Shown: positions 1 to 64,000 of the stretch, piece after piece
How the letters are laid out: every line of letters begins with the position of its first letter
Numbering within the stretch: the stretch's first letter is position 1
Notes under the pieces: generated by a model
The model's database searches: none
What the model saw: only the letters and a program-made list of their open reading frames with translations
Told to the model about the DNA's origin: nothing
NCBI GenBank assembly: GCA_040290255.1
Contig: PSMU01000002.1
Coordinates: 1-64,000 of the forward strand
Direction of reading: 5' to 3'
From: Nitrososphaerota archaeon
GTDB lineage: Archaea; Thermoproteota; Nitrososphaeria; PSMU01
DNA: 64,000 bases
Translations under genes and position numbers: made by a program

Positions 1-343
1 TGCGCTCCCTATATGCCCTGATATCCTCTAGGAAGATATCGCCGAAGATATGGGACCTTATCCCCTTACGCGCAAGGCCCTCATATGCCTCGCCCATTCT
101 CTCCTCGTACACCCTGTTCGCGGCCCCGTTGGGTATGTAGACCTTCTCCAGCGCATACCCAAGGGCCGCCGCCTGCTGCTCTATCAGCTCCCGCCTGATG
201 CCGTGCATGGCCACCCTCTCATCGCCCTCCGTCAGCGTCGTGAGCAGGCAGGCGACCTCTATATCGCCGGAGCTGATAACTTCATAGAGCGCAAGGGCGC
301 CATCCTTGCCCCCGCTCCAGGAAACCGCCGCGCGCCTGCGCAA
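1..343 (-). CDS. PP-loop ATPase, diphthine-ammonia ligase/MJ0570-like (runs off window edge)
   Basis: Manual translation from TTG at 343: LRRRAAVSWSGGKDGALALY...VAMHGIRRELIEQQAAALG...IFGDIFLEDIRAYRE; SGGKD PP-loop. Not in ORF track. Confidence 0.8.
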   Translation of the reverse strand, partial: MRRRAAVSWSGGKDGALALYEVISSGDIEVACLLTTLTEGDERVAMHGIRRELIEQQAAALGYALEKVYIPNGAANRVYEERMGEAYEGLARKGIRSHIFGDIFLEDIRAYRER

Positions 344-403
344 GCCGCATACCCAGCGCGCATCCTAGTTAAGGGCTTCGCCAGCGCTGGCCAAGGACTG
401 AGG

Positions 404-479
404 TGGGGCCGGTGGGATTTGAACCCACGCTCACTGGCTCCCAAGGCCAGCGTCTTCGACCAGGCTAGACCACGGCCCT
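404..479 (-). tRNA. tRNA-Pro(TGG), intronless
   Basis: Cloverleaf on minus strand: D stem GTCT/AGAC, anticodon arm CTGGC-CT-TGG-GA-GCCAG, T arm GTGGG-TTCAAAT-CCCAC, acceptor AGGGCCG/CGGCCCC, discriminator A. Confidence 0.95.
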
Positions 480-503
480 CCTCTTGATGCACTTTACTGT
501 ATA

Positions 504-956
504 TTAGGCTTCATCGCTCGCCAGCACATGAGCCTCGGCCTCCTTCGCCAGCACCCTCTGCTTCAGTTTCCTTTCCACGATGCCCGCGGGGAACAGCACC
601 GTGTACAACAGCGCCACGCCCGCCATGGTAACTATGTAGTATCCTAGGCCGATCGCTAGGCCGATGGCCGCCAAGGCCCACACTTCAGCCGCGGTGGTGA
701 GGCCCACCACCCTGTTCGCCGTCCTAAGGATCATGCCCGCACCCAAGAAGCCCACGCCCACCACGACATTAGAGGCGATTCTGTAGCTGGGATCGATGGG
801 CGAGCCCGAGAGCGTGGCGAAGAGCGCCGCGCCCATGCATACCAGGGCATGGGTCCGCATGCCCGCTGGCTTACCTCTCATCTCCCTCTCGAGGCCCACG
901 AGCCCTCCTACAAGGGCGGCCACGGCCAGTCTTAGCACTATGGTCGCTTCGTCCAT
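504..956 (-). CDS. MgtC/SapB family membrane protein
   Basis: GLEREMRGKPAGMRTHALV, GVGFLGAG, GLTTAA motifs. Confidence 0.9.
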   Translation of the reverse strand: MDEATIVLRLAVAALVGGLVGLEREMRGKPAGMRTHALVCMGAALFATLSGSPIDPSYRIASNVVVGVGFLGAGMILRTANRVVGLTTAAEVWALAAIGLAIGLGYYIVTMAGVALLYTVLFPAGIVERKLKQRVLAKEAEAHVLASDEA

Positions 957-1005
957 GCAGCGGGCGCCACCACAGCTTAATTTAAGCCTGGCCTCCTGCT
1001 AAGGC

Positions 1006-1518
1006 GTGGCAAGGGCAAGACAGCTGCTGTCCTGCGTGCTCTCCTCGGTGGCCTTCGGCGCGGTTTACGGGCATGTAGAGTATCGCTACATAACGCCGTA
1101 TAGGCCGCTCATCGATGCGGCTCTATCACGTTTCCCGCTCCTGTTCTCCCAGTTCTATCCCTATCATTACTTCATCATGCTGCCCATCTTCCTGCTAGCC
1201 TCCTATCTCGCGGTCCGCGGTACCCTCCCTCGCCCACAGAGCGGGGCCGGGCTCACGCGGATGAAGGCGCTCGCCGCCTGGCTCCTCACGGCCGTGCTGG
1301 CGGAGGATGTGACCTGGTTTGGGGAGAGGGTGCTCTGGCCCAGGGCAAATGAAGGCCTTCCGGGCCAATGGATCCTCTGCCCCCTCGAATGGACCTGTCT
1401 TGGCCTTCCTTCCCTAGGGCCGCTGCCCCTCTGGCACATCCCCTTCCTGCTCAGCCTCCTGGCGCTTTGGCTCCAGACCTATACATCGCTTGGCCAGCGA
1501 GAAGGGGAATTTTATTAA
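1006..1518 (+). CDS. Hypothetical membrane protein
   Basis: 170 aa, several hydrophobic segments, fills the gap between known genes. Confidence 0.6.
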   Translation: MARARQLLSCVLSSVAFGAVYGHVEYRYITPYRPLIDAALSRFPLLFSQFYPYHYFIMLPIFLLASYLAVRGTLPRPQSGAGLTRMKALAAWLLTAVLAEDVTWFGERVLWPRANEGLPGQWILCPLEWTCLGLPSLGPLPLWHIPFLLSLLALWLQTYTSLGQREGEFY

Positions 1519-1539
1519 GGATCCTCCTCCAGCTGGGGC

Positions 1540-2856
1540 GTGGAGGCGCTCCCACTTCTCGAAGAGCTGGTGGCCATCAGGACAGTAAACGAGCCCAAGG
1601 CCGGCCTCAGGCCCGATCCCAAGGCGGCCGAGTTCATAAGGGCCAAGCTCGAGGAGGCGGGCCTCAGCGTGGTGCTTCTGGCCAGCGGCGGATATCAGAC
1701 CGTGCTCGCATCGCACGGCTCGGGCAGGCCCATAGCGCTCTTCATGGCACACTACGACACCGTCCCAGTGCGCGAGGAGGAGTGGAGCAAGCCCCCCTTC
1801 AACCTCACGCGCGAGGGCGATAGGGCCTATGGCCGCGGTTCCCTGGACGATAAGGGCAACGTCAGCGCGCTTCTCGCGGCGGCCCGCCAGATGAAGGAGG
1901 GCTGCAAACGGGGAACGCTCCTGCTCGCCTTCACGGGCGACGAAGAGATAGGGGGAGAGCATGGAGCCCTCATGCTGCGGGAGAGGCTGAAGCAGGAAGG
2001 GCGCCTGCCGGACTATGTCGTGAACGGCGATGGCGTGGGGCTGCGGCCCATAGTCCGGAGGAGGAACTCCTTCACCATAGACATAAGCCTGCCATCAAGC
2101 TACAAGGCCTACAGGGGAAGGGCGCTAAGAAGGACGTTCAGGACGCTGACCCCCTATGCCCAGCACCGGCATGCCGGATACTTTATCCCCGGCATCGATT
2201 CGCACTGTCTTCTTCAACTTTCTAGGCTGCTGCTCAACGAGCCGGGCCTGAAACTGCTTGAGCTTGAGGGCGGGTTCTTGGTGGAGAACGTCCTGCCCTC
2301 CTCCATCAGCGCCAGGTTGCTGAGGGTGGGCGAGGGAGAGGTCGTCATGGTGGACGAAGCGCTCAACGAGCTCGTCAAGGCCCTGCTCCCACTCACAAGG
2401 CCTCCCTTGCCGGCCCAGTTCAGCACCTATGGCGTAGTCGCAACGCCCAACGTGCTGCAAAGGCAGGATGGTCGCCTACAGCTCAGGCTCAACGTGAGGG
2501 CCATGCTGCTGGAGCCGGAGCCGGTCGAGAGAGTCTACGGGGAGCTGGTGAGGCGGCTCCTGCCAGGGGCCAGCATGCAGGTCAGGGGCGCCCGCGGCTG
2601 GCTAAATACTCACGAGGATGCGTTGCTAGTGCAGAGGGCCCTTGGGGTTCTTGAGGAACTGGGCGTGGCCGCTTCGCCCATAGAGAGGGAGGGGGCCTCC
2701 GATTCCCGCTTCTTTTCGCCCTTGGGGATACAGGCCATCGACATAGGCCCCCTGGGGGGCAATATGCACGGGCCGGACGAATATGTCCTCGTGCCCAGCC
2801 TGGAGAAGCTCTCCTCTTTCTACGCAAGGCTCGCGGCCAGGCTCCTTTCCAGTTAA
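1540..2856 (+). CDS. M20/DapE/ArgE family metallopeptidase
   Basis: HYDTVP, GRGSLDDKG, DEEIGG, SD, MHGPDE metal-binding motifs. Confidence 0.9.
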   Translation: MEALPLLEELVAIRTVNEPKAGLRPDPKAAEFIRAKLEEAGLSVVLLASGGYQTVLASHGSGRPIALFMAHYDTVPVREEEWSKPPFNLTREGDRAYGRGSLDDKGNVSALLAAARQMKEGCKRGTLLLAFTGDEEIGGEHGALMLRERLKQEGRLPDYVVNGDGVGLRPIVRRRNSFTIDISLPSSYKAYRGRALRRTFRTLTPYAQHRHAGYFIPGIDSHCLLQLSRLLLNEPGLKLLELEGGFLVENVLPSSISARLLRVGEGEVVMVDEALNELVKALLPLTRPPLPAQFSTYGVVATPNVLQRQDGRLQLRLNVRAMLLEPEPVERVYGELVRRLLPGASMQVRGARGWLNTHEDALLVQRALGVLEELGVAASPIEREGASDSRFFSPLGIQAIDIGPLGGNMHGPDEYVLVPSLEKLSSFYARLAARLLSS

Positions 2857-2886
2857 GCCTAAATGGTCCGCCGATAACATGGCGGC

Positions 2887-3339
2887 GTGCAGACGCTTCA
2901 ACTTCTGGAGGAAATAAGGCGCATCACCGCCGGCGAAGGCCTACCGGCGCAGAGGCTCACAAAGGCGCTAAGCGCGCTGAGAGAGGCGAGGGGCTACTAT
3001 TGGATAGGCATCTATAGGAAGGAGGGAAGCGCCATGGTCAGGAAGGCCTTCTCGGGCCCCCTGCCCCCCTGCGACGTCTTTCCCTTGGGCGTGGGCAACG
3101 TGGGATGGGTCGGCATGACGGGACTGCCGAAGCTCATCCCCGACGTCAGGAACGACCCCCAGTACTCAATGTGCTTCGTGGCCACAAAGTCCGAGCTGGT
3201 GGTGCCGCTGAAGAGCGGCGAGGAGGTGGTGGGCCTGATCGATGTGGAGAGCGACAGGCCCCATTACTTTACGGAAGCCGACCTGCGCCTGCTGCAGCAG
3301 GCCGGCGAGCTCCTGCTTCCCCTTCTCCTGCAGGTCTAG
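2887..3339 (+). CDS. GAF domain protein, free methionine-R-sulfoxide reductase-like
   Basis: WIGIY, GPLPPC, SMC..TKSELVVPL, GLIDVES. Confidence 0.8.
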   Translation: MQTLQLLEEIRRITAGEGLPAQRLTKALSALREARGYYWIGIYRKEGSAMVRKAFSGPLPPCDVFPLGVGNVGWVGMTGLPKLIPDVRNDPQYSMCFVATKSELVVPLKSGEEVVGLIDVESDRPHYFTEADLRLLQQAGELLLPLLLQV

Positions 3340-4566
3340 CTATAGGCCGCCGAAGGCCTCGGCCCACGCCTGATAAGCCCTGACGATCTCGGGCGTGATA
3401 CTCGGCTTCCTGCTGCCTATGACCTCCTTGAAGTCCCTCAGCGCTATGGGCCTGGGTAGGGCCCTGGGATCGTCCGCCACGCCGCTCTCGAAGAGCTCGC
3501 TCACGACCTTAAGCTGCACGGCCTGACAGATGTCCCTGATATCGCTTCCCGTGTAGCCCTCGGTGAGCTTTGCCAGCTCCTCCAGGGAGGCATCCGCATC
3601 TAGCCTGAGCGGCCTCGTGTACAGCTCAAAGAGCCTCCTCCTGGCAGCCTGGTCCGGCGGCGGCACGAGCACCCTCTTTTGAAAGCGCCTCAGGAAGGGG
3701 ACATCCAGCGCCCAGGGCTTATTAGTTGCTCCTATCACATATAGGTGCGAATTCTTCCCCTTTTCCTGCACGCCATCGAGCTCCTTGAGGAACTGGTTCC
3801 TTACCCTCACCTCCCCTCCCACCTCCTGGGATCTTACGCCCAGTAGCGAGTCTATCTCATCGATGAAGATGATGACGGGCCTTCCCTCTTCTCTCGTGTG
3901 CAGCTTCCTGGCAAAGGAGAAGAGCCTCGCCACGTTCTTCTCGGCCTCGCCCAGCCACTTGCTCATGATGGAGGCCGCATCCACGCTTATGAAGTACGCG
4001 TTGAGCTCCGCCGCTGCGGCGGCGCAGATAAGCGTCTTGCCGCAGCCCGGCGGGCCGAAGAGCAGGATGCCGCGCGGCCAGCCCAGCGGAAAGAGGTCCG
4101 GCCTGCGGGTCGGGTAGACGATGCTTTCCCTGATCATCTTCTTGACGTCGTCTAGCCCTATGACCTCGTCCCAGCTCACGTTGGGCTTCTCCTTGACGAC
4201 CAAATCGCTGAAGGAGGACTTAAGCGGCTCCACGCCCAGGCCCGCCGGCGCTTCCTCGCCCATCGTCTGTTCCGTAGGCGGGGCCTCCTTGGCCCGCGGC
4301 TGAAGCTCAGGGCCCTCCTGTGTAAAGCTTAGGCCATAGGCCTTCTGAAGGGCCTTCACGCGCTCCTGGTATTGCATGGCCCTCTGCAAGTAGAGCTGGT
4401 TGAGCCTGTACTCAGGGTAGAGCTGGCAGAGCTTAATGAGCGTCGAGATGGCCCTTTGATAGTACTGTATGGCCAGGCCGTAGGAGCCCTGCAGGTCGAG
4501 CTTTATCGCCTCCCCCGCATACTTGGCCGCCGCATCCTCCAGCTCCTTGGCCGCCTGATAGCTCAT
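3340..4566 (-). CDS. cdvC: Vps4-like AAA ATPase CdvC (MIT + AAA)
   Basis: N-terminal MIT domain (AIKLD..G.Y..AIQYYQRAI), GPPGCGKT, FIDEID, ATNKPW..D..FLRRF; ATG 4566 overlaps the upstream stop. Confidence 0.95.
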   Translation of the reverse strand: MSYQAAKELEDAAAKYAGEAIKLDLQGSYGLAIQYYQRAISTLIKLCQLYPEYRLNQLYLQRAMQYQERVKALQKAYGLSFTQEGPELQPRAKEAPPTEQTMGEEAPAGLGVEPLKSSFSDLVVKEKPNVSWDEVIGLDDVKKMIRESIVYPTRRPDLFPLGWPRGILLFGPPGCGKTLICAAAAAELNAYFISVDAASIMSKWLGEAEKNVARLFSFARKLHTREEGRPVIIFIDEIDSLLGVRSQEVGGEVRVRNQFLKELDGVQEKGKNSHLYVIGATNKPWALDVPFLRRFQKRVLVPPPDQAARRRLFELYTRPLRLDADASLEELAKLTEGYTGSDIRDICQAVQLKVVSELFESGVADDPRALPRPIALRDFKEVIGSRKPSITPEIVRAYQAWAEAFGGL

Positions 4567-5168
4567 GCCAGCTCCAGCTCCTTCTGAGCGTTCTGTAAGT
4601 GCAGCTCGAGCCACTCCTGCTCCAGCTCTCCCATCTTACGGCCCAGCTCTTCCGCAAGCCCCCTGAGCACTTCGGGCCCCGAGGCCTCGGCCTGCGTCCT
4701 CGCCTCTGCATACAGCGATGTGAGGCGGCCGAACGCCTGCTCAACCAGGGCATTTGTGGCCATCAGCAGCTCCGCCAGCTCTCCGCCCAGCTCCTCGGAC
4801 AGGGCCCTTTGGGCCTCGACCAAGCTCTCCACGATCTTCGGCACGCCGTGGAGGGCCCGCAACGCTAGCTTAAGGGACTCCAACAGCAGGCAGAGATCCC
4901 TGAAGGTCTCGAGCCTCAGCATCAGGCCGAGTAAGAGGGCATGTGCCGAGCCCACGAAGGAAAAGAGCCTGTCCAGCTGCTCAAGTTCCTTAGCTATAAA
5001 GCTAGTTCTCTCCACGTCCCCTTCTTGGCTTACCTCGGAAAGCCTCTCCATTAGCTGCCTTCGTCTCTCCTCTAGCTTCTGCCTCTTGGCGAGCAGCTGG
5101 GCTTCCAGAGGGGCCATGCCCTTGGCCATCTGTTCCAGCTTACTCGTGTTTAGCGGCGATGTAAACAT
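4563..5168 (-). CDS. Divergent ESCRT-III (Snf7/CdvB-like) paralogue
   Basis: Helical protein with IAKELEQL...LMLRLET pattern parallel to the neighbouring CdvB; coupled to cdvC. Confidence 0.7.
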   Translation of the reverse strand: MFTSPLNTSKLEQMAKGMAPLEAQLLAKRQKLEERRRQLMERLSEVSQEGDVERTSFIAKELEQLDRLFSFVGSAHALLLGLMLRLETFRDLCLLLESLKLALRALHGVPKIVESLVEAQRALSEELGGELAELLMATNALVEQAFGRLTSLYAEARTQAEASGPEVLRGLAEELGRKMGELEQEWLELHLQNAQKELELA

Positions 5169-5250
5169 GACCGCAGTCGGCAGCCTTTATGATAAAACGC
5201 CGCGTGTAAATGATGGTCTACAAACAAGATAAAAAATTGAAAAGAAGAGT

Positions 5251-5889
5251 TTACGCTTGGGTTGGAGCTCCTTGGCCCACGCCCGTGGGGAGCTCTGGGA
5301 ACTTCTCCTTCATGCGCTGTTCCGCCACCGCGGAGGCCTCGGCCAAGATTCTTTCCGCATCCTCGTTAGCCGCGCCGAAGTTCAGCGTGGTGCCCGTAAG
5401 CTGGCCCGCTTCCACTAGGATCGAGCTGAGCATGCTGCTGATCTCTCCAATTTCGCGGTCCGCCTCGGGAAGGATGGATGATAGACCGGCCTTTATCCCC
5501 CTGATGACTCCCATCGCGGGGGCAAGGGTCACGACAATCTCGCCCAGCTCCTGCACGGTGCTAAGCCTCAGCGAGATCTGCTCTAGTGCGAGCCGCGCCT
5601 GCGTCACGAGCCTCGCTATCTTCCTCACCTCGGCCAGCTCGTTCGCGTAGACGGTCGCCTGCTGCGTGTCATGCTTCTGTAGGGCCGAAATAACCTTGTT
5701 GAAGATGGCAGAATCCTTGTCCTTCAGCTTCACGGCCATGGCGTCGAGCTTCTGGACCTGCACTTGAATCTGCCTGACCGCCTGCTCAAGCCTGGGCTTG
5801 AGGGGCCCAGGGCTTCTGACGGCCTCCCTTATCTTAGTTCCTAGTCCCGGTTCGGTCCTGGTCTCCCAGCGCCTGCTGAAGTCAGACAT
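5251..5889 (-). CDS. cdvB: ESCRT-III cell division protein CdvB family
   Basis: YANELAEVRK, LALEQISLRLSTV, LAPAMGVI, AERILAEA...FPELP C-terminal motif. Confidence 0.92.
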   Translation of the reverse strand: MSDFSRRWETRTEPGLGTKIREAVRSPGPLKPRLEQAVRQIQVQVQKLDAMAVKLKDKDSAIFNKVISALQKHDTQQATVYANELAEVRKIARLVTQARLALEQISLRLSTVQELGEIVVTLAPAMGVIRGIKAGLSSILPEADREIGEISSMLSSILVEAGQLTGTTLNFGAANEDAERILAEASAVAEQRMKEKFPELPTGVGQGAPTQA

Positions 5890-5941
5890 GGTAGCAGCGG
5901 AGCCTTAGGCCGGCTTTTGAGCACACCGCCACCCTAGAACC

Positions 5942-5972
5942 TGTCACCGCGGTGACGCAGGACACGGTGACA
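5942..5972. promoter_or_regulatory. Palindromic operator-like site between cdvB and TrmB regulator
   Basis: Perfect 14-bp palindrome GTCACCGCGGTGAC (5943-5956) plus an extra half-site CGGTGACA (5965-5972). Confidence 0.6.
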
Positions 5973-6042
5973 AGCCCCCTCAAGCTTTTGGTGCACGACG
6001 TTAGAGCGGGCGCTTTAACTTACGGGAACCCACGGTGGCCGA

Positions 6043-7227
6043 GTGGAGCTGGAGGAGCTAAGGGCTTCGCTCACCAGGCTTGGCCTGAGCGACTATGAGG
6101 CCAGGGCATATCTGGCGTTGTTGCTTGAGGGGCCTCAGGAGGCCAGGCTGCTTCCCTTTAAGTGCGGCGTGCCGAGGACGAAGGTCTACGCGACGCTCAG
6201 GAGGCTTCAGGAGAAGGGCCTCGCCTACCAGCTGGACGATGGCTCCAAAAGGTACGCCGCCACGCCGCCCGAGGAGGCCTTCTCCAGAGCCCTGCACGAG
6301 CTCCTCAAATCGGTCAGGGCAGCCCGGCAGGCGATCAAGGCGCTCAGCAGGCTGCGCGAGACGAATATTCTTGGCAGAAAGATGGTGGAGGGCAAGCACT
6401 ACCTCCTCAGCTCCGAGCTGCTAGAGCAGAAGCTCGACGAGCTCCTGAGCGTCACCAAGAAGAGGCTGCTGATGTACCTCAGTCCCTCGCTGCTCTACGC
6501 GCTCGAGGCCGTAAGGGCCCGGCTCTTTGCCCTGAGCTCCTCGCAAGAGCTGGAGGCAAGGGCGGTGCTCTCGGCGCTGCTGCTCGAGGAGGAGCAGGCC
6601 CAGCTGCCCCTTCCCAGCTCCTCAGTGCGCGTCTCCACCAGGGGGCTAAGGTTGGGCCTCTTCGTTACCGACGAGCACGTGCTGTTGGCGCCGGGCGAGG
6701 GCGGCTTCTTCTTGCTCTTTAACTCCCCGGAGGTCCACGAGCTGGCCAGGACCCTCTTCGAGGAGCTCTGGGCCTCCTCCTATCCGCTGCACGCGGTCCG
6801 CCAATTCCTGGGAAAGCCCGCGGCCTCCGAGCTCATGGCCCTCTCGCACAGCGAGGCCGTCCTGGCCCGCTTCCTGGAGAGCCTGCTCGAGGCCGTGGGC
6901 GAAGATGCCTACGTGGAGGCAATGAAGGAATTCGTCACCTGGCTTGAGAGCGCCAAGGGACTGAAGCTGCTTGAGGGCGAGCCGGAGGCCACGCTGCAGC
7001 TGCTCACTTCGTTCCTAGAGGCCTCCTCCGCGGGAGGCGTGGCCAGATACGATCCGCTCACGAAGATCCTGACGCTTGAGGCCAGTGAGTTTACGCCCCA
7101 CTCCTTGGTCTGGTTAGGAGCGCTGAGCGGCTACGCCGCCCATAGGGGAGGGAGGATACACGTGCTCCACTCCGCCTATGGGGAAAAAGCAAAGGTGCTT
7201 CAGCTTAAGGTGGTGGGGTCCTCGTGA
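6043..7227 (+). CDS. TrmB family transcriptional regulator
   Basis: LGLSDYEARAYLALL...GVPRTKVYATLRRLQEKGL wHTH, followed by effector domains. Confidence 0.88.
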   Translation: MELEELRASLTRLGLSDYEARAYLALLLEGPQEARLLPFKCGVPRTKVYATLRRLQEKGLAYQLDDGSKRYAATPPEEAFSRALHELLKSVRAARQAIKALSRLRETNILGRKMVEGKHYLLSSELLEQKLDELLSVTKKRLLMYLSPSLLYALEAVRARLFALSSSQELEARAVLSALLLEEEQAQLPLPSSSVRVSTRGLRLGLFVTDEHVLLAPGEGGFFLLFNSPEVHELARTLFEELWASSYPLHAVRQFLGKPAASELMALSHSEAVLARFLESLLEAVGEDAYVEAMKEFVTWLESAKGLKLLEGEPEATLQLLTSFLEASSAGGVARYDPLTKILTLEASEFTPHSLVWLGALSGYAAHRGGRIHVLHSAYGEKAKVLQLKVVGSS

Positions 7228-7461
7228 TCAGGTGGGGGGCGAGAGGTGAGACCAGAGCATCACTCCAAGCACCGCGATGAAGGCGCCGGCGAAGCCTGAT
7301 ACGGCGGCGCCCACGACCTCGCTGCTTAAGTTGGGCAGCAGGGCGAGCAGCAGCGCGGCGAAGAAGGACCTGGAGAGGTATGCCAGGAACCCGAGCACGT
7401 AGCCTAGCAGCGCAAACCCGAACAGCACCTTACCCCTTCCCATCAGGCCAGCGTGCTCCAT
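7228..7461 (-). CDS. Small membrane protein
   Basis: 77 aa, two hydrophobic helices. Confidence 0.6.
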   Translation of the reverse strand: MEHAGLMGRGKVLFGFALLGYVLGFLAYLSRSFFAALLLALLPNLSSEVVGAAVSGFAGAFIAVLGVMLWSHLSPPT

Positions 7462-7503
7462 CGCGCTTAAATCGGCTTGTGTTATTTCTTTTGACCAAGC
7501 ACG

Positions 7504-8196
7504 TCAACTAATTTTCCTCGGCCTGACCTCTTCATATTTGTAGCTCTCGCCCGGCTTGAGTATGATGACCTTGGCCCTAGCCTTGGCCCTCCTCACAAGC
7601 TCTTCGAAGAGCTTGGGGTCCTGTGAGATGGGGGGCCATGTGTTATAGTGCATGGGTATGGCCACCCGGGGCTTCAGCAACCTAATAGCCTGCGCCGCCT
7701 GAGCTGGGTCCATGGTATAGTGGCCCCCTATAGGCAACAGGGCGATGGAAGGCCTGTAGAGCTGGCCGATGAGTTGCATCTCGAGGCTAAGGCCCGTATC
7801 GCCGGCATGGTAGATCCTAATCCCCTCGGTTTCCACGATAAAGCCCGAAGGGTTTGAGCCACCTGAGTGCAGCGCCGGCACCAACGTGACCCTGAAGCCG
7901 GCGATGGTTACCGTGCCTCCTATGTTGGCGCCGATCGCCTTGGCCCCGGCCTGCTCGGCCTTGGCGGCCGTTTCGAACATCGCCACCACCGGCGCACCGA
8001 GCTTCTTCGCGAGCTCGGGCGCGTCGCCGAAGTGGTCGCTGTGGTCATGAGAAACGAGGATGCCATCGCAGCGCTGCACGGCCTCGGGCCCAAAGGGGGC
8101 CAGGGGGTTGCCGCTAAGGAAAGGGTCGATCAAAAGAACGCCGTCCTTGGAGGAGATTTCCCACGCGGCATGTCCCAGCCACTTAAGCTCGACCAT
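7504..8196 (-). CDS. Metallo-beta-lactamase fold hydrolase (UPF0173-like)
   Basis: WLGHA, IDPFL, SHDHSDH, YHAGDT, IPMHYNT. Confidence 0.92.
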   Translation of the reverse strand: MVELKWLGHAAWEISSKDGVLLIDPFLSGNPLAPFGPEAVQRCDGILVSHDHSDHFGDAPELAKKLGAPVVAMFETAAKAEQAGAKAIGANIGGTVTIAGFRVTLVPALHSGGSNPSGFIVETEGIRIYHAGDTGLSLEMQLIGQLYRPSIALLPIGGHYTMDPAQAAQAIRLLKPRVAIPMHYNTWPPISQDPKLFEELVRRAKARAKVIILKPGESYKYEEVRPRKIS

Positions 8197-8304
8197 AGGG
8201 GAGCGAGGAGCGCCGCGCTTATGAGCTTAACCCTCCTGCACTGCGTTGCTTTTGGCCTCTCCTCTATAAGGAGGTGAGGGGCGCTAAGCGCTCGGCCTTA
8301 AATA

Positions 8305-8682
8305 ATGCTGTGTAGCGGAGGCATAGCCCGCGCTTTGATCAGGCCCAGATGGGAGGATTACAGGAGGCCCAGCGCCCTTTATCCGTGCAGCCTCTGCGGC
8401 CGCCACGAGAGCTCCCTTTTCCTCCTCTCGACGGCCTTTTGGGACTTCTTCTTCTGCATGTTCTGCAGATCCTGGTTCAAGGTTCACTATAGAGCGAAAG
8501 CCATCCTGCCGGCAGATGAAAGGGAAGCGAGGGCGCTCACGCTGCACTACCACCAGCTCGCGGGCACGGTCAACGAGTACAGGAGGGTAACGCTCGCGCT
8601 CTCCTCCCCGATAAGGGCCCTGAGGGCCCTACTGAGGCGCGGCAGGGCTTACAGGCAATGGGCGGAGGGCGTTAGAGCCTAG
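8305..8682 (+). CDS. Hypothetical protein with CxxC...CxxC zinc finger
   Basis: CSLC and CMFC motifs; start uncertain. Confidence 0.5.
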   Translation: MLCSGGIARALIRPRWEDYRRPSALYPCSLCGRHESSLFLLSTAFWDFFFCMFCRSWFKVHYRAKAILPADEREARALTLHYHQLAGTVNEYRRVTLALSSPIRALRALLRRGRAYRQWAEGVRA

Positions 8683-8730
8683 CAACAGGCGCCGGCGAGG
8701 CCTTATAACGGTGGCCAGCCTTCGGCGAAC

Positions 8731-9306
8731 GTGCGGCCTAACGAGAAGGCCCTACAGGAGCTCGAGGAGGCCGTCAGGGAGATGGGGGTGCCCAGCATAG
8801 GCCCTGAGGAGGGCAAGCTGGTCTGCCTGCTCGCCCAGCTAAGTAGAGCGCGGCGCGCGCTGGAGCTGGGCACCGGCGTGGGCTACTCAACCTATTGGCT
8901 GGGCCTCGGCGTGGGTCCTGAGGGCAGCGTGGAGAGCGTGGAGCTGGACATTGAAAGGGCCGAGAGGGCCAGGGCCCTGCTGCGGAAGCATGGCCTCGCA
9001 CACGTCAACATCGTGACGGGGGAGGCCCTTAATTTTGTGCGCTCTCTTCCTAAAAACAGGAAATACGATCTTATCTTCGTGGACGTGCTCAGGAGCCTGT
9101 CCTCGGAGCAGGAGGGAAGGGCTCTGGCCCGCCTCCTCGATGTCCGGCTTCAAGAGCGGGGCCTTCTGCTGGCCGATAACGCACAGGCTCCTCATTCCGC
9201 GGTCGAGGCATTCGTGAGTTACTTCTTTTCGAGGCGGACATACTTCTCGGCCATCTGCCCGGTACGAGAGGGACTGCTTATCTCCTACAGGAGGCCTAGA
9301 AGATAA
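8731..9306 (+). CDS. Class I SAM-dependent O-methyltransferase
   Basis: LELGTGVGYST, YDLIFVD, LLADN. Confidence 0.88.
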   Translation: MRPNEKALQELEEAVREMGVPSIGPEEGKLVCLLAQLSRARRALELGTGVGYSTYWLGLGVGPEGSVESVELDIERAERARALLRKHGLAHVNIVTGEALNFVRSLPKNRKYDLIFVDVLRSLSSEQEGRALARLLDVRLQERGLLLADNAQAPHSAVEAFVSYFFSRRTYFSAICPVREGLLISYRRPRR

Positions 9307-9451
9307 TGGGCCGCACGGCCGCGCCACACTTCGAGCACCTAAGAACGAGCTTTTTGCCCTCAACGGCCGGCTTCAGCAGGTTGGGATAATGCGCGCACCC
9401 CCTGCTCTCGGCGCCCTGGTCCTTGGCCACCCGCTCCACCACCCTCTCCAT
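9296..9451 (-). CDS. Small zinc-ribbon protein
   Basis: 51 aa from ATG 9451, CAH...CSKC. Confidence 0.5.
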   Translation of the reverse strand: MERVVERVAKDQGAESRGCAHYPNLLKPAVEGKKLVLRCSKCGAAVRPIIF

Positions 9452-9533
9452 GAATTCATCGTGCTTTAGGCTCACGAGAGCTGCAGGCAGGTCCCGTCTA
9501 AAAAGCTTTTTTGCGGCCCACAGCTCTTTCGAC

Positions 9534-9950
9534 GTGCGCGAGGTGGTGAGCTTCTTCGGCCACGCGAACATCTTGGCGCTTCACCCCACGACGCTGGAGA
9601 TCACGAGGGCCCACGCGCTCACGCCCAAAGGCGACTGCATTGTAGGTGTGAGGGCCGATAAAGCCTCGGCCGACCTGAGCGATGCGGTGAAGGGGGCGAT
9701 AAGGCAGGAGGGAAGGCCCATTAGGCTCACGCTGCTCGTGGGGGGGCTCAGCTTTTCCTTCCTGGCCAGGGGAAGCGAGGCCCTATCGCTCTCCAGTAAG
9801 GAGGCCATCATAGTGAGGAAGTCCTCGTACACGAACTGTAAGAAGACGATAGCCATAAGGTCCGAGGCGGCCGCCGCAGATCTGCCTCGCGCTCTTGTGG
9901 CCCTGCTGAGAGAAGGGGCGAAGGGCGAGCTGCTCATAGAGCCCTTATAA
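9534..9950 (+). CDS. DUF371 family protein
   Basis: GHANI.ALHPTTLEIT, LTPKGDCIVGV.ADK, IVRKS; GTG start inferred. Confidence 0.85.
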   Translation: MREVVSFFGHANILALHPTTLEITRAHALTPKGDCIVGVRADKASADLSDAVKGAIRQEGRPIRLTLLVGGLSFSFLARGSEALSLSSKEAIIVRKSSYTNCKKTIAIRSEAAAADLPRALVALLREGAKGELLIEPL

Positions 9951-10018
9951 CAGCGTTATAGTAATAAGCGCCCTCGGGCAACTCTTATATAAAACGCGGG
10001 CGCCGGAGTATCTCCCGA

Positions 10019-10387
10019 ATGAGGGTTAGGGACGTACCCAGAAAGAGATGGGAGGCGGTGATCGTCAACAATTCGCACCCCTCCCTCGTCCTCTTCTGGT
10101 GCCCTTGGTGCGAATGGTCCCGGAAGCTCACGCGTGTCCTGGAGGAGCTCAGCCCGCTCTACGATGGCAGACTCAACTTTTACGCGGTGAACGTCGAGGG
10201 CGATGGGGAATTGGCCGAAAGGTATGGCGTTAAGAGCGTGCCCACGCTGATGTTCTTCTATCAGGGGAAGCCCCTATACAAGCTGGTGGGATACCACCAG
10301 CCGGAGCTGATCAAGGAGGAGCTGGATAAGGTGCTCAGGATCTATCGCGCCTGCCTGGACCAGAGCAGCTCGCTGACCATACAATAG
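10019..10387 (+). CDS. Thioredoxin-fold protein, atypical active site
   Basis: LVLFWCPWCEWS, VNVE..ELAERYGVKSVPTL. Confidence 0.85.
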   Translation: MRVRDVPRKRWEAVIVNNSHPSLVLFWCPWCEWSRKLTRVLEELSPLYDGRLNFYAVNVEGDGELAERYGVKSVPTLMFFYQGKPLYKLVGYHQPELIKEELDKVLRIYRACLDQSSSLTIQ

Positions 10388-10390
10388 GCG

Positions 10391-10999
10391 ATGGGACTCT
10401 CTGCCGGGCTCCTAAGCCCTCTCCCACGTGATTTCTTTGAGCCTCATGTATCTCGCGTGGCGAAGGCGTTGCTGGGAAGGTTCTTGGTGCGCAGCAGCGG
10501 CGGGCGAACGAAGGTGGGCATGGTGGTGGAGGTGGAGGCCTACAGGGGCTTTGAGGACCCGGCCAGCCACGCGTTCAGGGGGAGGACTCGGCGCAATGAG
10601 GTGATGTTCGGCCCGCCCGGGAGGGCGTACATCTACAGGAGCTACGGGCTTCATCTTTGCCTCAACGTGACCGCAGAGCCGGAGGGACAGCCCGCAGCGG
10701 TATTGATAAGGGCCCTGGAGCCGGTAGGGGGGTTCGAGGCCCAGCTCCGCGAGCTGCCGCTGGAGGCCAGGCTGCGGCTTACGAGCGGCCCTGCCCGCTT
10801 AGCCAAGGCGTTGGAGCTAAGCTATGACATGAATGGCTGTGATATGACCAGGCAGGGGGAGCTATATCTGGCCTGGGGCCTCCCTGTGCCTGAGCGCCTC
10901 ATCGAGAGCTCGTCGAGGGTAGGCGTTATGGATCCGCAGCGCAGGCCCTGGCGCTTTTACATCAAAAATAATCCCTTCGTCAGCCGGGCGTCTCCTTAA
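10391..10999 (+). CDS. mpg: DNA-3-methyladenine glycosylase (AAG/MPG family)
   Basis: VEVEAY, DPASHA, YIYRSYGLH.CLN, AVLIRALEP, SGPARL, PWRF. Confidence 0.93.
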   Translation: MGLSAGLLSPLPRDFFEPHVSRVAKALLGRFLVRSSGGRTKVGMVVEVEAYRGFEDPASHAFRGRTRRNEVMFGPPGRAYIYRSYGLHLCLNVTAEPEGQPAAVLIRALEPVGGFEAQLRELPLEARLRLTSGPARLAKALELSYDMNGCDMTRQGELYLAWGLPVPERLIESSSRVGVMDPQRRPWRFYIKNNPFVSRASP

Positions 11000-11354
11000 C
11001 CCTCTTCTCCAGCATCTCCAGCTCCCTCTGCGCATGGCGCAGGCCCCTCTGCACCAGATAGGCAGCCAGGGGCCCGAGGATGGCGCTCAGCACGGTGAGC
11101 AGGGTAGCGACCGAGAGAAAGGCATAGGCGGCGGCGAAGAGCTTTGCCGCCATCGTGGGCGGCTCGACCGGAGGACCTTCGGTGGTCGCGATCATGGCCA
11201 TAAAGTAGAAGGCCTCTACCCAGTCCCAGCCCGTCAGCAGCTTGATGCCCGCCGTGCCCGAGAAGAGGACCAGCAGGAGCACGACCATCGAATAGGCCGC
11301 CCTGCGGCGTGAGGGCAGGAGGGGATGCGCCCTTATCCTAGTACGCGATGGCAT
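10980..11354 (-). CDS. Two-TM ion channel pore-like protein (Ion_trans_2-like)
   Basis: TM, then W.WVEAFYF..MIATTEGP pore helix, then TM. Confidence 0.7.
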   Translation of the reverse strand: MPSRTRIRAHPLLPSRRRAAYSMVVLLLVLFSGTAGIKLLTGWDWVEAFYFMAMIATTEGPPVEPPTMAAKLFAAAYAFLSVATLLTVLSAILGPLAAYLVQRGLRHAQRELEMLEKRVKETPG

Positions 11355-11410
11355 GCCGGTTCTTGTCTATGTGCTTATAAGGTTCCCGTGGGCAGGGGCC
11401 CGAGCCCGCG

Positions 11411-12526
11411 ATGGCGACGCTGCGGTGGAGGCCGCTGCTGCTGTTGGGCATCACCTCCCTATTTGCCGATTGGCTCTATGAGGGGGCAAGGGCGGCGCTA
11501 CCTCAGTACCTAGCCTCGCTGGGCGCCACGGCCCTGTTGGTGGGCACGGCCTTTGGCCTGGGCGATGCGCTGGGCTACGCGCTCAGGCTGGTATCCGGGC
11601 CCCTCTCGGACAGAAGGGGAGGGTACTGGGCGGAGACCTTCCTGGGCTATTCCCTGCAGGTGGTGGCCATAGTGGGCCTGGCCTTTTCTCCTCTGTTTTG
11701 GCTCGCGGTGGGCCTGGTGCTGCTCGAGCGCGCTTCGAAGGCCTGGAGGACTCCTTCACGCGATGTATTGGTCTCCTCCGTGGGAGCAAGGATGGGCACG
11801 GCGTTTGGGGTTCACGGCCTGCTGGATCAGATAGGGGCCGTCGCGGGAGGGGTCATGGCAACGGTCCTCCTTTATCTGGGCCTAGGTTACAGGTCCTTTT
11901 TCATGCTGTTGGCCCTCCCCGGCCTCGCGGCGATCATCTCGCTTCTGTTGGCGTATAGAACGGGCCTTCGTGCCCACGCGAGAGCCGCGGCCACGGCGGC
12001 CATGGTGAACAGGCGGGTGCTGCTCTTCGCGTTCTCCCAGTTCCTCGTGGGCGCCGCCCTGCCGCATGTATCGCTGGCCATGTACCGCTTCTCCTCCGCG
12101 CCGTATCTGGCCTCCATCATCTATCTGATCGCCATGCTGCTCGAAGCGATGGCCTCGGGCCTCCTGGGCTTTCTATGGGATAGGCGCGGAAGGCCGCTGC
12201 TGCTTCTTCCCCTGCTCGCCCCTCTCGTCTCCTACCTTTTCCTGGGCAGCTATGCCATGGCGCTGTTGGGCGCGGCGCTCTACTCGATGGTGATAGCCTA
12301 TTCGGAGGTGGTGGCCAAGGCGGCGGCCTCCGGCCTCTCCGAGGCAAGGGCTACCGCGCTGGGCCTGGTGGATGCCGCCTTCGGCTTCGGCGTCCTGCTG
12401 GGCGGTCCCCTCTACGGCTACTTCATCGACGCCTCCCTTTCGTTGCCATTCTTGGCCCTCTCGCTGGCCGCCTCGGCCGGAGGGGCGCTCGCCTCCTATC
12501 TCTTTGGCACGCGGGCCCAAGCCTAA
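11411..12526 (+). CDS. MFS transporter
   Basis: About 12 TM; SGPLSDRRG, ERASKAWRTPSRD, GFLWDRRGR. Confidence 0.88.
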   Translation: MATLRWRPLLLLGITSLFADWLYEGARAALPQYLASLGATALLVGTAFGLGDALGYALRLVSGPLSDRRGGYWAETFLGYSLQVVAIVGLAFSPLFWLAVGLVLLERASKAWRTPSRDVLVSSVGARMGTAFGVHGLLDQIGAVAGGVMATVLLYLGLGYRSFFMLLALPGLAAIISLLLAYRTGLRAHARAAATAAMVNRRVLLFAFSQFLVGAALPHVSLAMYRFSSAPYLASIIYLIAMLLEAMASGLLGFLWDRRGRPLLLLPLLAPLVSYLFLGSYAMALLGAALYSMVIAYSEVVAKAAASGLSEARATALGLVDAAFGFGVLLGGPLYGYFIDASLSLPFLALSLAASAGGALASYLFGTRAQA

Positions 12527-12559
12527 GCTTAAATCCTGGCCATTGGCCGCGCGCTCGGC

Positions 12560-13057
12560 TTGTCGAAGCCCCTGAGGCTCCTCGTCCTCTCCGATACGCA
12601 CTGCAACTCGCTCGAAGAGCTGCCGGGACGGCTGCTGAGGGAGATGGAGGGTGCGGACATGATCCTACATGCCGGCGACTACACCGGCCTTCCCCTGGCC
12701 AGGGCACTCGCCCAGCGGCCGAACTTCAGGGGGGTATATGGCAACCTCGATGGCCCTGAGGTCAGGGCCCTGGTGAAGCCCTCCCTTCTGTTGGAGCTTC
12801 AGGGCTACAGGATAGGGCTCTGCCATCCCTATGAGGGAGGCCCCCCTCAGGAGGCGGTGCAAAGGGCGCTCAGGGCGCTGGGCAAGAAGCCGGATTTACT
12901 AATTCACGGCCACACGCACGTGCCGGTCTTCGAGAGGAGGCAGGGCCTTTGGGTGCTCAACCCTGGCAGCGCGACGGGGGCCTGGCCCGCCACGAAGAGG
13001 ACCTACGCGCTTCTCAGCCTGGGCAACGAGCTCTCCTGCGAGCTCGTGGAGCTATAG
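12560..13057 (+). CDS. YfcE/Vps29-like metallophosphoesterase
   Basis: SDTH, HAGD, GNLD, HGHTH, NPGS. Confidence 0.92.
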   Translation: MSKPLRLLVLSDTHCNSLEELPGRLLREMEGADMILHAGDYTGLPLARALAQRPNFRGVYGNLDGPEVRALVKPSLLLELQGYRIGLCHPYEGGPPQEAVQRALRALGKKPDLLIHGHTHVPVFERRQGLWVLNPGSATGAWPATKRTYALLSLGNELSCELVEL

Positions 13058-13112
13058 CTCATCGCGCGCTCCGCGAACAACAGATAAGCTGGTCCCTGCT
13101 GCCTATGACGGC

Positions 13113-14006
13113 TTGGCCGCGCCGGCGGGGCTGGAGGGCTACACAATAAGGAGGCTCACGGCCGAGCACGAGGCCCAGGTTAGGGAGCTCTGCCGCGCAG
13201 CCGTGAGCTGGGAGGACTACGTGCCCAGAATCTTCAGCCGATGGGTGGCGGAGCCGCAGGCCGAGGTGCTCGGGAGCTTCGAGGGCGAGCGCCTCGTCGC
13301 CATGGCGCGCTACTCGCTTCAGGAGGACGGCACCGCCTGGTTTGAGGGCGCCCGCGTGCATCCTCAGCACAGGAATAGGGGGCTCGCCACGACCCTGGCC
13401 AGGGAGCTCATGAAGAGGGCGACCCTTAGGGGGGCCCGTGTTGCCAGGCTGATCACGAGCCAAGACAACCTGCCCGCCAGGAGGCACCTAGAGAAGCTCG
13501 GCTTTAGGGTCAGAGGGAAGTGGCTTATCGCCGAGCTCGCCCGGGCCGAGCGGGCTGTTCATGAACCCACCACCCCTTCGGATGCCAGAAGCCTCTGGCG
13601 GGGGCTTCGCCGCAGCGCGGGGTACTTGAGGGGCGCGGGCCTTTACGGCATCTCTTCCACCTTCTACCGCCTGAACGAGCCCGCCCTAAGGCGCTTCGTT
13701 GGAGAGGGAGGGGTTTGGGCCGTGCGAGGAGGCCTGGCCCTTTTGGCGCAGGGCGATCAAGAGAAAGACGGACGCAAGAGCCTTCAGGTGAGCTTCGCCT
13801 CGGGGAATGCCAGGGCCCTGAGGCAGCTGCTGGCCCTCCTGGTGCATAGGGCCCATGCGCAGGGCCTTGCGGCCTATGCCCACCTGCCGGCCACACGCGC
13901 CGCGCAGCAGGCCCTAGGCTCGCTGTCGCCGCCCTGGAGCTTCACGGCCCTGGTGTATGAAAGAAGGCTCACGGCCGGCGGACTTGACGGCCTAGCAAGT
14001 CCATGA
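13113..14006 (+). CDS. GNAT family acetyltransferase
   Basis: WFEGARVHPQHRNRGLA, N.PARRHLEKLGF. Confidence 0.85.
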   Translation: MAAPAGLEGYTIRRLTAEHEAQVRELCRAAVSWEDYVPRIFSRWVAEPQAEVLGSFEGERLVAMARYSLQEDGTAWFEGARVHPQHRNRGLATTLARELMKRATLRGARVARLITSQDNLPARRHLEKLGFRVRGKWLIAELARAERAVHEPTTPSDARSLWRGLRRSAGYLRGAGLYGISSTFYRLNEPALRRFVGEGGVWAVRGGLALLAQGDQEKDGRKSLQVSFASGNARALRQLLALLVHRAHAQGLAAYAHLPATRAAQQALGSLSPPWSFTALVYERRLTAGGLDGLASP

Positions 14007-14043
14007 TAACGGATGAGAGTCCCGTGAGCTCATGGGAAGGGGC

Positions 14044-15060
14044 TTAGGCCGGGCCCCAGGCCCTCCTGGCAGCCCACGCCTCCCGCAGCCTCGCGATGGC
14101 CTCCATCACCCTGGGCCTGCTGAAGCCCCTCTGCCCGCACAGAAAGTCGACGAGCTCCCGCTCCTCCGGTGGCCTGGGCTCCGGGATCTCGAGCTCGGCG
14201 ACCTTGGGGCGTAGATAGGCCTGCCGGGCCCTAAAGGCCTCTTCCCCGAGCTCCTTCAACAGCGCCTGTGGCAGGCCCTCCAGGGAGCCGTATCTCCTGA
14301 TCAGCTCTAGTGCCCTCCTGGGCCCTATGCCCCAGAGGCCCGCGTTGTAGTCCGTCCCCATCAGCAGGGCCACATCCACGAGCTGCTCCCTGCTGATGCG
14401 AAGCTTGCCCAGCGCCTCCTGCAGCTCGAAGAGCTCGGGCTGCAGCCTTAGGGCGACGCCCCTGGAGGGCAGCCACTCGGCCCCTGTGAGGGTAAGGTAC
14501 CTGACCTGCCTGGGCGCGCCGTAAAGCAGCGCATCGAAGTCCTTAGTGCCCACCGCCCAGGCCACGCCCTTCGCCGCCAGGTATGCGGCCTGCGCCTCCG
14601 CCTCCTCGGGGGCCTGCAGCACGGGCAGCCCCATAAGCGAGAGCAGCTTCTTGGCATCGCTGACAATTTGCTCGTTAAGCGCCGCCGAAGCGACGGCCTT
14701 GGACCAGGCCTTGGCCTGTTCGCCTGCGCCGAGCAGGCGCCTCCATTCGCTCAGGGCCTCTTCCCTGGCCCGCCTCCTCTTATCCAGCGCCCTCGCCTTA
14801 AGCGGGTTAGGGGGGCCATCGAAGACATAGATGAGGCCCATTGAATAGTCTCGCGCGAGCCTTGAGGCTCTGGACAGGAGCCCCAGCAGGTGGGACGTTA
14901 TATTTCCGCGCCCATCGCGAAGGGGTTCGCCGGTGGGCGTCCTTATGAGCGCAAGAAATTGGTAGAGCTCCGTGCTGGCGTCCATAAGAAAGCTGCGGCC
15001 GGAGAGGGCCTCCAGCTTAAGCCTTCGGTGGGGCAGGAGCGGCCTGAGCCGGGCCCCCAT
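14044..15060 (-). CDS. fen: Flap endonuclease FEN1 homologue
   Basis: LYQFL..IR, TSHL.GL, VFDG, EAEAQAAYL, DFDALLYG, GTDYN, GIGP..A. Confidence 0.93.
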   Translation of the reverse strand: MGARLRPLLPHRRLKLEALSGRSFLMDASTELYQFLALIRTPTGEPLRDGRGNITSHLLGLLSRASRLARDYSMGLIYVFDGPPNPLKARALDKRRRAREEALSEWRRLLGAGEQAKAWSKAVASAALNEQIVSDAKKLLSLMGLPVLQAPEEAEAQAAYLAAKGVAWAVGTKDFDALLYGAPRQVRYLTLTGAEWLPSRGVALRLQPELFELQEALGKLRISREQLVDVALLMGTDYNAGLWGIGPRRALELIRRYGSLEGLPQALLKELGEEAFRARQAYLRPKVAELEIPEPRPPEERELVDFLCGQRGFSRPRVMEAIARLREAWAARRAWGPA

Positions 15061-15061
15061 T

Positions 15062-15652
15062 TCAGGCTAGGAAGCTGGACAGCAGGCGCCTAAGGCCTGG
15101 GCTGGCCAGGGCCCGCTGCCTGTCGAGCCTGGCGCCCAGCAGCTCCTCCTCAAGGCCCAGCTCAAGAAGCGAGGCGCTGAGCGCGAAGACCAGCATCGCG
15201 CAGAGCAGGAACCTCTCCTCATCCCTGAAGTAAAGCCCGGGCAGCCTGTGCAAAGCCCTAACCGCGGCCGTGGCCAGGGCCTTGCCGGGCACCACATAGC
15301 CCCTCTCCGTGAGGCTGGAGCTCACCTCGGCTGCGGCGAGGCCCAGCAGATAGGGGCGAGCCCTAAAGCCCTGGGGCGCCCTCTCGATGAGCCCGCTCCT
15401 CACGCAGGCATCCAGCAGGCCCCTGCTGAGGCCCATCTTGAGCACCTCCAGCAGCGCGGCGGCGTCCAACGACGCCAGCTGAGCGCCCTCCAGCTGGCCC
15501 CCCGAGCCTATTTGCTCCAGATAGGTCTTGCAGGTCCTCAGCGCTCCCTCCTCCTTGCCCTCCGCCAGCTGCTCAAGCAGACCGCTAAAGCTACTCATGG
15601 TGGCCAGCCTCAGCCATAGCCTCATCGCCTCCCCCCTTGAGGCCGCGGCCAT
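15062..15652 (-). CDS. Hypothetical protein
   Basis: 196 aa ORF ending 2 bp before the fen start; typical codon usage. Confidence 0.55.
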   Translation of the reverse strand: MAAASRGEAMRLWLRLATMSSFSGLLEQLAEGKEEGALRTCKTYLEQIGSGGQLEGAQLASLDAAALLEVLKMGLSRGLLDACVRSGLIERAPQGFRARPYLLGLAAAEVSSSLTERGYVVPGKALATAAVRALHRLPGLYFRDEERFLLCAMLVFALSASLLELGLEEELLGARLDRQRALASPGLRRLLSSFLA

Positions 15653-15890
15653 GGGCGCTCAAGGCCCCCCATGCTTATAACGTGCTCGCCCCTCAAATTC
15701 ATCTGACCGGCTGGTGCATGGGACCTCACTTCACGGTTAATCTTCCTCCTCGTAGCGCCTCCTCAGCCCTGTCCAGCCCGAAGCATGAACTCCCAAGGGG
15801 GGAACTTGGGGGCGAGGCATGAGCGATGATGGGCAGGGCGGGAACCCACTGGCCGAAGCTTAAAAGCGCGGCGAATCCCTGGCTCGTGCC

Positions 15891-18800
15891 GTGGGGCTGC
15901 CTTCGGGGTACGACTGGGCCTCGATCGAGGCGAGGGTTAGGGCGTTCTGGGCTCGCCTGCGCCTGGGCGCCTATGTGTGGAGCTCCCGGCCCCGAAGGCC
16001 CCTGGCGACTTTCATCGAGGGCCCCCCGACGCTGAACGGCTACCCTCACATGGGCCACATAAGGGGAAGGGCGATCAAGGACCTCTGGTTCAGGTATATG
16101 GCGCTGAAGGGGCGGCGAGTGCTCTTCAGGGCGGGCTGGGACTGCCAGGGCCTCCCCGTCGAGCTGGAGGCCGAGAAGGAGCTGGGCATACAGGGAGGAA
16201 AGCAGGAGCTGCTGCAGAGGGTGGGCATGGAGCGCCTGGTCCAGGCCTCCAAGGAGCTGCTGGCAAAGTACAGGCGCGTATGGGAGGAGGTCGATGAGCT
16301 GCTGGGCCTCTCGCTGGATAAGCAGGCCGCCTACTGGACATACTTGGATGAGTACATGGAGAGGGAGTGGCAGTACATCAGGAGGGCCTGGGAGAGGGGG
16401 CTCATCGGCGAGGGCTACCGCGTCGTCGCCTACTGCCCCAGCTGCATGACGGCCCTAAGCCAGGCGGAGGTGGCGCAGGGCTACGAGCAGCTGGAGGATC
16501 CCAGCCTCTACTACAAGGTCCAGCTCGAGGACGGTTCCTATGCTATCGTCTGGACCACCATGCCCTTCACGTTAGTCACCGATGAGCTCCTGGCCGTCCA
16601 TCCCCAAGAGGATTATGTCTACGTGAAGAGGGGAGAGGAGGTCTGGGTGCTCGCGGAGAAGAGGCTGGGCGAGCTAGCGCAGAGGCTCGCGCTGCGGGAG
16701 CAGGACGTGATCGGGCGCGTCAAGGGCAGGCAGCTGGAGGGCTTGCGATACGAGCACCCGTTCTTGGACCTGATACCGGGCCTCGCACAGCTAAAGCAGC
16801 GCGCGCAGATCCATAGGGTGGTGGCCGAGGACTTCGTCGACGTGAACACGGGCACGGGCCTCGTGCACCTCTCGCCCGCCAACGGCGAGGAGGACTTCTC
16901 CGTGGCGGAAAGGAGGGGCCTGCCCGTCTTCTCCCCCTTCGACGACAGGGCGTATTTCACGCAGGAGGCCGGTGCCTTTGCGGGGCTCTTCTGCAGGGAT
17001 GCGGATGAGGTGGTGGCGCGGCTGCTGGAGCAGAGGGGGAGCCTGGTGTTGAGGGAGAGCATCGTGCACGAATACCCCACCTGCTGGCGCTCTCATCACA
17101 GGCTCGTGTGGCTGGCCCGCAGGGAGTACTTTTACTGGATGGAGAGGCTTAGGGAGGAGCTCGTCCGGGCCGCCTCGGCCGTCGAATATTTCTACGAGCC
17201 TCCTAGGAACAGGTTCTTGGAGTTCCTGAAGCAGGCGGCGCCTTGGTGCATATCAAGGGAGAGGATCTGGGGCACGCCCCTGCCTGTCTGGGTCTGCGAG
17301 GCCTGTGGCCACAGGAACTACATCTTTTCCAGGCAGGAGCTGCTCAGGCGCGCGCTGGCGCTGCCCGATGGCCCTAACTTCGAGCTGCACAGGCCCTGGG
17401 TGGACAGGGTCGTAATAGCCTGCGGGCGGTGCGGCTCGGCCTCAAAGCGGGAGCCCTTCGTCCTGGACACATGGCACAACAGCGGCGCCGCCCCCTATGC
17501 ATCGCTGAAGGAAGAGGAGTTCCGCCGCTTCATCCCCGCCCACTTCCTCGTGGAGGGGATCGATCAGACGAGGGGCTGGGCCTACTCTCTGCTGGCGCTG
17601 CACGTCCTCTTCTCCGGCCGGCCCTCCAGCCCCTTCAGGAGCTTCCTCTTCTACGGGCACGTCTTGGACGAGCAGGGCAGGAAGATGAGCAAGAGCCTAG
17701 GCAACGTCATCGACGCGAAGCAGATGCTCTCGAGCTCCTCTGCGGACGTGCTGAGGCTCTACTTGGCATGGAAGGCTTCCCCTATCGAGGCGATCAACTT
17801 CCTTGCGAAGGAGATGTGGGCGAGGCCCTATCAGGTCCTCAACACGCTCTACAACCTGCACCATTTCCTCGTGCAGAACTCTAGGCTCGACGGCTTCGAC
17901 CCAAGGCAGCATACGGTCGAGTGGGCCTTGGTGAGGCCCGAGCTGGGCCCCGGAGAGCTGTGGCTGCTGGCCAAGGCCAACGCACTGATCGTGCACGTGG
18001 ACAGGGCCCTGGCCGCGTGCCGCTACCACGAGGCCGCGAGGGCGCTGGAGAGGTTCATCATCGACACGATCAGCCAGGCCTACATACCGATGGTGAGGCA
18101 GGAGCTCTGGGATGATAGCGAGGAGGGCAAGGCCAGGAGGCTCGTCATCTTCGCCTGCCTTGCGCATGCGCTTCATGTGGTCCTCAAGCTGCTGCACCCA
18201 ATCGCTCCGTTCGTGACGGAGTTCCTGCACCAAGAGGTCTTCGAGCGAGGGACTTGGGAGAGGCCCCTCGTAGATGCCGGCTGGCCGAAGAAGGTCTTCG
18301 CGAGCGGCCTTAAGCGCGGCGAGAGGGCGGTGGACCTGGCCCTTAAGGCCGCCTCGCTGGCTAACTCCATCAGGGCCCGGGCGAAGGTGAAGAGGCGCTG
18401 GCCGCTCAGCAGGCTCGTGCTGCTGTGCGAGAGACATCACGGTAAGAGGCTGGAGCAGGTCAGCGGGCTGCTCAGGGTGCTCGTGAACGTGAAGGAGGTG
18501 AGCGTCACTACCCGGCCCCGGGATCTTCCCGCGAGGCTCTATTTGGAGCCCAACATGGGCGAGCTGGGCAAGGCCTACAGGGAGAGGGCGAACGAGCTGG
18601 CCCAGGCGGTCAGGCGGGTGAGCGGAGCGAGGGCATGGAGGGCCTGGCTTCGTGGCCGGCCGCTGCGCCTGCGCATGGGCAGCGAGAAGGTGGTGGTGCC
18701 CGCGACATGCTTTGGCCTGGGCCTTGAAGCGGAGGAGGGCTTTGCGGCGCTCTCGGGGCAGGGCCTCGTAGCCGCGCTGGAGATAAGGAGGGATGAGCAG

Positions 18801-19067
18801 CTGATAGCGGAGGGCTTCCTGAGGGACATAGCCAGGAGGCTTCAGGCGCTCAGGAAGGAAAGGGGCTACGACCCTACGGCGCTGCTCGAGAGGGCCTACG
18901 TGGCGGGCCTGGATGAGGAGCAGCTGGGCCTGCTCACCCCGCTCAGGGAGAGGCTTGCCTTCCTGGTGAGGGTCAGGGGCGTGGAGCTGGCAAAGGAGAG
19001 GTGGGAGGGGCCCAAGTGGAAGGAGGAGCAGCTGGAGGGCCAGCTCATCTACCTGAGCGTCGAGTGA
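15891..19067 (+). CDS. ileS: Isoleucyl-tRNA synthetase
   Basis: EGPP, HMGH, GWDCQGLPVE, WTTMPFTL, GTGLVH, WCISRER.WG, EGIDQTRGW, KMSKS. Confidence 0.97.
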   Translation: MGLPSGYDWASIEARVRAFWARLRLGAYVWSSRPRRPLATFIEGPPTLNGYPHMGHIRGRAIKDLWFRYMALKGRRVLFRAGWDCQGLPVELEAEKELGIQGGKQELLQRVGMERLVQASKELLAKYRRVWEEVDELLGLSLDKQAAYWTYLDEYMEREWQYIRRAWERGLIGEGYRVVAYCPSCMTALSQAEVAQGYEQLEDPSLYYKVQLEDGSYAIVWTTMPFTLVTDELLAVHPQEDYVYVKRGEEVWVLAEKRLGELAQRLALREQDVIGRVKGRQLEGLRYEHPFLDLIPGLAQLKQRAQIHRVVAEDFVDVNTGTGLVHLSPANGEEDFSVAERRGLPVFSPFDDRAYFTQEAGAFAGLFCRDADEVVARLLEQRGSLVLRESIVHEYPTCWRSHHRLVWLARREYFYWMERLREELVRAASAVEYFYEPPRNRFLEFLKQAAPWCISRERIWGTPLPVWVCEACGHRNYIFSRQELLRRALALPDGPNFELHRPWVDRVVIACGRCGSASKREPFVLDTWHNSGAAPYASLKEEEFRRFIPAHFLVEGIDQTRGWAYSLLALHVLFSGRPSSPFRSFLFYGHVLDEQGRKMSKSLGNVIDAKQMLSSSSADVLRLYLAWKASPIEAINFLAKEMWARPYQVLNTLYNLHHFLVQNSRLDGFDPRQHTVEWALVRPELGPGELWLLAKANALIVHVDRALAACRYHEAARALERFIIDTISQAYIPMVRQELWDDSEEGKARRLVIFACLAHALHVVLKLLHPIAPFVTEFLHQEVFERGTWERPLVDAGWPKKVFASGLKRGERAVDLALKAASLANSIRARAKVKRRWPLSRLVLLCERHHGKRLEQVSGLLRVLVNVKEVSVTTRPRDLPARLYLEPNMGELGKAYRERANELAQAVRRVSGARAWRAWLRGRPLRLRMGSEKVVVPATCFGLGLEAEEGFAALSGQGLVAALEIRRDEQLIAEGFLRDIARRLQALRKERGYDPTALLERAYVAGLDEEQLGLLTPLRERLAFLVRVRGVELAKERWEGPKWKEEQLEGQLIYLSVE

Positions 19068-19098
19068 GAGATTAAATGCTTAGCATGGAGGCGGGCCC

Positions 19099-20670
19099 GT
19101 GCGCAGGCTCGGGCTCTTGGCTCTGGCCCTGCTCCTCTCTTATGCCTGGGGCGCGGCGCCCGCCCATTCGCCTGGTTATGCATCGAGCAACGCGGGCATA
19201 CCTAACATTCAGGTGAGCTCGCCCACCACGGCGGGCGCAACGGATTGGAACGGCCAATGCGTGTACAACGCCAGCTACAACAACGACCGCAGCGAATCGT
19301 GGCTCGTCGTGGACCCCACGAACCCCAGGCATCTGGTAGGCATGTCCAAGTTCTTCTTCAGGCCCACCTACTACCTTTTCCACGTAGGGGCCTACGTTTC
19401 GTTCGATGCCGGCAGGAGCTGGGCGAACCAGCTCATCGGCGGCTTCGACTGCCAGTCCGCGCCCAATAACGCCTGGGTGGACACCACGGACCCCGTCGTG
19501 GCCTTCGACAGCCAGGGCAGGCTCTTCTCCGCCTTCCTGCCCTTTAGCTTCTCCTACAACGCCGCGCTGCAGCAGGTCTGGAACGTTATACCGAACAGCG
19601 CGATTTACGTCGTTATGTCCGAGGATGGCGGGCGAACCTGGTCGATAGCGAATCAGGGCAGGCCACTGGCCCTGTATAACTCGAGCGGCCTAGGGCGCAC
19701 AGCCGATAAGCAATGGATCGCCGTCGATGCTAATCCTCGCAGCCCCTTCCGCGATAACGTCTATGTGGGCTGGACCGTCTTCAATGGCTTGAGCGCCGAA
19801 GTCTGGTTCTCCCGCTCCACGGATCACGGACAGCACTTCTCCGCCCCCATCATGCTATCGAGGCCCAACACGGACCAGCCCTTCAACACCTACATCTTCC
19901 TGGGCACGGCGCCCGACGGGACGCTTTACGTCGTCTACACGGCCTTCCCCCGCTCCACTTTTCCCGTCGCGGATATATGGCTGCTGAAGTCCAGTGACGG
20001 CGGGCAGAGCTTCTCGGCCCCCATCCATGCCCTGTCGTTCCCCTCGTATCCTTTTCTCACGCTTCCCAACACGACCTTCAGGGATGGCATCTCGGACAGC
20101 TTCGCCGTGAGCCCTGCAAATGGCCACCTCTTCTTGGCGCTGGAGGTCTACAATGGCAAGGGCCTCGATGTGATGCTCAGCGAATCCTCCGATGGCGGCA
20201 TGACGTGGACTGGGCCAATATATGTGAATGACCCGGAGACCGTGAACGACGGCACCGACCAGTTCCAGCCCACCGTGGCGGTGTCGCCCACGGGCCTGGT
20301 GGCGGTCGCCTTCTACGATAGGAGGTTGCCCTGTGCCACCGGTGACCCCAACATCCTTACTCAGGACTGGGGAAGGCGGAACTTCTGCATAGACGTTTCC
20401 CTTCAGCTCTTCAGCGATACAAGCGCCGGCCTTCAGAGGATGGGCTCCAACATAAGGGTCACCGCGGCGAGCTGGGATCCCCAGGTCCCCGGCTCCTTGG
20501 GCCTGCCTCGTCCCGGAGGGCCCACTGGCTACGTTACGTTCATAGGCGACTACTTCGGCCTCGCGCTCACGAACAGATATGCTTACGTGCTCTTCGTCTC
20601 CACTTATAACCTGGGCTCGAACCCCTACAATGACCAGCAGCAGTTCCTGGCCGTGGTTAAGCTGCCTTAG
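19099..20670 (+). CDS. Secreted BNR/Asp-box (sialidase-like beta-propeller) protein
   Basis: Signal peptide; Asp-boxes SFDAGRSW, SEDGGRTW, STDHGQHF, SSDGGQSF, SSDGGMTW; FIGDY. Confidence 0.85.
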   Translation: MRRLGLLALALLLSYAWGAAPAHSPGYASSNAGIPNIQVSSPTTAGATDWNGQCVYNASYNNDRSESWLVVDPTNPRHLVGMSKFFFRPTYYLFHVGAYVSFDAGRSWANQLIGGFDCQSAPNNAWVDTTDPVVAFDSQGRLFSAFLPFSFSYNAALQQVWNVIPNSAIYVVMSEDGGRTWSIANQGRPLALYNSSGLGRTADKQWIAVDANPRSPFRDNVYVGWTVFNGLSAEVWFSRSTDHGQHFSAPIMLSRPNTDQPFNTYIFLGTAPDGTLYVVYTAFPRSTFPVADIWLLKSSDGGQSFSAPIHALSFPSYPFLTLPNTTFRDGISDSFAVSPANGHLFLALEVYNGKGLDVMLSESSDGGMTWTGPIYVNDPETVNDGTDQFQPTVAVSPTGLVAVAFYDRRLPCATGDPNILTQDWGRRNFCIDVSLQLFSDTSAGLQRMGSNIRVTAASWDPQVPGSLGLPRPGGPTGYVTFIGDYFGLALTNRYAYVLFVSTYNLGSNPYNDQQQFLAVVKLP

Positions 20671-21133
20671 GCGCCTCCAGCAGGGCGCGGCGGGCCGCCT
20701 CGGGGTGCCTTATACCCCTGAATTCTATATGCGCGCCGCCCGTTAACCTGAAGATGAGCGTGCCGTAATCGAAGAGCCTGCCCAGCGCCCCCTGCCTAAG
20801 CTCGATCTCGGAGACCTGTGTGAGCGGGGCCTCCCTTATCGTCCTGCCCAAGCGGAGGTGCTCCTCTATGACCCTCTGGCCCGTGATGTAGTAACGGTGC
20901 GTGGAGGCGGAGGCCCTGGCGGAGAGGGCTGTGAAGATGCCCACGAGATAAAGCGGCAGGCTCAGGGGGAAAAGATACGGCAAGCCCTGCGCCGCGAGGG
21001 CTACGACCGCGAACGAGAGGGCCAGGATGAGCGCGGAGGCAAGCAACCTGCGGTGATAGTGCAGCAGGCTTCTCCTGGAGGCCCAGAGGACCCGCTCGCC
21101 CGCTCTCAGTCCGCCCGAGGGCTCCAAGGCCAT
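20657..21133 (-). CDS. bPH_2 (PH-like) domain membrane protein
   Basis: GERVLW, two TM, YYITGQRV, RQG.LGRLFDYGTL. Confidence 0.8.
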   Translation of the reverse strand: MALEPSGGLRAGERVLWASRRSLLHYHRRLLASALILALSFAVVALAAQGLPYLFPLSLPLYLVGIFTALSARASASTHRYYITGQRVIEEHLRLGRTIREAPLTQVSEIELRQGALGRLFDYGTLIFRLTGGAHIEFRGIRHPEAARRALLEAPKAA

Positions 21134-21210
21134 GAGGCCTTAGGGGACCGCGCTTAAAGGCTTAGCAGCTCCCCGCTGCTTGGCCGGCATGGTTGGCCAC
21201 ATCGCGCCAG

Positions 21211-21579
21211 CTATCCCGACATGAAAAAGAGCCAGCCCTGCTTGTATTTGATGAGCATATATTCGCCCCTTAGCTTCGCCCCGTAAAACATTATGCGGGC
21301 TCTTTCGCCGCTCTCCTCGAGCCACTCACAGCGGCCGCTGTCCCATATCCTCATCTCGCCCGCGCCGTAGCCATCGGCTATCTCCCCCTCAAATGAAAGC
21401 CAGAACAGTTCGTGATCCTGCTGCATGACGCCGAACCTCTTGACGCCCCGCTCCAGAGGAGGGGGCTTCCTGAAGGCCCAGTCCTTTAGCACGCCAGCCC
21501 TTTCGACCCTAAGGTCGTAGTGAAGCCCCGCCCTCCTAGCCCTATGCTCATGCACCACGAAGCGGGGCCCTTCACTCAA
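21211..21579 (-). CDS. Stand-alone LigD 3'-phosphoesterase domain protein
   Basis: FVVHEH.A...HYDLR.E..GVLK.WA..K, DH, FEGEI..GYGAG...IWD.G. Confidence 0.9.
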   Translation of the reverse strand: MSEGPRFVVHEHRARRAGLHYDLRVERAGVLKDWAFRKPPPLERGVKRFGVMQQDHELFWLSFEGEIADGYGAGEMRIWDSGRCEWLEESGERARIMFYGAKLRGEYMLIKYKQGWLFFMSG

Positions 21580-21697
21580 GCCTTACCAAGATGGGCCGAG
21601 GACGATATACGCTTAACCCAGGATGTGCTGGCTATCTCCTCCTTACCTGCGAATCAAGTGCCGCAAGCTAAGCGGCCATCTCTTCCTAAGGACACAG

Positions 21698-22017
21698 CTA
21701 GCCTTCATGGGCTGCTCCCGTGGGGCGGGCGTTAGGATACCTCGAGGGTATATAGTGCCTGTCCAGCTCCCGGGCATAGGCCATAAGCTCCTCCCGCGCA
21801 CTTTCCCCCTTCCCTTTAAAGTACCGCCTCAAAAGGGCCCTGAAGCTGTGGCCCCAAGGAGCTTCATTCACGCTTTATAGGAGGGCCCTTGCGGCCTTCT
21901 CGCAGCTTGGTATGCGTAAAAACACGCGGCGCCGTACCTTTTGTTCCCATGAGGTATCCTAGCCGTGTCTAGGTCCCAGAGGGCCTCGGAGAGCCAACGG
22001 CTTGCCTCGCCGCGCAT
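21698..22017 (-). pseudogene. HEPN domain pseudogene
   Basis: MRGEASRWLSEALWDLDTARI..GNKRYGAACFYAYQAA / frameshift / EKAARALL*SVNEAPWGHS...ARELDRHYIPSRYPNA; one frameshift and one internal stop. Confidence 0.85.
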
Positions 22018-22654
22018 TCTCTTGTAGTCCTTGGGCGGGCGCCCTTTTAGGGCTTTGTATTAGCGAGCTATGTGTCCAGGCTGCGGCCGGCCCTACCTTC
22101 ACGAACCTATAGGTACCCAGCTATGGCGCATCCGCCTCCTCTTTGCCTACGCTCCTGCACCACCGAGCGGAGCCTATAGTTCGAGCTTGCATAATGAATG
22201 TGCGCTTATCCTGGGTGGGCGCGGCCAGCGCTTGCCACGCTGAGTTCCCAATCACCTATGGCTTGTGGTCGCTTAGGGCGGCGTCGCTGCGCGTGGCTCA
22301 GCGCTCAAGACTCGATTTGCATCCCTTTATGCCCCCATCTGCCGCAATTTGAGGCCGTGATTTCCAAGCAAGGGCCTTTTCAGGGCGCCAGGGACTTGAG
22401 ACTTCTTTACGGCGCCGTACGCGTTAGACAACCCCACTACCCTTGGCCTCCCTGTTGCTGATAGGAGCTGGCCGGCTTTTCCTTCGCGCTCCTATGGCCT
22501 TGTCCGCCCAGCTTCTATGACGAACCGAGGGCAAGAAGCACCACGGGCTGGCCATTTGGCAAAGGGGGCCCTTGCGCAAAGCTCGCGACTCATTTGTTGA
22601 AGGCGACCTTAAACAAAGCAAAGCTTGCTAAATAGTCTTTTCAAAGGGCCTTCA

Positions 22655-23977
22655 TTAGGCGCCGAGCAGCGGCCATAAAGCATACCCAGCCGCAAGCAAA
22701 AGGCAGGTGAGGATCGAGTTCTTGATGTTGAGGGCCATGATGGGGATCATCGCGTATTGATCCTCAAAGCTCTCTCGGGCTCGCCTATACACCAACGCCG
22801 CTAAGGGCGTGGTCAGCAGGCCCATCCAGGCCGTGGGGGGGCCCAGCCCAAGGAAGGGCAAAAGGGCCATGGATGTGTAGGCAAAGGCGAAGAGGGCAAC
22901 GAGGAGGCGTAGGGCCTCGTCCTTCGAGAGCCTCGCGACTAACTGACGCTTCCCGGCCGCCCTATCGAAGGGGGCATCTGGTATCTCGTTTACGTAGAGT
23001 ATGAGCGCTATCAGCACGCCCGTGGGCAAAGAGGCAGCCAGGACCTCGGGGGAAAAAGCTCGGGCTTGCACTAGATAGGTGCCCAGGACAACAAGCGGCC
23101 CAAAGCCAATGGCAACGGCCAGTTCTCCAAGGCCCCTGTAGCTTAGCTTGAGCGGGGGGGCTGTGTAGAAGTAGGCCAAGAAGAGGCCCGTGAGGCCCAG
23201 CGCTATTATCTCCAAAAGCCCCCTGCTCCAGGCTAGGTATACACCTATAGCTGAGCCCAGGGCGAAGAGAGATAAGTAAAGTTGCTTTGCGCCCGTAACG
23301 CTCACGAGGCCGTAGATTATGGAGCGCGAGCCCCCGCTGAAGGGGGTGGGCCTCGTATTGGCTGTATCAGCCCCCAGCAGCGTATCGAAATAATCGTTGG
23401 CCACGTTCAGCGCCAAGTGCAGAAGCGCCAGCCCCAGGAAGGTGAGGAGCGTGAGGGATAAGCTGAAGAGGCCCTTGTAAAGGGCTATCGCCGCGCCAAC
23501 CGCTACGGAGGCCGCCATGGCCGATAGGAAGGGGAACCTCAGTACGCGCATGAAGGTCCAGAGCGCCCCTATCCTAGGCTTAAAATCGACGCCCAGCCTC
23601 TTTCCTAATTGTCTCAGGTAGGTGCGGGCCCTATGCGTGGAAACCTCCACGTACTCTGGGAAGGGCTTGCGAGCTTCGCTCCAGCCATAGGCCTTCCAGC
23701 TCCTGAGCGTAAGCGCTCGTTCCTCAGTTTCGGCCACGCCAACTAGAACCACATAACTCCTATCGGCATACCCGCCGGAGGGTAGGGGCCTTATGTGATT
23801 TAACACGACGTTCACCTTCTTTCCAGCCAAGCAAGCTATGCTGACCCCTTTCGCGGGCCTAACGATGACCTCTTCTCCTTGGACCTCCACCTGCGCCGGA
23901 ACCGCTGCGGGGAAGCCATCTTCATCCATGTACGCTATAGCCCTCTGCTCATATCCCTCTATATCCAGCTTCTTCAT
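22655..23977 (-). CDS. MenA-like UbiA-family prenyltransferase with ~135-aa soluble N-terminal extension
   Basis: NVANDYFD...GAD, SGGSR, YTAPP.KLSY.GLGE, NEIPD..FD..AGKR. Confidence 0.85.
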   Translation of the reverse strand: MKKLDIEGYEQRAIAYMDEDGFPAAVPAQVEVQGEEVIVRPAKGVSIACLAGKKVNVVLNHIRPLPSGGYADRSYVVLVGVAETEERALTLRSWKAYGWSEARKPFPEYVEVSTHRARTYLRQLGKRLGVDFKPRIGALWTFMRVLRFPFLSAMAASVAVGAAIALYKGLFSLSLTLLTFLGLALLHLALNVANDYFDTLLGADTANTRPTPFSGGSRSIIYGLVSVTGAKQLYLSLFALGSAIGVYLAWSRGLLEIIALGLTGLFLAYFYTAPPLKLSYRGLGELAVAIGFGPLVVLGTYLVQARAFSPEVLAASLPTGVLIALILYVNEIPDAPFDRAAGKRQLVARLSKDEALRLLVALFAFAYTSMALLPFLGLGPPTAWMGLLTTPLAALVYRRARESFEDQYAMIPIMALNIKNSILTCLLLAAGYALWPLLGA

Positions 23978-24468
23978 GGGCGGCCCTCGCCCACCTCTAT
24001 CTCCTCCGGCTCCCTAGAGAGGTCCCCTTCCCTCCATACGCTGAGCTTGACGGGGCGCACCTCTATCGCCGCCCTCTCCCAGAAGAGCGGAAGCGCGAAG
24101 CGCTGCTTCAAGTACCTATCTATGTAGGGCTCCTTCGCCCTCCACAAGGGTAGAAGGAACGTCCACCCGTCGTGAAGGTCCTCATCCTTAACCGAGGCGA
24201 GGCCCTTGACCTGCACGATATCGCGTATATCGCTCCTGGAGAGCTCCCCTCCGGGAAAAAGAAGTGAAACCCTAGGATTCTTCTTGATGTGCTCCAGCTT
24301 CCTGCTGAAGAGGATGCTGGAGGTGAAGTAGATTATGCCGGAGCCGCGCCTATAAAGCGGGAGCATGGGGTGCGTTACGGGCTCACCCCTCTCGTTAACG
24401 GTGGTGAATAGGCAGACCAGGGCCCCTTCGAGCGCGTCCTCCACGTAGCTGGGCAGGCTGAGGCCCAC
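23974..24468 (-). CDS. Pyridoxamine-5'-phosphate oxidase-like split-barrel protein
   Basis: FTTVNERGEP.THP, IYFTSS...SRKLEHIKKNPRVSL; stop overlaps the prenyltransferase start. Confidence 0.82.
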   Translation of the reverse strand: MGLSLPSYVEDALEGALVCLFTTVNERGEPVTHPMLPLYRRGSGIIYFTSSILFSRKLEHIKKNPRVSLLFPGGELSRSDIRDIVQVKGLASVKDEDLHDGWTFLLPLWRAKEPYIDRYLKQRFALPLFWERAAIEVRPVKLSVWREGDLSREPEEIEVGEGRP

Positions 24469-24733
24469 GCCTTCCCGCGCTTTTAAGCAGGCTATAAAGC
24501 TCTATGTAGGTTAACACCCGGCTCTCTGGCAGCGCTCTCGCCACGTCGAGCCAGTAGTCCGGTGCCTCCCTCAGGAGGGTGAGCCCCCTCACCGCTTCCT
24601 CCAGCTCCCTGGCGGTTAGGGGGTAGATGCCAGCTCGGCCTTGAGCCTTTTAGCAGGCCTAAGGCCGACCATGCTGGCTCGCTCGACCAGGTTGTGCGTC
24701 TCAGGGGGACTTACCCTATTGAAGAAGAGCCCC

Positions 24734-25444
24734 TCATCGCGAGGTCGCCCTGAGCAGGCTTCTGACCGCCCAATAGGTCCTAGGGGTCTTAGGAAACCTA
24801 GAGTACAGCCCCGCCAGCTCCCTCTCGGCGAGGTACGCCAGCGCCCTCTTCTTCTTGACGCCGCTCGCCAGGGCCCTGCGCACCATGTCGGCCAGCATTC
24901 TCCTGGCCGCCTCCGCCTCCTGGCCCGTCACCTCCCACAGCTCCTTGCCGCGAAGCCAGGCCGCATAGTAGTGCTCAAGCCTGGGCCTGTGGTAAAGCCT
25001 GCCCTGGGCCCTTAGCTTCTCTATGCCATACTTCGTGCGCTGCGCGATGGCCAGCTTCTCATACGTGGCGAACCAGGACTTAAGGAACTCCCAGAACTTC
25101 CTGAAGAGAGGATCCTGAATCTCGGGCTCGCTCACAAATAGCGGCACCAGCTGCATCTCTGAGAGCGCCCTTAGCACGTCGAACACCCTCTCGGGCTCCT
25201 CGAACCTCCCTATGCGCGTTAGGTCGTAGATGATGACGTGGTTGACGGCGTTCTCCCTGCAGAAGGCCAGCATCTCCTGCACGCCGCCTCGGGAAAAGAA
25301 GTCGGAGGAGCCCGATACATCCTCGTCCACGAAGACCCTGAGCAGCTCCAGGTCCCTTTCCTGCGCGAACCTCCTTATCGCCGATTCTTGGGCCCTTGCA
25401 TCCTGCATCTCCGTGGAGACGCGCAGGTAGGCTACGGCCTTCAT
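24734..25444 (-). CDS. Serine recombinase (resolvase family)
   Basis: AYLRVST..Q catalytic Ser, DEDVSG, DLTRIGR, E+..I.QRTK.G. Confidence 0.9.
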   Translation of the reverse strand: MKAVAYLRVSTEMQDARAQESAIRRFAQERDLELLRVFVDEDVSGSSDFFSRGGVQEMLAFCRENAVNHVIIYDLTRIGRFEEPERVFDVLRALSEMQLVPLFVSEPEIQDPLFRKFWEFLKSWFATYEKLAIAQRTKYGIEKLRAQGRLYHRPRLEHYYAAWLRGKELWEVTGQEAEAARRMLADMVRRALASGVKKKRALAYLAERELAGLYSRFPKTPRTYWAVRSLLRATSR

Positions 25445-25609
25445 GAGCTGCCGGCCAGGCCGCGCCTTAAATAGGGCTTGGTAAAGCGCCTTTAGCTATG
25501 CATGCAAAGCCAGGCGCTCTATAGGAGCGCCCTGCGCAAGGGAGGCCCTTATCGGCATGCCGGCGGGAATTGAGGCAAAGGTTATAGAAGCATTCAGGGG
25601 CCCGCTCGC

Positions 25610-26464
25610 GTGAACCCGCTGAGGCCCCTGCTCTATAGGGTCGCGAAGAGGTGGATAGCCGGGTCATCGAGGGTGGACGCGATAAAGGCCGCGAAGGAGG
25701 CCAATGCCAAGGGCATGGCGGCCCTCCTGAACTATCTGGGCGAGGGCCTGAGGGAGGCGCGGAGCATCGATGAGGCCCTCAGCGAGTACGAGGGGCTGCA
25801 GCGGGCGATTGCGGAGCTGGGGCTGCGGGCCCACATCTCCGTGAAGCCCACGCAGCTGGGGCTGCTCCTCTCGGAGCAGGCGCTGCTTCTCCGCCTGGAG
25901 AGGCTGGCCGAGGCGGCCAGGCAGAGGGGCCAGCTGCTCTGGATAGATATGGAGCAGGGGCAATACGTCGACGGCACGCTCAGGGCCTATTCCTCCCTTC
26001 TGGAGAAGGGGTTCACCAACGTGGGCCTGGCCCTACAGGCTAACCTGCGCAGGACCGAGAAGGATCTTGGGGGCCTGCTCGATAAGAGGCCCAGGATAAG
26101 GCTGGTGAAGGGAGCATATCCAACACCCCCTCCCGAGGGCTTCTCCAGCAGGGCGGAGGTGGCGAGGAACTACGAAAGGCTCATGGAGTTGCTCTTTGAG
26201 GCCAGGGCCTTCGTCGCAATAGCCACACATGATGCCCGCCTGGTGCTGAGGGGCATTGAGCTGGCCCAGCGCAACGGCGCCGAGTTCGAGCTGCAGTTCC
26301 TCAGGGGCATCAGGGAAGACCTTAAGGCCTGGGCCGTGCGCCAAGGCTATATCGTGGCCGAATATATCCCCTACGGGCAAAGCTGGTACGAGTACTCGAT
26401 GCGCCGGCTAAGGGAGAATAGGAAGAATATCTGGCTCCTGATCAGGTCGCTCTTTGGCGGCTAG
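25610..26464 (+). CDS. Monofunctional proline dehydrogenase
   Basis: LGE, ISVKPTQLG, IDME, LQANLRRT, IRLVKGAY, ATHD, YIPYG..WY.YSMRRL.E. Confidence 0.93.
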   Translation: MNPLRPLLYRVAKRWIAGSSRVDAIKAAKEANAKGMAALLNYLGEGLREARSIDEALSEYEGLQRAIAELGLRAHISVKPTQLGLLLSEQALLLRLERLAEAARQRGQLLWIDMEQGQYVDGTLRAYSSLLEKGFTNVGLALQANLRRTEKDLGGLLDKRPRIRLVKGAYPTPPPEGFSSRAEVARNYERLMELLFEARAFVAIATHDARLVLRGIELAQRNGAEFELQFLRGIREDLKAWAVRQGYIVAEYIPYGQSWYEYSMRRLRENRKNIWLLIRSLFGG

Positions 26465-26533
26465 TTTACTTTGTTTACTTAAAACGCAACGATCTTACCT
26501 AGGTTCCCAGCTCAAAAAGGGCCGCGGGTCAAG

Positions 26534-26669
26534 TTATCCTGCCCCCAGGGAGGGCAGGGGCCCCCTGCTGGACAGGATCACGGTGACCCACTCCAGCAAA
26601 ATGATGGCGAACACGGCCGCAGCAAAGTACACATACCTCCTCCAGTTAATCCGCCCCCTTCTGGCCCAT
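26534..26669 (-). pseudogene. Putative single-TM microprotein interrupted by a +1 base in a G-run
   Basis: Removing one G of the 5-G run (26654-26658) gives MGQKGRINWRRYVYFAAAVFAIILLEWVTVILSSRGPLPSLGAG*; AT-rich TATA-like sequence about 25 nt upstream. Confidence 0.4.
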
Positions 26670-26752
26670 ACTGGGTTCCGCTGCTGGCCTTTTTATTTAT
26701 GCTTTATCCGCATCTGATAAGCTTTTTAGTAAGGGTTCCCCGCCCGAAGCCA

Positions 26753-27190
26753 GTGAACCGGCTCCTGTTGGCGGCCCTGGTCGCCCTCGCCGTGCTGCTG
26801 GGCCTCGGCCTAAGCCTAGCCACCCCCCGCCAGGGCCGGACTACGGAGCCCTTCTGCGCCGTGCCCCCGGGCTACATCCTCATCATCGCGAACGAGAGGG
26901 GTTTCAACGACAGCCTGAGCCACCTGCAGGCCAACCCCTCAGCGCCCTGGCCCGTGATCAGGGCCAGGGTAGGGCAGACGCTCAACCTCATCGTCTGCAA
27001 TGATGATGCCGTCGCCACCCATGGGTTCGCCATCGAGTATTACCTGCAGGCCGGCGTGGCCATCGCTGCCCACTCCTCCTTTAAGCTGAGCCTGACCCTG
27101 GACAAGGCGGGCAGCTTCTGGATCTACTGCTCGATCCCCTGCCCCTCGCACCAGTGGATGCTACAGGGCATGCTAATAGTGAGCGAATAA
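26753..27190 (+). CDS. Membrane-anchored cupredoxin with CuA-like motif
   Basis: N-terminal TM; THGFAI...YCSIPCPSHQWM. Confidence 0.8.
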   Translation: MNRLLLAALVALAVLLGLGLSLATPRQGRTTEPFCAVPPGYILIIANERGFNDSLSHLQANPSAPWPVIRARVGQTLNLIVCNDDAVATHGFAIEYYLQAGVAIAAHSSFKLSLTLDKAGSFWIYCSIPCPSHQWMLQGMLIVSE

Positions 27191-27195
27191 AAAAC

Positions 27196-27843
27196 TTAGC
27201 CGCCGCCGGCCCCCTTGTTGGGCACGATCAGCAGGAAGCCGAACATGCCTATGCCCTGATGGTAGAGGCAGAAGAACCTGTAGATGCCCGGCTGTAGGCC
27301 CGAGGTGGTAAAGGTGCCCACAGCTGTGAGGTTTCCTATCGTGCCCGTCGTGTCACAGGCGATAGGCCTGCCATCCTGAATGCAGCCCGTGGGAGGGCCC
27401 GTGAACTTCTGCCCATTGAGGAAGTTCTCCTGCCCCGCCACGCTGACGTTCAGCCTCACCCAGGTGGTGCCGTTCGGCAGGTTGAACTCAAAGGTATGGC
27501 CATCCGCCGTATCGTTGCTGATGAACGTAACGCGCACTATGTCGCCCTGGTTGACGATGATGATGGGCGGGTCAAATCTGTCCTGGCCCGACGCATCGGT
27601 GAACCACGTGAGGGTGATGGCCCTCGTGATGGGCCTCTGGTTCACGATGGGTAGAGTGCCCAGGGCCTGCTTTAGCGCGTTGATGTCGCCCTGCTGCGTG
27701 CTGACGGTGCCCTGCAGGCTCGTGATGGAGCTCTGTAGGCCCGAGATGACGCTGAGCCCATAGCCGAGCGAGGCGAAGGAGACGATGAGGGCGATAATGC
27801 TGAGGACCAGCGTGGCGCTACCTCCTCGAGGAGGCTGGCTCAT
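27196..27843 (-). CDS. Membrane-anchored type-1 blue copper protein (sulfocyanin/rusticyanin-like)
   Basis: TM + coiled coil; GHTF...GIYRFFCLYHQGIGMFG. Confidence 0.82.
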   Translation of the reverse strand: MSQPPRGGSATLVLSIIALIVSFASLGYGLSVISGLQSSITSLQGTVSTQQGDINALKQALGTLPIVNQRPITRAITLTWFTDASGQDRFDPPIIIVNQGDIVRVTFISNDTADGHTFEFNLPNGTTWVRLNVSVAGQENFLNGQKFTGPPTGCIQDGRPIACDTTGTIGNLTAVGTFTTSGLQPGIYRFFCLYHQGIGMFGFLLIVPNKGAGGG

Positions 27844-27943
27844 TGCGCCGCGATGGTTGCTCACTATTTAAGGCTATGGCGCGATAAGCGCCCATCTGGT
27901 TCGTCCTTGCTCACGTGGCCCTCAGAACCATTCGCTCAGGCAT

Positions 27944-28990
27944 CTATAGCCTCTTGCCTGGGCCTGAGCATGAAGCTGGGCAAGGCAGGAGCGCCAGGCC
28001 CGTGAGGCCATATCCTATGCCCGACGTGGTCGTGCTGGGCACAACGTTAATCTTCAGCAGCGCTCCCATGAAGGCATCGCCCAGCGCGTGCGTCACCAGC
28101 ACGTTGACGCCCACCTTGGGGAAGTGGTAGTCTACGGCCCACGTATCCGTGGGCCCCGCCGTCACGGTCTGCAGCCCCACCCCATGGTTCGAGGGGTTGC
28201 CGTTGTGCCATGCATCGGTCCACATGCCCCCTATGAGGTGAAAGGCCGAGAACTTATTGGGCCCTATGTTCAGTAGGTAGAACCTGACCCTCTCGTTCTG
28301 TCTCACCGTTATCGTCTGCGGGAACTGGTGGCCGTTGAAAAGGTACATGGTGGGCTGAGCGTTGTGCAGGATGGCCTCCGCATCCCATCCATACGTTCCA
28401 TCTGGGTTCCGCGTTTTGTTCAGGTAGAGCTCGGATTGGATGATGACCATCTCCCTGTCCACGGGCGGCAGGGGGCTCCTCGTCGGCCTGACGATGATGG
28501 CGCCGAACATGCCGTTGTGCACATGCAGGTAAACCGGGCTGCCCTCACAATGATAGGCGAAGACGCCAGGATGTTGGGCCACGAAGCTATAGCTCCACGT
28601 CTGACCCGGAGGGATGTTCCTGAATTCGTTATCCACGGTCGCCAGCGCGGCGTGAATGTCGACGCTGTGGGCCTCCGTGTTGTTGGCCAGGTTTATCAGG
28701 GTGACCTGCACCGTATCGCCCTCATTCACCTCGATCGTCGGGCCAGGGATGGTCCCGTTGAAGGTCCAAGCGGTAAATACGACGTCATCGCTGACCCTCA
28801 CCGGATGCTCCTGAACGATAAGAGTGAAGTGGCGCACTTGAGGCTGCACCTGCAGGGGCGGGCTGGGGGTGCCCCCGCCCATGCTGAGCCCCAGCTGAAA
28901 TGAGAAGACGGCCGCGGCCCCCATCGCCGCCACGACGATGAGCGCGATGAGCAAATATGCCGGCCTGATGCCCTTCATCGTCCCTTTCAT
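27944..28990 (-). CDS. nirK: Copper-containing nitrite reductase (NirK-type two-domain multicopper protein)
   Basis: HSVDIH, YHC, HVHNGM, FHLIG, VTH: all T1/T2 Cu ligands plus catalytic Asp and His; N-terminal anchor. Confidence 0.8.
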   Translation of the reverse strand: MKGTMKGIRPAYLLIALIVVAAMGAAAVFSFQLGLSMGGGTPSPPLQVQPQVRHFTLIVQEHPVRVSDDVVFTAWTFNGTIPGPTIEVNEGDTVQVTLINLANNTEAHSVDIHAALATVDNEFRNIPPGQTWSYSFVAQHPGVFAYHCEGSPVYLHVHNGMFGAIIVRPTRSPLPPVDREMVIIQSELYLNKTRNPDGTYGWDAEAILHNAQPTMYLFNGHQFPQTITVRQNERVRFYLLNIGPNKFSAFHLIGGMWTDAWHNGNPSNHGVGLQTVTAGPTDTWAVDYHFPKVGVNVLVTHALGDAFMGALLKINVVPSTTTSGIGYGLTGLALLPCPASCSGPGKRL

Positions 28991-29016
28991 GCATTCCCGC
29001 CCTTAAATCCTTAAGA

Positions 29017-29064
29017 CGAACATGTTCGGGCAGAAGCCTTAAAAGAGGCGAACGCGTTCGTCTC
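29017..29064. promoter_or_regulatory. Paired palindromes CGAAC-N2-GTTCG in the nirK/regulator divergent promoter
   Basis: CGAACATGTTCG 29017-29028 and CGAACGCGTTCG 29049-29060, each next to a TTAA box. Confidence 0.7.
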
Positions 29065-29069
29065 ACAGG

Positions 29070-29687
29070 ATGCGCTCCCCTCAGGATGGGGGAGGCGATG
29101 TCTGGCTGCTGACGCTGGAGCTCGACCTGACAAAGTATGATAGGCCCGAGGAGGTCTGCACCGCGCTGGCCCTTGCCAGGCGCCTGGGCAACCTAGAGGT
29201 CATAAATCCTCTCTCCGAGGAGCTTCACTACATAAGGCTGGAGAGCACGGGCGAGGTGCTCTCCGTGAGGAGGAGAAGCCCGCAGTGCCCCTTCTACCGC
29301 CTCTCGCTTCAGGTACCCCTGCACGTCTCCAGCTGCGTGGTGAGCTCGAGCAAGGCCACGGCCACGCTTCTCTGCGGCCGCGCGGCGCTGAGCTCCCTTA
29401 AGCAGAAGCTGGATGCGCTGGGGGCTCCCTATCGCGTGCTGAGGGCAAGGAAGCTCAGGGCCGGGAGGGAGCTGGGCGCCTCGAGAAAGCAGTGGATGGC
29501 TCTTCTGGCGGCCTTCCAAATGGGGTACTTCGATACGCCCTCGAGGGCCAGCCTAAGGGAGGTGGCCGCCGCGCTGGGCAAATCGCCCTCGACCGTGAGC
29601 GAGCTGCTCAAGCGGGCGCTCCGGAATATCCTGGCCAACGAGCTGCTCAGGCTGCAGGAGAAGCAGCTGGAGGCCCGGCCGAGCTGA
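29070..29687 (+). CDS. Bat/HTH_10 family transcriptional regulator
   Basis: C-terminal KQ..AL.AAFQMGYFDTPSRASLREVAAALGKS.STVSELLKRA. Confidence 0.88.
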   Translation: MRSPQDGGGDVWLLTLELDLTKYDRPEEVCTALALARRLGNLEVINPLSEELHYIRLESTGEVLSVRRRSPQCPFYRLSLQVPLHVSSCVVSSSKATATLLCGRAALSSLKQKLDALGAPYRVLRARKLRAGRELGASRKQWMALLAAFQMGYFDTPSRASLREVAAALGKSPSTVSELLKRALRNILANELLRLQEKQLEARPS

Positions 29688-29694
29688 GCTCGCC

Positions 29695-30084
29695 CTATGG
29701 ATTGGGGGTCAAGCTGCCGTAGCAGCCAAGCCCGGGACAAAAGGCCGTGACGTTAAGGTGCGCCCCCTCCTTAGGCACGACAACGTAGCCAACGTCGAAG
29801 CTCCCATACTCCCAAGCATCGTGGCCGTTCCAGGTGACGGATAAGGCATACCTGCCCGGGGGAAGAGCGAGTTTAAAGCGCTCGCCGTCGATGAAGCCCA
29901 CATACCTTTTGCCCTGGACATCCGTGAAGGCCACCAAGACGAACTTTGCCCCTATCGGATTATATTCCGCGGATATGCTCCCCGAGACCTCCGCGACTGG
30001 GGCCGGGATGAGCGAGCTGGCCTGGAGGAGCAGGTAGGGCGCCAGGGCGAGCAGCAGCAGGGAAAGGATCAGCGGCCAGCGCAT
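29695..30084 (-). CDS. Hypothetical secreted/membrane-anchored protein
   Basis: Signal-like N-terminus MRWPLILSLLLL; beta-rich body. Confidence 0.6.
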   Translation of the reverse strand: MRWPLILSLLLLALAPYLLLQASSLIPAPVAEVSGSISAEYNPIGAKFVLVAFTDVQGKRYVGFIDGERFKLALPPGRYALSVTWNGHDAWEYGSFDVGYVVVPKEGAHLNVTAFCPGLGCYGSLTPNP

Positions 30085-30132
30085 GGCGCTTCCCCGAACG
30101 ATGCCCCAATCTGCCATTGCCAACATGCTGGG

Positions 30133-30732
30133 CTAGCCGGATGTGACCACTATGGTGCCCTTCATATATGCCGGGTGAAAGGTGCAGTGGTATGTGTAGT
30201 TGCCCGGCGCGCTGAGCACGACGCTGAACTGGTCGTTCAGCCCGAGCGTGCCCGAGCTCAGGCTGGCCGGCGAGCCAGCGCCGCTGGGCACCGTGAGGAA
30301 GGTCACGGTGTGCTCCGCCGTGTCCTTATTAGTCCATATGATCTTCGTGCAGGGCTTCACTTCCAGGGTGCTCGGCTCGAAGTTCAGCTTGCTGTTCGTG
30401 CCCGTGCCCGGCGGGATACTTACGGCGACGGTGGCCACGATGGAGCTGCAGCCGGAGGGCGTGACACCTCCACCTCCACCTCCGCCTGAAGGAGGCCCCC
30501 CGCCGCCCGGCGTGACGCTCACCTGCAGCCTGGGCTGCAGGCCCGGCACGAGCAGCATGGATGCTACGCCCACAGGAATGAAGATCGCGAGCAGCACCAA
30601 CAGCGCCAACGCGGCCCTCGTCTGCAGCTCATGCGCACGCCTCCTCCTCTCCTCCCTCTCCTTCTCGAGCAGCGCCATCCTCCTCTCCAGCTCCTCGAGG
30701 CGTTTCCTCAGCTCCACCAGCTGGTCGCTCAT
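30133..30732 (-). CDS. Plastocyanin-like blue copper protein (coiled coil, TM, Gly/Pro linker)
   Basis: FEPSTLEV, WTNKDTAEHTVT, GNYTYHCTFHPAYMKG. Confidence 0.9.
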   Translation of the reverse strand: MSDQLVELRKRLEELERRMALLEKEREERRRRAHELQTRAALALLVLLAIFIPVGVASMLLVPGLQPRLQVSVTPGGGGPPSGGGGGGGVTPSGCSSIVATVAVSIPPGTGTNSKLNFEPSTLEVKPCTKIIWTNKDTAEHTVTFLTVPSGAGSPASLSSGTLGLNDQFSVVLSAPGNYTYHCTFHPAYMKGTIVVTSG

Positions 30733-30736
30733 GTCC

Positions 30737-31003
30737 CTAATGGAGTATCGAGGCGGTCCATATAAGCACCAGGTCAAGGGCGAAGAAGAGCGTTATGAAG
30801 ATAATGGCCCTTATCCAGGGGTGCTCCTCAAGAAGCCTAAGGTAAAAGGCTGCTATCGTGGCGAGGGAGGCGAGGCCCAAGATGGCCAAGACGAAGTTTC
30901 TCAGCGCGATGCTTGTCCCGCTCAGCGAGAGGCTGCTGTAGGCCATCAGAAGGACGATGGCCACCAGGAAGGCCCAAGTCGATAGCAGCAGGCTTCTCTT
31001 CAT
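30737..31003 (-). CDS. Heme-copper oxidase subunit IV-like protein
   Basis: 88 aa, 3 TM, AFYLRL..E; immediately downstream of subunit I/III. Confidence 0.7.
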   Translation of the reverse strand: MKRSLLLSTWAFLVAIVLLMAYSSLSLSGTSIALRNFVLAILGLASLATIAAFYLRLLEEHPWIRAIIFITLFFALDLVLIWTASILH

Positions 31004-31005
31004 GC

Positions 31006-33471
31006 CTACATCAGGTACAGCAGCGGGAAGACCGCCACGCCCACCAGCACCACCACGCCCCAGAAGAGCGAGAAGAGCTCTATCGTGAGGTGGTTGCGCT
31101 CGCTGTAGCCTCCCCTGAGCGCCTTTGCCAGGAAGTAGGCCAGGATCGAGCTGCCCGCGATCACGTGCGCGAGCCCTACCGCGCTCATGAAGTAGAAGGT
31201 CGTGCCGGGAAGGCCGCTGCTGGGCAGCAGGGGCACGGACCTGGAGGCGAGCTGGGCCCATTCTGCCAGCGTGAGGCCTATCGAGGTGAGCCCCAGCACC
31301 AGCGTGCCCAGCAGGTAGGAGGCGAAGGCACCCCTCTTGCCCTCCCTGATGCTCAGGTAGGCCAGCAGCATGGTGAGGCCGCTGGTGAGCAGCGCTATAG
31401 CGTTGGCGGCCCCCAGCCACACGTTGTGCACGCTCCCTGGCGGGGGCCAGATGGGGACGTTGAGTCGTATGAAGAGGTAGCTCGCCGCGACCGCCGTGAA
31501 GAAGAGAAGGTCGGAGGCCAGGAAGAGCCAGATGCCCACCCTAAAGCGCCAGGCGCTCGGCGGCATGCCGCTGGGCCTCGTCAGGGGCCACTCTTCAGGA
31601 TCCTCATCCTCCTCGTGCAGCCTAAAGCTGTCGTGCAGGTCATCGTAGGCCCAGCCGAGGAGTCCCCAGAGGGCGAAGAGCAGGCCAAGAAAGAGGATCG
31701 AGGGGCCGGGCAGCGTGCTCAGCGTAGCGATCCCTAGGAAGGTGAAGAAGGCCCCCAGCGAGATGAGGAAGGGCCTGCTGGACAGCGGCGTCCCCGGCCG
31801 CCCATGAAGCGGAAGCGGTGGGGCGGAGGCCCCGTCCGCGGCGGGTGGGAGCGGCTTTAGCGCATAGACCCTCGGATAGTTCTCGATGTAGCTCCTTACA
31901 TCGCCCGACCACTCGGGGGTTGCCAGATTCCAGGGATTATAGCCCACGTAGGGCCCCCTGCGCCACGTCCAGAGCAGCTGATACAGCAGGAGCGCCTGCG
32001 TTAGGCCGAAGGCCCAGGCCCCTATCGTTTCGATCGTATTGAAGCCCAGGGCTCCCTTGGTGGCCTCAAGAAGGGGATCCACCTCGGGCAGGTACGTAAA
32101 GACCCGCCTCGGCATATCGAGCAGGAAGTTCATGGGGAAGAAGATGAGGTTGAAGGTGATAAAAGAGAGGAGGAAGTGAAGCTTGCCCAGCCCCTCATTA
32201 TACATGCGGCCCGTCCAGCGGGGCAGGTAGAAGTAGATGGCCCCAAAGAGGCCGAAGATGCCCGCCCCCGGCATAATGTAGTGAAAGTGGCTCACCACTT
32301 GGAAGGTGCCCCTGAGCTGCTGGTCTAGGAAGACGGAGGAGTCGAAAACGCCCGTAATGCCCCCAACTATGAAGAGCGCCAGGGCGCCCAATGCGAAGAG
32401 CATGGGGGTTCTGAACTTTATCGCCCCTCCCACCACCGTCAGGATCGTGCATATCACTATGAGGCCCGAGGGGATGGTGTTCATCTCCGTATTGATGGTG
32501 AAGAACTCCCTCTCGAAGAGGTTTATGCCCGTCAGGAACATGTGGTGGCCGTAGATCGAGTAGCTGAAGGGTATGAGGCCCAGGCCTAGGGCAAAGAGGA
32601 CGACGCGCTTCGCGTAGAAGGGCCTGCCGGAGAAGGCCTGCACTATTTCGGCCACGGCGCCCAGGGCGGGCAGGACCACCACGTAGACCTCGGGATGGCC
32701 AAACCACCACCACATATGAGCCCATAGGACGGAGCTGCCGCCCGGGTTAAGGAAGTACAGCGTGCCCAGCGTCCTATCGGTTAACAGCATCAGCGTTCCG
32801 GCAAAGATGGAGGGGACGGAGAAGATGAGAAGCACCTGAGTAAACAGCTGGAACCAGGTGAGCATAGGCACCTTCTGCCACGTCATGCCCGGCGCCCTCA
32901 TCACGAGCACTGTCGCGATGAGGTTCACGGTGCCCATGGTGAGCGATATCCAGTCCATCAGCAGGCCCAGGGCGGCGAGGCTCTCACCAGGCCCCGGCAT
33001 GAACTGAAGGCTGTTGAGCGGCGCATAGTTGGTCCAGCCCGCGGCGCCCGCGCCTCCCGGCACGAAGAAGCCCGAGAGCAGCAGCAGGCCGCCAAAGGCG
33101 TACATCCAATAGCTGAAGGCGTTAAAGCGTGGGAAGGCTACGTCCTTGGCCCCTATTTGCAGCGGGATGAAATAGTTCGCGAAGGCAAGGCCCAAGGGCG
33201 TCAGGAAGAAGAGGACCATGATTAGGCCATGCATGGAGATGGCCTGATTATAGGTGCCCCCCGTGAGCAGCGTCGTGCCGGGGTAGGCCAGCTGCGTCCT
33301 GAAGATCATCGCCAAAAGCCCGCCCACGAGCAGGTACCAGAGCGCCGTGACGAAGTAGAGCATGCCCACGTCCTTGTGGTCCGTGGTGAAGAGCCACCTT
33401 GCTATCCAAGAAACGGCCTCGCCGTATCCCTCCCTCTCCGGCTCGCGTTGCTCGTGCATGCTAGCTCCCAT
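31006..33471 (-). CDS. coxA: Heme-copper oxidase subunit I fused to subunit III (SoxM-like, A-family)
   Basis: TTDHKD, MHG, DVAFPRFN, WFGHPEVY, HHMF, HFHY, MPRR; C-terminal subunit III (FLASD..FF, LLTSG, LAHV). Confidence 0.93.
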   Translation of the reverse strand: MGASMHEQREPEREGYGEAVSWIARWLFTTDHKDVGMLYFVTALWYLLVGGLLAMIFRTQLAYPGTTLLTGGTYNQAISMHGLIMVLFFLTPLGLAFANYFIPLQIGAKDVAFPRFNAFSYWMYAFGGLLLLSGFFVPGGAGAAGWTNYAPLNSLQFMPGPGESLAALGLLMDWISLTMGTVNLIATVLVMRAPGMTWQKVPMLTWFQLFTQVLLIFSVPSIFAGTLMLLTDRTLGTLYFLNPGGSSVLWAHMWWWFGHPEVYVVVLPALGAVAEIVQAFSGRPFYAKRVVLFALGLGLIPFSYSIYGHHMFLTGINLFEREFFTINTEMNTIPSGLIVICTILTVVGGAIKFRTPMLFALGALALFIVGGITGVFDSSVFLDQQLRGTFQVVSHFHYIMPGAGIFGLFGAIYFYLPRWTGRMYNEGLGKLHFLLSFITFNLIFFPMNFLLDMPRRVFTYLPEVDPLLEATKGALGFNTIETIGAWAFGLTQALLLYQLLWTWRRGPYVGYNPWNLATPEWSGDVRSYIENYPRVYALKPLPPAADGASAPPLPLHGRPGTPLSSRPFLISLGAFFTFLGIATLSTLPGPSILFLGLLFALWGLLGWAYDDLHDSFRLHEEDEDPEEWPLTRPSGMPPSAWRFRVGIWLFLASDLLFFTAVAASYLFIRLNVPIWPPPGSVHNVWLGAANAIALLTSGLTMLLAYLSIREGKRGAFASYLLGTLVLGLTSIGLTLAEWAQLASRSVPLLPSSGLPGTTFYFMSAVGLAHVIAGSSILAYFLAKALRGGYSERNHLTIELFSLFWGVVVLVGVAVFPLLYLM

Positions 33472-34120
33472 CCCCGCCCATCAGAAGCGCGAACTGCGCC
33501 TGGCTCACCACGCTCAGCCTGGCTATCATGGTCGCGTGGCCCGCGCCGCAGAGCTCAAAGCACTGAATGGTGAAGTTCTGGCCCACCAGCGATGCCGGCG
33601 CGATGAACCATACGGTATTGAACCTGCCCGGTATGGCGTCGGTCTTGAGCCTGAAGTAGGGGATGCCGAACTGATGATAAACGTCGGAGGAGGTCACGTT
33701 GAGGATGACGGGCACCCCGGCGGGCACGATGAGCAGGTTCTGAAGGGTTTGGCCGTTGGGGTAGGTGAAGTTGAAGTAGAACTGATGGCACGTTACGCGT
33801 ATGATCTCCGCCTTGGCCGAGGAAGGAGGCGTCTCATATATGACTATGGCGCTCACGGTCTCGAGCCCCACCGCCAAGAGCACTAAGCTCATGAGCACAA
33901 TGACGATTATGGGCCCCCTCCAGTTATTCCTGTCCTCCCGCATCTTCTCCTCGGGAGGGACATCTTTATCGCCCTTGGCCCTATACCTGAGCAGGACGTA
34001 AAGGAAGACCCCGAAGGTGGTGAGGCCCGCGATCCAGCCCAAGATGGCATACCATGCATAGACGGAATACCAGAGGTCTCGTGAAAACGGAAGCGCCTCT
34101 AGGGGGGCTTCCGCCTGCAT
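33461..34120 (-). CDS. coxB: Heme-copper oxidase subunit II with CuA
   Basis: Two TM; DVYHQF.IP, DAIPG, CFELCGAGHATM. Confidence 0.93.
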   Translation of the reverse strand: MQAEAPLEALPFSRDLWYSVYAWYAILGWIAGLTTFGVFLYVLLRYRAKGDKDVPPEEKMREDRNNWRGPIIVIVLMSLVLLAVGLETVSAIVIYETPPSSAKAEIIRVTCHQFYFNFTYPNGQTLQNLLIVPAGVPVILNVTSSDVYHQFGIPYFRLKTDAIPGRFNTVWFIAPASLVGQNFTIQCFELCGAGHATMIARLSVVSQAQFALLMGGDGS

Positions 34121-34129
34121 TATGGGGCG

Positions 34130-34984
34130 CTACAGCGCGATGCGTATAAGCTTTTGCCTAACGTATTCGAGGCCGGAGCCGCGCGAGCCCGGCGCCCACT
34201 GCCGGCGCGTCGAGGCCCTTGCCGCCCTCGCCAACTTCCAGAGCAGCACCCCGCCAAGCCCGGCCGCGCCCAAGAAGAGCGCCACTTCGGCCACATACAC
34301 GGCCGTAGGAGGCCTGGCGGCGCTGAGCCCCAGGTCCGAGGAGCGGTCGGAGAGGTAAAGCAGGCCGCTGTAGGAGGATATGCCGAGTTGGGCGAGCAGG
34401 GGATCGCCCGAGAGCGTGCCCACAAGCTCCAGGAGCAGGCCCAGGCTTCGGTCGAAGAAGGCTAAGAGCGTCGCGCTTCTTCCTCCAACTCCCGAGCTGG
34501 CCTCCAGGGCCATCGAGCTGTAGGAGCCTCCGCCCCCAGGGGGGCTGAGCGTGGCCCCATATAGGCTGAGGAGGCTAACATTGAGGCCGCTCTTCAGCAG
34601 CGAGGAGAGCTGGCTTGCGTTCCGGAGGACCGAGGGCGAGAGGAGGAAGATGGAAGGCCTTCCTTCCACGCTAAGCCCCCAGGGCGTAAGCCTGGCGGTG
34701 AAGCTCCTGGCCCGCGTTACGTTTATGCTTCCACCGGGCGATAGCGCTCGAAAGGTCGCGTCAACCCTTACAAGCTCTCCGCCCAGGGGAGTGTAGAGCA
34801 GGCGAAGCTGGGGCCTCGGCAGGGCCATGGACGCGGAGCCGTTCAGCTGCACCGTGGGCCCGGGCGAGGTCATATCGCTGTACACTACGTAGAAGGGCCG
34901 CCGCGGCTCCTGGCCCAGGGCCCCGCCCTGCGCAATTATCAGCAGGCTCAAGCATAGCAGAAGCCTCAGCAGCCCGCGCATCAT
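34130..34984 (-). CDS. Hypothetical exported protein with C-terminal TM
   Basis: Signal peptide and C-terminal anchor; first gene of the oxidase operon. Confidence 0.6.
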   Translation of the reverse strand: MMRGLLRLLLCLSLLIIAQGGALGQEPRRPFYVVYSDMTSPGPTVQLNGSASMALPRPQLRLLYTPLGGELVRVDATFRALSPGGSINVTRARSFTARLTPWGLSVEGRPSIFLLSPSVLRNASQLSSLLKSGLNVSLLSLYGATLSPPGGGGSYSSMALEASSGVGGRSATLLAFFDRSLGLLLELVGTLSGDPLLAQLGISSYSGLLYLSDRSSDLGLSAARPPTAVYVAEVALFLGAAGLGGVLLWKLARAARASTRRQWAPGSRGSGLEYVRQKLIRIAL

Positions 34985-35028
34985 AAATTTCCGCGGGGCC
35001 TGGCCAACATAAGGCTTCCGCGCGTATT

Positions 35029-35050
35029 TCGAACTCGATATCGAGCTCGA
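35029..35050. promoter_or_regulatory. 22-bp near-perfect palindrome upstream of the oxidase operon
   Basis: TCGAACTCGATATCGAGCTCGA, one mismatched pair. Confidence 0.5.
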
Positions 35051-35094
35051 TAGCCAGCCTTAAGTGCTCGTTCCCCCCAAGGCCCTGGGGGCCC

Positions 35095-35412
35095 TTGCCC
35101 AGGCTGCGCGTCATCAAGGTGCTCGAGGGGGAACGCGAGGCCAAGACGATACCGCTCACGGAGCAGGATGTGAAGGGCTCCCCCTTGCTGAGGCGCATCA
35201 TAGAGGAGGGCGATCGCTACTTTAGGAAGATGGAGGATAGGCTGGGCGCGTGGTTCTCCCCGCCCACCATCTCCGTCGCGGAGAGCGACATCGAGCAGCT
35301 GGAGCAGCTTGGCCTACAGCGATGGCAGCTCGGCATGTCCAACATCCTCTGCCTCCACTATAATGACTGCTTTTATCTGGTGTGGATAGAGGGGCACGCG
35401 AAGTACAAGTAG
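35095..35412 (+). CDS. Hypothetical protein
   Basis: 105 aa ORF with typical codon usage and an upstream TTAA box. Confidence 0.5.
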   Translation: MPRLRVIKVLEGEREAKTIPLTEQDVKGSPLLRRIIEEGDRYFRKMEDRLGAWFSPPTISVAESDIEQLEQLGLQRWQLGMSNILCLHYNDCFYLVWIEGHAKYK

Positions 35413-35452
35413 GCTCGGCAACGCATATATCGTGGGCGCGCCGCATGATATT

Positions 35453-36277
35453 ATGCCCAGGCCCGGCCTCAGCGTTGCGGCCGCGCTCGTCGCCTTGGGC
35501 CTAGGCTCCTCGCTTCTGGCCATGCTGTGGTGGTGGCTGGTGCAGCGCGAGCTGGCGCTTCTTGTCGGCGATATGGCCCAGCAGCTGAGGGCCCTGGCCC
35601 TGGCCTTCGCCTTTTCGTTCATGGCCTCGCTGGGCAGCCTTGCGCTGGGGCTCGCGCTATTGCGGCGCTACATCAGGGGGGCCAGGCACTCGTCGCCCGA
35701 GCTGAATGTGCTTGCCCTGGCGCTGGGGGATGGCGCATCCTCCAGGCTGGGCGCGCTCATGGCAGCTGTGTACGGATTCCTCTACGCCTACTTCACTGGC
35801 CTCATCGTGATAAGGCCGGGCATCGACTTCGCGGCCACATACGGCTATGCTGGCCCCACGTGGTTGGCCACGCCCTGCTGCGGGCCCTTCGGCTCCGTGC
35901 CCACCTTCATAATAGCCCTGCCGGCGCTGGACACCGGCTTTGTGCTGGTGCCCCTCAACCTGCTGCTGTTCGCGCTGCTGGCCTATCTGGTGAGCATAAA
36001 CGCTACATCGCTGGCCTATGCGCTGAGGGCGAGCAGGGGCGTCAAGGGGGGCTGGCTCGCTTCCCTAGGCGCGGCCCTGGGCCTCGCGGCCGGCTGCCCC
36101 AGCTGCGCCTCGCTCATGGCGACTTGGTTCCTAGGGAGCTTGGGCGGGACGCTGGCTGGCCTCGTGATCGGCCAGCTCTGGGCGCCGCTCATCCTTGCCT
36201 CGCTGCTCCCCCTCATCCTCTCTCCCTATCTCGCGGCCAGGGCCCTGCTGAAGAGCGGGGCCTGTAGGCTAGGCTAA
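35453..36277 (+). CDS. Cys-motif membrane protein (possible copper handling)
   Basis: Multi-TM; PCCGP and AGCPSCA motifs. Confidence 0.65.
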   Translation: MPRPGLSVAAALVALGLGSSLLAMLWWWLVQRELALLVGDMAQQLRALALAFAFSFMASLGSLALGLALLRRYIRGARHSSPELNVLALALGDGASSRLGALMAAVYGFLYAYFTGLIVIRPGIDFAATYGYAGPTWLATPCCGPFGSVPTFIIALPALDTGFVLVPLNLLLFALLAYLVSINATSLAYALRASRGVKGGWLASLGAALGLAAGCPSCASLMATWFLGSLGGTLAGLVIGQLWAPLILASLLPLILSPYLAARALLKSGACRLG

Positions 36278-36304
36278 GAGGCAAAAAAAGAGAGTGGTTG
36301 TAAG

Positions 36305-36532
36305 CTAGGTGGATTGCGCTGCCTGGACGACCTCTCCCACCGCAAAGCGGGGGGCCACGTTGGTGATCTTGATGTGCACCTTCTGGCCTGGCTTCGTGTT
36401 GGGCACGAAGATGACGAAGCCCCTTATGCGGGCCACGCCATCCCCCCTCCTGCTGACTTCGACGATTTCAACGTCGTATTCTTGGTCCTTCTCCACCGGC
36501 TTGGGCCCAAAGAAGGAAGGGCCCCTTCGCAT
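36305..36532 (-). CDS. Single TRAM domain RNA-binding protein
   Basis: PKPVE...EYDVEI...SRRGDGVARIRGFVIFVP.TKPG. Confidence 0.9.
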   Translation of the reverse strand: MRRGPSFFGPKPVEKDQEYDVEIVEVSRRGDGVARIRGFVIFVPNTKPGQKVHIKITNVAPRFAVGEVVQAAQST

Positions 36533-36636
36533 CCCGAACCTACCTTCGTCGCTCGTTCTCGTACACCTCGTCCGTTGACAGAGTACCACGCCCTCCCCTT
36601 ATAAACGTATTGGCCCCTTCACATGAGGGAAGAGGC

Positions 36637-37539
36637 ATGAGGGGCTACCTGGCCTGTGATATAGGGGCCTCGGCCCTGCGCGTGGGCTTCTTCGATGAAG
36701 AGGGAAGGCTCGTGCGCTGGCGAAGGCATAAGCTCCCACCCTCGCTGCGAAGAGGGGAGTTCGAGAGGCTCCTGCTGGGCGCGCTGAAGGACATCTTGGG
36801 GAAGGACGTGGCGCATGCCGTGGGGATAGGCTCCGTGGGGCCCCTAGATCAACAGAGGGGCGAGCTGCTGGGGCCGGTGAACCTCAAGGTGGGGAGGCTT
36901 AACCTGAGGGCGCTGATCGAGCGCGGGCTCGGCCTCGGCCTCTCGCTTCTGAACGACTGCAAGGCGGCCGCGCTGGGCGAGTTTCATTGGGCCTGGAGGG
37001 CGAGGGGATACAGGTTTCTGGTCTACGTAGGCATAGGCACGGGCATAGGAGGGGGGGTAATAGAGGACGGCAGGCTGCTGCTGGGAAGGAGGGGGAATGC
37101 CAGCGAGGTGGGGCACATGACGCTGGTCAGGGATGGCAGGCCCTGTGGCTGCGGCGGCAGGGGACACTGGGAGGCCTACTGCTCGGGCCTGAACCTCCCG
37201 CTCTACTTCGCGGAGTGGTCAGCGGGCGCAAGGGCCTATGCCGGCGCCCGAGAGCTCCTGCAGGCCGCGAAGCGAGGCGAGCCGAGCGCGCAGCGCTTTA
37301 TCGAGCACATCAAGGACCTCAACGCCTTGGCGCTCTCGAACCTCTGCAACCTCTACGACCCCGAGCTCATAGTGCTGGGAGGGGGCGTGATGAGGGGCAA
37401 TGCGCGCCTTTTGCTCAGGGGCCTTAGGGACAGGATGAGCGGCGTGCTGGCGGGGAGGGTGGGCATCAGGCCCAGCGCCCTGGGCGAGCTCGCCGTGCTC
37501 AGGGGCGCGATCGTGCCGCTGCTGAAAGGAAGCCAGTAG
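36637..37539 (+). CDS. ROK family sugar kinase
   Basis: DIGAS, NDCKAAALGE, GTGIGGG, EVGH, CGCG.RGHWEAY. Confidence 0.9.
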   Translation: MRGYLACDIGASALRVGFFDEEGRLVRWRRHKLPPSLRRGEFERLLLGALKDILGKDVAHAVGIGSVGPLDQQRGELLGPVNLKVGRLNLRALIERGLGLGLSLLNDCKAAALGEFHWAWRARGYRFLVYVGIGTGIGGGVIEDGRLLLGRRGNASEVGHMTLVRDGRPCGCGGRGHWEAYCSGLNLPLYFAEWSAGARAYAGARELLQAAKRGEPSAQRFIEHIKDLNALALSNLCNLYDPELIVLGGGVMRGNARLLLRGLRDRMSGVLAGRVGIRPSALGELAVLRGAIVPLLKGSQ

Positions 37540-37572
37540 AAGCATTATAAGAGCGGGCTGAGCCGCGGGCCC

Positions 37573-38346
37573 ATGGAGGGCTACTCTTACGTCATCATCG
37601 AGAAGGAGGGACGTGTGGCGACGGTGAGGCTGAACAGGCCTCACGTGCTAAACGCCCTAAGCCTGGAGCTGCTGGGCGAGATAGCGAGGGCGCTCAACTC
37701 GCTGGAGCGGGAGGGACAGATAGGGGCCGTAGTGCTGACGGGCGATGAAAGGGCCTTTTCATCGGGCGCCGACGTAAAGGAGCTGAGCCAGAGGGGCCTG
37801 AGGGAGCTGCTCACGGAGGGCAGGGAGCGCCACTGGGCGGCCATAAGGTCCTTCAGCAAGCCCCTGATAGCGGCGGTGAGCGGCTACTGCGTGGGAGGCG
37901 GGCTCGAGCTCGCCCTCTGCTGCGACCTGATCGTGGCCTCGGAGGAGGCGCTCTTTGGGCAGCCCGAGATAGGCCTGGGCCTCATGCCCGGCGCGGGGGG
38001 CACGCAGAGGCTCGTAAGGGCCATAGGGAGGAATAGGGCAATGGACCTCGCGCTCACGGGCAGGCTCATAGGGGCCAGGGAGGCGTACCAGATGGGGCTG
38101 GTGAGCAGGGTGGTTCCCAAGGAGCTCTATCTTGAGGAGGCAAAGAGGCTGGCCGCGCAGCTCGCAGCCTTTCCGTCCCTGGCGCTGCTCTTCGTAAGGC
38201 AGGCGGTTGACAGGGCACTCGACCTGCCGCTCGAGGCCGGGCTAGAGTATGAAAGGAGGGCCTTCTACCTGCTCATGGCGCTCGAGGAGGCCCGTGAGGG
38301 GCTCAGGGCCTTCTTGGAGAAGAGGGCGCCCCGCTTTCAGGCATGA
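37573..38346 (+). CDS. Enoyl-CoA hydratase (PaaF-like)
   Basis: LNRP..LNAL, AFSSGAD, GGGLELA, FGQPEI.LG.MPGAGGTQRL. Confidence 0.9.
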   Translation: MEGYSYVIIEKEGRVATVRLNRPHVLNALSLELLGEIARALNSLEREGQIGAVVLTGDERAFSSGADVKELSQRGLRELLTEGRERHWAAIRSFSKPLIAAVSGYCVGGGLELALCCDLIVASEEALFGQPEIGLGLMPGAGGTQRLVRAIGRNRAMDLALTGRLIGAREAYQMGLVSRVVPKELYLEEAKRLAAQLAAFPSLALLFVRQAVDRALDLPLEAGLEYERRAFYLLMALEEAREGLRAFLEKRAPRFQA

Positions 38347-39143
38347 GCGCCGCTTATTCCCTCCTCCTCTACGAGCGGGAAGGGGGCATCGCCAAGATTA
38401 CGCTGAACAGGCCCGAGAGGCTCAACGCTCTGAACGAGCCCCTCCTCAAGGAGCTGAACCAGGCCCTGAGGCAGGCCTCGGAGGATAGGGAGGTGAGGTG
38501 CATCGTGCTCACTGGCGCGGGCCGCGGGTTTTGCGTGGGCGCGGACATACAGGAGCTGAGGCAGAAGTATGAGCGAGGCGAGGCGGTCTCGCTGGGCCAG
38601 AACCTGCGGCTGCTCTTTTCGCCCCTAATAGAGAGGATAAGGCGCGCTGAGAAGCCCGTGCTGGCCCTCATCAACGGCCCCTGCGCGGGCGCCGGGCTCA
38701 GCATGGCCCTGGCCTGCGACGTCAGGATAGCCTCCGAGGAGGCCAGGTTCGTGATCGCCTTCACGAGGATAGGTCTGGTGCCCGACAGCGGAGCCAGCCT
38801 CCTGCTGCCGCTTCACCTTGGCCTGGCCAGGTCTACGCACCTCATCTTCACCTCAGGGCAGTTGAGCGCGCGGGAGGCCCTGGAGCTGGGCCTCGTGGCA
38901 AGGGTGGTGCCTCCCGAGGCCTTGGCGCAGGAGGGCATGGATTATGCCAGGCAGTTGGCCAGCGGCCCCACGAAGGCGCTCGCCTATACCAAGCGCCTGC
39001 TCAACGCCGCCATCATGCCCCAGCTGGCCCAGCTCTTCGAGCTCGAGGCCCATTACCAGGAGCTTGCCTCAAGGACGGAGGACCATGCCGAGGGCCTAAG
39101 GGCCTTCTTCGAAAAGAGGGAGCCGCGCTTCAAGGGCTCGTGA
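38343..39143 (+). CDS. Enoyl-CoA hydratase/isomerase (PaaG-like)
   Basis: GRGFCVGAD, NGPCAGAG.S.ALACD, AFTRIGLVPDSG. Confidence 0.88.
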   Translation: MSAAYSLLLYEREGGIAKITLNRPERLNALNEPLLKELNQALRQASEDREVRCIVLTGAGRGFCVGADIQELRQKYERGEAVSLGQNLRLLFSPLIERIRRAEKPVLALINGPCAGAGLSMALACDVRIASEEARFVIAFTRIGLVPDSGASLLLPLHLGLARSTHLIFTSGQLSAREALELGLVARVVPPEALAQEGMDYARQLASGPTKALAYTKRLLNAAIMPQLAQLFELEAHYQELASRTEDHAEGLRAFFEKREPRFKGS

Positions 39144-39180
39144 GGCACAGCCTTTAATACTCGCCCTGAGCGTTCGGCAA

Positions 39181-39714
39181 GTGCTGCCCCTGCTGGGCCT
39201 GCTCCTCGAGCTGAGGCTGCTGAGGCCGCTGCCCGAAGCCGCGGCGGGTCTGCTGCTGCTCATAGTGGGCCTGGCCTTTGCCTTTGCGGGAGGCGCCCTG
39301 GTCAAGGGCCTCGTCTTCCTGGGCGCGGGGCTGGTGGGCAGCGCCGTAGCGGTGGCGCTGCTGTTGCCCTACCTTCCGGGCCTGCTGCTGATACCCGTAT
39401 GGGTCGTTGGCTTCCTGCTCGGGGGCCTCCTCTCGCTCCTCTTCCTTCCCTTGGGCGTTGGGCTGCTCTTAGGATATATGGCATACTGGCTCGCGGCCGC
39501 CCTGGGCCTCGGCATCTTCCTTTCTTTGCTCGTGGGAGGATTGCTCTTCCTGGCCGGCCTCTTCTCCACTCGACAGGTGCTGGGCCTCGTGACGGCCGCG
39601 GTGGGAGGGCTGCTCACCATGAACGCGCTCCTCCTGCTCTCTAGCCCCGCCTGGCTCGCCGCCCTCCTGGGCCTGGCGGTGGGAATAGGGGGGCTCTTGG
39701 CCCAGCTGCGCTAG
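39181..39714 (+). CDS. Gly-rich polytopic membrane protein (DUF4203-like)
   Basis: About 7 short Gly-rich TM segments. Confidence 0.6.
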   Translation: MLPLLGLLLELRLLRPLPEAAAGLLLLIVGLAFAFAGGALVKGLVFLGAGLVGSAVAVALLLPYLPGLLLIPVWVVGFLLGGLLSLLFLPLGVGLLLGYMAYWLAAALGLGIFLSLLVGGLLFLAGLFSTRQVLGLVTAAVGGLLTMNALLLLSSPAWLAALLGLAVGIGGLLAQLR

Positions 39715-40098
39715 TAGTCCCCCAGCACGCGGACCCTTATGATGACTCTCCTCTCATCCCGTTGGGCACCCCATGGCCTGCCGGTGTACTTCTTGGAGAG
39801 CAGGTCTATGCGCCGCTGAGCCTCCTCTCGTTGATAAAATCGGCGGCATGCCCCTTCAGCGTCACCTACTCACACGGGTTCTTCTCGCTGAGGACGCAGA
39901 GGGCCACCCTAGGATCCCTCCTGGCGTTCCTCTCCTTGACGCGGCCCACCCTCGTATTGGCAACACCGCGCCGTCCTCAGCGAGGTCCACCCAGACGGGC
40001 GTGGTATGGGGCCAGCCATTGCGCCCCAGCGGCGCGAGGAAGCCGAAATTCCTGTCCAGGAGAAGCCCTCTGGCCCTTTCGGAAATGCTGCTCGCCAT
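39711..40098 (-). pseudogene. PPOX-class split-barrel oxidoreductase pseudogene
   Basis: G.PHTTPVWVD / NTRVGRVKERNARRDPRVAL...NPCE*VTLKG / IDLLSKKYTG...ERRVIIRV; two frameshifts and one stop. Confidence 0.8.
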
Positions 40099-40180
40099 AT
40101 CCCTGCCTTGCCCGCCGGCTTAAGGGCTCAACTCTTGGCCAGCCGCCAAAACCCTTAAACGGCCGCGCGCTCTTAAAGCG

Positions 40181-41203
40181 ATGTTGCAGAGGCCCGTAGG
40201 AGGCTTTCCGAGGAGCAGGCCCAGGAGGCTTCGCGCAAGCGCCCTTCTCAGGAATCTGGTGGCTGAGAGCAGGCTCTTGCCAGGGCAGCTCATCATGCCG
40301 CTCTTCGTCAAGGAGGGGCTCACGGGCAGGCAGCCCATCCCCTCCATGCCGGGCCAGGAATGGTACTCCCCGGAGGAGCTGGTGAAGGAGGCATCCTCGC
40401 TCCTGGAGCTGGGCATAAGGGCCGTGCTGCTCTTCGGTGTGCCAAGAAGCAAGGACGCGCTGGGCTCTCAGGCATATGCCGAGGACGGCATCGTGCAGAG
40501 GGCGGTAAGGGCCCTGAAGAGGGAGCTGGGCGAGCAGCTCATCGTGATGACGGACGTGTGCCTGTGCCAGTATACGAGCACGGGCCACTGCGGGCTCGTG
40601 GTGGAGAAGGCAGGGAGGGCCATCGTGGATAATGATACCACGCTTCCCGTCCTGGCCAGGGTGGCCGTGAGCCATGCCCGCGCGGGCGCGGATGTGGTCT
40701 GCCCCTCCGACATGATGGACGGCAGGGTGGGCGCGATAAGGCAGGCCCTGGATGCGGAGGGCTTGCAAGGCGTGGCCATCATGGCCTACTCGGCCAAGTA
40801 CGCCTCTTGCCTCTATGGACCCTTCAGGGAGGCCGCGGGCTCCGCGCCCGTCTTCGGCGACCGCCGCTCCCACCAGATGGACATCAGGAACGCCCGGGAG
40901 GCGGTGAGGGAGGTGGCCCTGGACGTGGGCGAGGGGGCTGACATAGTAATGGTGAAGCCCGCGCTCTGGTACCTCGACGTCATAAGGCTCGTCAGGAGGA
41001 GCTGCCCCCTCCCTCTGGCCGCGTACAGCGTAAGCGGCGAGTATGCTATGATAAAGCTCGCCGCGGGCGCGGGGCTCCTGCAGGAGGACAGGGCCATCTA
41101 TGAAGCCCTTCACTCCATAAGGAGGGCGGGCGCCGACCTCATCATCACCTACTTCGCCAAGGACTACGCGAAGCTCTACCGCGCGGGCTTCTCGCCCTTC
41201 TAG
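40181..41203 (+). CDS. hemB: Porphobilinogen synthase
   Basis: [39 protein letters not shown]. Confidence 0.97.
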
Positions 41204-41207
41204 CGCG

Positions 41208-42137
41208 ATGAAGCTGAGGGTGGGCACGCGCGGCAGCGCCCTGAGCCTGGCCCAGACGGAGGAGGCGCTGCGCCTGCTGAGGGCCTCTCATCCCGATCTG
41301 GAGGTTGAAGTAAGGGTGTACAGGACGCATGGGGACCAGGACGTCAAGACGCCGCTCTACCTTATGCCCATGAAGGGCGTCTTCGAGAAGGCCATAGATG
41401 AGGCCCTGCTCAGGGGCGAAATAGACGTAGCCGTGCACAGCATGAAGGACTGCCCCACCGATCTCCCCGAAGGGATAGCCATCGCCGCCGTGCCCCCGAG
41501 GCGCTCCCCTCACGATGTGCTCATCTCAAGGCGAGAAGAGGGCCTGGCGGAGCTTCCTGAAGGCGCAAGGGTGGGCACCAGCAGCCCGAGGAGGGTGGCC
41601 TTTCTCCGCCACCTGAGGCGGGACCTGCGCATCGAGCCGATCAGGGGCAACGTGGACACCAGGCTTCGCAAGCTGAGCGACATGGGCTACGACGCGCTGG
41701 TGCTCGCCGAGGCGGGCCTGCAGAGGCTGAGCGCAAAGCCGCGGTATCAGGTGCTCGCCAAGGATGAGTTCGTGCCGGCCTGCGGGCAGGGGGCCCTGGC
41801 CGTCGTGTGCAGGTCGGATGATCATGGGATAAGGCGCCTTCTCGCTTCCATAGACCACGCGCCCTCCAGGTTTGAGGTGGAGGCGGAGAGGGCCGTGCTG
41901 AAGCACCTGCGGGCGGGCTGTAGGACGCCGCTCGGCATCAACTTCGAATACGGCGCAGGGTCGGCCCTGGGCCGGCTGATGATGGTCTCGCCCGACTACC
42001 GAGGCCGGGTCCTGGCCAAGGTGAGGGTGGAGGCCAGCAGCCCTGAGCGCGCGGCGATGGAGCTGGTGAGGGCCTTTGAGGGGCTGGGGGGCATGAAGCT
42101 CTTTGAGGCCTGGAAGGGCCTGGAGGGCGCTCCATGA
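41208..42137 (+). CDS. hemC: Hydroxymethylbilane synthase
   Basis: GTRGS.L, AVHSMKD, GTSSPRR, RGNVDTRL, GQGALA, AGC.TP. Confidence 0.96.
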   Translation: MKLRVGTRGSALSLAQTEEALRLLRASHPDLEVEVRVYRTHGDQDVKTPLYLMPMKGVFEKAIDEALLRGEIDVAVHSMKDCPTDLPEGIAIAAVPPRRSPHDVLISRREEGLAELPEGARVGTSSPRRVAFLRHLRRDLRIEPIRGNVDTRLRKLSDMGYDALVLAEAGLQRLSAKPRYQVLAKDEFVPACGQGALAVVCRSDDHGIRRLLASIDHAPSRFEVEAERAVLKHLRAGCRTPLGINFEYGAGSALGRLMMVSPDYRGRVLAKVRVEASSPERAAMELVRAFEGLGGMKLFEAWKGLEGAP

Positions 42138-42844
42138 AGGTCGCCTTCACCGGCCTTCCGGACACTACGGCGCGGCTCTCCTCGGGCTTCAGGCGAGAGG
42201 ACGTGCTCTGCATCCCCCTCATCAGGCCGGCGAGGCTGCCCGCCTCGCTAAAGCTGCTCAGGGCCCTGGCGAAGGAGCTCTACCGCTTTGATGCGGTGGC
42301 CTTTACGAGCAAGACCGCCGTGCGGCTGGCCCTTAGGGCTGCGCCCCGGCTCAGGCGCTTCAAGGGCCGCATCATCGCGCTGGGCCCGGGCACTTCCTCG
42401 GAGCTGGCCAAGCATGGCATACTAAGCCCCCTGGTGCCCGAAACCCATAGCAGCGAGGCTCTGGTGAGCTTCGTGAAGGGGGTGGTGGGCTATGGAAGGG
42501 TTTTGGCGCTCTGTTCACGCCATTCACCCCTGGTAAAGGTCCGGCCTCAGGGCTGGACGGTGCTTCCGCTTTACACCCTCACGCTGGACTGGCGGGCCTG
42601 GGCCCGGCTCATGGCCTTGGCGGGCACGGGGGACTGTGCCATCGTGGTCACATCGGCGAGGGCGGCGCAGGCCCTCTTGCGCTTTCCACAGGCGCTGAGG
42701 CATGCCAAGATCTTGGCGATAAGCGAGAGGGTGGGCCAGGTGCTCAGGCGAGGAGGGCTGGCGCCGGCATGGGTGTATCAGGGGCGCGATATGGCGCTCT
42801 TCCCCCAGGCTTTAAAGGAGGCCCTGCTCTCCGAGAGAGCGTGA
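42134..42844 (+). CDS. hemD: Uroporphyrinogen-III synthase
   Basis: FTSKTAV, ALGPGT...L, SSEAL, LY, VTS, AIS; position between hemC and hemE. Confidence 0.8.
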   Translation: MKVAFTGLPDTTARLSSGFRREDVLCIPLIRPARLPASLKLLRALAKELYRFDAVAFTSKTAVRLALRAAPRLRRFKGRIIALGPGTSSELAKHGILSPLVPETHSSEALVSFVKGVVGYGRVLALCSRHSPLVKVRPQGWTVLPLYTLTLDWRAWARLMALAGTGDCAIVVTSARAAQALLRFPQALRHAKILAISERVGQVLRRGGLAPAWVYQGRDMALFPQALKEALLSERA

Positions 42845-43878
42845 ACGACCTGCTGCTGAGGGCGTGCAGGCTCGAGCGCACGGAGCGCACGCCCATCTGG
42901 CTGATGAGGCAGGCCGGCAGGTACCTCCCCTCCTACAGGCGCCTGAGGAGGCGCCACGACCTCTTGACGCTCTGCAGGAGCCCTGAGCTGGCCGCCAAGC
43001 TAACCTTGCTGCCCGTGGAGGAGCTGGGCGTGGATGCGGCCATCCTCTTTCACGACCTGTCGCTGCTGCTGGAGGCGATGGGGGCCCGGCTGCAGCTGAG
43101 GGAGGGCGTGGGGCCCATGATAGAGAACAGGGTACAGGGCCCAGGGCAGGTCGAGGCGCTCAGGGTCCCGGAGCCGGAGAAGGACATGGCCTATCTGCTG
43201 GAGGCCATCAGGAGGGCGAGGGCCCTGCTGAAGGGAAAGGTGCCCCTGATAGGCTTCGCCGGCGCGCCCTTCACGCTCGCCTGCTACCTTATCGAGGGCG
43301 CCCCCACCAGGGACTTTAGCCATGTCAGGAGGTTCATGTATGAGCAGCCGGCGGCCTGGCGCTCCCTGATGGAGAAGCTGGCGCAGGCTGCGGGCAGGCT
43401 GCTGAGGGCCCAGGTGGAGGCGGGTGCCCAGGCCGTGCAGCTCTTCGATACCTGGGCCGGCTGGCTGGGCAAGGAGGAGTATGAGGCGAAGGCGCTTCCC
43501 TATGCGGCTAAGGCCATCGAGGAGGTGCGCGACAGCGGCGCGCCCGTCATCTACTTCATGACGGGGGCAACACACCTGCTGGAGAAGGCAAGGCATACGG
43601 GCGCCCAGGTCCTGGGCATAGATTGGCGGCTCCCGCTCGATGAGGCCTGGGAGAGGGCAGGGTTTAATATGGCCCTGCAGGGAAACCTTGATCCGGCCGC
43701 GCTCTTCTGCTCGCCGCCCGAGCTCCGGCGCAGGGCGCTCGATGTGCTGCGAAGGGCGGCGGGAAGGCCGGGCCACATCTTCAACCTTGGCCACGGCATC
43801 CTTCCCGATACGCCCCCAGAGAGCGTGAAGCTCCTGGTAAGCCTGGTGAAGGCCCAGGGCCGCAGCGCCCGGAGCTAG
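42841..43878 (+). CDS. hemE: Uroporphyrinogen decarboxylase
   Basis: PIWLMRQAGRYLP, DAAILF.D, IGFAGAPFTLA.Y, QLFD, QGNLDP, IFNLGHG. Confidence 0.96.
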   Translation: MNDLLLRACRLERTERTPIWLMRQAGRYLPSYRRLRRRHDLLTLCRSPELAAKLTLLPVEELGVDAAILFHDLSLLLEAMGARLQLREGVGPMIENRVQGPGQVEALRVPEPEKDMAYLLEAIRRARALLKGKVPLIGFAGAPFTLACYLIEGAPTRDFSHVRRFMYEQPAAWRSLMEKLAQAAGRLLRAQVEAGAQAVQLFDTWAGWLGKEEYEAKALPYAAKAIEEVRDSGAPVIYFMTGATHLLEKARHTGAQVLGIDWRLPLDEAWERAGFNMALQGNLDPAALFCSPPELRRRALDVLRRAAGRPGHIFNLGHGILPDTPPESVKLLVSLVKAQGRSARS

Positions 43879-43906
43879 CTTTTATTAGGGGCCGCCAAGG
43901 GGCTCC

Positions 43907-44845
43907 ATGCCCGGCCATCTGGGCGTGCTGCTGATGGCCTACGGCTCTCCCTCAGGGCTTGAGGATGTGGCGAGATATTACGCCCATTTAAGGGCGGCAA
44001 GGGGGAGCCCCCCGCCCAGCCAGGAGGAGGTCGAGGAGCTCACGGAGCGGTATCGAAGGATAGGGGGCCGCTCTCCTTTGCTAGAGATGACGATCAGGCA
44101 GGCAAGGGCCCTCGAGAGGGAGCTTAGGGCCCGGGGAAGGGAGCTTAAGGTCTACTTGGGCATGAGGCACTCATCGCCCTTCATAGGCGAGGCCGTGAGG
44201 AGGGCCAGGGAGGAGGGGGTCAGCTTCCTGGTGGCAATCGCGCTGGCGCCCCACTACTCAAGGCTCAGCATCGGGGATTATGAGCAGGCGCTGAGGGAGG
44301 CCGCGCAAGGGCCGACAGGCCTTGAGTACGATATGGTGAGAAGCTATCACCTGCACCCGCTCTTCCTCGAGGCCTGGAGGGAAAGGGTTGAAGCCGCGCT
44401 AAAGCCCCTGGAGGAGGGTGAGAGGCGGGGACTACATACGCTCTTTACGGCGCACAGCCTTCCCGAGGCCATCTTGCGCTGGGGAGACCCGTATCCGGAC
44501 CAGGTGCTGGAGAGCGCGCGGGCCCTGGCGGGCCTGCTGGGGCTGCGAAGCTGGGAGGTGGCCTACCAGAGCGCCGGCGCCACGGGCGGCAGGTGGCTCG
44601 GCCCCCATTTGCTCGAGAGGGTGCGCGCTTTAGCCCGGGAGGGGCGCCGCACGCTGCTCGTGGTGCCCCTCGGCTTCGTGTCGGACCATCTCGAGGTCCT
44701 ATATGATATAGATCTGGAGGCGCGCGGCTTGGCCCAGAGCCTCAACGTCAAGCTTCTGAGGCCCGAGATGCTCAACGATTCCCCCACCTTCATCAGGGCC
44801 CTCGCGGACCTGGTGGAGGAGCGCCTGAGGGCGCGCCCGCGCTGA
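43907..44845 (+). CDS. hemH: Ferrochelatase, probably the coproporphyrin type (CpfC)
   Basis: LMAYGSP, YRRIGG.SPL, LAPHYS, FTAHSLP, YQS, WLGP, GFVSDHLE.LYDID. Confidence 0.93.
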   Translation: MPGHLGVLLMAYGSPSGLEDVARYYAHLRAARGSPPPSQEEVEELTERYRRIGGRSPLLEMTIRQARALERELRARGRELKVYLGMRHSSPFIGEAVRRAREEGVSFLVAIALAPHYSRLSIGDYEQALREAAQGPTGLEYDMVRSYHLHPLFLEAWRERVEAALKPLEEGERRGLHTLFTAHSLPEAILRWGDPYPDQVLESARALAGLLGLRSWEVAYQSAGATGGRWLGPHLLERVRALAREGRRTLLVVPLGFVSDHLEVLYDIDLEARGLAQSLNVKLLRPEMLNDSPTFIRALADLVEERLRARPR

Positions 44846-44849
44846 TGTC

Positions 44850-45527
44850 CTATGATTGACCCTCCAGCCCCGCGAGAAGCCTGGAGAGCTCCTCTGGCGA
44901 GGCCCTCACGCAGGTGAAGATGGGCGTGTCCCTGAGCGTATAGGGCCTGACCTTGGAGGACCTCAGGGCCATGACGAGGGCCACGTACTCCGGCAGCGAC
45001 TTCATCTCGTAGGCGACGATGAATTCATCGTCTCCAAGCCCATAGCTGTAGTACAGGAACTGCCTGATGCCCTTGAACTTAGAGGCTATCTCCACGTGCT
45101 CCTGCTCCATTAGCTGGCGGCGGACCTCGAAGGGCAGCTGGTACCACTCGGCCGTCTTTGAGAAGGGGTAGAGGGTCAGGTAGGGAAGGCCCGAGGGAGC
45201 GCCCGCGCTGATGCGGCCCGTATATGGCGAGGGCAGGGCGATGCCGAAGAAGAGGTGCCTGCAGGCTATGTGCTGGGCCAGGGAGGTGCCCCTCAGCGAG
45301 GCGAAGGCCCGCTGCAGCTGCTCCGGGCTATGGGCCCTCAGCCAGGCCATAAAGTCCACGCCCGCCTTCAGGCCCAGCGTGGAGTAAAGGTCGATGGCCA
45401 CATCGCCCTGCTTGAGGAACGCCTGCAGGGATGAAAGGCCCAGCTCATAGCGCGTCGCAGGTGGCAGGAGGAACCAGGAGCGGCGCAGGCCGTAGAAGGC
45501 AAAGGCGTTGTAGGGCCTCTCCTCCAT
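44850..45527 (-). CDS. hemQ: Coproheme decarboxylase / chlorite dismutase family (ChdC)
   Basis: YST.GLKA..DFM.W, YPFSKT.EWY.LP...RR..M..EH, YSYGLGD.EF. Confidence 0.85.
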   Translation of the reverse strand: MEERPYNAFAFYGLRRSWFLLPPATRYELGLSSLQAFLKQGDVAIDLYSTLGLKAGVDFMAWLRAHSPEQLQRAFASLRGTSLAQHIACRHLFFGIALPSPYTGRISAGAPSGLPYLTLYPFSKTAEWYQLPFEVRRQLMEQEHVEIASKFKGIRQFLYYSYGLGDDEFIVAYEMKSLPEYVALVMALRSSKVRPYTLRDTPIFTCVRASPEELSRLLAGLEGQS

Positions 45528-45632
45528 TGCCCGGGGCAGGAGCTCAGGTTATTTCTGCTTTGCCCGCAGCTGCTGGCCTTATCCTCGCCCGGTACCAAAA
45601 ACTCTTATATGGCACGAAGCCGGTGGAACGGC

Positions 45633-45881
45633 ATGGCGCTCGTGGGGGTCGAGTGGATCGTCGTGGCCATCATCGTCATAGCGCTCCTGCTCTGGGGCCC
45701 CACGAAGCTCCCCGAGCTGGCCCGGGCGCTGGGGAGGGCCAGGAGGGAATATCAGAAGGCCAGCCAGGAGGAGGAAGAGGACAAGCTCTTGCAGCTGGCT
45801 AAGAGCCTCGGCATAGCCACCGAGGGAAAGACGAGGGAGCAGATAGCGCAGGAGGTCTCCGAGCGCCTCAAGAAGGCCTAG
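45633..45881 (+). CDS. tatA: Twin-arginine translocase subunit TatA
   Basis: G.EW, LLWGP.KLPELARALGRA..EY.KA. Confidence 0.92.
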   Translation: MALVGVEWIVVAIIVIALLLWGPTKLPELARALGRARREYQKASQEEEEDKLLQLAKSLGIATEGKTREQIAQEVSERLKKA

Positions 45882-45883
45882 GC

Positions 45884-46756
45884 TTGGGGGAGGGGGCGGA
45901 GGAAAGCGCCAAGCTGAGCTTTGCCGAGCACCTGCTGGAGCTGAGGAGCAGGGTCAAGGTGGTGCTCATATCGCTTCTTGTGAGCACGCTGGCCTTCCTG
46001 GCCTTTCCGGCGAATCCCTTGGACTTACTCAGCTATCAGGCCTGGCAGACGGGCCTTTACAAGCCCCTGGTCTCGCTCGTGCTCGACTGGATCCGGGAGA
46101 ACGTCACGCCTCAGGGCGTCTCCATCATAAGCCTGAGCGTGGGGGCGCCGCTGGAGGTCTACTTTCTCGCTTCCCTGCTCCTGGGCCTCGTGGCCAGCAG
46201 CCCCATCATCGCCTATGAGATATACAGGTATGTGGACCCCGCGCTTTATCCCCATGAGCGCAGGGCCCTCTATCCCTTTATCCTCTCCTTCACGGGGCTC
46301 TTCGTGGCCGGCGCGCTCTTCGGGCTGCAGTATATAGCGCGGTTTGTGCTCTGGACCGTGATCCCCTTCTCCCAGTTCGTCGGCTCCACGCCGCTCCTGT
46401 CCGTGAATGACTTCTACCTCACGGTCTTCCTCTCCGTGGCGCTGACGGGGCTCAGCTTTACCTTGCCCGCCTTCCTGGTCCTGCTGGTGAAGTTCGGCGT
46501 CCTGCGCACCAGGGCGATAACCTCCAACCGCAAGCTCTTTTACCCTATCCTGTACATCATCGTCGCGATAATCACGCCCGATGGAGGGCCGCTGGCGGAC
46601 ATAGCGCTCTTCCTGCCCGTGGCCGCGATGATGGAGGTCGCCCTCTTGGTGGCGAAGCGCTACGAGAGGGCTAGGCTAACGCCCTGCCCCTTCTGCCGAG
46701 CAGAAGTAGATGTAGGCACGCTCTTCTGCCCTCGATGCAGGAGGGCGCTCCTCTAG
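45884..46756 (+). CDS. tatC: Twin-arginine translocase subunit TatC with C-terminal Zn ribbon
   Basis: EHL.ELR.R, YE..RYV.PALYPHE, AIITPDG; tail CPFC...CPRC. Confidence 0.92.
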   Translation: MGEGAEESAKLSFAEHLLELRSRVKVVLISLLVSTLAFLAFPANPLDLLSYQAWQTGLYKPLVSLVLDWIRENVTPQGVSIISLSVGAPLEVYFLASLLLGLVASSPIIAYEIYRYVDPALYPHERRALYPFILSFTGLFVAGALFGLQYIARFVLWTVIPFSQFVGSTPLLSVNDFYLTVFLSVALTGLSFTLPAFLVLLVKFGVLRTRAITSNRKLFYPILYIIVAIITPDGGPLADIALFLPVAAMMEVALLVAKRYERARLTPCPFCRAEVDVGTLFCPRCRRALL

Positions 46757-46811
46757 CCCTTGGGCCAAGGGTGCAAACGCTTTATAGGACTAGCTTGCAG
46801 CTCACCCGGCC

Positions 46812-47105
46812 TTGGCGCTCGACGCAATCGAGGGCATCATCGTGGCAACGCTGGCGCTCATGCTGCTGCTCTGGGGCCCTGAAAAGGTGGCCGAGCTCGT
46901 GAGGCTCGGGAACAGGCTGAGGAGGGAGGCGCAGAGGGCGGTCAATGAGCTCAGGGCCCTGGCGGAGGATAGCGTGAAACGCGCGGCCTTGGGCGACGAG
47001 GAGCTCATTCGCATGGCCAGAAGCCTGGGCCTACGGACCATGGGGAAGACGCGCGAGGAGATAGAGCAGGAGCTGAGGGCCAGGGCGCAGGCCAAGGCTA
47101 GCTAG
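46812..47105 (+). CDS. TatA/TatB-like paralogue
   Basis: LLWGPEK..EL; shares the ARSLG..T.GKTREEI tail with TatA. Confidence 0.8.
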   Translation: MALDAIEGIIVATLALMLLLWGPEKVAELVRLGNRLRREAQRAVNELRALAEDSVKRAALGDEELIRMARSLGLRTMGKTREEIEQELRARAQAKAS

Positions 47106-49518
47106 GCAGCCCCTCCTCTTCCTGCTCCCCGCCCCTTCTTCTTTTCATGAGCAGCGCGACTATGGCGCCGGCCGCGAGCGCGGGCCAGATGGCGAGATAG
47201 GGGAAGGAGAGGAGGCGCAGGACGAGCGGCTTTGGCGGCGGCGGGGGCAGCTGCAGCACGTAGAGGCTGGAGCTCACCGTTATAGGCCCCAGCGCGGGAT
47301 GGCTCACCGTCGCGTTAACCCTTACGGGGCCGGGCTGGGAGGGGATATATTGCACGGACGCGCCGCCGTCCTCCGCGAGCACCGAGGAGGAGGCGCTCAG
47401 GGAGCCCGAGCTCACGGCCCAGCTCACATTTGCCCCCTGAAGCGGCCAGCCCTGCAGGAGCACGCTCAGCCTTAGGGTCGAGGTGCCGTTGATGTAGAGC
47501 GTAGTGGGAGAGGCGGCGAGGCTCGCCTGAAGCGGCAAGGGCAGCACTATCAGGCTCGTGCTCGAGGAAGCGAGGCCTTGGGCTGAAGCGGTCAGCTCCG
47601 TCTCGCCCCTGCCCAGAGGCCTCAGCGGCACCAGCGCATAGTTTTCGCCCTGCGCTATGGTGATGTTCAACAGCCCGCCCACCAAGCTTGAGTTGGCCGG
47701 GCTGAGAAGAACGGGGATATCCTGCCGGGCCTTGGCGGGGTTGCCCTGATCATCCTGCAGCTGCACGGCCAGCAGCACAAGAGCGCCCTTCGGCACCATC
47801 AGCGCGGGCTGAGGCGCCGCATAGAGCGAAAGCTTTGAGGGCGAGGGGCTGAAGGTGCTCAGGAGCGTCCATGAAACGGCCGTGTGGTTGGCGAAGCTGG
47901 CCACAGCCGTGAAGTTCGCCTGGCCCGCCGTCACGCTTGTCGCCACCTCGACCAGCGCGAAGGACTGGCCCGCGGGGATGAGCACGGTCTGCGCGGCGCT
48001 CGCGACTTCCGCCCTAGAAGAGTAGAGCGAGATGGCCAGGCCCGGGGCCGGCGCCACGGCCGGCAGGCCCGAAGCATCTCGAAGCGCTATCTCCAGCGCC
48101 CTATAGCGCCCGCCGTTCGCGGGCAGGTCCGGGAGCACGGGCCTCAGCGCGATGCTGGAGGCCACGGGCCCAAAGGTGGAGATGGTGAGCTGGTCGGGCA
48201 CGAAGTTCTCAGCCGAGGCGGTGAGCTGCGTCGCGCCGGGCAGGAAGGTGGTGATGAGGTCCACGGGCTGCGATGCGCTGAAGTTCTTGGGTATGATGAC
48301 GCTGGCCCTAAGCGTCAGGATGGAGGCATCGGAGGAGGTCAGGTGGACCTCCACGTCCGTGGTGGCCACCGCAGGCTTGTCCTCCTTATCTAACAGCGCC
48401 ACTACGAGGGCATGGTAGGCCCTGTTGTCGGCCAGCAGGGGGTCGGGCGCCGAATACAGCTTCAGCCTGGTGGGCCTTGCGGAGGGGTTCACGGTTGTAA
48501 TGCTCAGCAGGGCGGACTTAAGGCCCATCGCCGAGGCGGCGATAACTGCGCTGCCGTTAAGCTGGGTCGTCTGGTAGGTAGCCACGGCGTACAGCTCTCC
48601 CCTCGGTATCGTGACGGTAGGCGGCACTCTGACCACGCTCATGTTCGATGAGGTGAGCGTGATGGCGATGTCCTGAGGAGCCCTGACGGGCCTGCCGCCC
48701 AGGTCCGTGAGCGCTATGATCAGCCTACCCGAGCAGGCCTGAGGGGCTAATGGAGGAAGACAGGCGGCCATCGTGGAGGGCTGCGCGCTCATGCTCAGCG
48801 CGTAGGGCGTGGCCCCCCTGACCGTGACCTGCACGGCGTCGGGGGCGAAGCCGGGCGATGTGGCCGTGATGAGCGCCGTGCCGGGCACGTAGCCCGTGGC
48901 ATAGGAGCCCAGCGCCCAGAAGCTGCCCCTCTGCACGGTGAGCTGGGCCTGTGAGAGCTGCACGACGGAGGGGTTGGAGGAGTTTAAGGTCACGGTGATG
49001 GAGGCCACCGCGGGGGCGGGGAGGCCCCTATCATCCAGCACCTCCACCAGCACGAAGCCCTGCATGCCGGGGCCGAGCAGCTCGGGGGATGCGCCGACCC
49101 TTATCTTGGAGGGGTAGCCGCTGGGCCTCGCGGTGGTAATCGATACGGAGCCCGAGGCCAGGCCGGGCGCCGAGGCCGTGACCTGCGTGGAGCCCGGCGT
49201 GGTGCTCGTGGTAAAGTTCACGAGCGTGAAGTAGCTGCCCAGCCTGATCGTGGCCGTGGGCTGAGGGCGCCCCACATACTCGGTGGCCGAGCTCAGGTAT
49301 ACGGTTACATCGCTGAGGGCCACGACGGGGTTGCCCGCCGCGTCGACCAGCTGCACCAGCAGCGCCGGATAGCTTCGGCCATCGGCGGGAAGCGTGGAGG
49401 GGAAGGAGGAGAGCTTGAGGCCCTGCGCGGGCCCCAGGGGCGCCGCCGCCCGGGCGGGCACCATCAGCGCGAGCGAAAGGACCAGGAGGGCCAGCGCTGC
49501 GCGCCGCTTGCTCCTCAC
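47098..49518 (-). CDS. Large Ig-like repeat cell-surface protein with C-terminal TM anchor
   Basis: Repeated L.AD/N...L.V.L.D..G.P...D..V.L.SS...V.IP.G...TA.A.G units; Pro-rich linker, TM, KRRR; start inferred. Confidence 0.8.
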   Translation of the reverse strand: MRSKRRAALALLVLSLALMVPARAAAPLGPAQGLKLSSFPSTLPADGRSYPALLVQLVDAAGNPVVALSDVTVYLSSATEYVGRPQPTATIRLGSYFTLVNFTTSTTPGSTQVTASAPGLASGSVSITTARPSGYPSKIRVGASPELLGPGMQGFVLVEVLDDRGLPAPAVASITVTLNSSNPSVVQLSQAQLTVQRGSFWALGSYATGYVPGTALITATSPGFAPDAVQVTVRGATPYALSMSAQPSTMAACLPPLAPQACSGRLIIALTDLGGRPVRAPQDIAITLTSSNMSVVRVPPTVTIPRGELYAVATYQTTQLNGSAVIAASAMGLKSALLSITTVNPSARPTRLKLYSAPDPLLADNRAYHALVVALLDKEDKPAVATTDVEVHLTSSDASILTLRASVIIPKNFSASQPVDLITTFLPGATQLTASAENFVPDQLTISTFGPVASSIALRPVLPDLPANGGRYRALEIALRDASGLPAVAPAPGLAISLYSSRAEVASAAQTVLIPAGQSFALVEVATSVTAGQANFTAVASFANHTAVSWTLLSTFSPSPSKLSLYAAPQPALMVPKGALVLLAVQLQDDQGNPAKARQDIPVLLSPANSSLVGGLLNITIAQGENYALVPLRPLGRGETELTASAQGLASSSTSLIVLPLPLQASLAASPTTLYINGTSTLRLSVLLQGWPLQGANVSWAVSSGSLSASSSVLAEDGGASVQYIPSQPGPVRVNATVSHPALGPITVSSSLYVLQLPPPPPKPLVLRLLSFPYLAIWPALAAGAIVALLMKRRRGGEQEEEGLPS

Positions 49519-49580
49519 TTCACCGCTGGCCCACACCTCTTCATTTAGCCCTTGTAGAAGCCCGGATACGTATCGGAGCT

Positions 49581-50756
49581 CTAGGTCCTGAGCGTAAGCG
49601 CCATGCCCAGGAACCACAGCAGGGCCGCGAGCAGCAGCGGCCCGCCCAGCCATGATAGCAGGGCCAGGCTATTTACATCATGGGCGAAGTAGCCGGCCAC
49701 TCTCCAGAGGGAGGCGATCGAAAAGAGGTAGACGGGGCCCCTGCTGAGGCCCCTATAGGGCACCCTTGCCGTGAGAAGAGGGGGAAGGAGTATGGGCACG
49801 TAGGCGATGATGGTCGTGCCCATGAACCCCAGGGCGAGTGAGTGTATGAAGGCATCCCTTAGGGCCAGGAGCCCCAGCGTGCCGTAGAGGAACCCCAGCG
49901 CCAGGCCCGCCAGCAGCCATGCGAGGGCCAGCGTAAAGGCGGTGGAGAAGTACTGGTACCTCACCCTATCCCTCTCCGCCATCCTGCCCTGCCTCTCATC
50001 CTTAAGCCTCCTGAAGCCCTGCACGGAATAAACCAGGCCGAGGCCCGAGCCGAGGAAGAGGGGGGAGGCATACCTCAGCGCCCTCGGCTCCAGGAGCGAA
50101 AGAAGCGTCAGGGCCAGGGCCGCGCCGTGAAGGCCAAAGCTCACCGCGGCCGCCCTTTTCCTTAGCACGGCCGCCCTGAACGGATCCCTGAAGTGTATCG
50201 TGCGGATGAAGATACCGTAGATCATGGTGGTGGGGAAGCCCAGGAGGGCCAGATAGAGCAGGCCATCGTTGCTAAAGGGGTCCTGTGAGGAGTAGGGCAG
50301 GAGGAGCAGGGCGGAGATGGGCAGGAGGAGCACGGCCAGGCTGATATAGGGCTCGGAGACGGCCAGCACGCCCGAGGGCTTGCCCAGCAGGGGCAGCAGG
50401 AGAAGGGAGAAGAGCAAGGCGCCCGCCGCAAGAAGCACGCCTCCCGCGGCTTCAGGCCCTGGCTCAAGCAGCCACAGGAGGTTTCCCACGAAGACAAGGC
50501 CCAAAGAGAGATAAGCCAGCTTCCGGCCTGCCAATCTCCTGTTCTTGAATCTCGGGACCAGGTTATAGGCCACGCCCATGATGAAGAGCGGAAGAGATCC
50601 GTAGAGCTGCACCCTTGCGTGCAGCAGCAGGAAGGGCGCGCCCGCGAAAAGGCCCGTGAGGGCGCCCAGCCACAGGATGCCCAGGAGAATTCCTATTAGG
50701 CCCAGGCAGAGCGCCAAGAGAGCGCCCAGCAGCGTCAGCCTGGCCCCCTCGAGCAC
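49581..50756 (-). CDS. NnrS-like polytopic membrane protein
   Basis: About 12 TM; HA..QLYG....FIMG.....VPRF and DAFIH.LALGF motifs. Confidence 0.6.
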   Translation of the reverse strand: MLEGARLTLLGALLALCLGLIGILLGILWLGALTGLFAGAPFLLLHARVQLYGSLPLFIMGVAYNLVPRFKNRRLAGRKLAYLSLGLVFVGNLLWLLEPGPEAAGGVLLAAGALLFSLLLLPLLGKPSGVLAVSEPYISLAVLLLPISALLLLPYSSQDPFSNDGLLYLALLGFPTTMIYGIFIRTIHFRDPFRAAVLRKRAAAVSFGLHGAALALTLLSLLEPRALRYASPLFLGSGLGLVYSVQGFRRLKDERQGRMAERDRVRYQYFSTAFTLALAWLLAGLALGFLYGTLGLLALRDAFIHSLALGFMGTTIIAYVPILLPPLLTARVPYRGLSRGPVYLFSIASLWRVAGYFAHDVNSLALLSWLGGPLLLAALLWFLGMALTLRT

Positions 50757-50918
50757 GGCGCCCGGAGGCTGAGCCGCTATATCAGGTTCACTACAAAGCC
50801 CGAAAGGGCCTAAGGCTCCCCGAGCATCGCCCCGATGGGCCCCGCGCCAGGCCTAACGCTCACCACAAGCCGCGTTTGTGTTACCTTAGGCCGTCAGGAA
50901 AAAAAGCAGAGACTTGCT

Positions 50919-51647
50919 CTAGGCCTTCGCGGCTCCTAGCTTGAGGGGCCCCAGCTGGAAGCGCGGCTGCTGCGCGGCTAGGAAGGTGCTCTCCACGCCT
51001 GTGAGGACGACCATGACCCTGACGTGGCCGTTCATGTTGGGCTCTGCTCTGGCGCCCCAGACGATCCTCACATGGGGCGGGAGCGACTTCATCACGAGCT
51101 CGCCCGCCTTGGTCACCTCCTCCAGCGTCACGTCCTCGCCGCCGGCGACATGCACCAGCACGCCCTTCGACTTCGTCACGTCCCTTATGTCAAGCAGCTG
51201 CCCCTTCAGCGCCGTGCGCACCGCGCTCTCCACCCTGTCCTGTCCATTCGCCCTCCCACGCCTATGGCTACAAGGCCCCTCTCCTGCATGATGGCCCTGA
51301 GGTCCGCGTACTCTATGTTGATGAGGCTGGCCGTGGCGATCGTCTCCGTTATGCCCTTGACGAACTGGCCAACGAGCTCGTTGGCCACGCCCAGGGCCTG
51401 CTGCAGGGGCAGGTCCCCGCCACCTTGGCCAGCTTGGTGTTGTCGATGGCCACCACGATGTCGCAGTAGCTGATGAGCTTCTCGAATCCCTTCTTCGCTA
51501 TGTCATACCTGTAGCGCTCGATGGGGAAGGGCAACGTGACCACGCCGACGGTGAGCGCGCCGGAGTTGTGCAGCTCCTTGGCAAGGACCAGCGAGCCTCC
51601 CCTGTGCCCGTGCCGCCTCCCAGGCCCGCGCAGATGAAGATGAAGTA
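50919..51647 (-). pseudogene. ftsZ: FtsZ homologue, 5'-truncated, with three frameshifts
   Basis: FIFICAGLGGGTGTG, VGVVTLPF..E, IDN.KL, AN, LINIEYADL, GVLVHVAGG.D.TL.E, IVWGAR, VMVVLTG spread over shifting frames. Confidence 0.88.
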
Positions 51648-51679
51648 GGGATTAATGGTTCATGGAGGGTTTCCTGCAG

Positions 51680-53404
51680 CTAGGCAAGGGCGATGCCCAG
51701 GAGCCTGGAGGCGATCAAGATGACCACGAGGCTCAGCGCGCTCAGCGCGAGTCCATGCTTGAAGCCGTCCGCAAGCGTGCCTCCCGACATCTTGCCGGCC
51801 ACGAGCCCCGCGAGCCAGCCGTCAAGGGTGGCCGCCGCCAGGAAGATGTCGACCGTTTGGGGCGAAACCTTGGGCAGCGAAGCGAGGGCGGCGAGCTCTC
51901 CGCTGACCGAATTGGCCAGCATATAGACCATCAGCAGGGCGGTGATGATCGTCATGAGGCCCGCCATGTACATGACGAAGAGGTAAGGCTTTAGCGAGGC
52001 CCTCTTATCCCGCTCCAGGTCGTTCATCTTCCTCGTGAAGTCGGCCATATCAGAAAAGCTCCTCACCGTGCCGCCGCCCACGTCGATCGTCTCCAGGATG
52101 AGCGTGCCCGCCGCCTTGACCATCCAGCTGTGCACGGCCGATACGAAGGTGTTCAGCACCTTGGAGAGCGGCAGCCCCCAGGAGATCTGCGCGCCCATCT
52201 TCTTCACATATTTGCTCAGCGCCCCATAGCCCCTCTTGGAGGCCCGCGCTATGCCCGCTTCGGGGGCGAGCCCCACCCTCCTCGCCTCGGCTAGGTCCTT
52301 TATAAAGTCGGGCAGCGCCTTCTCCATGCTCTCCCTCTCCCTCTCATAGCGCGCCGCGAGCAAGGCTGGGGGGAGCGAGAGCAGGATGAGCGCCAGGGCC
52401 ACCCTCAGGTACATGTACATGGGCATGGGCAGCAGCAGGAGGAGGATGCCAAGGGGCAGCGAGGCGATGAGGCCCCTGTAGGGCCTTGTGTCGACATAAG
52501 GCTGCTTGATATGTATTTGGTCCAGCAGCCAGATGAAGAGGGCCGAGAAGAGCGGTATGATGACGACGGAGAAGAGGAGAAGGCTCGAGATGCCCTGCGC
52601 GCTGTGCGTGAGCACGGCCTGCACCTCGAAGAGCACGAAGAGCGTCATGCCCAGCAGCGAGCTGAGCGATAGATAGGCCTCGGCGAAGATCCCCACGACC
52701 TCCGAGGCCCTCTTCACCTTGGACCCCCGGGCCTCAAAGATCTCCCTCTGCTTGTTCACCAAGTACGTCACATAGTCCCCGCCGGTGCGCAGCACGGTGG
52801 TGTAGCCATAGAGCACCTCCGAGAAGATCCGGCTCGGACTGTACCTCGCGGCCCTCTCCAGCGCGGTAAGCGGGTCGAGGCCCAAAACGTCGGTGTCCAC
52901 GAGGATCCTCTTTGCCTCCTTCGAGGCGGCCGGGAAGACCCTGTCCATCCTCGCTATTCGCCTCAGGGCAGCAATGGGCGAGACACCTCCCCCCGCGAGC
53001 ACCACCAAGAAGCCCATCACGTAGGCCAGCTCGTTCTCTATCGCGTAGGCCCGGGAGGCCTGGCTGAGCTTTGGAGCTAATAGCACCAACATGAAGCTGG
53101 GCGGCACGGCCACCAGCGAGAGCGCCAGCACCGGGAGGCCTAGGATGATGCCCAGCGCGGTCACCGCCGCGGCTATGGCGCCCACGAGAAGCGCTACGAA
53201 GAGCGCCAAGGACAGGAGCCCCTGCGGGGTAATCCTCAGGTTGGACTTCAGGATGTCCTCCTGCAGGTGGGGAAAGCTCCGGCTGAGCCTCAGCGCGGGC
53301 TTGGCTAAGAGCCTGTACGAGAGGGCCGAGAGCCTATCCAGCGCTCCCAGCGCCTGCGCTCCGGATTTTGTTCTCCTCTCCTGCCGCAGCTGCTGCAGGC
53401 TCAA
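51680..53404 (-). CDS. Type IV pilus platform protein (TadC/ArlJ-like, two T2SF domains)
   Basis: IENEL, G.D.LTALE, LPDFIKDLAE..RVG, YG.LS, GG...F. Confidence 0.9.
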   Translation of the reverse strand: MSLQQLRQERRTKSGAQALGALDRLSALSYRLLAKPALRLSRSFPHLQEDILKSNLRITPQGLLSLALFVALLVGAIAAAVTALGIILGLPVLALSLVAVPPSFMLVLLAPKLSQASRAYAIENELAYVMGFLVVLAGGGVSPIAALRRIARMDRVFPAASKEAKRILVDTDVLGLDPLTALERAARYSPSRIFSEVLYGYTTVLRTGGDYVTYLVNKQREIFEARGSKVKRASEVVGIFAEAYLSLSSLLGMTLFVLFEVQAVLTHSAQGISSLLLFSVVIIPLFSALFIWLLDQIHIKQPYVDTRPYRGLIASLPLGILLLLLPMPMYMYLRVALALILLSLPPALLAARYERERESMEKALPDFIKDLAEARRVGLAPEAGIARASKRGYGALSKYVKKMGAQISWGLPLSKVLNTFVSAVHSWMVKAAGTLILETIDVGGGTVRSFSDMADFTRKMNDLERDKRASLKPYLFVMYMAGLMTIITALLMVYMLANSVSGELAALASLPKVSPQTVDIFLAAATLDGWLAGLVAGKMSGGTLADGFKHGLALSALSLVVILIASRLLGIALA

Positions 53405-55086
53405 GCGACGGCCTCAACCCTCTCGAAGCTGCCCAGCATCAGCTCCCTCTGCGCCCTTTGGTAGACCTCCTGGGGCCTATCGATGTACTCGGCCAGCAGC
53501 GAGGAGAGGTCCCTGAAGTTCCTTATGCCCTTGTTCTGGATCCACCTCAGGATGAGCGCCCTCCTCTCTATCTCCTGCACGAGCTCCTCCACCTTAACGC
53601 CCAGCTGCGCGGCCAGCCTCGGCAGCTTCTTGCTCGTGGTGGCCAGGGGCATCTCCTCATACCTATCGCCCACGGGATCCCAGCGGAAGACTTGCGTGTA
53701 GCTGCCCACGCCCAGCACCTCATCCACCGAGAGCACCCTCCTCACCATCCTGAACCCGCCGGCCTGCTGGGGCAGGGAGACCCTGCTCACCGTAACGACC
53801 AGGTCCAAGAAGGGTATGAAGGAGGGGGGCACGTCCATGGGCTTCGAGGTGAGCCTCTGAATGGCCGAGGCAGCATCATCGGCGTGGAGCGAGCAGAGCC
53901 CGCCGTGGCCCGTGCTGATGGCCTGAAAGAGCACATAGGCCTCCTCGCCCCTCACCTCGCCCACCACGATGATATCCGGCCTCATCCTCATCGCGGCCTT
54001 CACGAGGTCGAAGAGCCCTATCTCCTTCGCCCCTTCCTCCATCTTGGCATAGCTCTCCCTGCTCACCAGCGCGGTCCAGTTGGGATGGGCTATGTTGATC
54101 TCCTGCACCTCCTCGATGGTCACTATCTTATTGGTGAGCTTGGTGAGCGTGAGAAGGGCGTTGAGCATCGTCGTCTTGCCCGCGCCCGTGGAGCCCACGA
54201 CGATGGCCGTGGCCCTGTTCTGCATCATCAGCCAGAGGTAGGCGGCGAGCTTGTGGCTTACTACGTTCATGTTGAGCATGTCGATGATCGTTATGGGGTC
54301 CTCCCTGAACTTCCTTATCGTGAACGTCGCGCCATAGGGTGATACCTCCCTCTTGAAGGTGGCTATGAGCCTATGCCTGCCGGGCAGCGTGCCCTGGACC
54401 ACGGGGAAGGCCGTGGAGACGTGCTTGCCGGCCAGGTGGCAGAGCCTCGAGATCATGTCATCCAGCTGCGCCTCGTCGGTGAAGGAGATGTTCGTCTCCA
54501 AGTTCTCGTATCTCCTATGGTAGACGAAGAGCGGCCTGCTCAGCGCGTTGAGCGAAATATCTTCGATGAAGGGGTCGTGCATGATGCCCTCGAGGATGCC
54601 GAAGCCCGCCAGGTCCCTCTTCAGATAATACAGGATCTTCGACCAGGAGATGCTGCTGGCCCTTATGCCGTACTTGTAGGCTATCCTGCGCACCTGCTCG
54701 GCAAGGTATTTGGCCGGCTCGAGGGAATCCTTGGGGACGCTGAGCTCGCTCTCCAGCATGCCCAGCAGCCTGGAGAAGATGGCCGCCTCCTGCTCGCTGA
54801 GCGCGACCTCATCGAGATAATACCTGCGTATGCCCGTGGCGGGATCCTCGACGATGGCCGCATATGCAAAGGGCGGCACGAGCGCATACCTCTCCACCAC
54901 CTTCCAGGAGGGGGGGATTGGCAGGCCGGTGAAGGGGCCCGTGGGCTTCGCCGATGTGCTAATGGCCGCCTTGCCTGCGCCCTTCTTGCCGAAGAGGCCG
55001 CCTAATGCTACCTTAAGCAGCGCCAGCTTTACGCCGTTAAGGCGCCAGGCCCCTGCGGATTCCAGGCCATCTTGCGGGTGCCTCAT
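53401..55086 (-). CDS. Type IV pilus assembly ATPase (TadA/ArlI/VirB11 family)
   Basis: DPFIEDIS, FTIRKF, GSTGAGKTT, TIEE..E, RMRPD..VVGEVRG.EA, TGHG...LHA. Confidence 0.95.
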   Translation of the reverse strand: MRHPQDGLESAGAWRLNGVKLALLKVALGGLFGKKGAGKAAISTSAKPTGPFTGLPIPPSWKVVERYALVPPFAYAAIVEDPATGIRRYYLDEVALSEQEAAIFSRLLGMLESELSVPKDSLEPAKYLAEQVRRIAYKYGIRASSISWSKILYYLKRDLAGFGILEGIMHDPFIEDISLNALSRPLFVYHRRYENLETNISFTDEAQLDDMISRLCHLAGKHVSTAFPVVQGTLPGRHRLIATFKREVSPYGATFTIRKFREDPITIIDMLNMNVVSHKLAAYLWLMMQNRATAIVVGSTGAGKTTMLNALLTLTKLTNKIVTIEEVQEINIAHPNWTALVSRESYAKMEEGAKEIGLFDLVKAAMRMRPDIIVVGEVRGEEAYVLFQAISTGHGGLCSLHADDAASAIQRLTSKPMDVPPSFIPFLDLVVTVSRVSLPQQAGGFRMVRRVLSVDEVLGVGSYTQVFRWDPVGDRYEEMPLATTSKKLPRLAAQLGVKVEELVQEIERRALILRWIQNKGIRNFRDLSSLLAEYIDRPQEVYQRAQRELMLGSFERVEAVA

Positions 55087-56159
55087 GGCCAGTAGAAGAG
55101 CGTTGAGAGGAACGGAATGCTTTGCCCGTAATTGCTCTGCGTGGGCGAGCAGGTGCCCGTGGAGCCCCTACAGCCGTGAGTGACTATAAAGGAGAAGGTT
55201 GTAGTGTTGGCGGTAATGCTGCCTAGAGATGTGGGTTGGGGGCTGGTTGTGCTTTCCCTGGTTGGGCTTTCCCAGACAAAGATGAGCCTCACCGGCTGGC
55301 CATAGTAGAGGGTCTGCGATGTGAAGGGATACAGGCGGCCGTTTGAGTCGTAGCTAGCTATATACCAGTAGGCGGTGGGCTGGTTGCCACAGCCGCTGAT
55401 GCAGGGCACAAATTCAACGAGGTAACTATACTTGTCAAGGGTTATAGGTTCCTGCTGCGGGTTTAAGTTAGTGACGTTAACGCCAAATGCTATAAAGGCC
55501 GGGCTTTTTAGGCTTTGCCAGAAGGTCCTTATCGAGAAGGCCGGTTTTCCCGCGCTCAGGCCTCCGCTGAGTTGCCAGCAGTCGCTGCCGCAGTTCGTCA
55601 CATTATACCATACGAACGAATTGAACTGGAGGTAAAGGTCGCCGAAGGCGCCTGAGGTAAGGGCCTGAAGCGCTAGGCTGGCCGGCGAGCCGGAGTAGGG
55701 ATAAGTGGCCACAAAGGCGGAACCCCTGGAGCTGAGCGCCCTTATTACGTACGTGCCCGAGCCCGGATAGCGCACCTTCGTATCGATCTTAGTGCTGTTA
55801 GCGCCGGCATTCACGAGAATGGGCAGGGGAGGGCTGGTGGCCGTGCCCGTGAGCACGCTAATGGCGCCGTTAGGAGCTATCAGGAAGACGGCCGTGATGT
55901 TGACGGCCACGCTGCCCATGTTAGAGATGACGAAGCTTATGTTGCCGTTGTCAAGGCCCGTGGTGAGCTGGGCCTGCTCCAGCAACCTATTCTGCTGGAA
56001 GTTATAGCGCTCGCTCAGCGCCTTCGTGTAGAGCTGGTTGTTCAGGTTCACGTAGAGGAAGTACGTGGTGCCCACGGTGAAGAGCATGGCGAAGAGGATT
56101 ATCGCGGCCATGATGCCGGCGATCGCCTTCCTGGCATGAGGAGCGATCACTGGCCTCAC
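55083..56159 (-). CDS. Minor pilin/adhesin with class III signal peptide
   Basis: RKA/IAGIMAAIILFAMLF; N.GS..V.I..V pilin motif; Cys pairs in an extended C-terminal domain. Confidence 0.8.
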   Translation of the reverse strand: MRPVIAPHARKAIAGIMAAIILFAMLFTVGTTYFLYVNLNNQLYTKALSERYNFQQNRLLEQAQLTTGLDNGNISFVISNMGSVAVNITAVFLIAPNGAISVLTGTATSPPLPILVNAGANSTKIDTKVRYPGSGTYVIRALSSRGSAFVATYPYSGSPASLALQALTSGAFGDLYLQFNSFVWYNVTNCGSDCWQLSGGLSAGKPAFSIRTFWQSLKSPAFIAFGVNVTNLNPQQEPITLDKYSYLVEFVPCISGCGNQPTAYWYIASYDSNGRLYPFTSQTLYYGQPVRLIFVWESPTRESTTSPQPTSLGSITANTTTFSFIVTHGCRGSTGTCSPTQSNYGQSIPFLSTLFYWP

Positions 56160-56746
56160 CTCGCCTGAGCATACTGCGCGGCATTACCGTACAGGGCCAT
56201 CACGCTAAAGGTGTAGGCCGAGCCGGTAGAGAACTTCAGCTGCGTGGGCGTGGAGCGTATAAGGCATACGGGCAGCGTCAGCGTGAGCTTGGCCAGGCTG
56301 CCCTTGGGAAAGGAGGCCTGTTGGGGGCTGGGGCTCAGCGGGTTGTAAAGCTGGGGCGATTCCAGGAGCGCGGCGCTTGAGTTGGTGCAGCTGGTGCCCC
56401 CGATGCTGATGGAGACGGTGGTAGCGTTGTAGAGCGCGAAGAGCGTTCCGTTGTAGATCTGGACCGATGTGGGCATGAGCGCTATGTTTCCCGTGTTGTA
56501 GAGCCAGAGCGTGACGCTCTTCGAGTCGGAGGAGTAGTTCACATAGGCGATGACGAACCTCTCCGCCAGGTAGTTCACGGTGCTCCCGAAGGCCGTGCCC
56601 AGGAGCTGCTCCGCCACGCCCGATTGGGCATTTACGTAGGAGAAGACGGCAAAGCCCGCGATGAGCGTTATCGATAGGGCGATGAGCGAGGCCATGACTT
56701 CCGAGATCCCGGGCCTATGGTGGGCTCGGTGCCTAGGGCGAGGCAC
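56156..56746 (-). CDS. Archaeal pilin (class III signal peptide)
   Basis: RPG/ISEVMASLIALSITLIAG; ERF.I, YNTG; GTG start about 25 nt below a TATTTAAG box. Confidence 0.85.
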   Translation of the reverse strand: MPRPRHRAHHRPGISEVMASLIALSITLIAGFAVFSYVNAQSGVAEQLLGTAFGSTVNYLAERFVIAYVNYSSDSKSVTLWLYNTGNIALMPTSVQIYNGTLFALYNATTVSISIGGTSCTNSSAALLESPQLYNPLSPSPQQASFPKGSLAKLTLTLPVCLIRSTPTQLKFSTGSAYTFSVMALYGNAAQYAQAR

Positions 56747-56874
56747 GGGCGCGAGGCCCTTTCCGCTTAAATATCGCTTATGAAGCGGGGGTATAGAGCT
56801 GCCGTTCATCTGCGCAGGCTTTTAACCGCGCCTTGGCAGGCCACGCCGTGGGCTCGCCTGGGGGCGAGAGGCAG

Positions 56875-57261
56875 GTGCCCAAGTTCCTGGCCAGCATAGA
56901 TTTCGGCTCGCTCAATCGCCGCCTCTGGCGCCTGCTGATGGTTTTTGTGCTGCTCAACTTCGCGGATGTTGCGATAACGCTCCTAGCGCTGCGCTCGGGC
57001 CACTTTGTGGAGCTCAACCCCCTCGCCTCCCAGCTCTTCAGCCGGCGCATGCCGGGCTTCCTGCTGGCGCTGCTGCTGAAGTACATGCCCTTGGCGCCGA
57101 TGCTCTACGCGTGCAGCCTGGATCCCGAGCACGATGGCCGACAACGGCAGGTGAGGGCGATTAAGCTGGGCACGTTCGCGGCCCTCTTCGCGGCGAACTC
57201 TTACTTGATGGGGCTGCTGGCCTTCAACGCATATAACCTGCTGAGCCTGCAGTTCTCATAA
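56875..57261 (+). CDS. DUF5658-like small membrane protein
   Basis: LNFAD..IT..AL..G...ELNPL, LLK. Confidence 0.7.
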   Translation: MPKFLASIDFGSLNRRLWRLLMVFVLLNFADVAITLLALRSGHFVELNPLASQLFSRRMPGFLLALLLKYMPLAPMLYACSLDPEHDGRQRQVRAIKLGTFAALFAANSYLMGLLAFNAYNLLSLQFS

Positions 57262-57272
57262 AAAAAGAAAGG
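57259..57272 (-). terminator. Oligo-T terminator after the major pilin gene
   Basis: TTTCTTTTTTT on the minus strand just downstream of the stop at 57278. Confidence 0.55.
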
Positions 57273-57277
57273 TCGGC

Positions 57278-57739
57278 TTATCGGAAGGTGCCTGAGAAGG
57301 GCACCTGAGCGCCGTTGCTCAAGGATACGATGCCGCTGAACTGGGAGCCGGGCGTTGGTGGAGGGTTGAGGGAACCGCTCAGCTGGATATAGAGCTGCCC
57401 TCCTGCCGGCACCGTGCAGGTCGCTGGATCAGCATCAGCAGTAACGCCGCCCAGCGTCACAGCTATGACTGATACGTTAGATGTTCCGCTGTTCCTTAGC
57501 AGGAGATATGAGCCACTGGGGGCAGTAGCACACGTCGCATCCAACGAGCGACCAGAGCTGAAGTCGGCCGCGCGAAGCACTGCCTGCACCACGGTGACCT
57601 GGGGCGTGCTGGTGAAGCCGCTGAAGAGCCCGAAGACGAAGCCCGCTATCGCGACGGCAGCTATCAGGGTGATGGCGATGAGGATGACCGTGGCGATGAC
57701 CGGCGATACGGCCCTTCTCTTGCTCATCCTTGGCCGCAT
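57278..57739 (-). CDS. Probable major archaeal pilin
   Basis: KRRA/VSPVIATVILIAITLIAAVAIAGFVFG canonical class III signal; own promoter and terminator. Confidence 0.92.
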   Translation of the reverse strand: MRPRMSKRRAVSPVIATVILIAITLIAAVAIAGFVFGLFSGFTSTPQVTVVQAVLRAADFSSGRSLDATCATAPSGSYLLLRNSGTSNVSVIAVTLGGVTADADPATCTVPAGGQLYIQLSGSLNPPPTPGSQFSGIVSLSNGAQVPFSGTFR

Positions 57740-57773
57740 TGCGCGCTTGGCCGGCGCATTTTATTTAATCGTT

Positions 57774-57820
57774 ATGAACCACTGCTCCACTTCAGAAATA
57801 TAAATGGATTCATAGTCCAT
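57774..57820. promoter_or_regulatory. Two ATRRA-N7-TYCAY palindromes in the pilin divergent promoter
   Basis: ATGAA-CCACTGC-TCCAC 57774-57790 and ATGGA-TTCATAG-TCCAT 57804-57820, flanked by TATA boxes. Confidence 0.65.
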
Positions 57821-57853
57821 AAAGTCTATTAAAATAGTTCGGAGCCCGAGCTC

Positions 57854-58351
57854 ATGGCCGAGGAGAAGGAGGGAGCGCTGTCAGGCCTTATAAGCGAGCT
57901 GGAGGAGCTGCAGAGCGAGTTCTCCCAGCTCTCCGAGCTTGCGGAGCTCGAGAGGAGCTATGCGCTGAGGGTGGTGGAGGCCCTTAAGGCGATACAGACC
58001 GAGGTGGACGTAGCTATAAGGCTCGATCCTGAGGCGCTGCGGGGGTATAAGGGGTCCGTGCGTGAAGTGTATCTGCTGCCCGAGGCCGTGCTCATGCTGG
58101 CCTATGAAGGAGGAGGAAGCGAGAGCAGGCCCCTCTCCAAGTTCCCCAGCGAGGTGGTGCTCTCCGTGCTTCAGGCAGCGGCGCCCGAGCTCAGGAAGCA
58201 GATCTCACAGAGGAGGAGGCAGGTGGGGGCCCGCGTGCACCTGTTCGAGAGGATCCTGAAGGGCCTGAAGAGGGCCGAGGCGCTCCTGGCCCATGAGGAG
58301 GCCGAGGAGGAGGGGACCGATGCCGTGCGCGCCGCGCTGGAGAGCGCGTAG
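57854..58351 (+). CDS. Hypothetical coiled-coil protein
   Basis: 165 aa; helical ends around a short beta-rich centre. Confidence 0.7.
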   Translation: MAEEKEGALSGLISELEELQSEFSQLSELAELERSYALRVVEALKAIQTEVDVAIRLDPEALRGYKGSVREVYLLPEAVLMLAYEGGGSESRPLSKFPSEVVLSVLQAAAPELRKQISQRRRQVGARVHLFERILKGLKRAEALLAHEEAEEEGTDAVRAALESA

Positions 58352-58353
58352 CC

Positions 58354-58812
58354 ATGCAGCAGGAGCAGGCGGGCAGCGGGCTGCTGAAGTTCTATTCTAG
58401 GGAGGCGCTCAAGGCCTATCTGAGAAAGCTGATGGAGAGCTACAGGGCGGGCATAGAGGCCTATGCGGAGCAGCTGGGCCCCCTCTTCAGGGATGAGGCC
58501 CAGGCCAAGCAGGCGCGCGCGGCGTCAAGGGGATGGATGAGGCTGGGCCCCCTTCTCTACAACGCCAGCGAGACCGATAGGGCCGTTGCCGAGGTGATGC
58601 TGCAGCTGATGGAGGAGCTCAAGGCTAAGCTGGCCAGGACCGAGGAGGCGCTCAGGGCCCTGGAGGACCCCGCGAACACCGCCCTTCCGGAGAGGGGGCA
58701 CTTCCTGCTCTGTATGAGACAGGGCGTGCCCGAGAGGCTCATCCTGGATATGCGGGAGAGGCAGGTGGAGCCCTTCGCCTTTGCCGCGAGCTTTAGGCTC
58801 GTCGAGGCCTAG
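58354..58812 (+). CDS. Hypothetical coiled-coil protein
   Basis: 152 aa; starts 2 bp after the upstream gene. Confidence 0.7.
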   Translation: MQQEQAGSGLLKFYSREALKAYLRKLMESYRAGIEAYAEQLGPLFRDEAQAKQARAASRGWMRLGPLLYNASETDRAVAEVMLQLMEELKAKLARTEEALRALEDPANTALPERGHFLLCMRQGVPERLILDMRERQVEPFAFAASFRLVEA

Positions 58813-60494
58813 AAGAGCGAGGAGAGCTGGAAGTAGGACTTCACGAAGTACTTCATCAGCTGGTAGGGCTCCTGTAGGGGACAGTTAATCAAGAAGTAGT
58901 TCTCAAGCCTCCTGCTCGCGATGCCGATGCCCAGCAGCAGCAGGCCCATCTTGCCCGCCTTCTTGAGCGAGGCCTCGAGCCTCTGCTCTATGCCCTCATA
59001 GCCCACCGCATACCCATCGGAGGCTACGACCAAGATGCGCGCTTCAGCCGGCCTTGCGGCCAGGGCCCTTGAGCAGACCTCTATGGCATCGGGCAGGAGC
59101 GTGGAGCTGCCCTGCGTAAGCCCGCCTATCCTGGCCCTGCTCTCCAGGTCATATTCTTCATCGAAGTCCTTCAGCACGAGCAGGCTGCTGTTGAAGGCAT
59201 AGAGCGCCCAGCGGTCGCTCGAGGGCATCACATCCTGGGCCACCTCCGCCAGGCAGGTGGCGATGCCCCTCACCTCCTGCGCCAAAGGGGCGAGGCTCTT
59301 GCTCGCGTCCAGCAGGATGGCCCAGGCCTCGTCCTTCCTCAGGGGCTCCTGCCACGTAAAGAATTCCTTCTTGGGCTTTTGCGAGGCCAGGGCCTGCACG
59401 GCCCTCTGCAGGTCCACATGCCCCTCCTCCACCACCTCCCTCTCCTCGAGCGCGCTCCTGATCTGCTTCAGCTGCTCCCTGATCGTCCTTATGGGCCCCG
59501 CCAGCGAGGACCTTGTCCGCAAATACATGGCATAATCGCTCCTGGGGAAGCTGAGCCCCTGCAGCCTCGTGGGCAGCAGAAGCGGGCTATACCGGCGCCT
59601 TATGGCCTCCCTCCTCTCCTGCCTAGCTTGCAGCGTCAAGAAGAACTCCCGGGCCTCCAGCTCCTGCCTCGTGGCCTCCTCCTGGCCTGGAGGGATGAGG
59701 CGTAGGGCGTCGTAGGCGGAGAGCAGCAGGGCATGCCCGTTCTTGTCCTTCTCGACCAGCTTATCCTCGAAGAGCGTGCAGGGCCCATGCTCCTCCGTAT
59801 GAGGAAGAAAGGGCACCTCCCTGAGCCTTCCCCTCTTGCCCAGCGCATTATACACGAGCTGCGCCGCCTGCTGAAGGCATGAGGGCACATCCTCATCCTC
59901 CAGGCTCAGCTGTACAAGCCTCCTCACCGCTTCGGCCAGCCCCCGCACCTCCCCGTCCGGCTTAGCCCCCTGGGAGGGCGAAAGCACGCCCCAGAGTTCG
60001 AGAAGGAGAGAGAGCGCAAAGGCATGGGGCTCATCGAGCTCCTGCAGGTCCCTGGCCCTCAGGCCCGCTATGTAATTGGCGTAGGCGATGTCCTCCAGGA
60101 TGCCTCCCCATCTCGTCGTCCCCAGCAGCGTGACCCTGTAATCCTCGACGAGCGAGGCGCAGAAGGTGGCCGCGTTGGGCTCCTTTCCCCTGGCCCACCT
60201 TACATAGAGCGAGAAGTCGGAGAAGGCGGCGTGCAGCGAGAGGTGATAAAGCGAGGCCTTGAAGAGGCGCCAGATCTGGGGCCAGGAGGCCTCATCGGCG
60301 TCAAAATACAGCCCGTGCAGCGCGTACAGGTCCGAGCCCTCGTCCTTCGGAAGGGGCAGGAGCAGCACGAAGCCCCTCTTATCCTGGCCCAGCCTCGGAT
60401 ATGTGAGCTGCTCATCCAGCACGACGCGCAGGGCCTGATGGTCCTTGCCCGCGATCGCGCTGGCGGTGGACCAGCAGAACTCCAGAGGGTTCAA
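58809..60494 (-). CDS. VWA (MIDAS) domain protein, CbbO/NorD-like
   Basis: ASLVEDYRV in the N-terminal region; ILLDASKS, GSST, VASDG, GIGI. Confidence 0.88.
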   Translation of the reverse strand: MNPLEFCWSTASAIAGKDHQALRVVLDEQLTYPRLGQDKRGFVLLLPLPKDEGSDLYALHGLYFDADEASWPQIWRLFKASLYHLSLHAAFSDFSLYVRWARGKEPNAATFCASLVEDYRVTLLGTTRWGGILEDIAYANYIAGLRARDLQELDEPHAFALSLLLELWGVLSPSQGAKPDGEVRGLAEAVRRLVQLSLEDEDVPSCLQQAAQLVYNALGKRGRLREVPFLPHTEEHGPCTLFEDKLVEKDKNGHALLLSAYDALRLIPPGQEEATRQELEAREFFLTLQARQERREAIRRRYSPLLLPTRLQGLSFPRSDYAMYLRTRSSLAGPIRTIREQLKQIRSALEEREVVEEGHVDLQRAVQALASQKPKKEFFTWQEPLRKDEAWAILLDASKSLAPLAQEVRGIATCLAEVAQDVMPSSDRWALYAFNSSLLVLKDFDEEYDLESRARIGGLTQGSSTLLPDAIEVCSRALAARPAEARILVVASDGYAVGYEGIEQRLEASLKKAGKMGLLLLGIGIASRRLENYFLINCPLQEPYQLMKYFVKSYFQLSSLF

Positions 60495-61516
60495 GCCTTA
60501 CGGACCCTTTTCTCCTCGCCGAAGGCCATCTGCACGAGCGTGCGCACCACGGCCTGCACATCGGGGTCATCGGATATGAGCGAGATGATCGTCTCCTCCG
60601 CCGCCTGCAAGGGGCTCAACCCATCGTAGACCAACGTGGCCCAGTTTATGAGGTCGGCCACGCTGGGCGCATAGGGCAGCTCGCCCGCCTTGTACCTCCT
60701 CCTGATCTCAGCCGCGACCCTCACCATCCTCTCCGAGACCTCCCCGGGCACCCTTCCCCTCGAGCTGACGAGCTCTATCTCCTTCTGCGAAATCCTGGAG
60801 CCGGAGCTCAGGTAATCGAAGTCTATCCAGACGCTCATCCTCCTCCTGAAGGCGGCGTTGAGCGGCTTGGTGCCCACGAACTCAAGGCTATAGGGGTTCA
60901 TGCTGATGATCATGTAGCCATAGGGGTGCCTGGGTATGATCTCGTTATCCTTCTCGGTCAGCACCAAGTGCCCCCTGGTGTCGAGCACGGGGTTAAGGCG
61001 GGTCGCTATGTCCTGCTTCATCATATTCGCCTCATCCAAGTAAAGTATCCCGCCATGCCTGCACCAGGAGACGATCTGGCCATCGACCCAGTTCTCCTTG
61101 CCCAGGCCCAGGAATCTGCCGAAGAGGTCATAGACTGAGGTCTGAAGGCTGCAGTTGATCTCCCAAAGGGGGAGGCCAGCGAGCTCGGCCACCAGATAGA
61201 CCACATGCGTCTTGCCCGTGCCGCTGGGGCCCACGAGCGCGCACTGCTTGAAGTAGTAGAGCGCCCTCATCACCCTCTCCACATACCTCTCGCCCTCATC
61301 CACGAACTCGGGCACGTTCTTGGGGATCAGGCTCGCGAACTTCTCGGGCACCGTATAGCCCTCGGAGAGGTCGTACTTCGTTACTCCGTACTTGCTGAGC
61401 AGCTGCAGCTGCCTGCTCTTCGCAAGCACGGAGAAGCGAACGGAAAGGCTGGCGCTCGGCCCCTTCAGCTGAACGGACTTCACGGTTGGGGTCTCTCGGC
61501 CGGCCGCCACGAGCAA
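60491..61516 (-). CDS. MoxR-type AAA+ ATPase, CbbQ/NirQ/NorQ-like
   Basis: GPSGTGKT, WVDG, LYLDEAN, SMNP, KPLN.AFRRR. Confidence 0.92.
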   Translation of the reverse strand: MLVAAGRETPTVKSVQLKGPSASLSVRFSVLAKSRQLQLLSKYGVTKYDLSEGYTVPEKFASLIPKNVPEFVDEGERYVERVMRALYYFKQCALVGPSGTGKTHVVYLVAELAGLPLWEINCSLQTSVYDLFGRFLGLGKENWVDGQIVSWCRHGGILYLDEANMMKQDIATRLNPVLDTRGHLVLTEKDNEIIPRHPYGYMIISMNPYSLEFVGTKPLNAAFRRRMSVWIDFDYLSSGSRISQKEIELVSSRGRVPGEVSERMVRVAAEIRRRYKAGELPYAPSVADLINWATLVYDGLSPLQAAEETIISLISDDPDVQAVVRTLVQMAFGEEKRVRKA

Positions 61517-61543
61517 TTGGCCATGTCTTATTAGTTAATGGTT

Positions 61544-61560
61544 ATGAATTCCTGCTCCAT
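61544..61560. promoter_or_regulatory. ATRRA-N7-TYCAY palindrome in the MoxR divergent promoter
   Basis: ATGAA-TTCCTGC-TCCAT; 61531-61559 closely matches 57761-57789. Confidence 0.65.
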
Positions 61561-61990
61561 GGGAGGGCAAGAGGGGAGCTTTTTTAAGGCGAAGCTGGAG
61601 AGTCGCGGCGTGCCCGAGGTATCCGTCAGCCTAAAGACCCTCGAGGCGGCGGTGCTCGGAAGCGAGGCGCCCCCGCCCTCGGTGAGCTATCGCGTCAACG
61701 TGAAGATGAGCGAGGAGGAGCGGAACCCCGGCTACCTTAGGGTGAGGTTCAGCTTTGAGCTGGAAGCGGAGCCCCCCATCGCGAAGCTGCAGGTCTCGGG
61801 CACGGCGCAGGTGACGGGCAAGGAGGAGGAGCTGCTGCCGCTCCTATCACAGAGCGCGAAGGAGGGCGCGCCTCCTCTCTTCATGCTCATCTACCAGAAG
61901 GTCTACCCCGTGATGTACCTGCTCGCGGGCGCGCTGAAGATCCCTTATCCCGCGCCCGGCCTCCTGAAGATAGGGCAGGGCGGCGCCTAG
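61559..61990 (+). CDS. Hypothetical protein, SecB-like fold predicted (paralogue A)
   Basis: Four alternating beta strands, then helix IYQKVYPVMYLLAGALKIPYP. Confidence 0.7.
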   Translation: MGGQEGSFFKAKLESRGVPEVSVSLKTLEAAVLGSEAPPPSVSYRVNVKMSEEERNPGYLRVRFSFELEAEPPIAKLQVSGTAQVTGKEEELLPLLSQSAKEGAPPLFMLIYQKVYPVMYLLAGALKIPYPAPGLLKIGQGGA

Positions 61991-61991
61991 C

Positions 61992-62423
61992 TTACCTTAC
62001 CAGGTGCACGTCCTTGACCAGCCAGGCGCTGGGGGCGCTTAGCCCCATCGTGTCTAGGAGCAGGTACAGCAGCGGATAGATGCTCCTGTAGATCTCCAGC
62101 GCGATCTTCCCCAGCTCCTCCTCGCCCAGCTCCTCCAGCGAGAGGACCTCCGCGCCATCGCAGCCGAGGAAGGCATCGCCCTCCAGCTCCGCCCTTTGCA
62201 TCGTGGGCATCGTTTCAATTACGAGCCTGAACTGCAGCTGCGCTCCCCCCTTCAGCCTCCTCACCTCCTTCAGCTCGGCCTGCAGGTCAAAGTTAAGGCC
62301 CTGCTGCTCGCTTCTCATGGCCAGCCTGGCTACCTTGAGCCTCCTTATGCTGGCCTCTATGCTCAGCTGAAGCTGCTGGCCCCGCTTCACGGCCTCGAGC
62401 TGGGGAGCAACAGGAGGCGCCAT
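61992..62423 (-). CDS. Hypothetical protein, SecB-like fold predicted (paralogue B)
   Basis: Same pattern, helix IYRSIYPLLYLLLDTMGLSAP. Confidence 0.7.
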   Translation of the reverse strand: MAPPVAPQLEAVKRGQQLQLSIEASIRRLKVARLAMRSEQQGLNFDLQAELKEVRRLKGGAQLQFRLVIETMPTMQRAELEGDAFLGCDGAEVLSLEELGEEELGKIALEIYRSIYPLLYLLLDTMGLSAPSAWLVKDVHLVR

Positions 62424-62425
62424 GG

Positions 62426-62749
62426 CTATCCACCCATGAGCGAGGTCCTTCGCCTCCAGTAAGGAGGCGCCCTGGAGGCGGCCCGGGGCCTGTAGCCCAT
62501 GGGCAGCCTGGCCAGGCCCCTATGGGAGCTGAGGGGCATCAGGGCCCTCCCGAGCATCCTGCTGATGGGCCTCCTCATCCACACCACGAGCCAGGCATCG
62601 AAAAGGGCGTAGAGGATCCCGAACTCCACGCCCAGCTGGTGAAGGCCTATGAAGTAAGCCGCGAGTATGCTTCCTATGTCCACTAAGGAGGCGACCATGT
62701 TTTCATACACCTCTTGATCCACGCGCAGCGTGAGGGAGCCTCGTTTCAA
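62426..62749 (-). CDS. Small membrane protein
   Basis: Two TM and a basic tail; TATATAAG just upstream. Confidence 0.55.
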   Translation of the reverse strand: MKRGSLTLRVDQEVYENMVASLVDIGSILAAYFIGLHQLGVEFGILYALFDAWLVVWMRRPISRMLGRALMPLSSHRGLARLPMGYRPRAASRAPPYWRRRTSLMGG

Positions 62750-62803
62750 GGCCTTATATAGTGCGTAGGTGCCGGGCTATAGACCAGGGATCCATGTTCA
62801 GGG

Positions 62804-63133
62804 CTAAAAGTAGGACCTCTTAGCATAGCCCTTGAGCAGCGCGTGGCCTGGCTGCTCAAACACGGGTTCCTGGGGCTCAGGGGCCAGGGCGCTCTCCACT
62901 TCATCGAAGAGGCGCAGCAGGGCATGGCCCTTGCTCGTGAGCGTGAGATATGTGCCCGAGGCCGTGCGCTCCAGCGCAACTAAGCCCTTATGCTGCAACA
63001 GCAGCAGCGCCTCCTTGAAGACGTTCCAGGAGAGGTTCGCCTTGAACATGACGCGGGTGCGCCTTGCCCTCCCCTCCTCCGCGATGGCCCTGAGTATGTC
63101 CACGAGCACCTCGAGCTTTGAGCGCCTGATCAC
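62804..63133 (-). CDS. Winged-helix transcriptional regulator (archaeal HTH_45-like)
   Basis: RRSKLEVLVDIL.AI....RTRVMFKANLSW......L..L..KGLV...Y.LT.KG; GTG start inferred. Confidence 0.88.
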   Translation of the reverse strand: MIRRSKLEVLVDILRAIAEEGRARRTRVMFKANLSWNVFKEALLLLQHKGLVALERTASGTYLTLTSKGHALLRLFDEVESALAPEPQEPVFEQPGHALLKGYAKRSYF

Positions 63134-63307
63134 TTCTAACGTATAATTAGCGCTATGGGATATAAGGCGGGCAGGAAAAAATGGCGGGCGCATCGATCGA
63201 TCCCTTAGGCGTTCACCAGGACAAGCCTCGCGAGGTTTAGATTGCCACCAGCTTCCTGCAAACGCGTTTGCAAGGCGACCGCCTTGCTCCATGAAAAGCC
63301 TTCTGCG

Positions 63308-64000
63308 CTAGGGGACCGCCGCGGCCTCCGCCTCAGCCCAGAACCTTATCGCGCTCAGCACCAAAGGCAGCCTCCTGCTCCCCACCAGCTCCAGCAGCAG
63401 CCTAGCTACGGCGTCGGGCGTGGCCAGCCTGGAGGCCTCCTGCTTGGCCCGAGGCGAAAGCTCATACCTCCTCTCTACCTTCCTGGCGAAGCCCTCCATC
63501 TCCAGCGCTCTTAGCGCCCTCTTCACCGCCTTCGGCTCGGCGCGGAAGCCCAACTGCCTGAGCGCCCTTCCGTTCACGCTGTAGCCGAGAAGGAGCAGCA
63601 CGCCCAGCCATGCCGCCAGCTCCTGGGAGCTCCTTATCTCATGTGAGGGGCGGGGAGCCCGCCTCATCTCCGGGGTCCTGGACACACTCAGCCTCCTCAC
63701 CACGGCCTCCACATCGCTCCTGGCCAGCCTCTCCTTTCGTTTCATCCTCTCGAGCAGCATGGATAAGGCCTTTTCCTGCTTGGGCCCCGGCAGCTTGTAG
63801 AGCGGGAAGGCCTTGCGCCAGCTGAGCCCCAGCCTCTCCAGCTCCTCCCTGACGTTGGGCGCGAGCCTGAGCAGCAGCCTCTTATGGGTCACCGTGGAGA
63901 GGGGGATGCCCAGCTCCCTGGCTATCCTCCTCAGCGTCCAGCCCCTCTCCCAGAGCCTCTGGACGAGGCTGGCCTCCCTGAGCGCCTGGCTCAGCGACGC
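63308..64000 (-). CDS. ParB/Spo0J-like HTH protein (5' end outside the window)
   Basis: Frame open to the window edge: REASLVQRLWERGWTLRRIARELGIPLSTVTHKRLLLRLAPNVREEL...LSWRKAFPL, plus a C-terminal wHTH-like segment. Confidence 0.7.
   Translation of the reverse strand, partial: ASLSQALREASLVQRLWERGWTLRRIARELGIPLSTVTHKRLLLRLAPNVREELERLGLSWRKAFPLYKLPGPKQEKALSMLLERMKRKERLARSDVEAVVRRLSVSRTPEMRRAPRPSHEIRSSQELAAWLGVLLLLGYSVNGRALRQLGFRAEPKAVKRALRALEMEGFARKVERRYELSPRAKQEASRLATPDAVARLLLELVGSRRLPLVLSAIRFWAEAEAAAVP

Follow-up and report, generated by a model that had tools for sequence, protein, structure and literature searches.

The type IV pilus (T4P) loci of thaumarchaeal subclade 4A are strongly linked to a vWA protein (arCOG02900) and a GvpN-like ATPase (arCOG00441) (Makarova, Koonin, Albers 2016, PMC4858521). 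As the main text of that paper describes them, a MoxR-class ATPase and a VWA protein accompany the pilus ATPase, TadC and the pilins, and an extra S-layer- or adhesin-like protein is present. The locus described here shares these features and the lineage, and its assembly ATPase is a candidate 4A member. A word search of the same main text returns no SecB-fold protein or chaperone, and for this locus type it names no small-protein pair; the supplements (Fig. S6, Table S4) may list them. In the Thermococci, clade 1 T4P loci have a tubulin-family gene (FtsZ-family GTPase) beside the pilus genes (PMC4858521), which recalls the present locus, but the gene here is FtsZ1-like, broken, and next to a pilus of another clade.

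For the MoxR-class/VWA pair, the best structural and sequence matches are NorQ-NorD (cNOR maturation), CbbQ-CbbO (Rubisco activase), CobS-CobT (cobaltochelatase motor) and midasin/Rea1. All combine an AAA_5-type ATPase with a CbbQ_C tail and a partner with a C-terminal MIDAS VWA domain, encoded, as here, by adjacent, overlapping genes. Unlike the NorQD, CbbQO and CobST systems, the locus has no NOR, Rubisco or CobN gene, and the first 300 residues of its VWA adaptor have no sequence match to NorD. It also differs from these machines in having three more conserved partners and a pilus-operon neighbourhood. ArnA/ArnB of the Sulfolobus archaellum likewise connect a cytoplasmic VWA protein with a type IV filament system, but the present locus has no FHA partner or kinase family among the 18 scanned open reading frames (ORFs), and ArnB ranks structurally below NorD and midasin. 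PMC4858521 states that no T4P locus encodes ArnA/B.

The window analysed is a stretch of 64,000 nt from a Nitrososphaerota archaeon (GCA_040290255.1, contig PSMU01000002.1, positions 1 to 64,000, forward strand). It contains a Nitrososphaeria-type T4P locus with a conserved five-gene accessory module. The locus continues to the left of position 50919, as far as a Big_1 surface protein. The ORFs scanned with Pfam were the 17 genes between 47098 and 64000 and the ORF at 56833-57261. The features are as follows.

47098..49653, minus strand: surface protein, 851 aa, with repeats of the Big_1/Invasin_D3 type and a hydrophobic anchor at the C-terminus (Pfam Big_1 4.3e-17, Invasin_D3 2.8e-13)
50919..51650, minus strand: ftsZ pseudogene remnant, four pieces in three frames (Pfam FtsZ_C 3.1e-21, three-frame translation, tblastn of relatives' FtsZ)
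51680..53404, minus strand: T4P platform protein, TadC/FlaJ-like, 574 aa (Pfam T2SSF 1.1e-20 in two stretches; conserved in relatives)
53401..55086, minus strand: T4P assembly ATPase, T2SSE/VirB11 family, 561 aa (Pfam T2SSE 7.4e-39)
55083..56159, minus strand: pilin-like protein, 358 aa, class III-type N-terminus RKAIAGIMAAIILFAMLF, read by eye
56156..56809, minus strand: pilin-like protein, 217 aa, N-terminus RPGISEVMASLIALSITLIAGF
56833..57261, plus strand: DUF5658 membrane protein, 142 aa (Pfam 5.2e-9)
57278..57739, minus strand: archaeal type IV pilin, 153 aa (Pfam Pilin_N, E 1.4e-10)
57765..57789, plus strand: promoter motif copy 1, between the pilin and cc165 genes
57854..58351, plus strand: cc165, small module protein, 165 aa, no named family
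58354..58812, plus strand: cc152, small module protein, 152 aa, no named family, always adjoining cc165
58809..60494, minus strand: VWA/MIDAS adaptor of NorD/CobT-like architecture, 561 aa (invariant MIDAS residues, AF2 fold)
60491..61516, minus strand: MoxR-class AAA+ of CbbQ/NorQ/GvpN type, 341 aa (Pfam AAA_5 8.5e-21, CbbQ_C 3.1e-16)
61535..61559, plus strand: promoter motif copy 2, between the CbbQ and SecB-fold genes
61538..61990, plus strand: SecB-fold protein A, ORF of 150 aa (AF2 and Foldseek)
61992..62423, minus strand: SecB-fold protein B, paralogue of A, 143 aa (family match E 3.4e-39)
62426..62749, minus strand: small membrane protein, 107 aa
62804..63292, minus strand: wHTH regulator (Pfam HTH_45 3.7e-16)
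63308..64000, minus strand: ParB-HTH ORF (Pfam HTH_ParB, 27.4 bits)

The pilus part comprises three pilin or pilin-like genes, the assembly ATPase, the platform protein and the large Ig-repeat surface protein. An earlier note on this DNA had named the ATPase and platform protein, and Pfam bears it out. Of the three class III-signal pilins it also listed, one is a pilin by Pilin_N; the other two have no Pfam match even at E<=5 and are called pilin-like because their N-termini read [KR]-[AG]-[IL]-[SA] followed by a hydrophobic helix and their position is conserved. Homologues of the 358-aa protein occupy the same position in loci L024 and L055, and those of the 217-aa protein occur in L016, L019, L024 and L055. 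Overlaps of 4 nt link the two pilin-like genes, the ATPase gene and the platform gene in series, as they do the CbbQ and VWA genes. Against NCBIfam, the ATPase scores 341 bits with FlaI (cut-off 550) and 260 with BasE (cut-off 1000), so that by those models it belongs to neither an archaellum nor a bindosome. The DUF5658 gene is kept beside the pilin gene in closer relatives (L021, L023, L024, L026, L027, L028, L055). The surface protein, which may serve the pilus as an adhesin or S-layer-like partner, has a homologue 3' of the platform gene in 4/5 loci of family f4 and is present in 11 of the 32 genome_contigs loci.

The accessory module consists of a CbbQ/NorQ-class AAA+, a NorD/CobT-like VWA adaptor, a SecB-fold protein (duplicated here), cc165 and cc152. 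The translationally coupled MoxR/VWA pair of the earlier note is confirmed: the stop of the AAA_5 and CbbQ_C gene overlaps the TTG start of the VWA gene. Sequence matches of the AAA+ in the PDB are midasin, CbbQ (6l1q), NorQ (9qhd) and CobS. The adaptor has no Pfam match at E<=0.01, but its MIDAS (DxSxS...D) is intact, with D396, S398, S400 and D493 invariant, and its profile finds NorD in the PDB at 3.8e-8. Its AF2 model (pLDDT 81.6) has the NorD VWA domain as best Foldseek match (9qhe_G/9qh8_G, E 4-5e-5), and superposition on 9qh8_G by VIA gives Z 14.5 (rmsd 5.3, 225 aligned). With midasin at Z 14.3 and ArnB at 10.4, the modelled fold appears nearest to NorD and midasin, and the analogy to ArnB drawn in the earlier note is the weaker one.

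Two paralogous SecB-like proteins had also been predicted, and both hold up. SecB-fold proteins A and B have no Pfam or NCBIfam match and are 22% identical (alignment A2). The AF2 model of A (pLDDT 75) matches the SecB-like Rv1957 and SecB in Foldseek (E 1.4e-5 to 1.5e-3, TM 0.48-0.58). The true start of A is probably the GTG at 61610; homologues begin at that position, and the HMM match begins at 61616. Like SecB of E. coli and H. influenzae and Rv1957 of the M. tuberculosis TAC system, the protein is small, is predicted to have a four-stranded sheet and helices, and has its gene beside that of a presumed partner. It differs in being archaeal and tied to an AAA+/VWA pair, not to SecA or a toxin-antitoxin pair, and the likeness is one of modelled fold. 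The small proteins cc165 and cc152, putative coiled-coil proteins in the earlier note, match nothing in Pfam or NCBIfam. As a lead only, the Atlas neighbours of cc152 are unnamed archaeal clusters.

Conservation was followed in a class sample of 151 genomes, the related ones being non-independent samples. The SecB-fold family occurs in 25 of them, and exactly these 25 also have the VWA family; leaving out the present genome, the two are no more than about 2.2 kb apart in 22 of 24. CbbQ is directly upstream of VWA in 28/32 genome_contigs loci, and the other four have no upstream sequence. The cc165/cc152 pair is found in 17 of 21 related loci (HMMs of alignments A4 and A5, respectively). Nine loci fetched from other classes of the phylum all have CbbQ, VWA, cc165 and cc152, with the SecB-fold gene adjacent in seven. 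An orthologous pilus ATPase lies <=3.5 kb from VWA in 15/24 genomes and 11-17 kb away in three more, and locus L024 is fully syntenic. The ATPase is present in 10 of the 32 genome_contigs loci; of the 22 without it, 16 have <4 kb past the VWA gene. No pilus ATPase was found within 10 kb of the module in L020, L021, L026, L036 and L040, or within the 5 kb available in L027, and the fetched stretches from other classes contain pilus genes in five cases and none in four. In the complete genome G031 a natural co-loss is seen: there is no ATPase match, CbbQ is split into two ORFs, the cc pair is absent and the SecB gene is 42 kb away. ATPase orthologues also exist without the module (e.g. G007, G129, G119), so this type of pilus can do without it. 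These neighbourhoods indicate that the module genes keep together more strictly than the module keeps to the pilus, and that the module usually, not always, lies beside this pilus operon. The earlier note's claim of a non-chance neighbourhood stands for the pilus, MoxR/VWA, SecB-like and small-protein genes, and among closer relatives for the wHTH gene as well; it is not supported for ftsZ and ParB.

A palindrome common to the promoters had been proposed as well. What is shared is a 25-nt motif, direct and not palindromic, at two divergent promoters, one in front of the pilin gene and the other in front of the CbbQ-VWA operon. Its pattern has two matches in the window as against none in 100 shuffles, alignment stretches the likeness of the two copies to ~55 nt, and a 9-nt remnant lies at 51652. 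A core search did not find the motif in relatives.

The presumed ftsZ gene is a truncated, frameshifted pseudogene. It is open only in the FtsZ_C ORF (50919-51233, 104 aa), it has lost about 88 residues from its N-terminal end, where it meets the stop of the platform gene, and it is the sole tubulin/FtsZ match in the genome. Contigs from a second, independent study have the same truncation and two of the three frameshifts. The gene is a decaying relic without a role in the locus. By type it is FtsZ1-like (a relative's N-terminal part against M. jannaschii FtsZ1, E 2.7e-59). The wHTH regulator and ParB-like gene were correctly recognised. The former is Sso10a-like below the NCBIfam cut-off (Sso10a_fam, 51.2 bits against 60) and has homologues near the module in L020, L021, L024, L026 and L057. 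Homologues of the 107-aa membrane protein adjoin FtsZ in 8/80 metagenome loci (tblastn), and one is near the platform gene in L055.

In its full form, the earlier note saw one regulon joining the pilus and the chaperone module, with FtsZ as cytoskeletal and ParB as positioning element. In all three FtsZ_C-bearing genomes among the 151, the match shares a contig with the pilus genes: some 4.4 to 6 kb separate it from the ATPase or platform gene in G048 and G125, and here it directly adjoins the platform gene. Five of 80 metagenome FtsZ loci are near pilus-locus genes, and for Thermococci the presence of FtsZ-family genes in T4P loci is published (PMC4858521). Against it, the ftsZ of G048 is frameshifted too, FtsZ_C is missing from 22 of the 25 module-bearing genomes and from 4/4 closer relatives, and the other 75 metagenome FtsZ loci have no pilus genes nearby. 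ParB-like genes occur in none of 46 related pilus or module loci (5, 32 genome_contigs and 9 other-class) and were not detected on three stretches of G048 and G125; the comparison indicates that they are unrelated neighbours outside the conserved module. This regulon is extremely improbable and, for this genome, largely refuted, and the cytoskeletal or positioning element goes with it.

Gene content, folds, synteny, strict co-occurrence and the common promoter motif were established. Physical contacts, the client and the direction of effect are what we infer, and the function is a candidate one: with slightly better than even chances, the module would be an AAA+/MIDAS chaperone system dedicated to making or remodelling the pilus. 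It counts against this that the solved relatives of the AAA+/VWA pair serve metalloenzymes, not filaments. With NorQ/NorD and CobS/CobT as nearest solved relatives, the module might be an autonomous chaperone in the same genomic island as the pilus genes, acting on an enzyme or envelope complex that needs metal-cofactor insertion or maturation. The adaptor's N-terminal domain resembles CobT in Atlas models (TM 0.53-0.61, a lead only), pilus genes are not nearby in L020, L036 and the four other-class loci mentioned, and genome papers on AOA took norQ/norD homologues as NO-reductase accessory genes (PMC4084955). Such a client is nevertheless rather unlikely: NorB, Rubisco and CobN families match 0/18 scanned ORFs, and the sole candidate is a gene whose weak NnrS-like match stays under the cut-off and of which the related loci compared have no homologue. 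The genes that keep turning up beside the module encode pilins, the ATPase, the platform protein and the adhesin, and in G031 the module decays along with the loss of the ATPase.

Signalling offers another account, in which VWA regulates pilus expression or activity as ArnB does, with the AAA+ as alternative input. It was suggested by Makarova et al. 2016 (PMC4858521), who place the thaumarchaeal VWA in the arCOG of ArnB and call the pair a potential regulator; the ArnB VWA domain does align, and a wHTH and a double-HTH gene lie nearby. This is improbable, as the MIDAS domains of NorD and midasin fit better, no FHA domain, kinase or phosphatase family is found in the 18 scanned ORFs, and a CbbQ_C-type ATPase with overlapping genes is typical of remodelling machines. 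A MoxR-vWA conflict or defence system that protects or alters the pilus, as it might where viruses use pili as receptors, is about equally improbable. Ternary systems of this kind are described in bacteria (PMC7159879), the module is patchily distributed within genera, and viral clusters occur among the Atlas neighbours of the adaptor's N-terminal domain (again a lead only). However, PADLOC matches are weak and generic (BrxF P-loop 2e-5, ZorA helical stretch 1.5e-5), no effector domain is recognised in the five module proteins, and the genes keep their order from class to class and lack the variable cassettes that defence islands usually have.

To call the system undescribed, as the earlier note did, is an overstatement, for the link of the MoxR/VWA pair to the pilus has been in print since 2016; the SecB-fold and small-protein partners are absent from the main text of that work (PMC4858521). 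If the module is a chaperone system dedicated to the pilus, the AAA+ ring would exert an ATP-driven pull on a client bound at the adaptor MIDAS, by analogy with NorQ-NorD, CbbQ-CbbO, CobS-CobT and midasin, while the SecB-fold protein, cc165 and cc152 would hold or deliver that client. The client would most likely be either a part of the pilus machinery or a pilin not yet assembled, and the module would thus aid pilus assembly, maturation or remodelling.

The type IV pilus locus at the right end of the window is real and conserved. Within it stands a compact module of five genes with recognisable parts, folds and operon couplings. The window covers the start of a 358-kb contig (its first 64 kb), and the genome comprises 1.21 Mb in nine contigs (91% complete, about 63% G+C). 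The locus has the following features:

left of 50919, surface protein of 851 aa, Big_1/Invasin_D3 (Pfam)
left of 50919, NnrS-like membrane gene (weak match, below cut-off)
50919-51650, minus strand, remnant of ftsZ
51680-53404, minus strand, platform protein of 574 aa, T2SSF (TadC-type; Pfam)
53401-55086, minus strand, pilus ATPase of 561 aa, T2SSE (Pfam)
between the pilin-like genes and the pilin gene, plus strand, DUF5658 membrane protein (Pfam)
57278-57739, minus strand, pilin of 153 aa (Pfam Pilin_N)
57854-58351, plus strand, small protein of 165 aa without named family
58354-58812, plus strand, small protein of 152 aa without named family
58809-60494, minus strand, VWA adaptor of 561 aa, its start overlapping the next gene
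60491-61516, minus strand, CbbQ/NorQ-type AAA+ protein (AAA_5 and CbbQ_C)
61538-61990, plus strand, protein of 150 aa with a predicted SecB fold
61992-62423, minus strand, its paralogue of 143 aa
62426-62749, minus strand, membrane protein of 107 aa
right of the 107-aa gene, wHTH regulator (HTH_45, Pfam)
63308-64000, minus strand, ORF with a ParB HTH domain (Pfam HTH_ParB, 27.4 bits)

The VirB11/T2SSE-family ATPase and the TadC/T2SSF platform form one operon, according to Pfam and a 4-nt overlap. Two pilin-like genes (217 and 358 aa) are joined to them on the minus strand, gene to gene, by overlaps of the same length. Both pilin-like products were assigned a class III signal from the N-terminal motif alone, and neither has a match in Pfam. 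Past the right end of the window lie a weak ParB_N gene and a gene for a 402-aa protein of no known kind, followed by a thiolase gene and housekeeping genes.

An archaellum or bindosome identity of the pilus ATPase was rejected, as it missed both NCBIfam cut-offs, with 341 bits to FlaI (cut-off 550) and 260 bits to BasE (cut-off 1000). Its putative assignment to subclade 4A follows a statement on thaumarchaeal loci with the vWA pair in the census by Makarova, Koonin and Albers (2016; PMC4858521), not a tree. A genome-wide search for a prepilin peptidase gave a Peptidase_A24 match at C2:148403-148660, on another contig, with 22.1 bits against a cut-off of 26.5. A second T2SSE-type ATPase, 38% identical to the first, is encoded 5 kb from it (C2:142111-143166), and the two may represent a second type IV filament locus with a prepilin peptidase. 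In the relatives G048 (L055:13266-16226), G054, G001, G020, G033 and G040, the match to the pilus ATPase either comes in two pieces about 1.4 kb apart or sits within an open frame longer than 1000 aa, which points to an intein or a different insert in the pilus ATPase of several relatives.

The core of the module is a pair of overlapping genes, in which the stop of the AAA+ gene overlaps the TTG start of the VWA gene. The AAA+ protein matches Pfam AAA_5 (74.8 bits, cut-off 22) and then CbbQ_C (59.8 bits, cut-off 20.6). Its sequence matches in the PDB are CbbQ (6l1q, 6.1e-24), NorQ (9qhd and 9qh4, 8.5e-22), the AAA domains of midasin, and CobS. The translation contains GPSGTGKT and ILYLDEA, which we take to be Walker A and Walker B. 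The adaptor matches no Pfam family, VWA models included, at E ≤ 0.01, and reaches merely 15.6 bits to one VWA model of NCBIfam. Its AF2 model (pLDDT 81.6, pTM 0.82) leads Foldseek to NorD VWA domains first (E 4-5e-5) and then to the MIDAS of MDN1. A VIA search gave Z 14.5 for NorD 9qh8_G (rmsd 5.3, 225 aligned), Z 14.3 for the MDN1 MIDAS, Z 13.4 for Rea1, and just Z 10.4 for ArnB (8s05_B, rank 32). Residues D396, S398, S400 and D493 are invariant in ten sequences, comprising the adaptor itself and nine homologues, and the MIDAS (DxSxS, S/T, D) is complete, with its S/T position assigned by eye in the alignment. An ArnB-type regulator was considered and is unlikely; the Pfam scan of 18 ORFs at the locus gave no FHA partner, kinase or phosphatase family. 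In three closer relatives (L024:8412-10004, and also L021 and L026), the product of the CbbQ-type gene reaches 521-530 aa, of which about 180 aa are an in-frame insert matching Pfam Intein_splicing (1.1e-13).

The N-terminal 300 residues of the adaptor form a small sheet and a helical bundle in the AF2 model, and the profile match to NorD is confined to the VWA part. In this helical domain, H84, H88, E117 and D118 are nearly invariant among the same ten sequences, a pattern of conservation that may mark a metal or catalytic site. No such site is present in the solved NorD chains matching the adaptor. The fold search with the full model is dominated by the VWA domain and scarcely probes these 300 residues; among Atlas structures, CobT clusters (TM 0.53-0.61) and Bathyarchaeota VWA clusters were found for the N-terminal domain, as a lead only.

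Modelled with 11 homologues, the 150-aa protein shows four strands and two helices (pLDDT 75, core near 90), and its top five Foldseek matches are the SecB-like Rv1957 and H. influenzae SecB (E 1.4e-5 to 8e-4, TM 0.44-0.59). The SecB-like fold claimed in the earlier note is thus supported by model and fold search, though no sequence model detects it: Pfam at E ≤ 5 returned only chance-level rows, and NCBIfam none. The likely true start of the gene is the GTG at 61610, where the homologues begin. E59 is invariant in the alignment of the family and is, speculatively, a candidate MIDAS ligand. A predicted complex of the VWA protein with residues 27-146 of the SecB-fold protein scored 0.04 (mark 0.32), which is uninformative either way. 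The two remaining members, of 165 and 152 aa, fall in no named family of Pfam or NCBIfam. Both genes exist as the earlier note had described them, but their alignments are not obviously the pure coiled coils that it saw.

Scanning the VWA alignment against species-representative genomes yielded 32 loci, the named relatives being MAGs of Thaumarchaeota/Nitrososphaerota, Nitrosarchaeum and Nitrosopumilus. CbbQ lies upstream of VWA in 28 of the 32, and the other four start at the VWA gene. The pilus ATPase is present in ten. Sixteen of the 22 loci without it have less than 4 kb beyond the VWA gene, and six (L020, L021, L026, L027, L036 and L040) have more; its orthologue lies about 20-23 kb off on the same contig in L021 and L026 and on another contig in L020. 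With HMMs built from our own alignments, the small-protein pair and the SecB-fold gene were each found in 17 of 21 long loci; this set counts two genomes twice and includes both halves of one contig as separate loci. The closer relatives, whose VWA proteins are 42-48% identical, have the order wHTH, double-HTH regulator, SecB-fold gene, CbbQ, VWA, two small genes, DUF5658, pilin, pilin-like genes, ATPase and platform, which is complete from wHTH to platform in L024. The proteins mapped onto the loci of relatives were those of the present locus and ten of G125.

The members of the module co-occur strictly. In a sample of 151 genomes of the class, the SecB-fold family occurs in 25 and the VWA family in the identical 25, a count that takes in the genome G135. 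Leaving the present genome aside, the two genes lie within about 2.2 kb of each other in 22 of the remaining 24. Co-location of the accessory genes with pilus genes in relatives, which the earlier note had predicted, was also found: the orthologous ATPase lies within 3.5 kb of VWA in 15 of these 24 genomes. It lies 11-17 kb away in three, on another contig or at contig edges in five, and is absent in one. Orthologues of the pilus ATPase also exist without the module, for example in G007, G129 and G119. In a phylum sample of 301 genomes, the VWA family was found in 28 and the SecB-fold family in 75, in two score tiers. Both are strong in 11 genomes outside the class. Nine outside-class loci were fetched. 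In every one, CbbQ, VWA and the two small genes stand no more than a few kb apart; the SecB-fold gene is adjacent in seven, and five have pilus genes in the fetched stretch. Matches of the weaker SecB-fold tier (E 1e-8 to 1e-14), lacking the VWA partner, are spread over 19 of 25 genomes of family f19 and several further families. They have the look of a broader group of small archaeal proteins, similar to the SecB-fold one but set in other contexts.

Within the family f4, five loci were compared, four of which have a common order: the small pair, pilin-like genes, the SecB-fold gene divergent from CbbQ-VWA, pilin, ATPase, platform and a Big-repeat protein. The fifth, in the complete genome G031 (L018 / L040), is a decaying version of the locus. 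Its CbbQ is split into ORFs of 137 and 167 aa and its SecB-fold gene lies 42 kb away, while VWA and one pilin are still open. No match to the pilus ATPase was found in this genome, nor was the small-protein pair nearby.

A 25-nt motif occurs twice in the window (57765 and 61535), both times on the plus strand, and in none of 100 shuffles; the likeness between the copies extends to about 55 nt. On the plus strand, one copy precedes the small-protein operon and the other the SecB-fold gene. On the minus strand, an AT-rich, TATA-like stretch was read at each copy, 23-30 nt ahead of the pilin start codon in one case and of the CbbQ start codon in the other. Its 9-nt core occurs six times in the 1.2-Mb genome, three of them in the pilus locus, the third being at the ftsZ junction. 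The promoter palindrome proposed earlier survives as a motif shared by two promoters, but the 25-nt element is not palindromic. A search with the core did not find it at the equivalent promoters of relatives, and the two promoters of G048 have a different AT-rich stretch in common, as judged by eye.

The earlier note had included FtsZ as a cytoskeletal part of one regulon with the pilus. In this genome, the ftsZ gene is dead. Three-frame translation, together with tblastn of the FtsZ of relatives onto the DNA, resolves it into four pieces in three frames, with frame changes near 51590-51600, 51414 and 51245-51262, and its sole open part is a 104-aa FtsZ_C ORF (Pfam). The first recognisable residues, in the GGGTGTG loop region, lie a few bases past the stop of the platform gene; the gene has therefore lost about 88 N-terminal residues together with its start codon and any promoter. 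An intact FtsZ was rejected on the same grounds, as residues 1 to about 88 are absent, the frame changes three times, and no single open frame holds a complete GTPase domain with FtsZ_C. The genome has no other tubulin/FtsZ match. Logan contigs from four runs of two studies were compared with the stretch. One contig from the study P1, which may be the source of the window and so is not independent, covers it entirely, with a single gap at 50899, outside the coding remnant. A contig from the second study, X3 (depth 7.8), has the same truncation, two of the three frame changes, and eight substitutions over 1.25 kb. An extra C after 51414 places its pieces two and three in one frame and so removes one of the three changes. 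X3 is a strain at an earlier stage of ftsZ decay; the breaks are therefore not an artefact of a single assembly, and the decay is still proceeding.

Since ftsZ is cut exactly at the stop of the platform gene, insertion of the pilus locus into ftsZ as a mobile element was also considered. This reading was dropped because the genome holds no second ftsZ half and because relatives have ftsZ elsewhere in the same locus. The state of ftsZ is read as local rearrangement and decay. A 431-aa, Vps4/CdvC-like open frame elsewhere in the window carries a MIT-domain match (4345-4536, minus strand, 37.5 bits, above cut-off), which would fit a putative ESCRT-type division system. Pfam Snf7 had no match in the genome, a model that is weak for archaea, its control scarcely scoring even in Sulfolobus.

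Across relatives, ftsZ NEVERTHELESS is linked to the pilus in part, historically. FtsZ_C is found in just three of the 151 class genomes (the present one, G048 and G125), in all three on the contig with the pilus genes. In G048, ftsZ lies between the DUF5658 and pilin genes and is split by one frame change into an N-terminal ORF of 217 aa and a C-terminal ORF of 91 aa. The N-terminal part is FtsZ1-like (E 2.7e-59 to M. jannaschii FtsZ1, versus 4e-12 to 4b46, deposited as FtsZ and presumably a CetZ-type structure). The ftsZ of G125 is unbroken over 227 residues counted from the start of the contig and lies 4.4 kb from the platform gene. Between the two stands a 394-aa transposase-like ORF with a Zn-ribbon C-terminus (L056:3686-4870), IS200/IS605 OrfB-like by eye. 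FtsZ_C has no match in 22 of the 25 module-bearing genomes of the class sample, nor in the four closer relatives searched. The FtsZ_C ORF has no homologue in 37 related loci, its homologues being present on the stretches of G048 and G125. Of 188 FtsZ relatives, 80 metagenome loci were kept, many of them short and with flanks as fetched; a pilus-locus gene lies near ftsZ in five, one of which has the surface protein alone. We read the closeness of ftsZ and pilus as ancestral synteny within part of the lineage, and ftsZ as a gene in the course of loss. As a working component, FtsZ drops out of the proposed regulon for this genome, its gene being truncated and frameshifted here and FtsZ_C absent from most genomes with the module. 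The 107-aa membrane gene (62426-62749, minus strand) has homologues directly beside ftsZ in eight of the 80 metagenome loci, and its homologue in G048 lies near the 3' end of the platform gene; in the window, it is now 11 kb from the ftsZ remnant. Because its homologues adjoin ftsZ, it is real, and its usual partner is ftsZ rather than the pilus; it appears to be a small ftsZ-linked gene.

The ParB component of the earlier proposal does not hold for this genome either. A ParB protein conserved with the locus was rejected, as ParB_N and the HTH are not in one protein: beside the HTH_ParB match, ParB_N is found in the next gene, with 22.3 bits against a cut-off of 26.3. None of the 46 related loci has a homologue of the ParB-HTH, ParB_N, 402-aa or NnrS-like gene. 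No ATG, GTG or TTG precedes the ParB-HTH domain in its ORF, whose frame opens only directly behind a stop close to where the preceding weak ParB_N gene (C4:64003-65157) ends. This may reflect a pseudogene, a non-canonical start or a fusion with a frameshift. Farther along the same contig, a 369-aa double-HTH protein (AsnC-type, weak) is encoded at C4:67911-69020 (L014:7911-9020, minus strand). It is 23% identical over its full length (E 8e-34) to the product of the gene beside the SecB-fold gene in L020, L021, L024, L026 and L057. The ParB-like trio and the thiolase gene stand between it and the wHTH gene.

NorQ-NorD, CbbQ-CbbO, CobS-CobT and midasin are established cases of a ring that acts with a MIDAS partner. 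By analogy, the AAA+ ring of the module would pull on a client bound at the MIDAS site. The client proposed is a component of the pilus, which the SecB-fold and small proteins would hold or present. Of the known clients NorB, Rubisco and CobN, none was found in the Pfam scan of 18 ORFs at the locus. In the full form of the proposal, the five proteins would work as one machine, in which a CbbQ-type ring and a MIDAS adaptor are joined by a SecB-fold holdase and two small adaptors. Its task would be to extract, hold or recycle subunits of the pilin type, or to reset the platform on which pili are assembled. So specific a reading is improbable, and we offer it as a long shot. In the chief alternative reading, the module would act on a different client and only share an island with the pilus. 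In favour of this alternative, the module is conserved more tightly with itself than with the pilus, and some module loci lack pilus genes. Against it stands the frequent adjacency of the module to one pilus type.

A link between this kind of gene pair and pili is already in print: PMC4858521 ties a vWA gene and a GvpN-like ATPase, plus an S-layer/adhesin gene, to thaumarchaeal subclade 4A loci. Its main text contains neither 'SecB' nor 'chaperone', though its supplements may list extra families. Abby et al. 2020 (PMC7554672) distinguish four AOA pilus types whose functions remain to be elucidated, and its main text mentions neither vWA nor MoxR (its supplements may likewise list extra families). 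One AOA genome paper takes homologues of norQ/norD for accessory genes of NO reductase. Literature searches on SecB-like, MoxR-vWA or NorQ-NorD proteins with archaea or pili yielded no description of the five-gene module, and PADLOC gave only weak generic matches at the locus. As far as these sources reach, the earlier claim of an undescribed system is too broad for the MoxR/VWA-pilus link and stands for the extended module. The latter, with its SecB-fold member and its spread across classes, appears to be new.

What was a one-line genomic remark in 2016 thus becomes a concrete protein set for study, and a tempting misreading, the link to FtsZ and ParB, is corrected. The five-gene module with its SecB-fold protein spans several classes of one phylum, usually lies by one pilus type, and is carried by some Nitrosopumilaceae. 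Natural relatives with and without it, together with one decaying locus, provide ready comparisons. To our knowledge, few MoxR/VWA machines have known clients, widespread as they are, and archaeal type IV pili are functionally unexplored outside Sulfolobus and the haloarchaea. If the proposed machine exists, it would provide ATP-driven take-down or re-tuning of pili for lineages without a PilT-type retraction ATPase. It would also give a SecB-fold chaperone its first defined role in archaea, and a MoxR/MIDAS machine its first filament as client.
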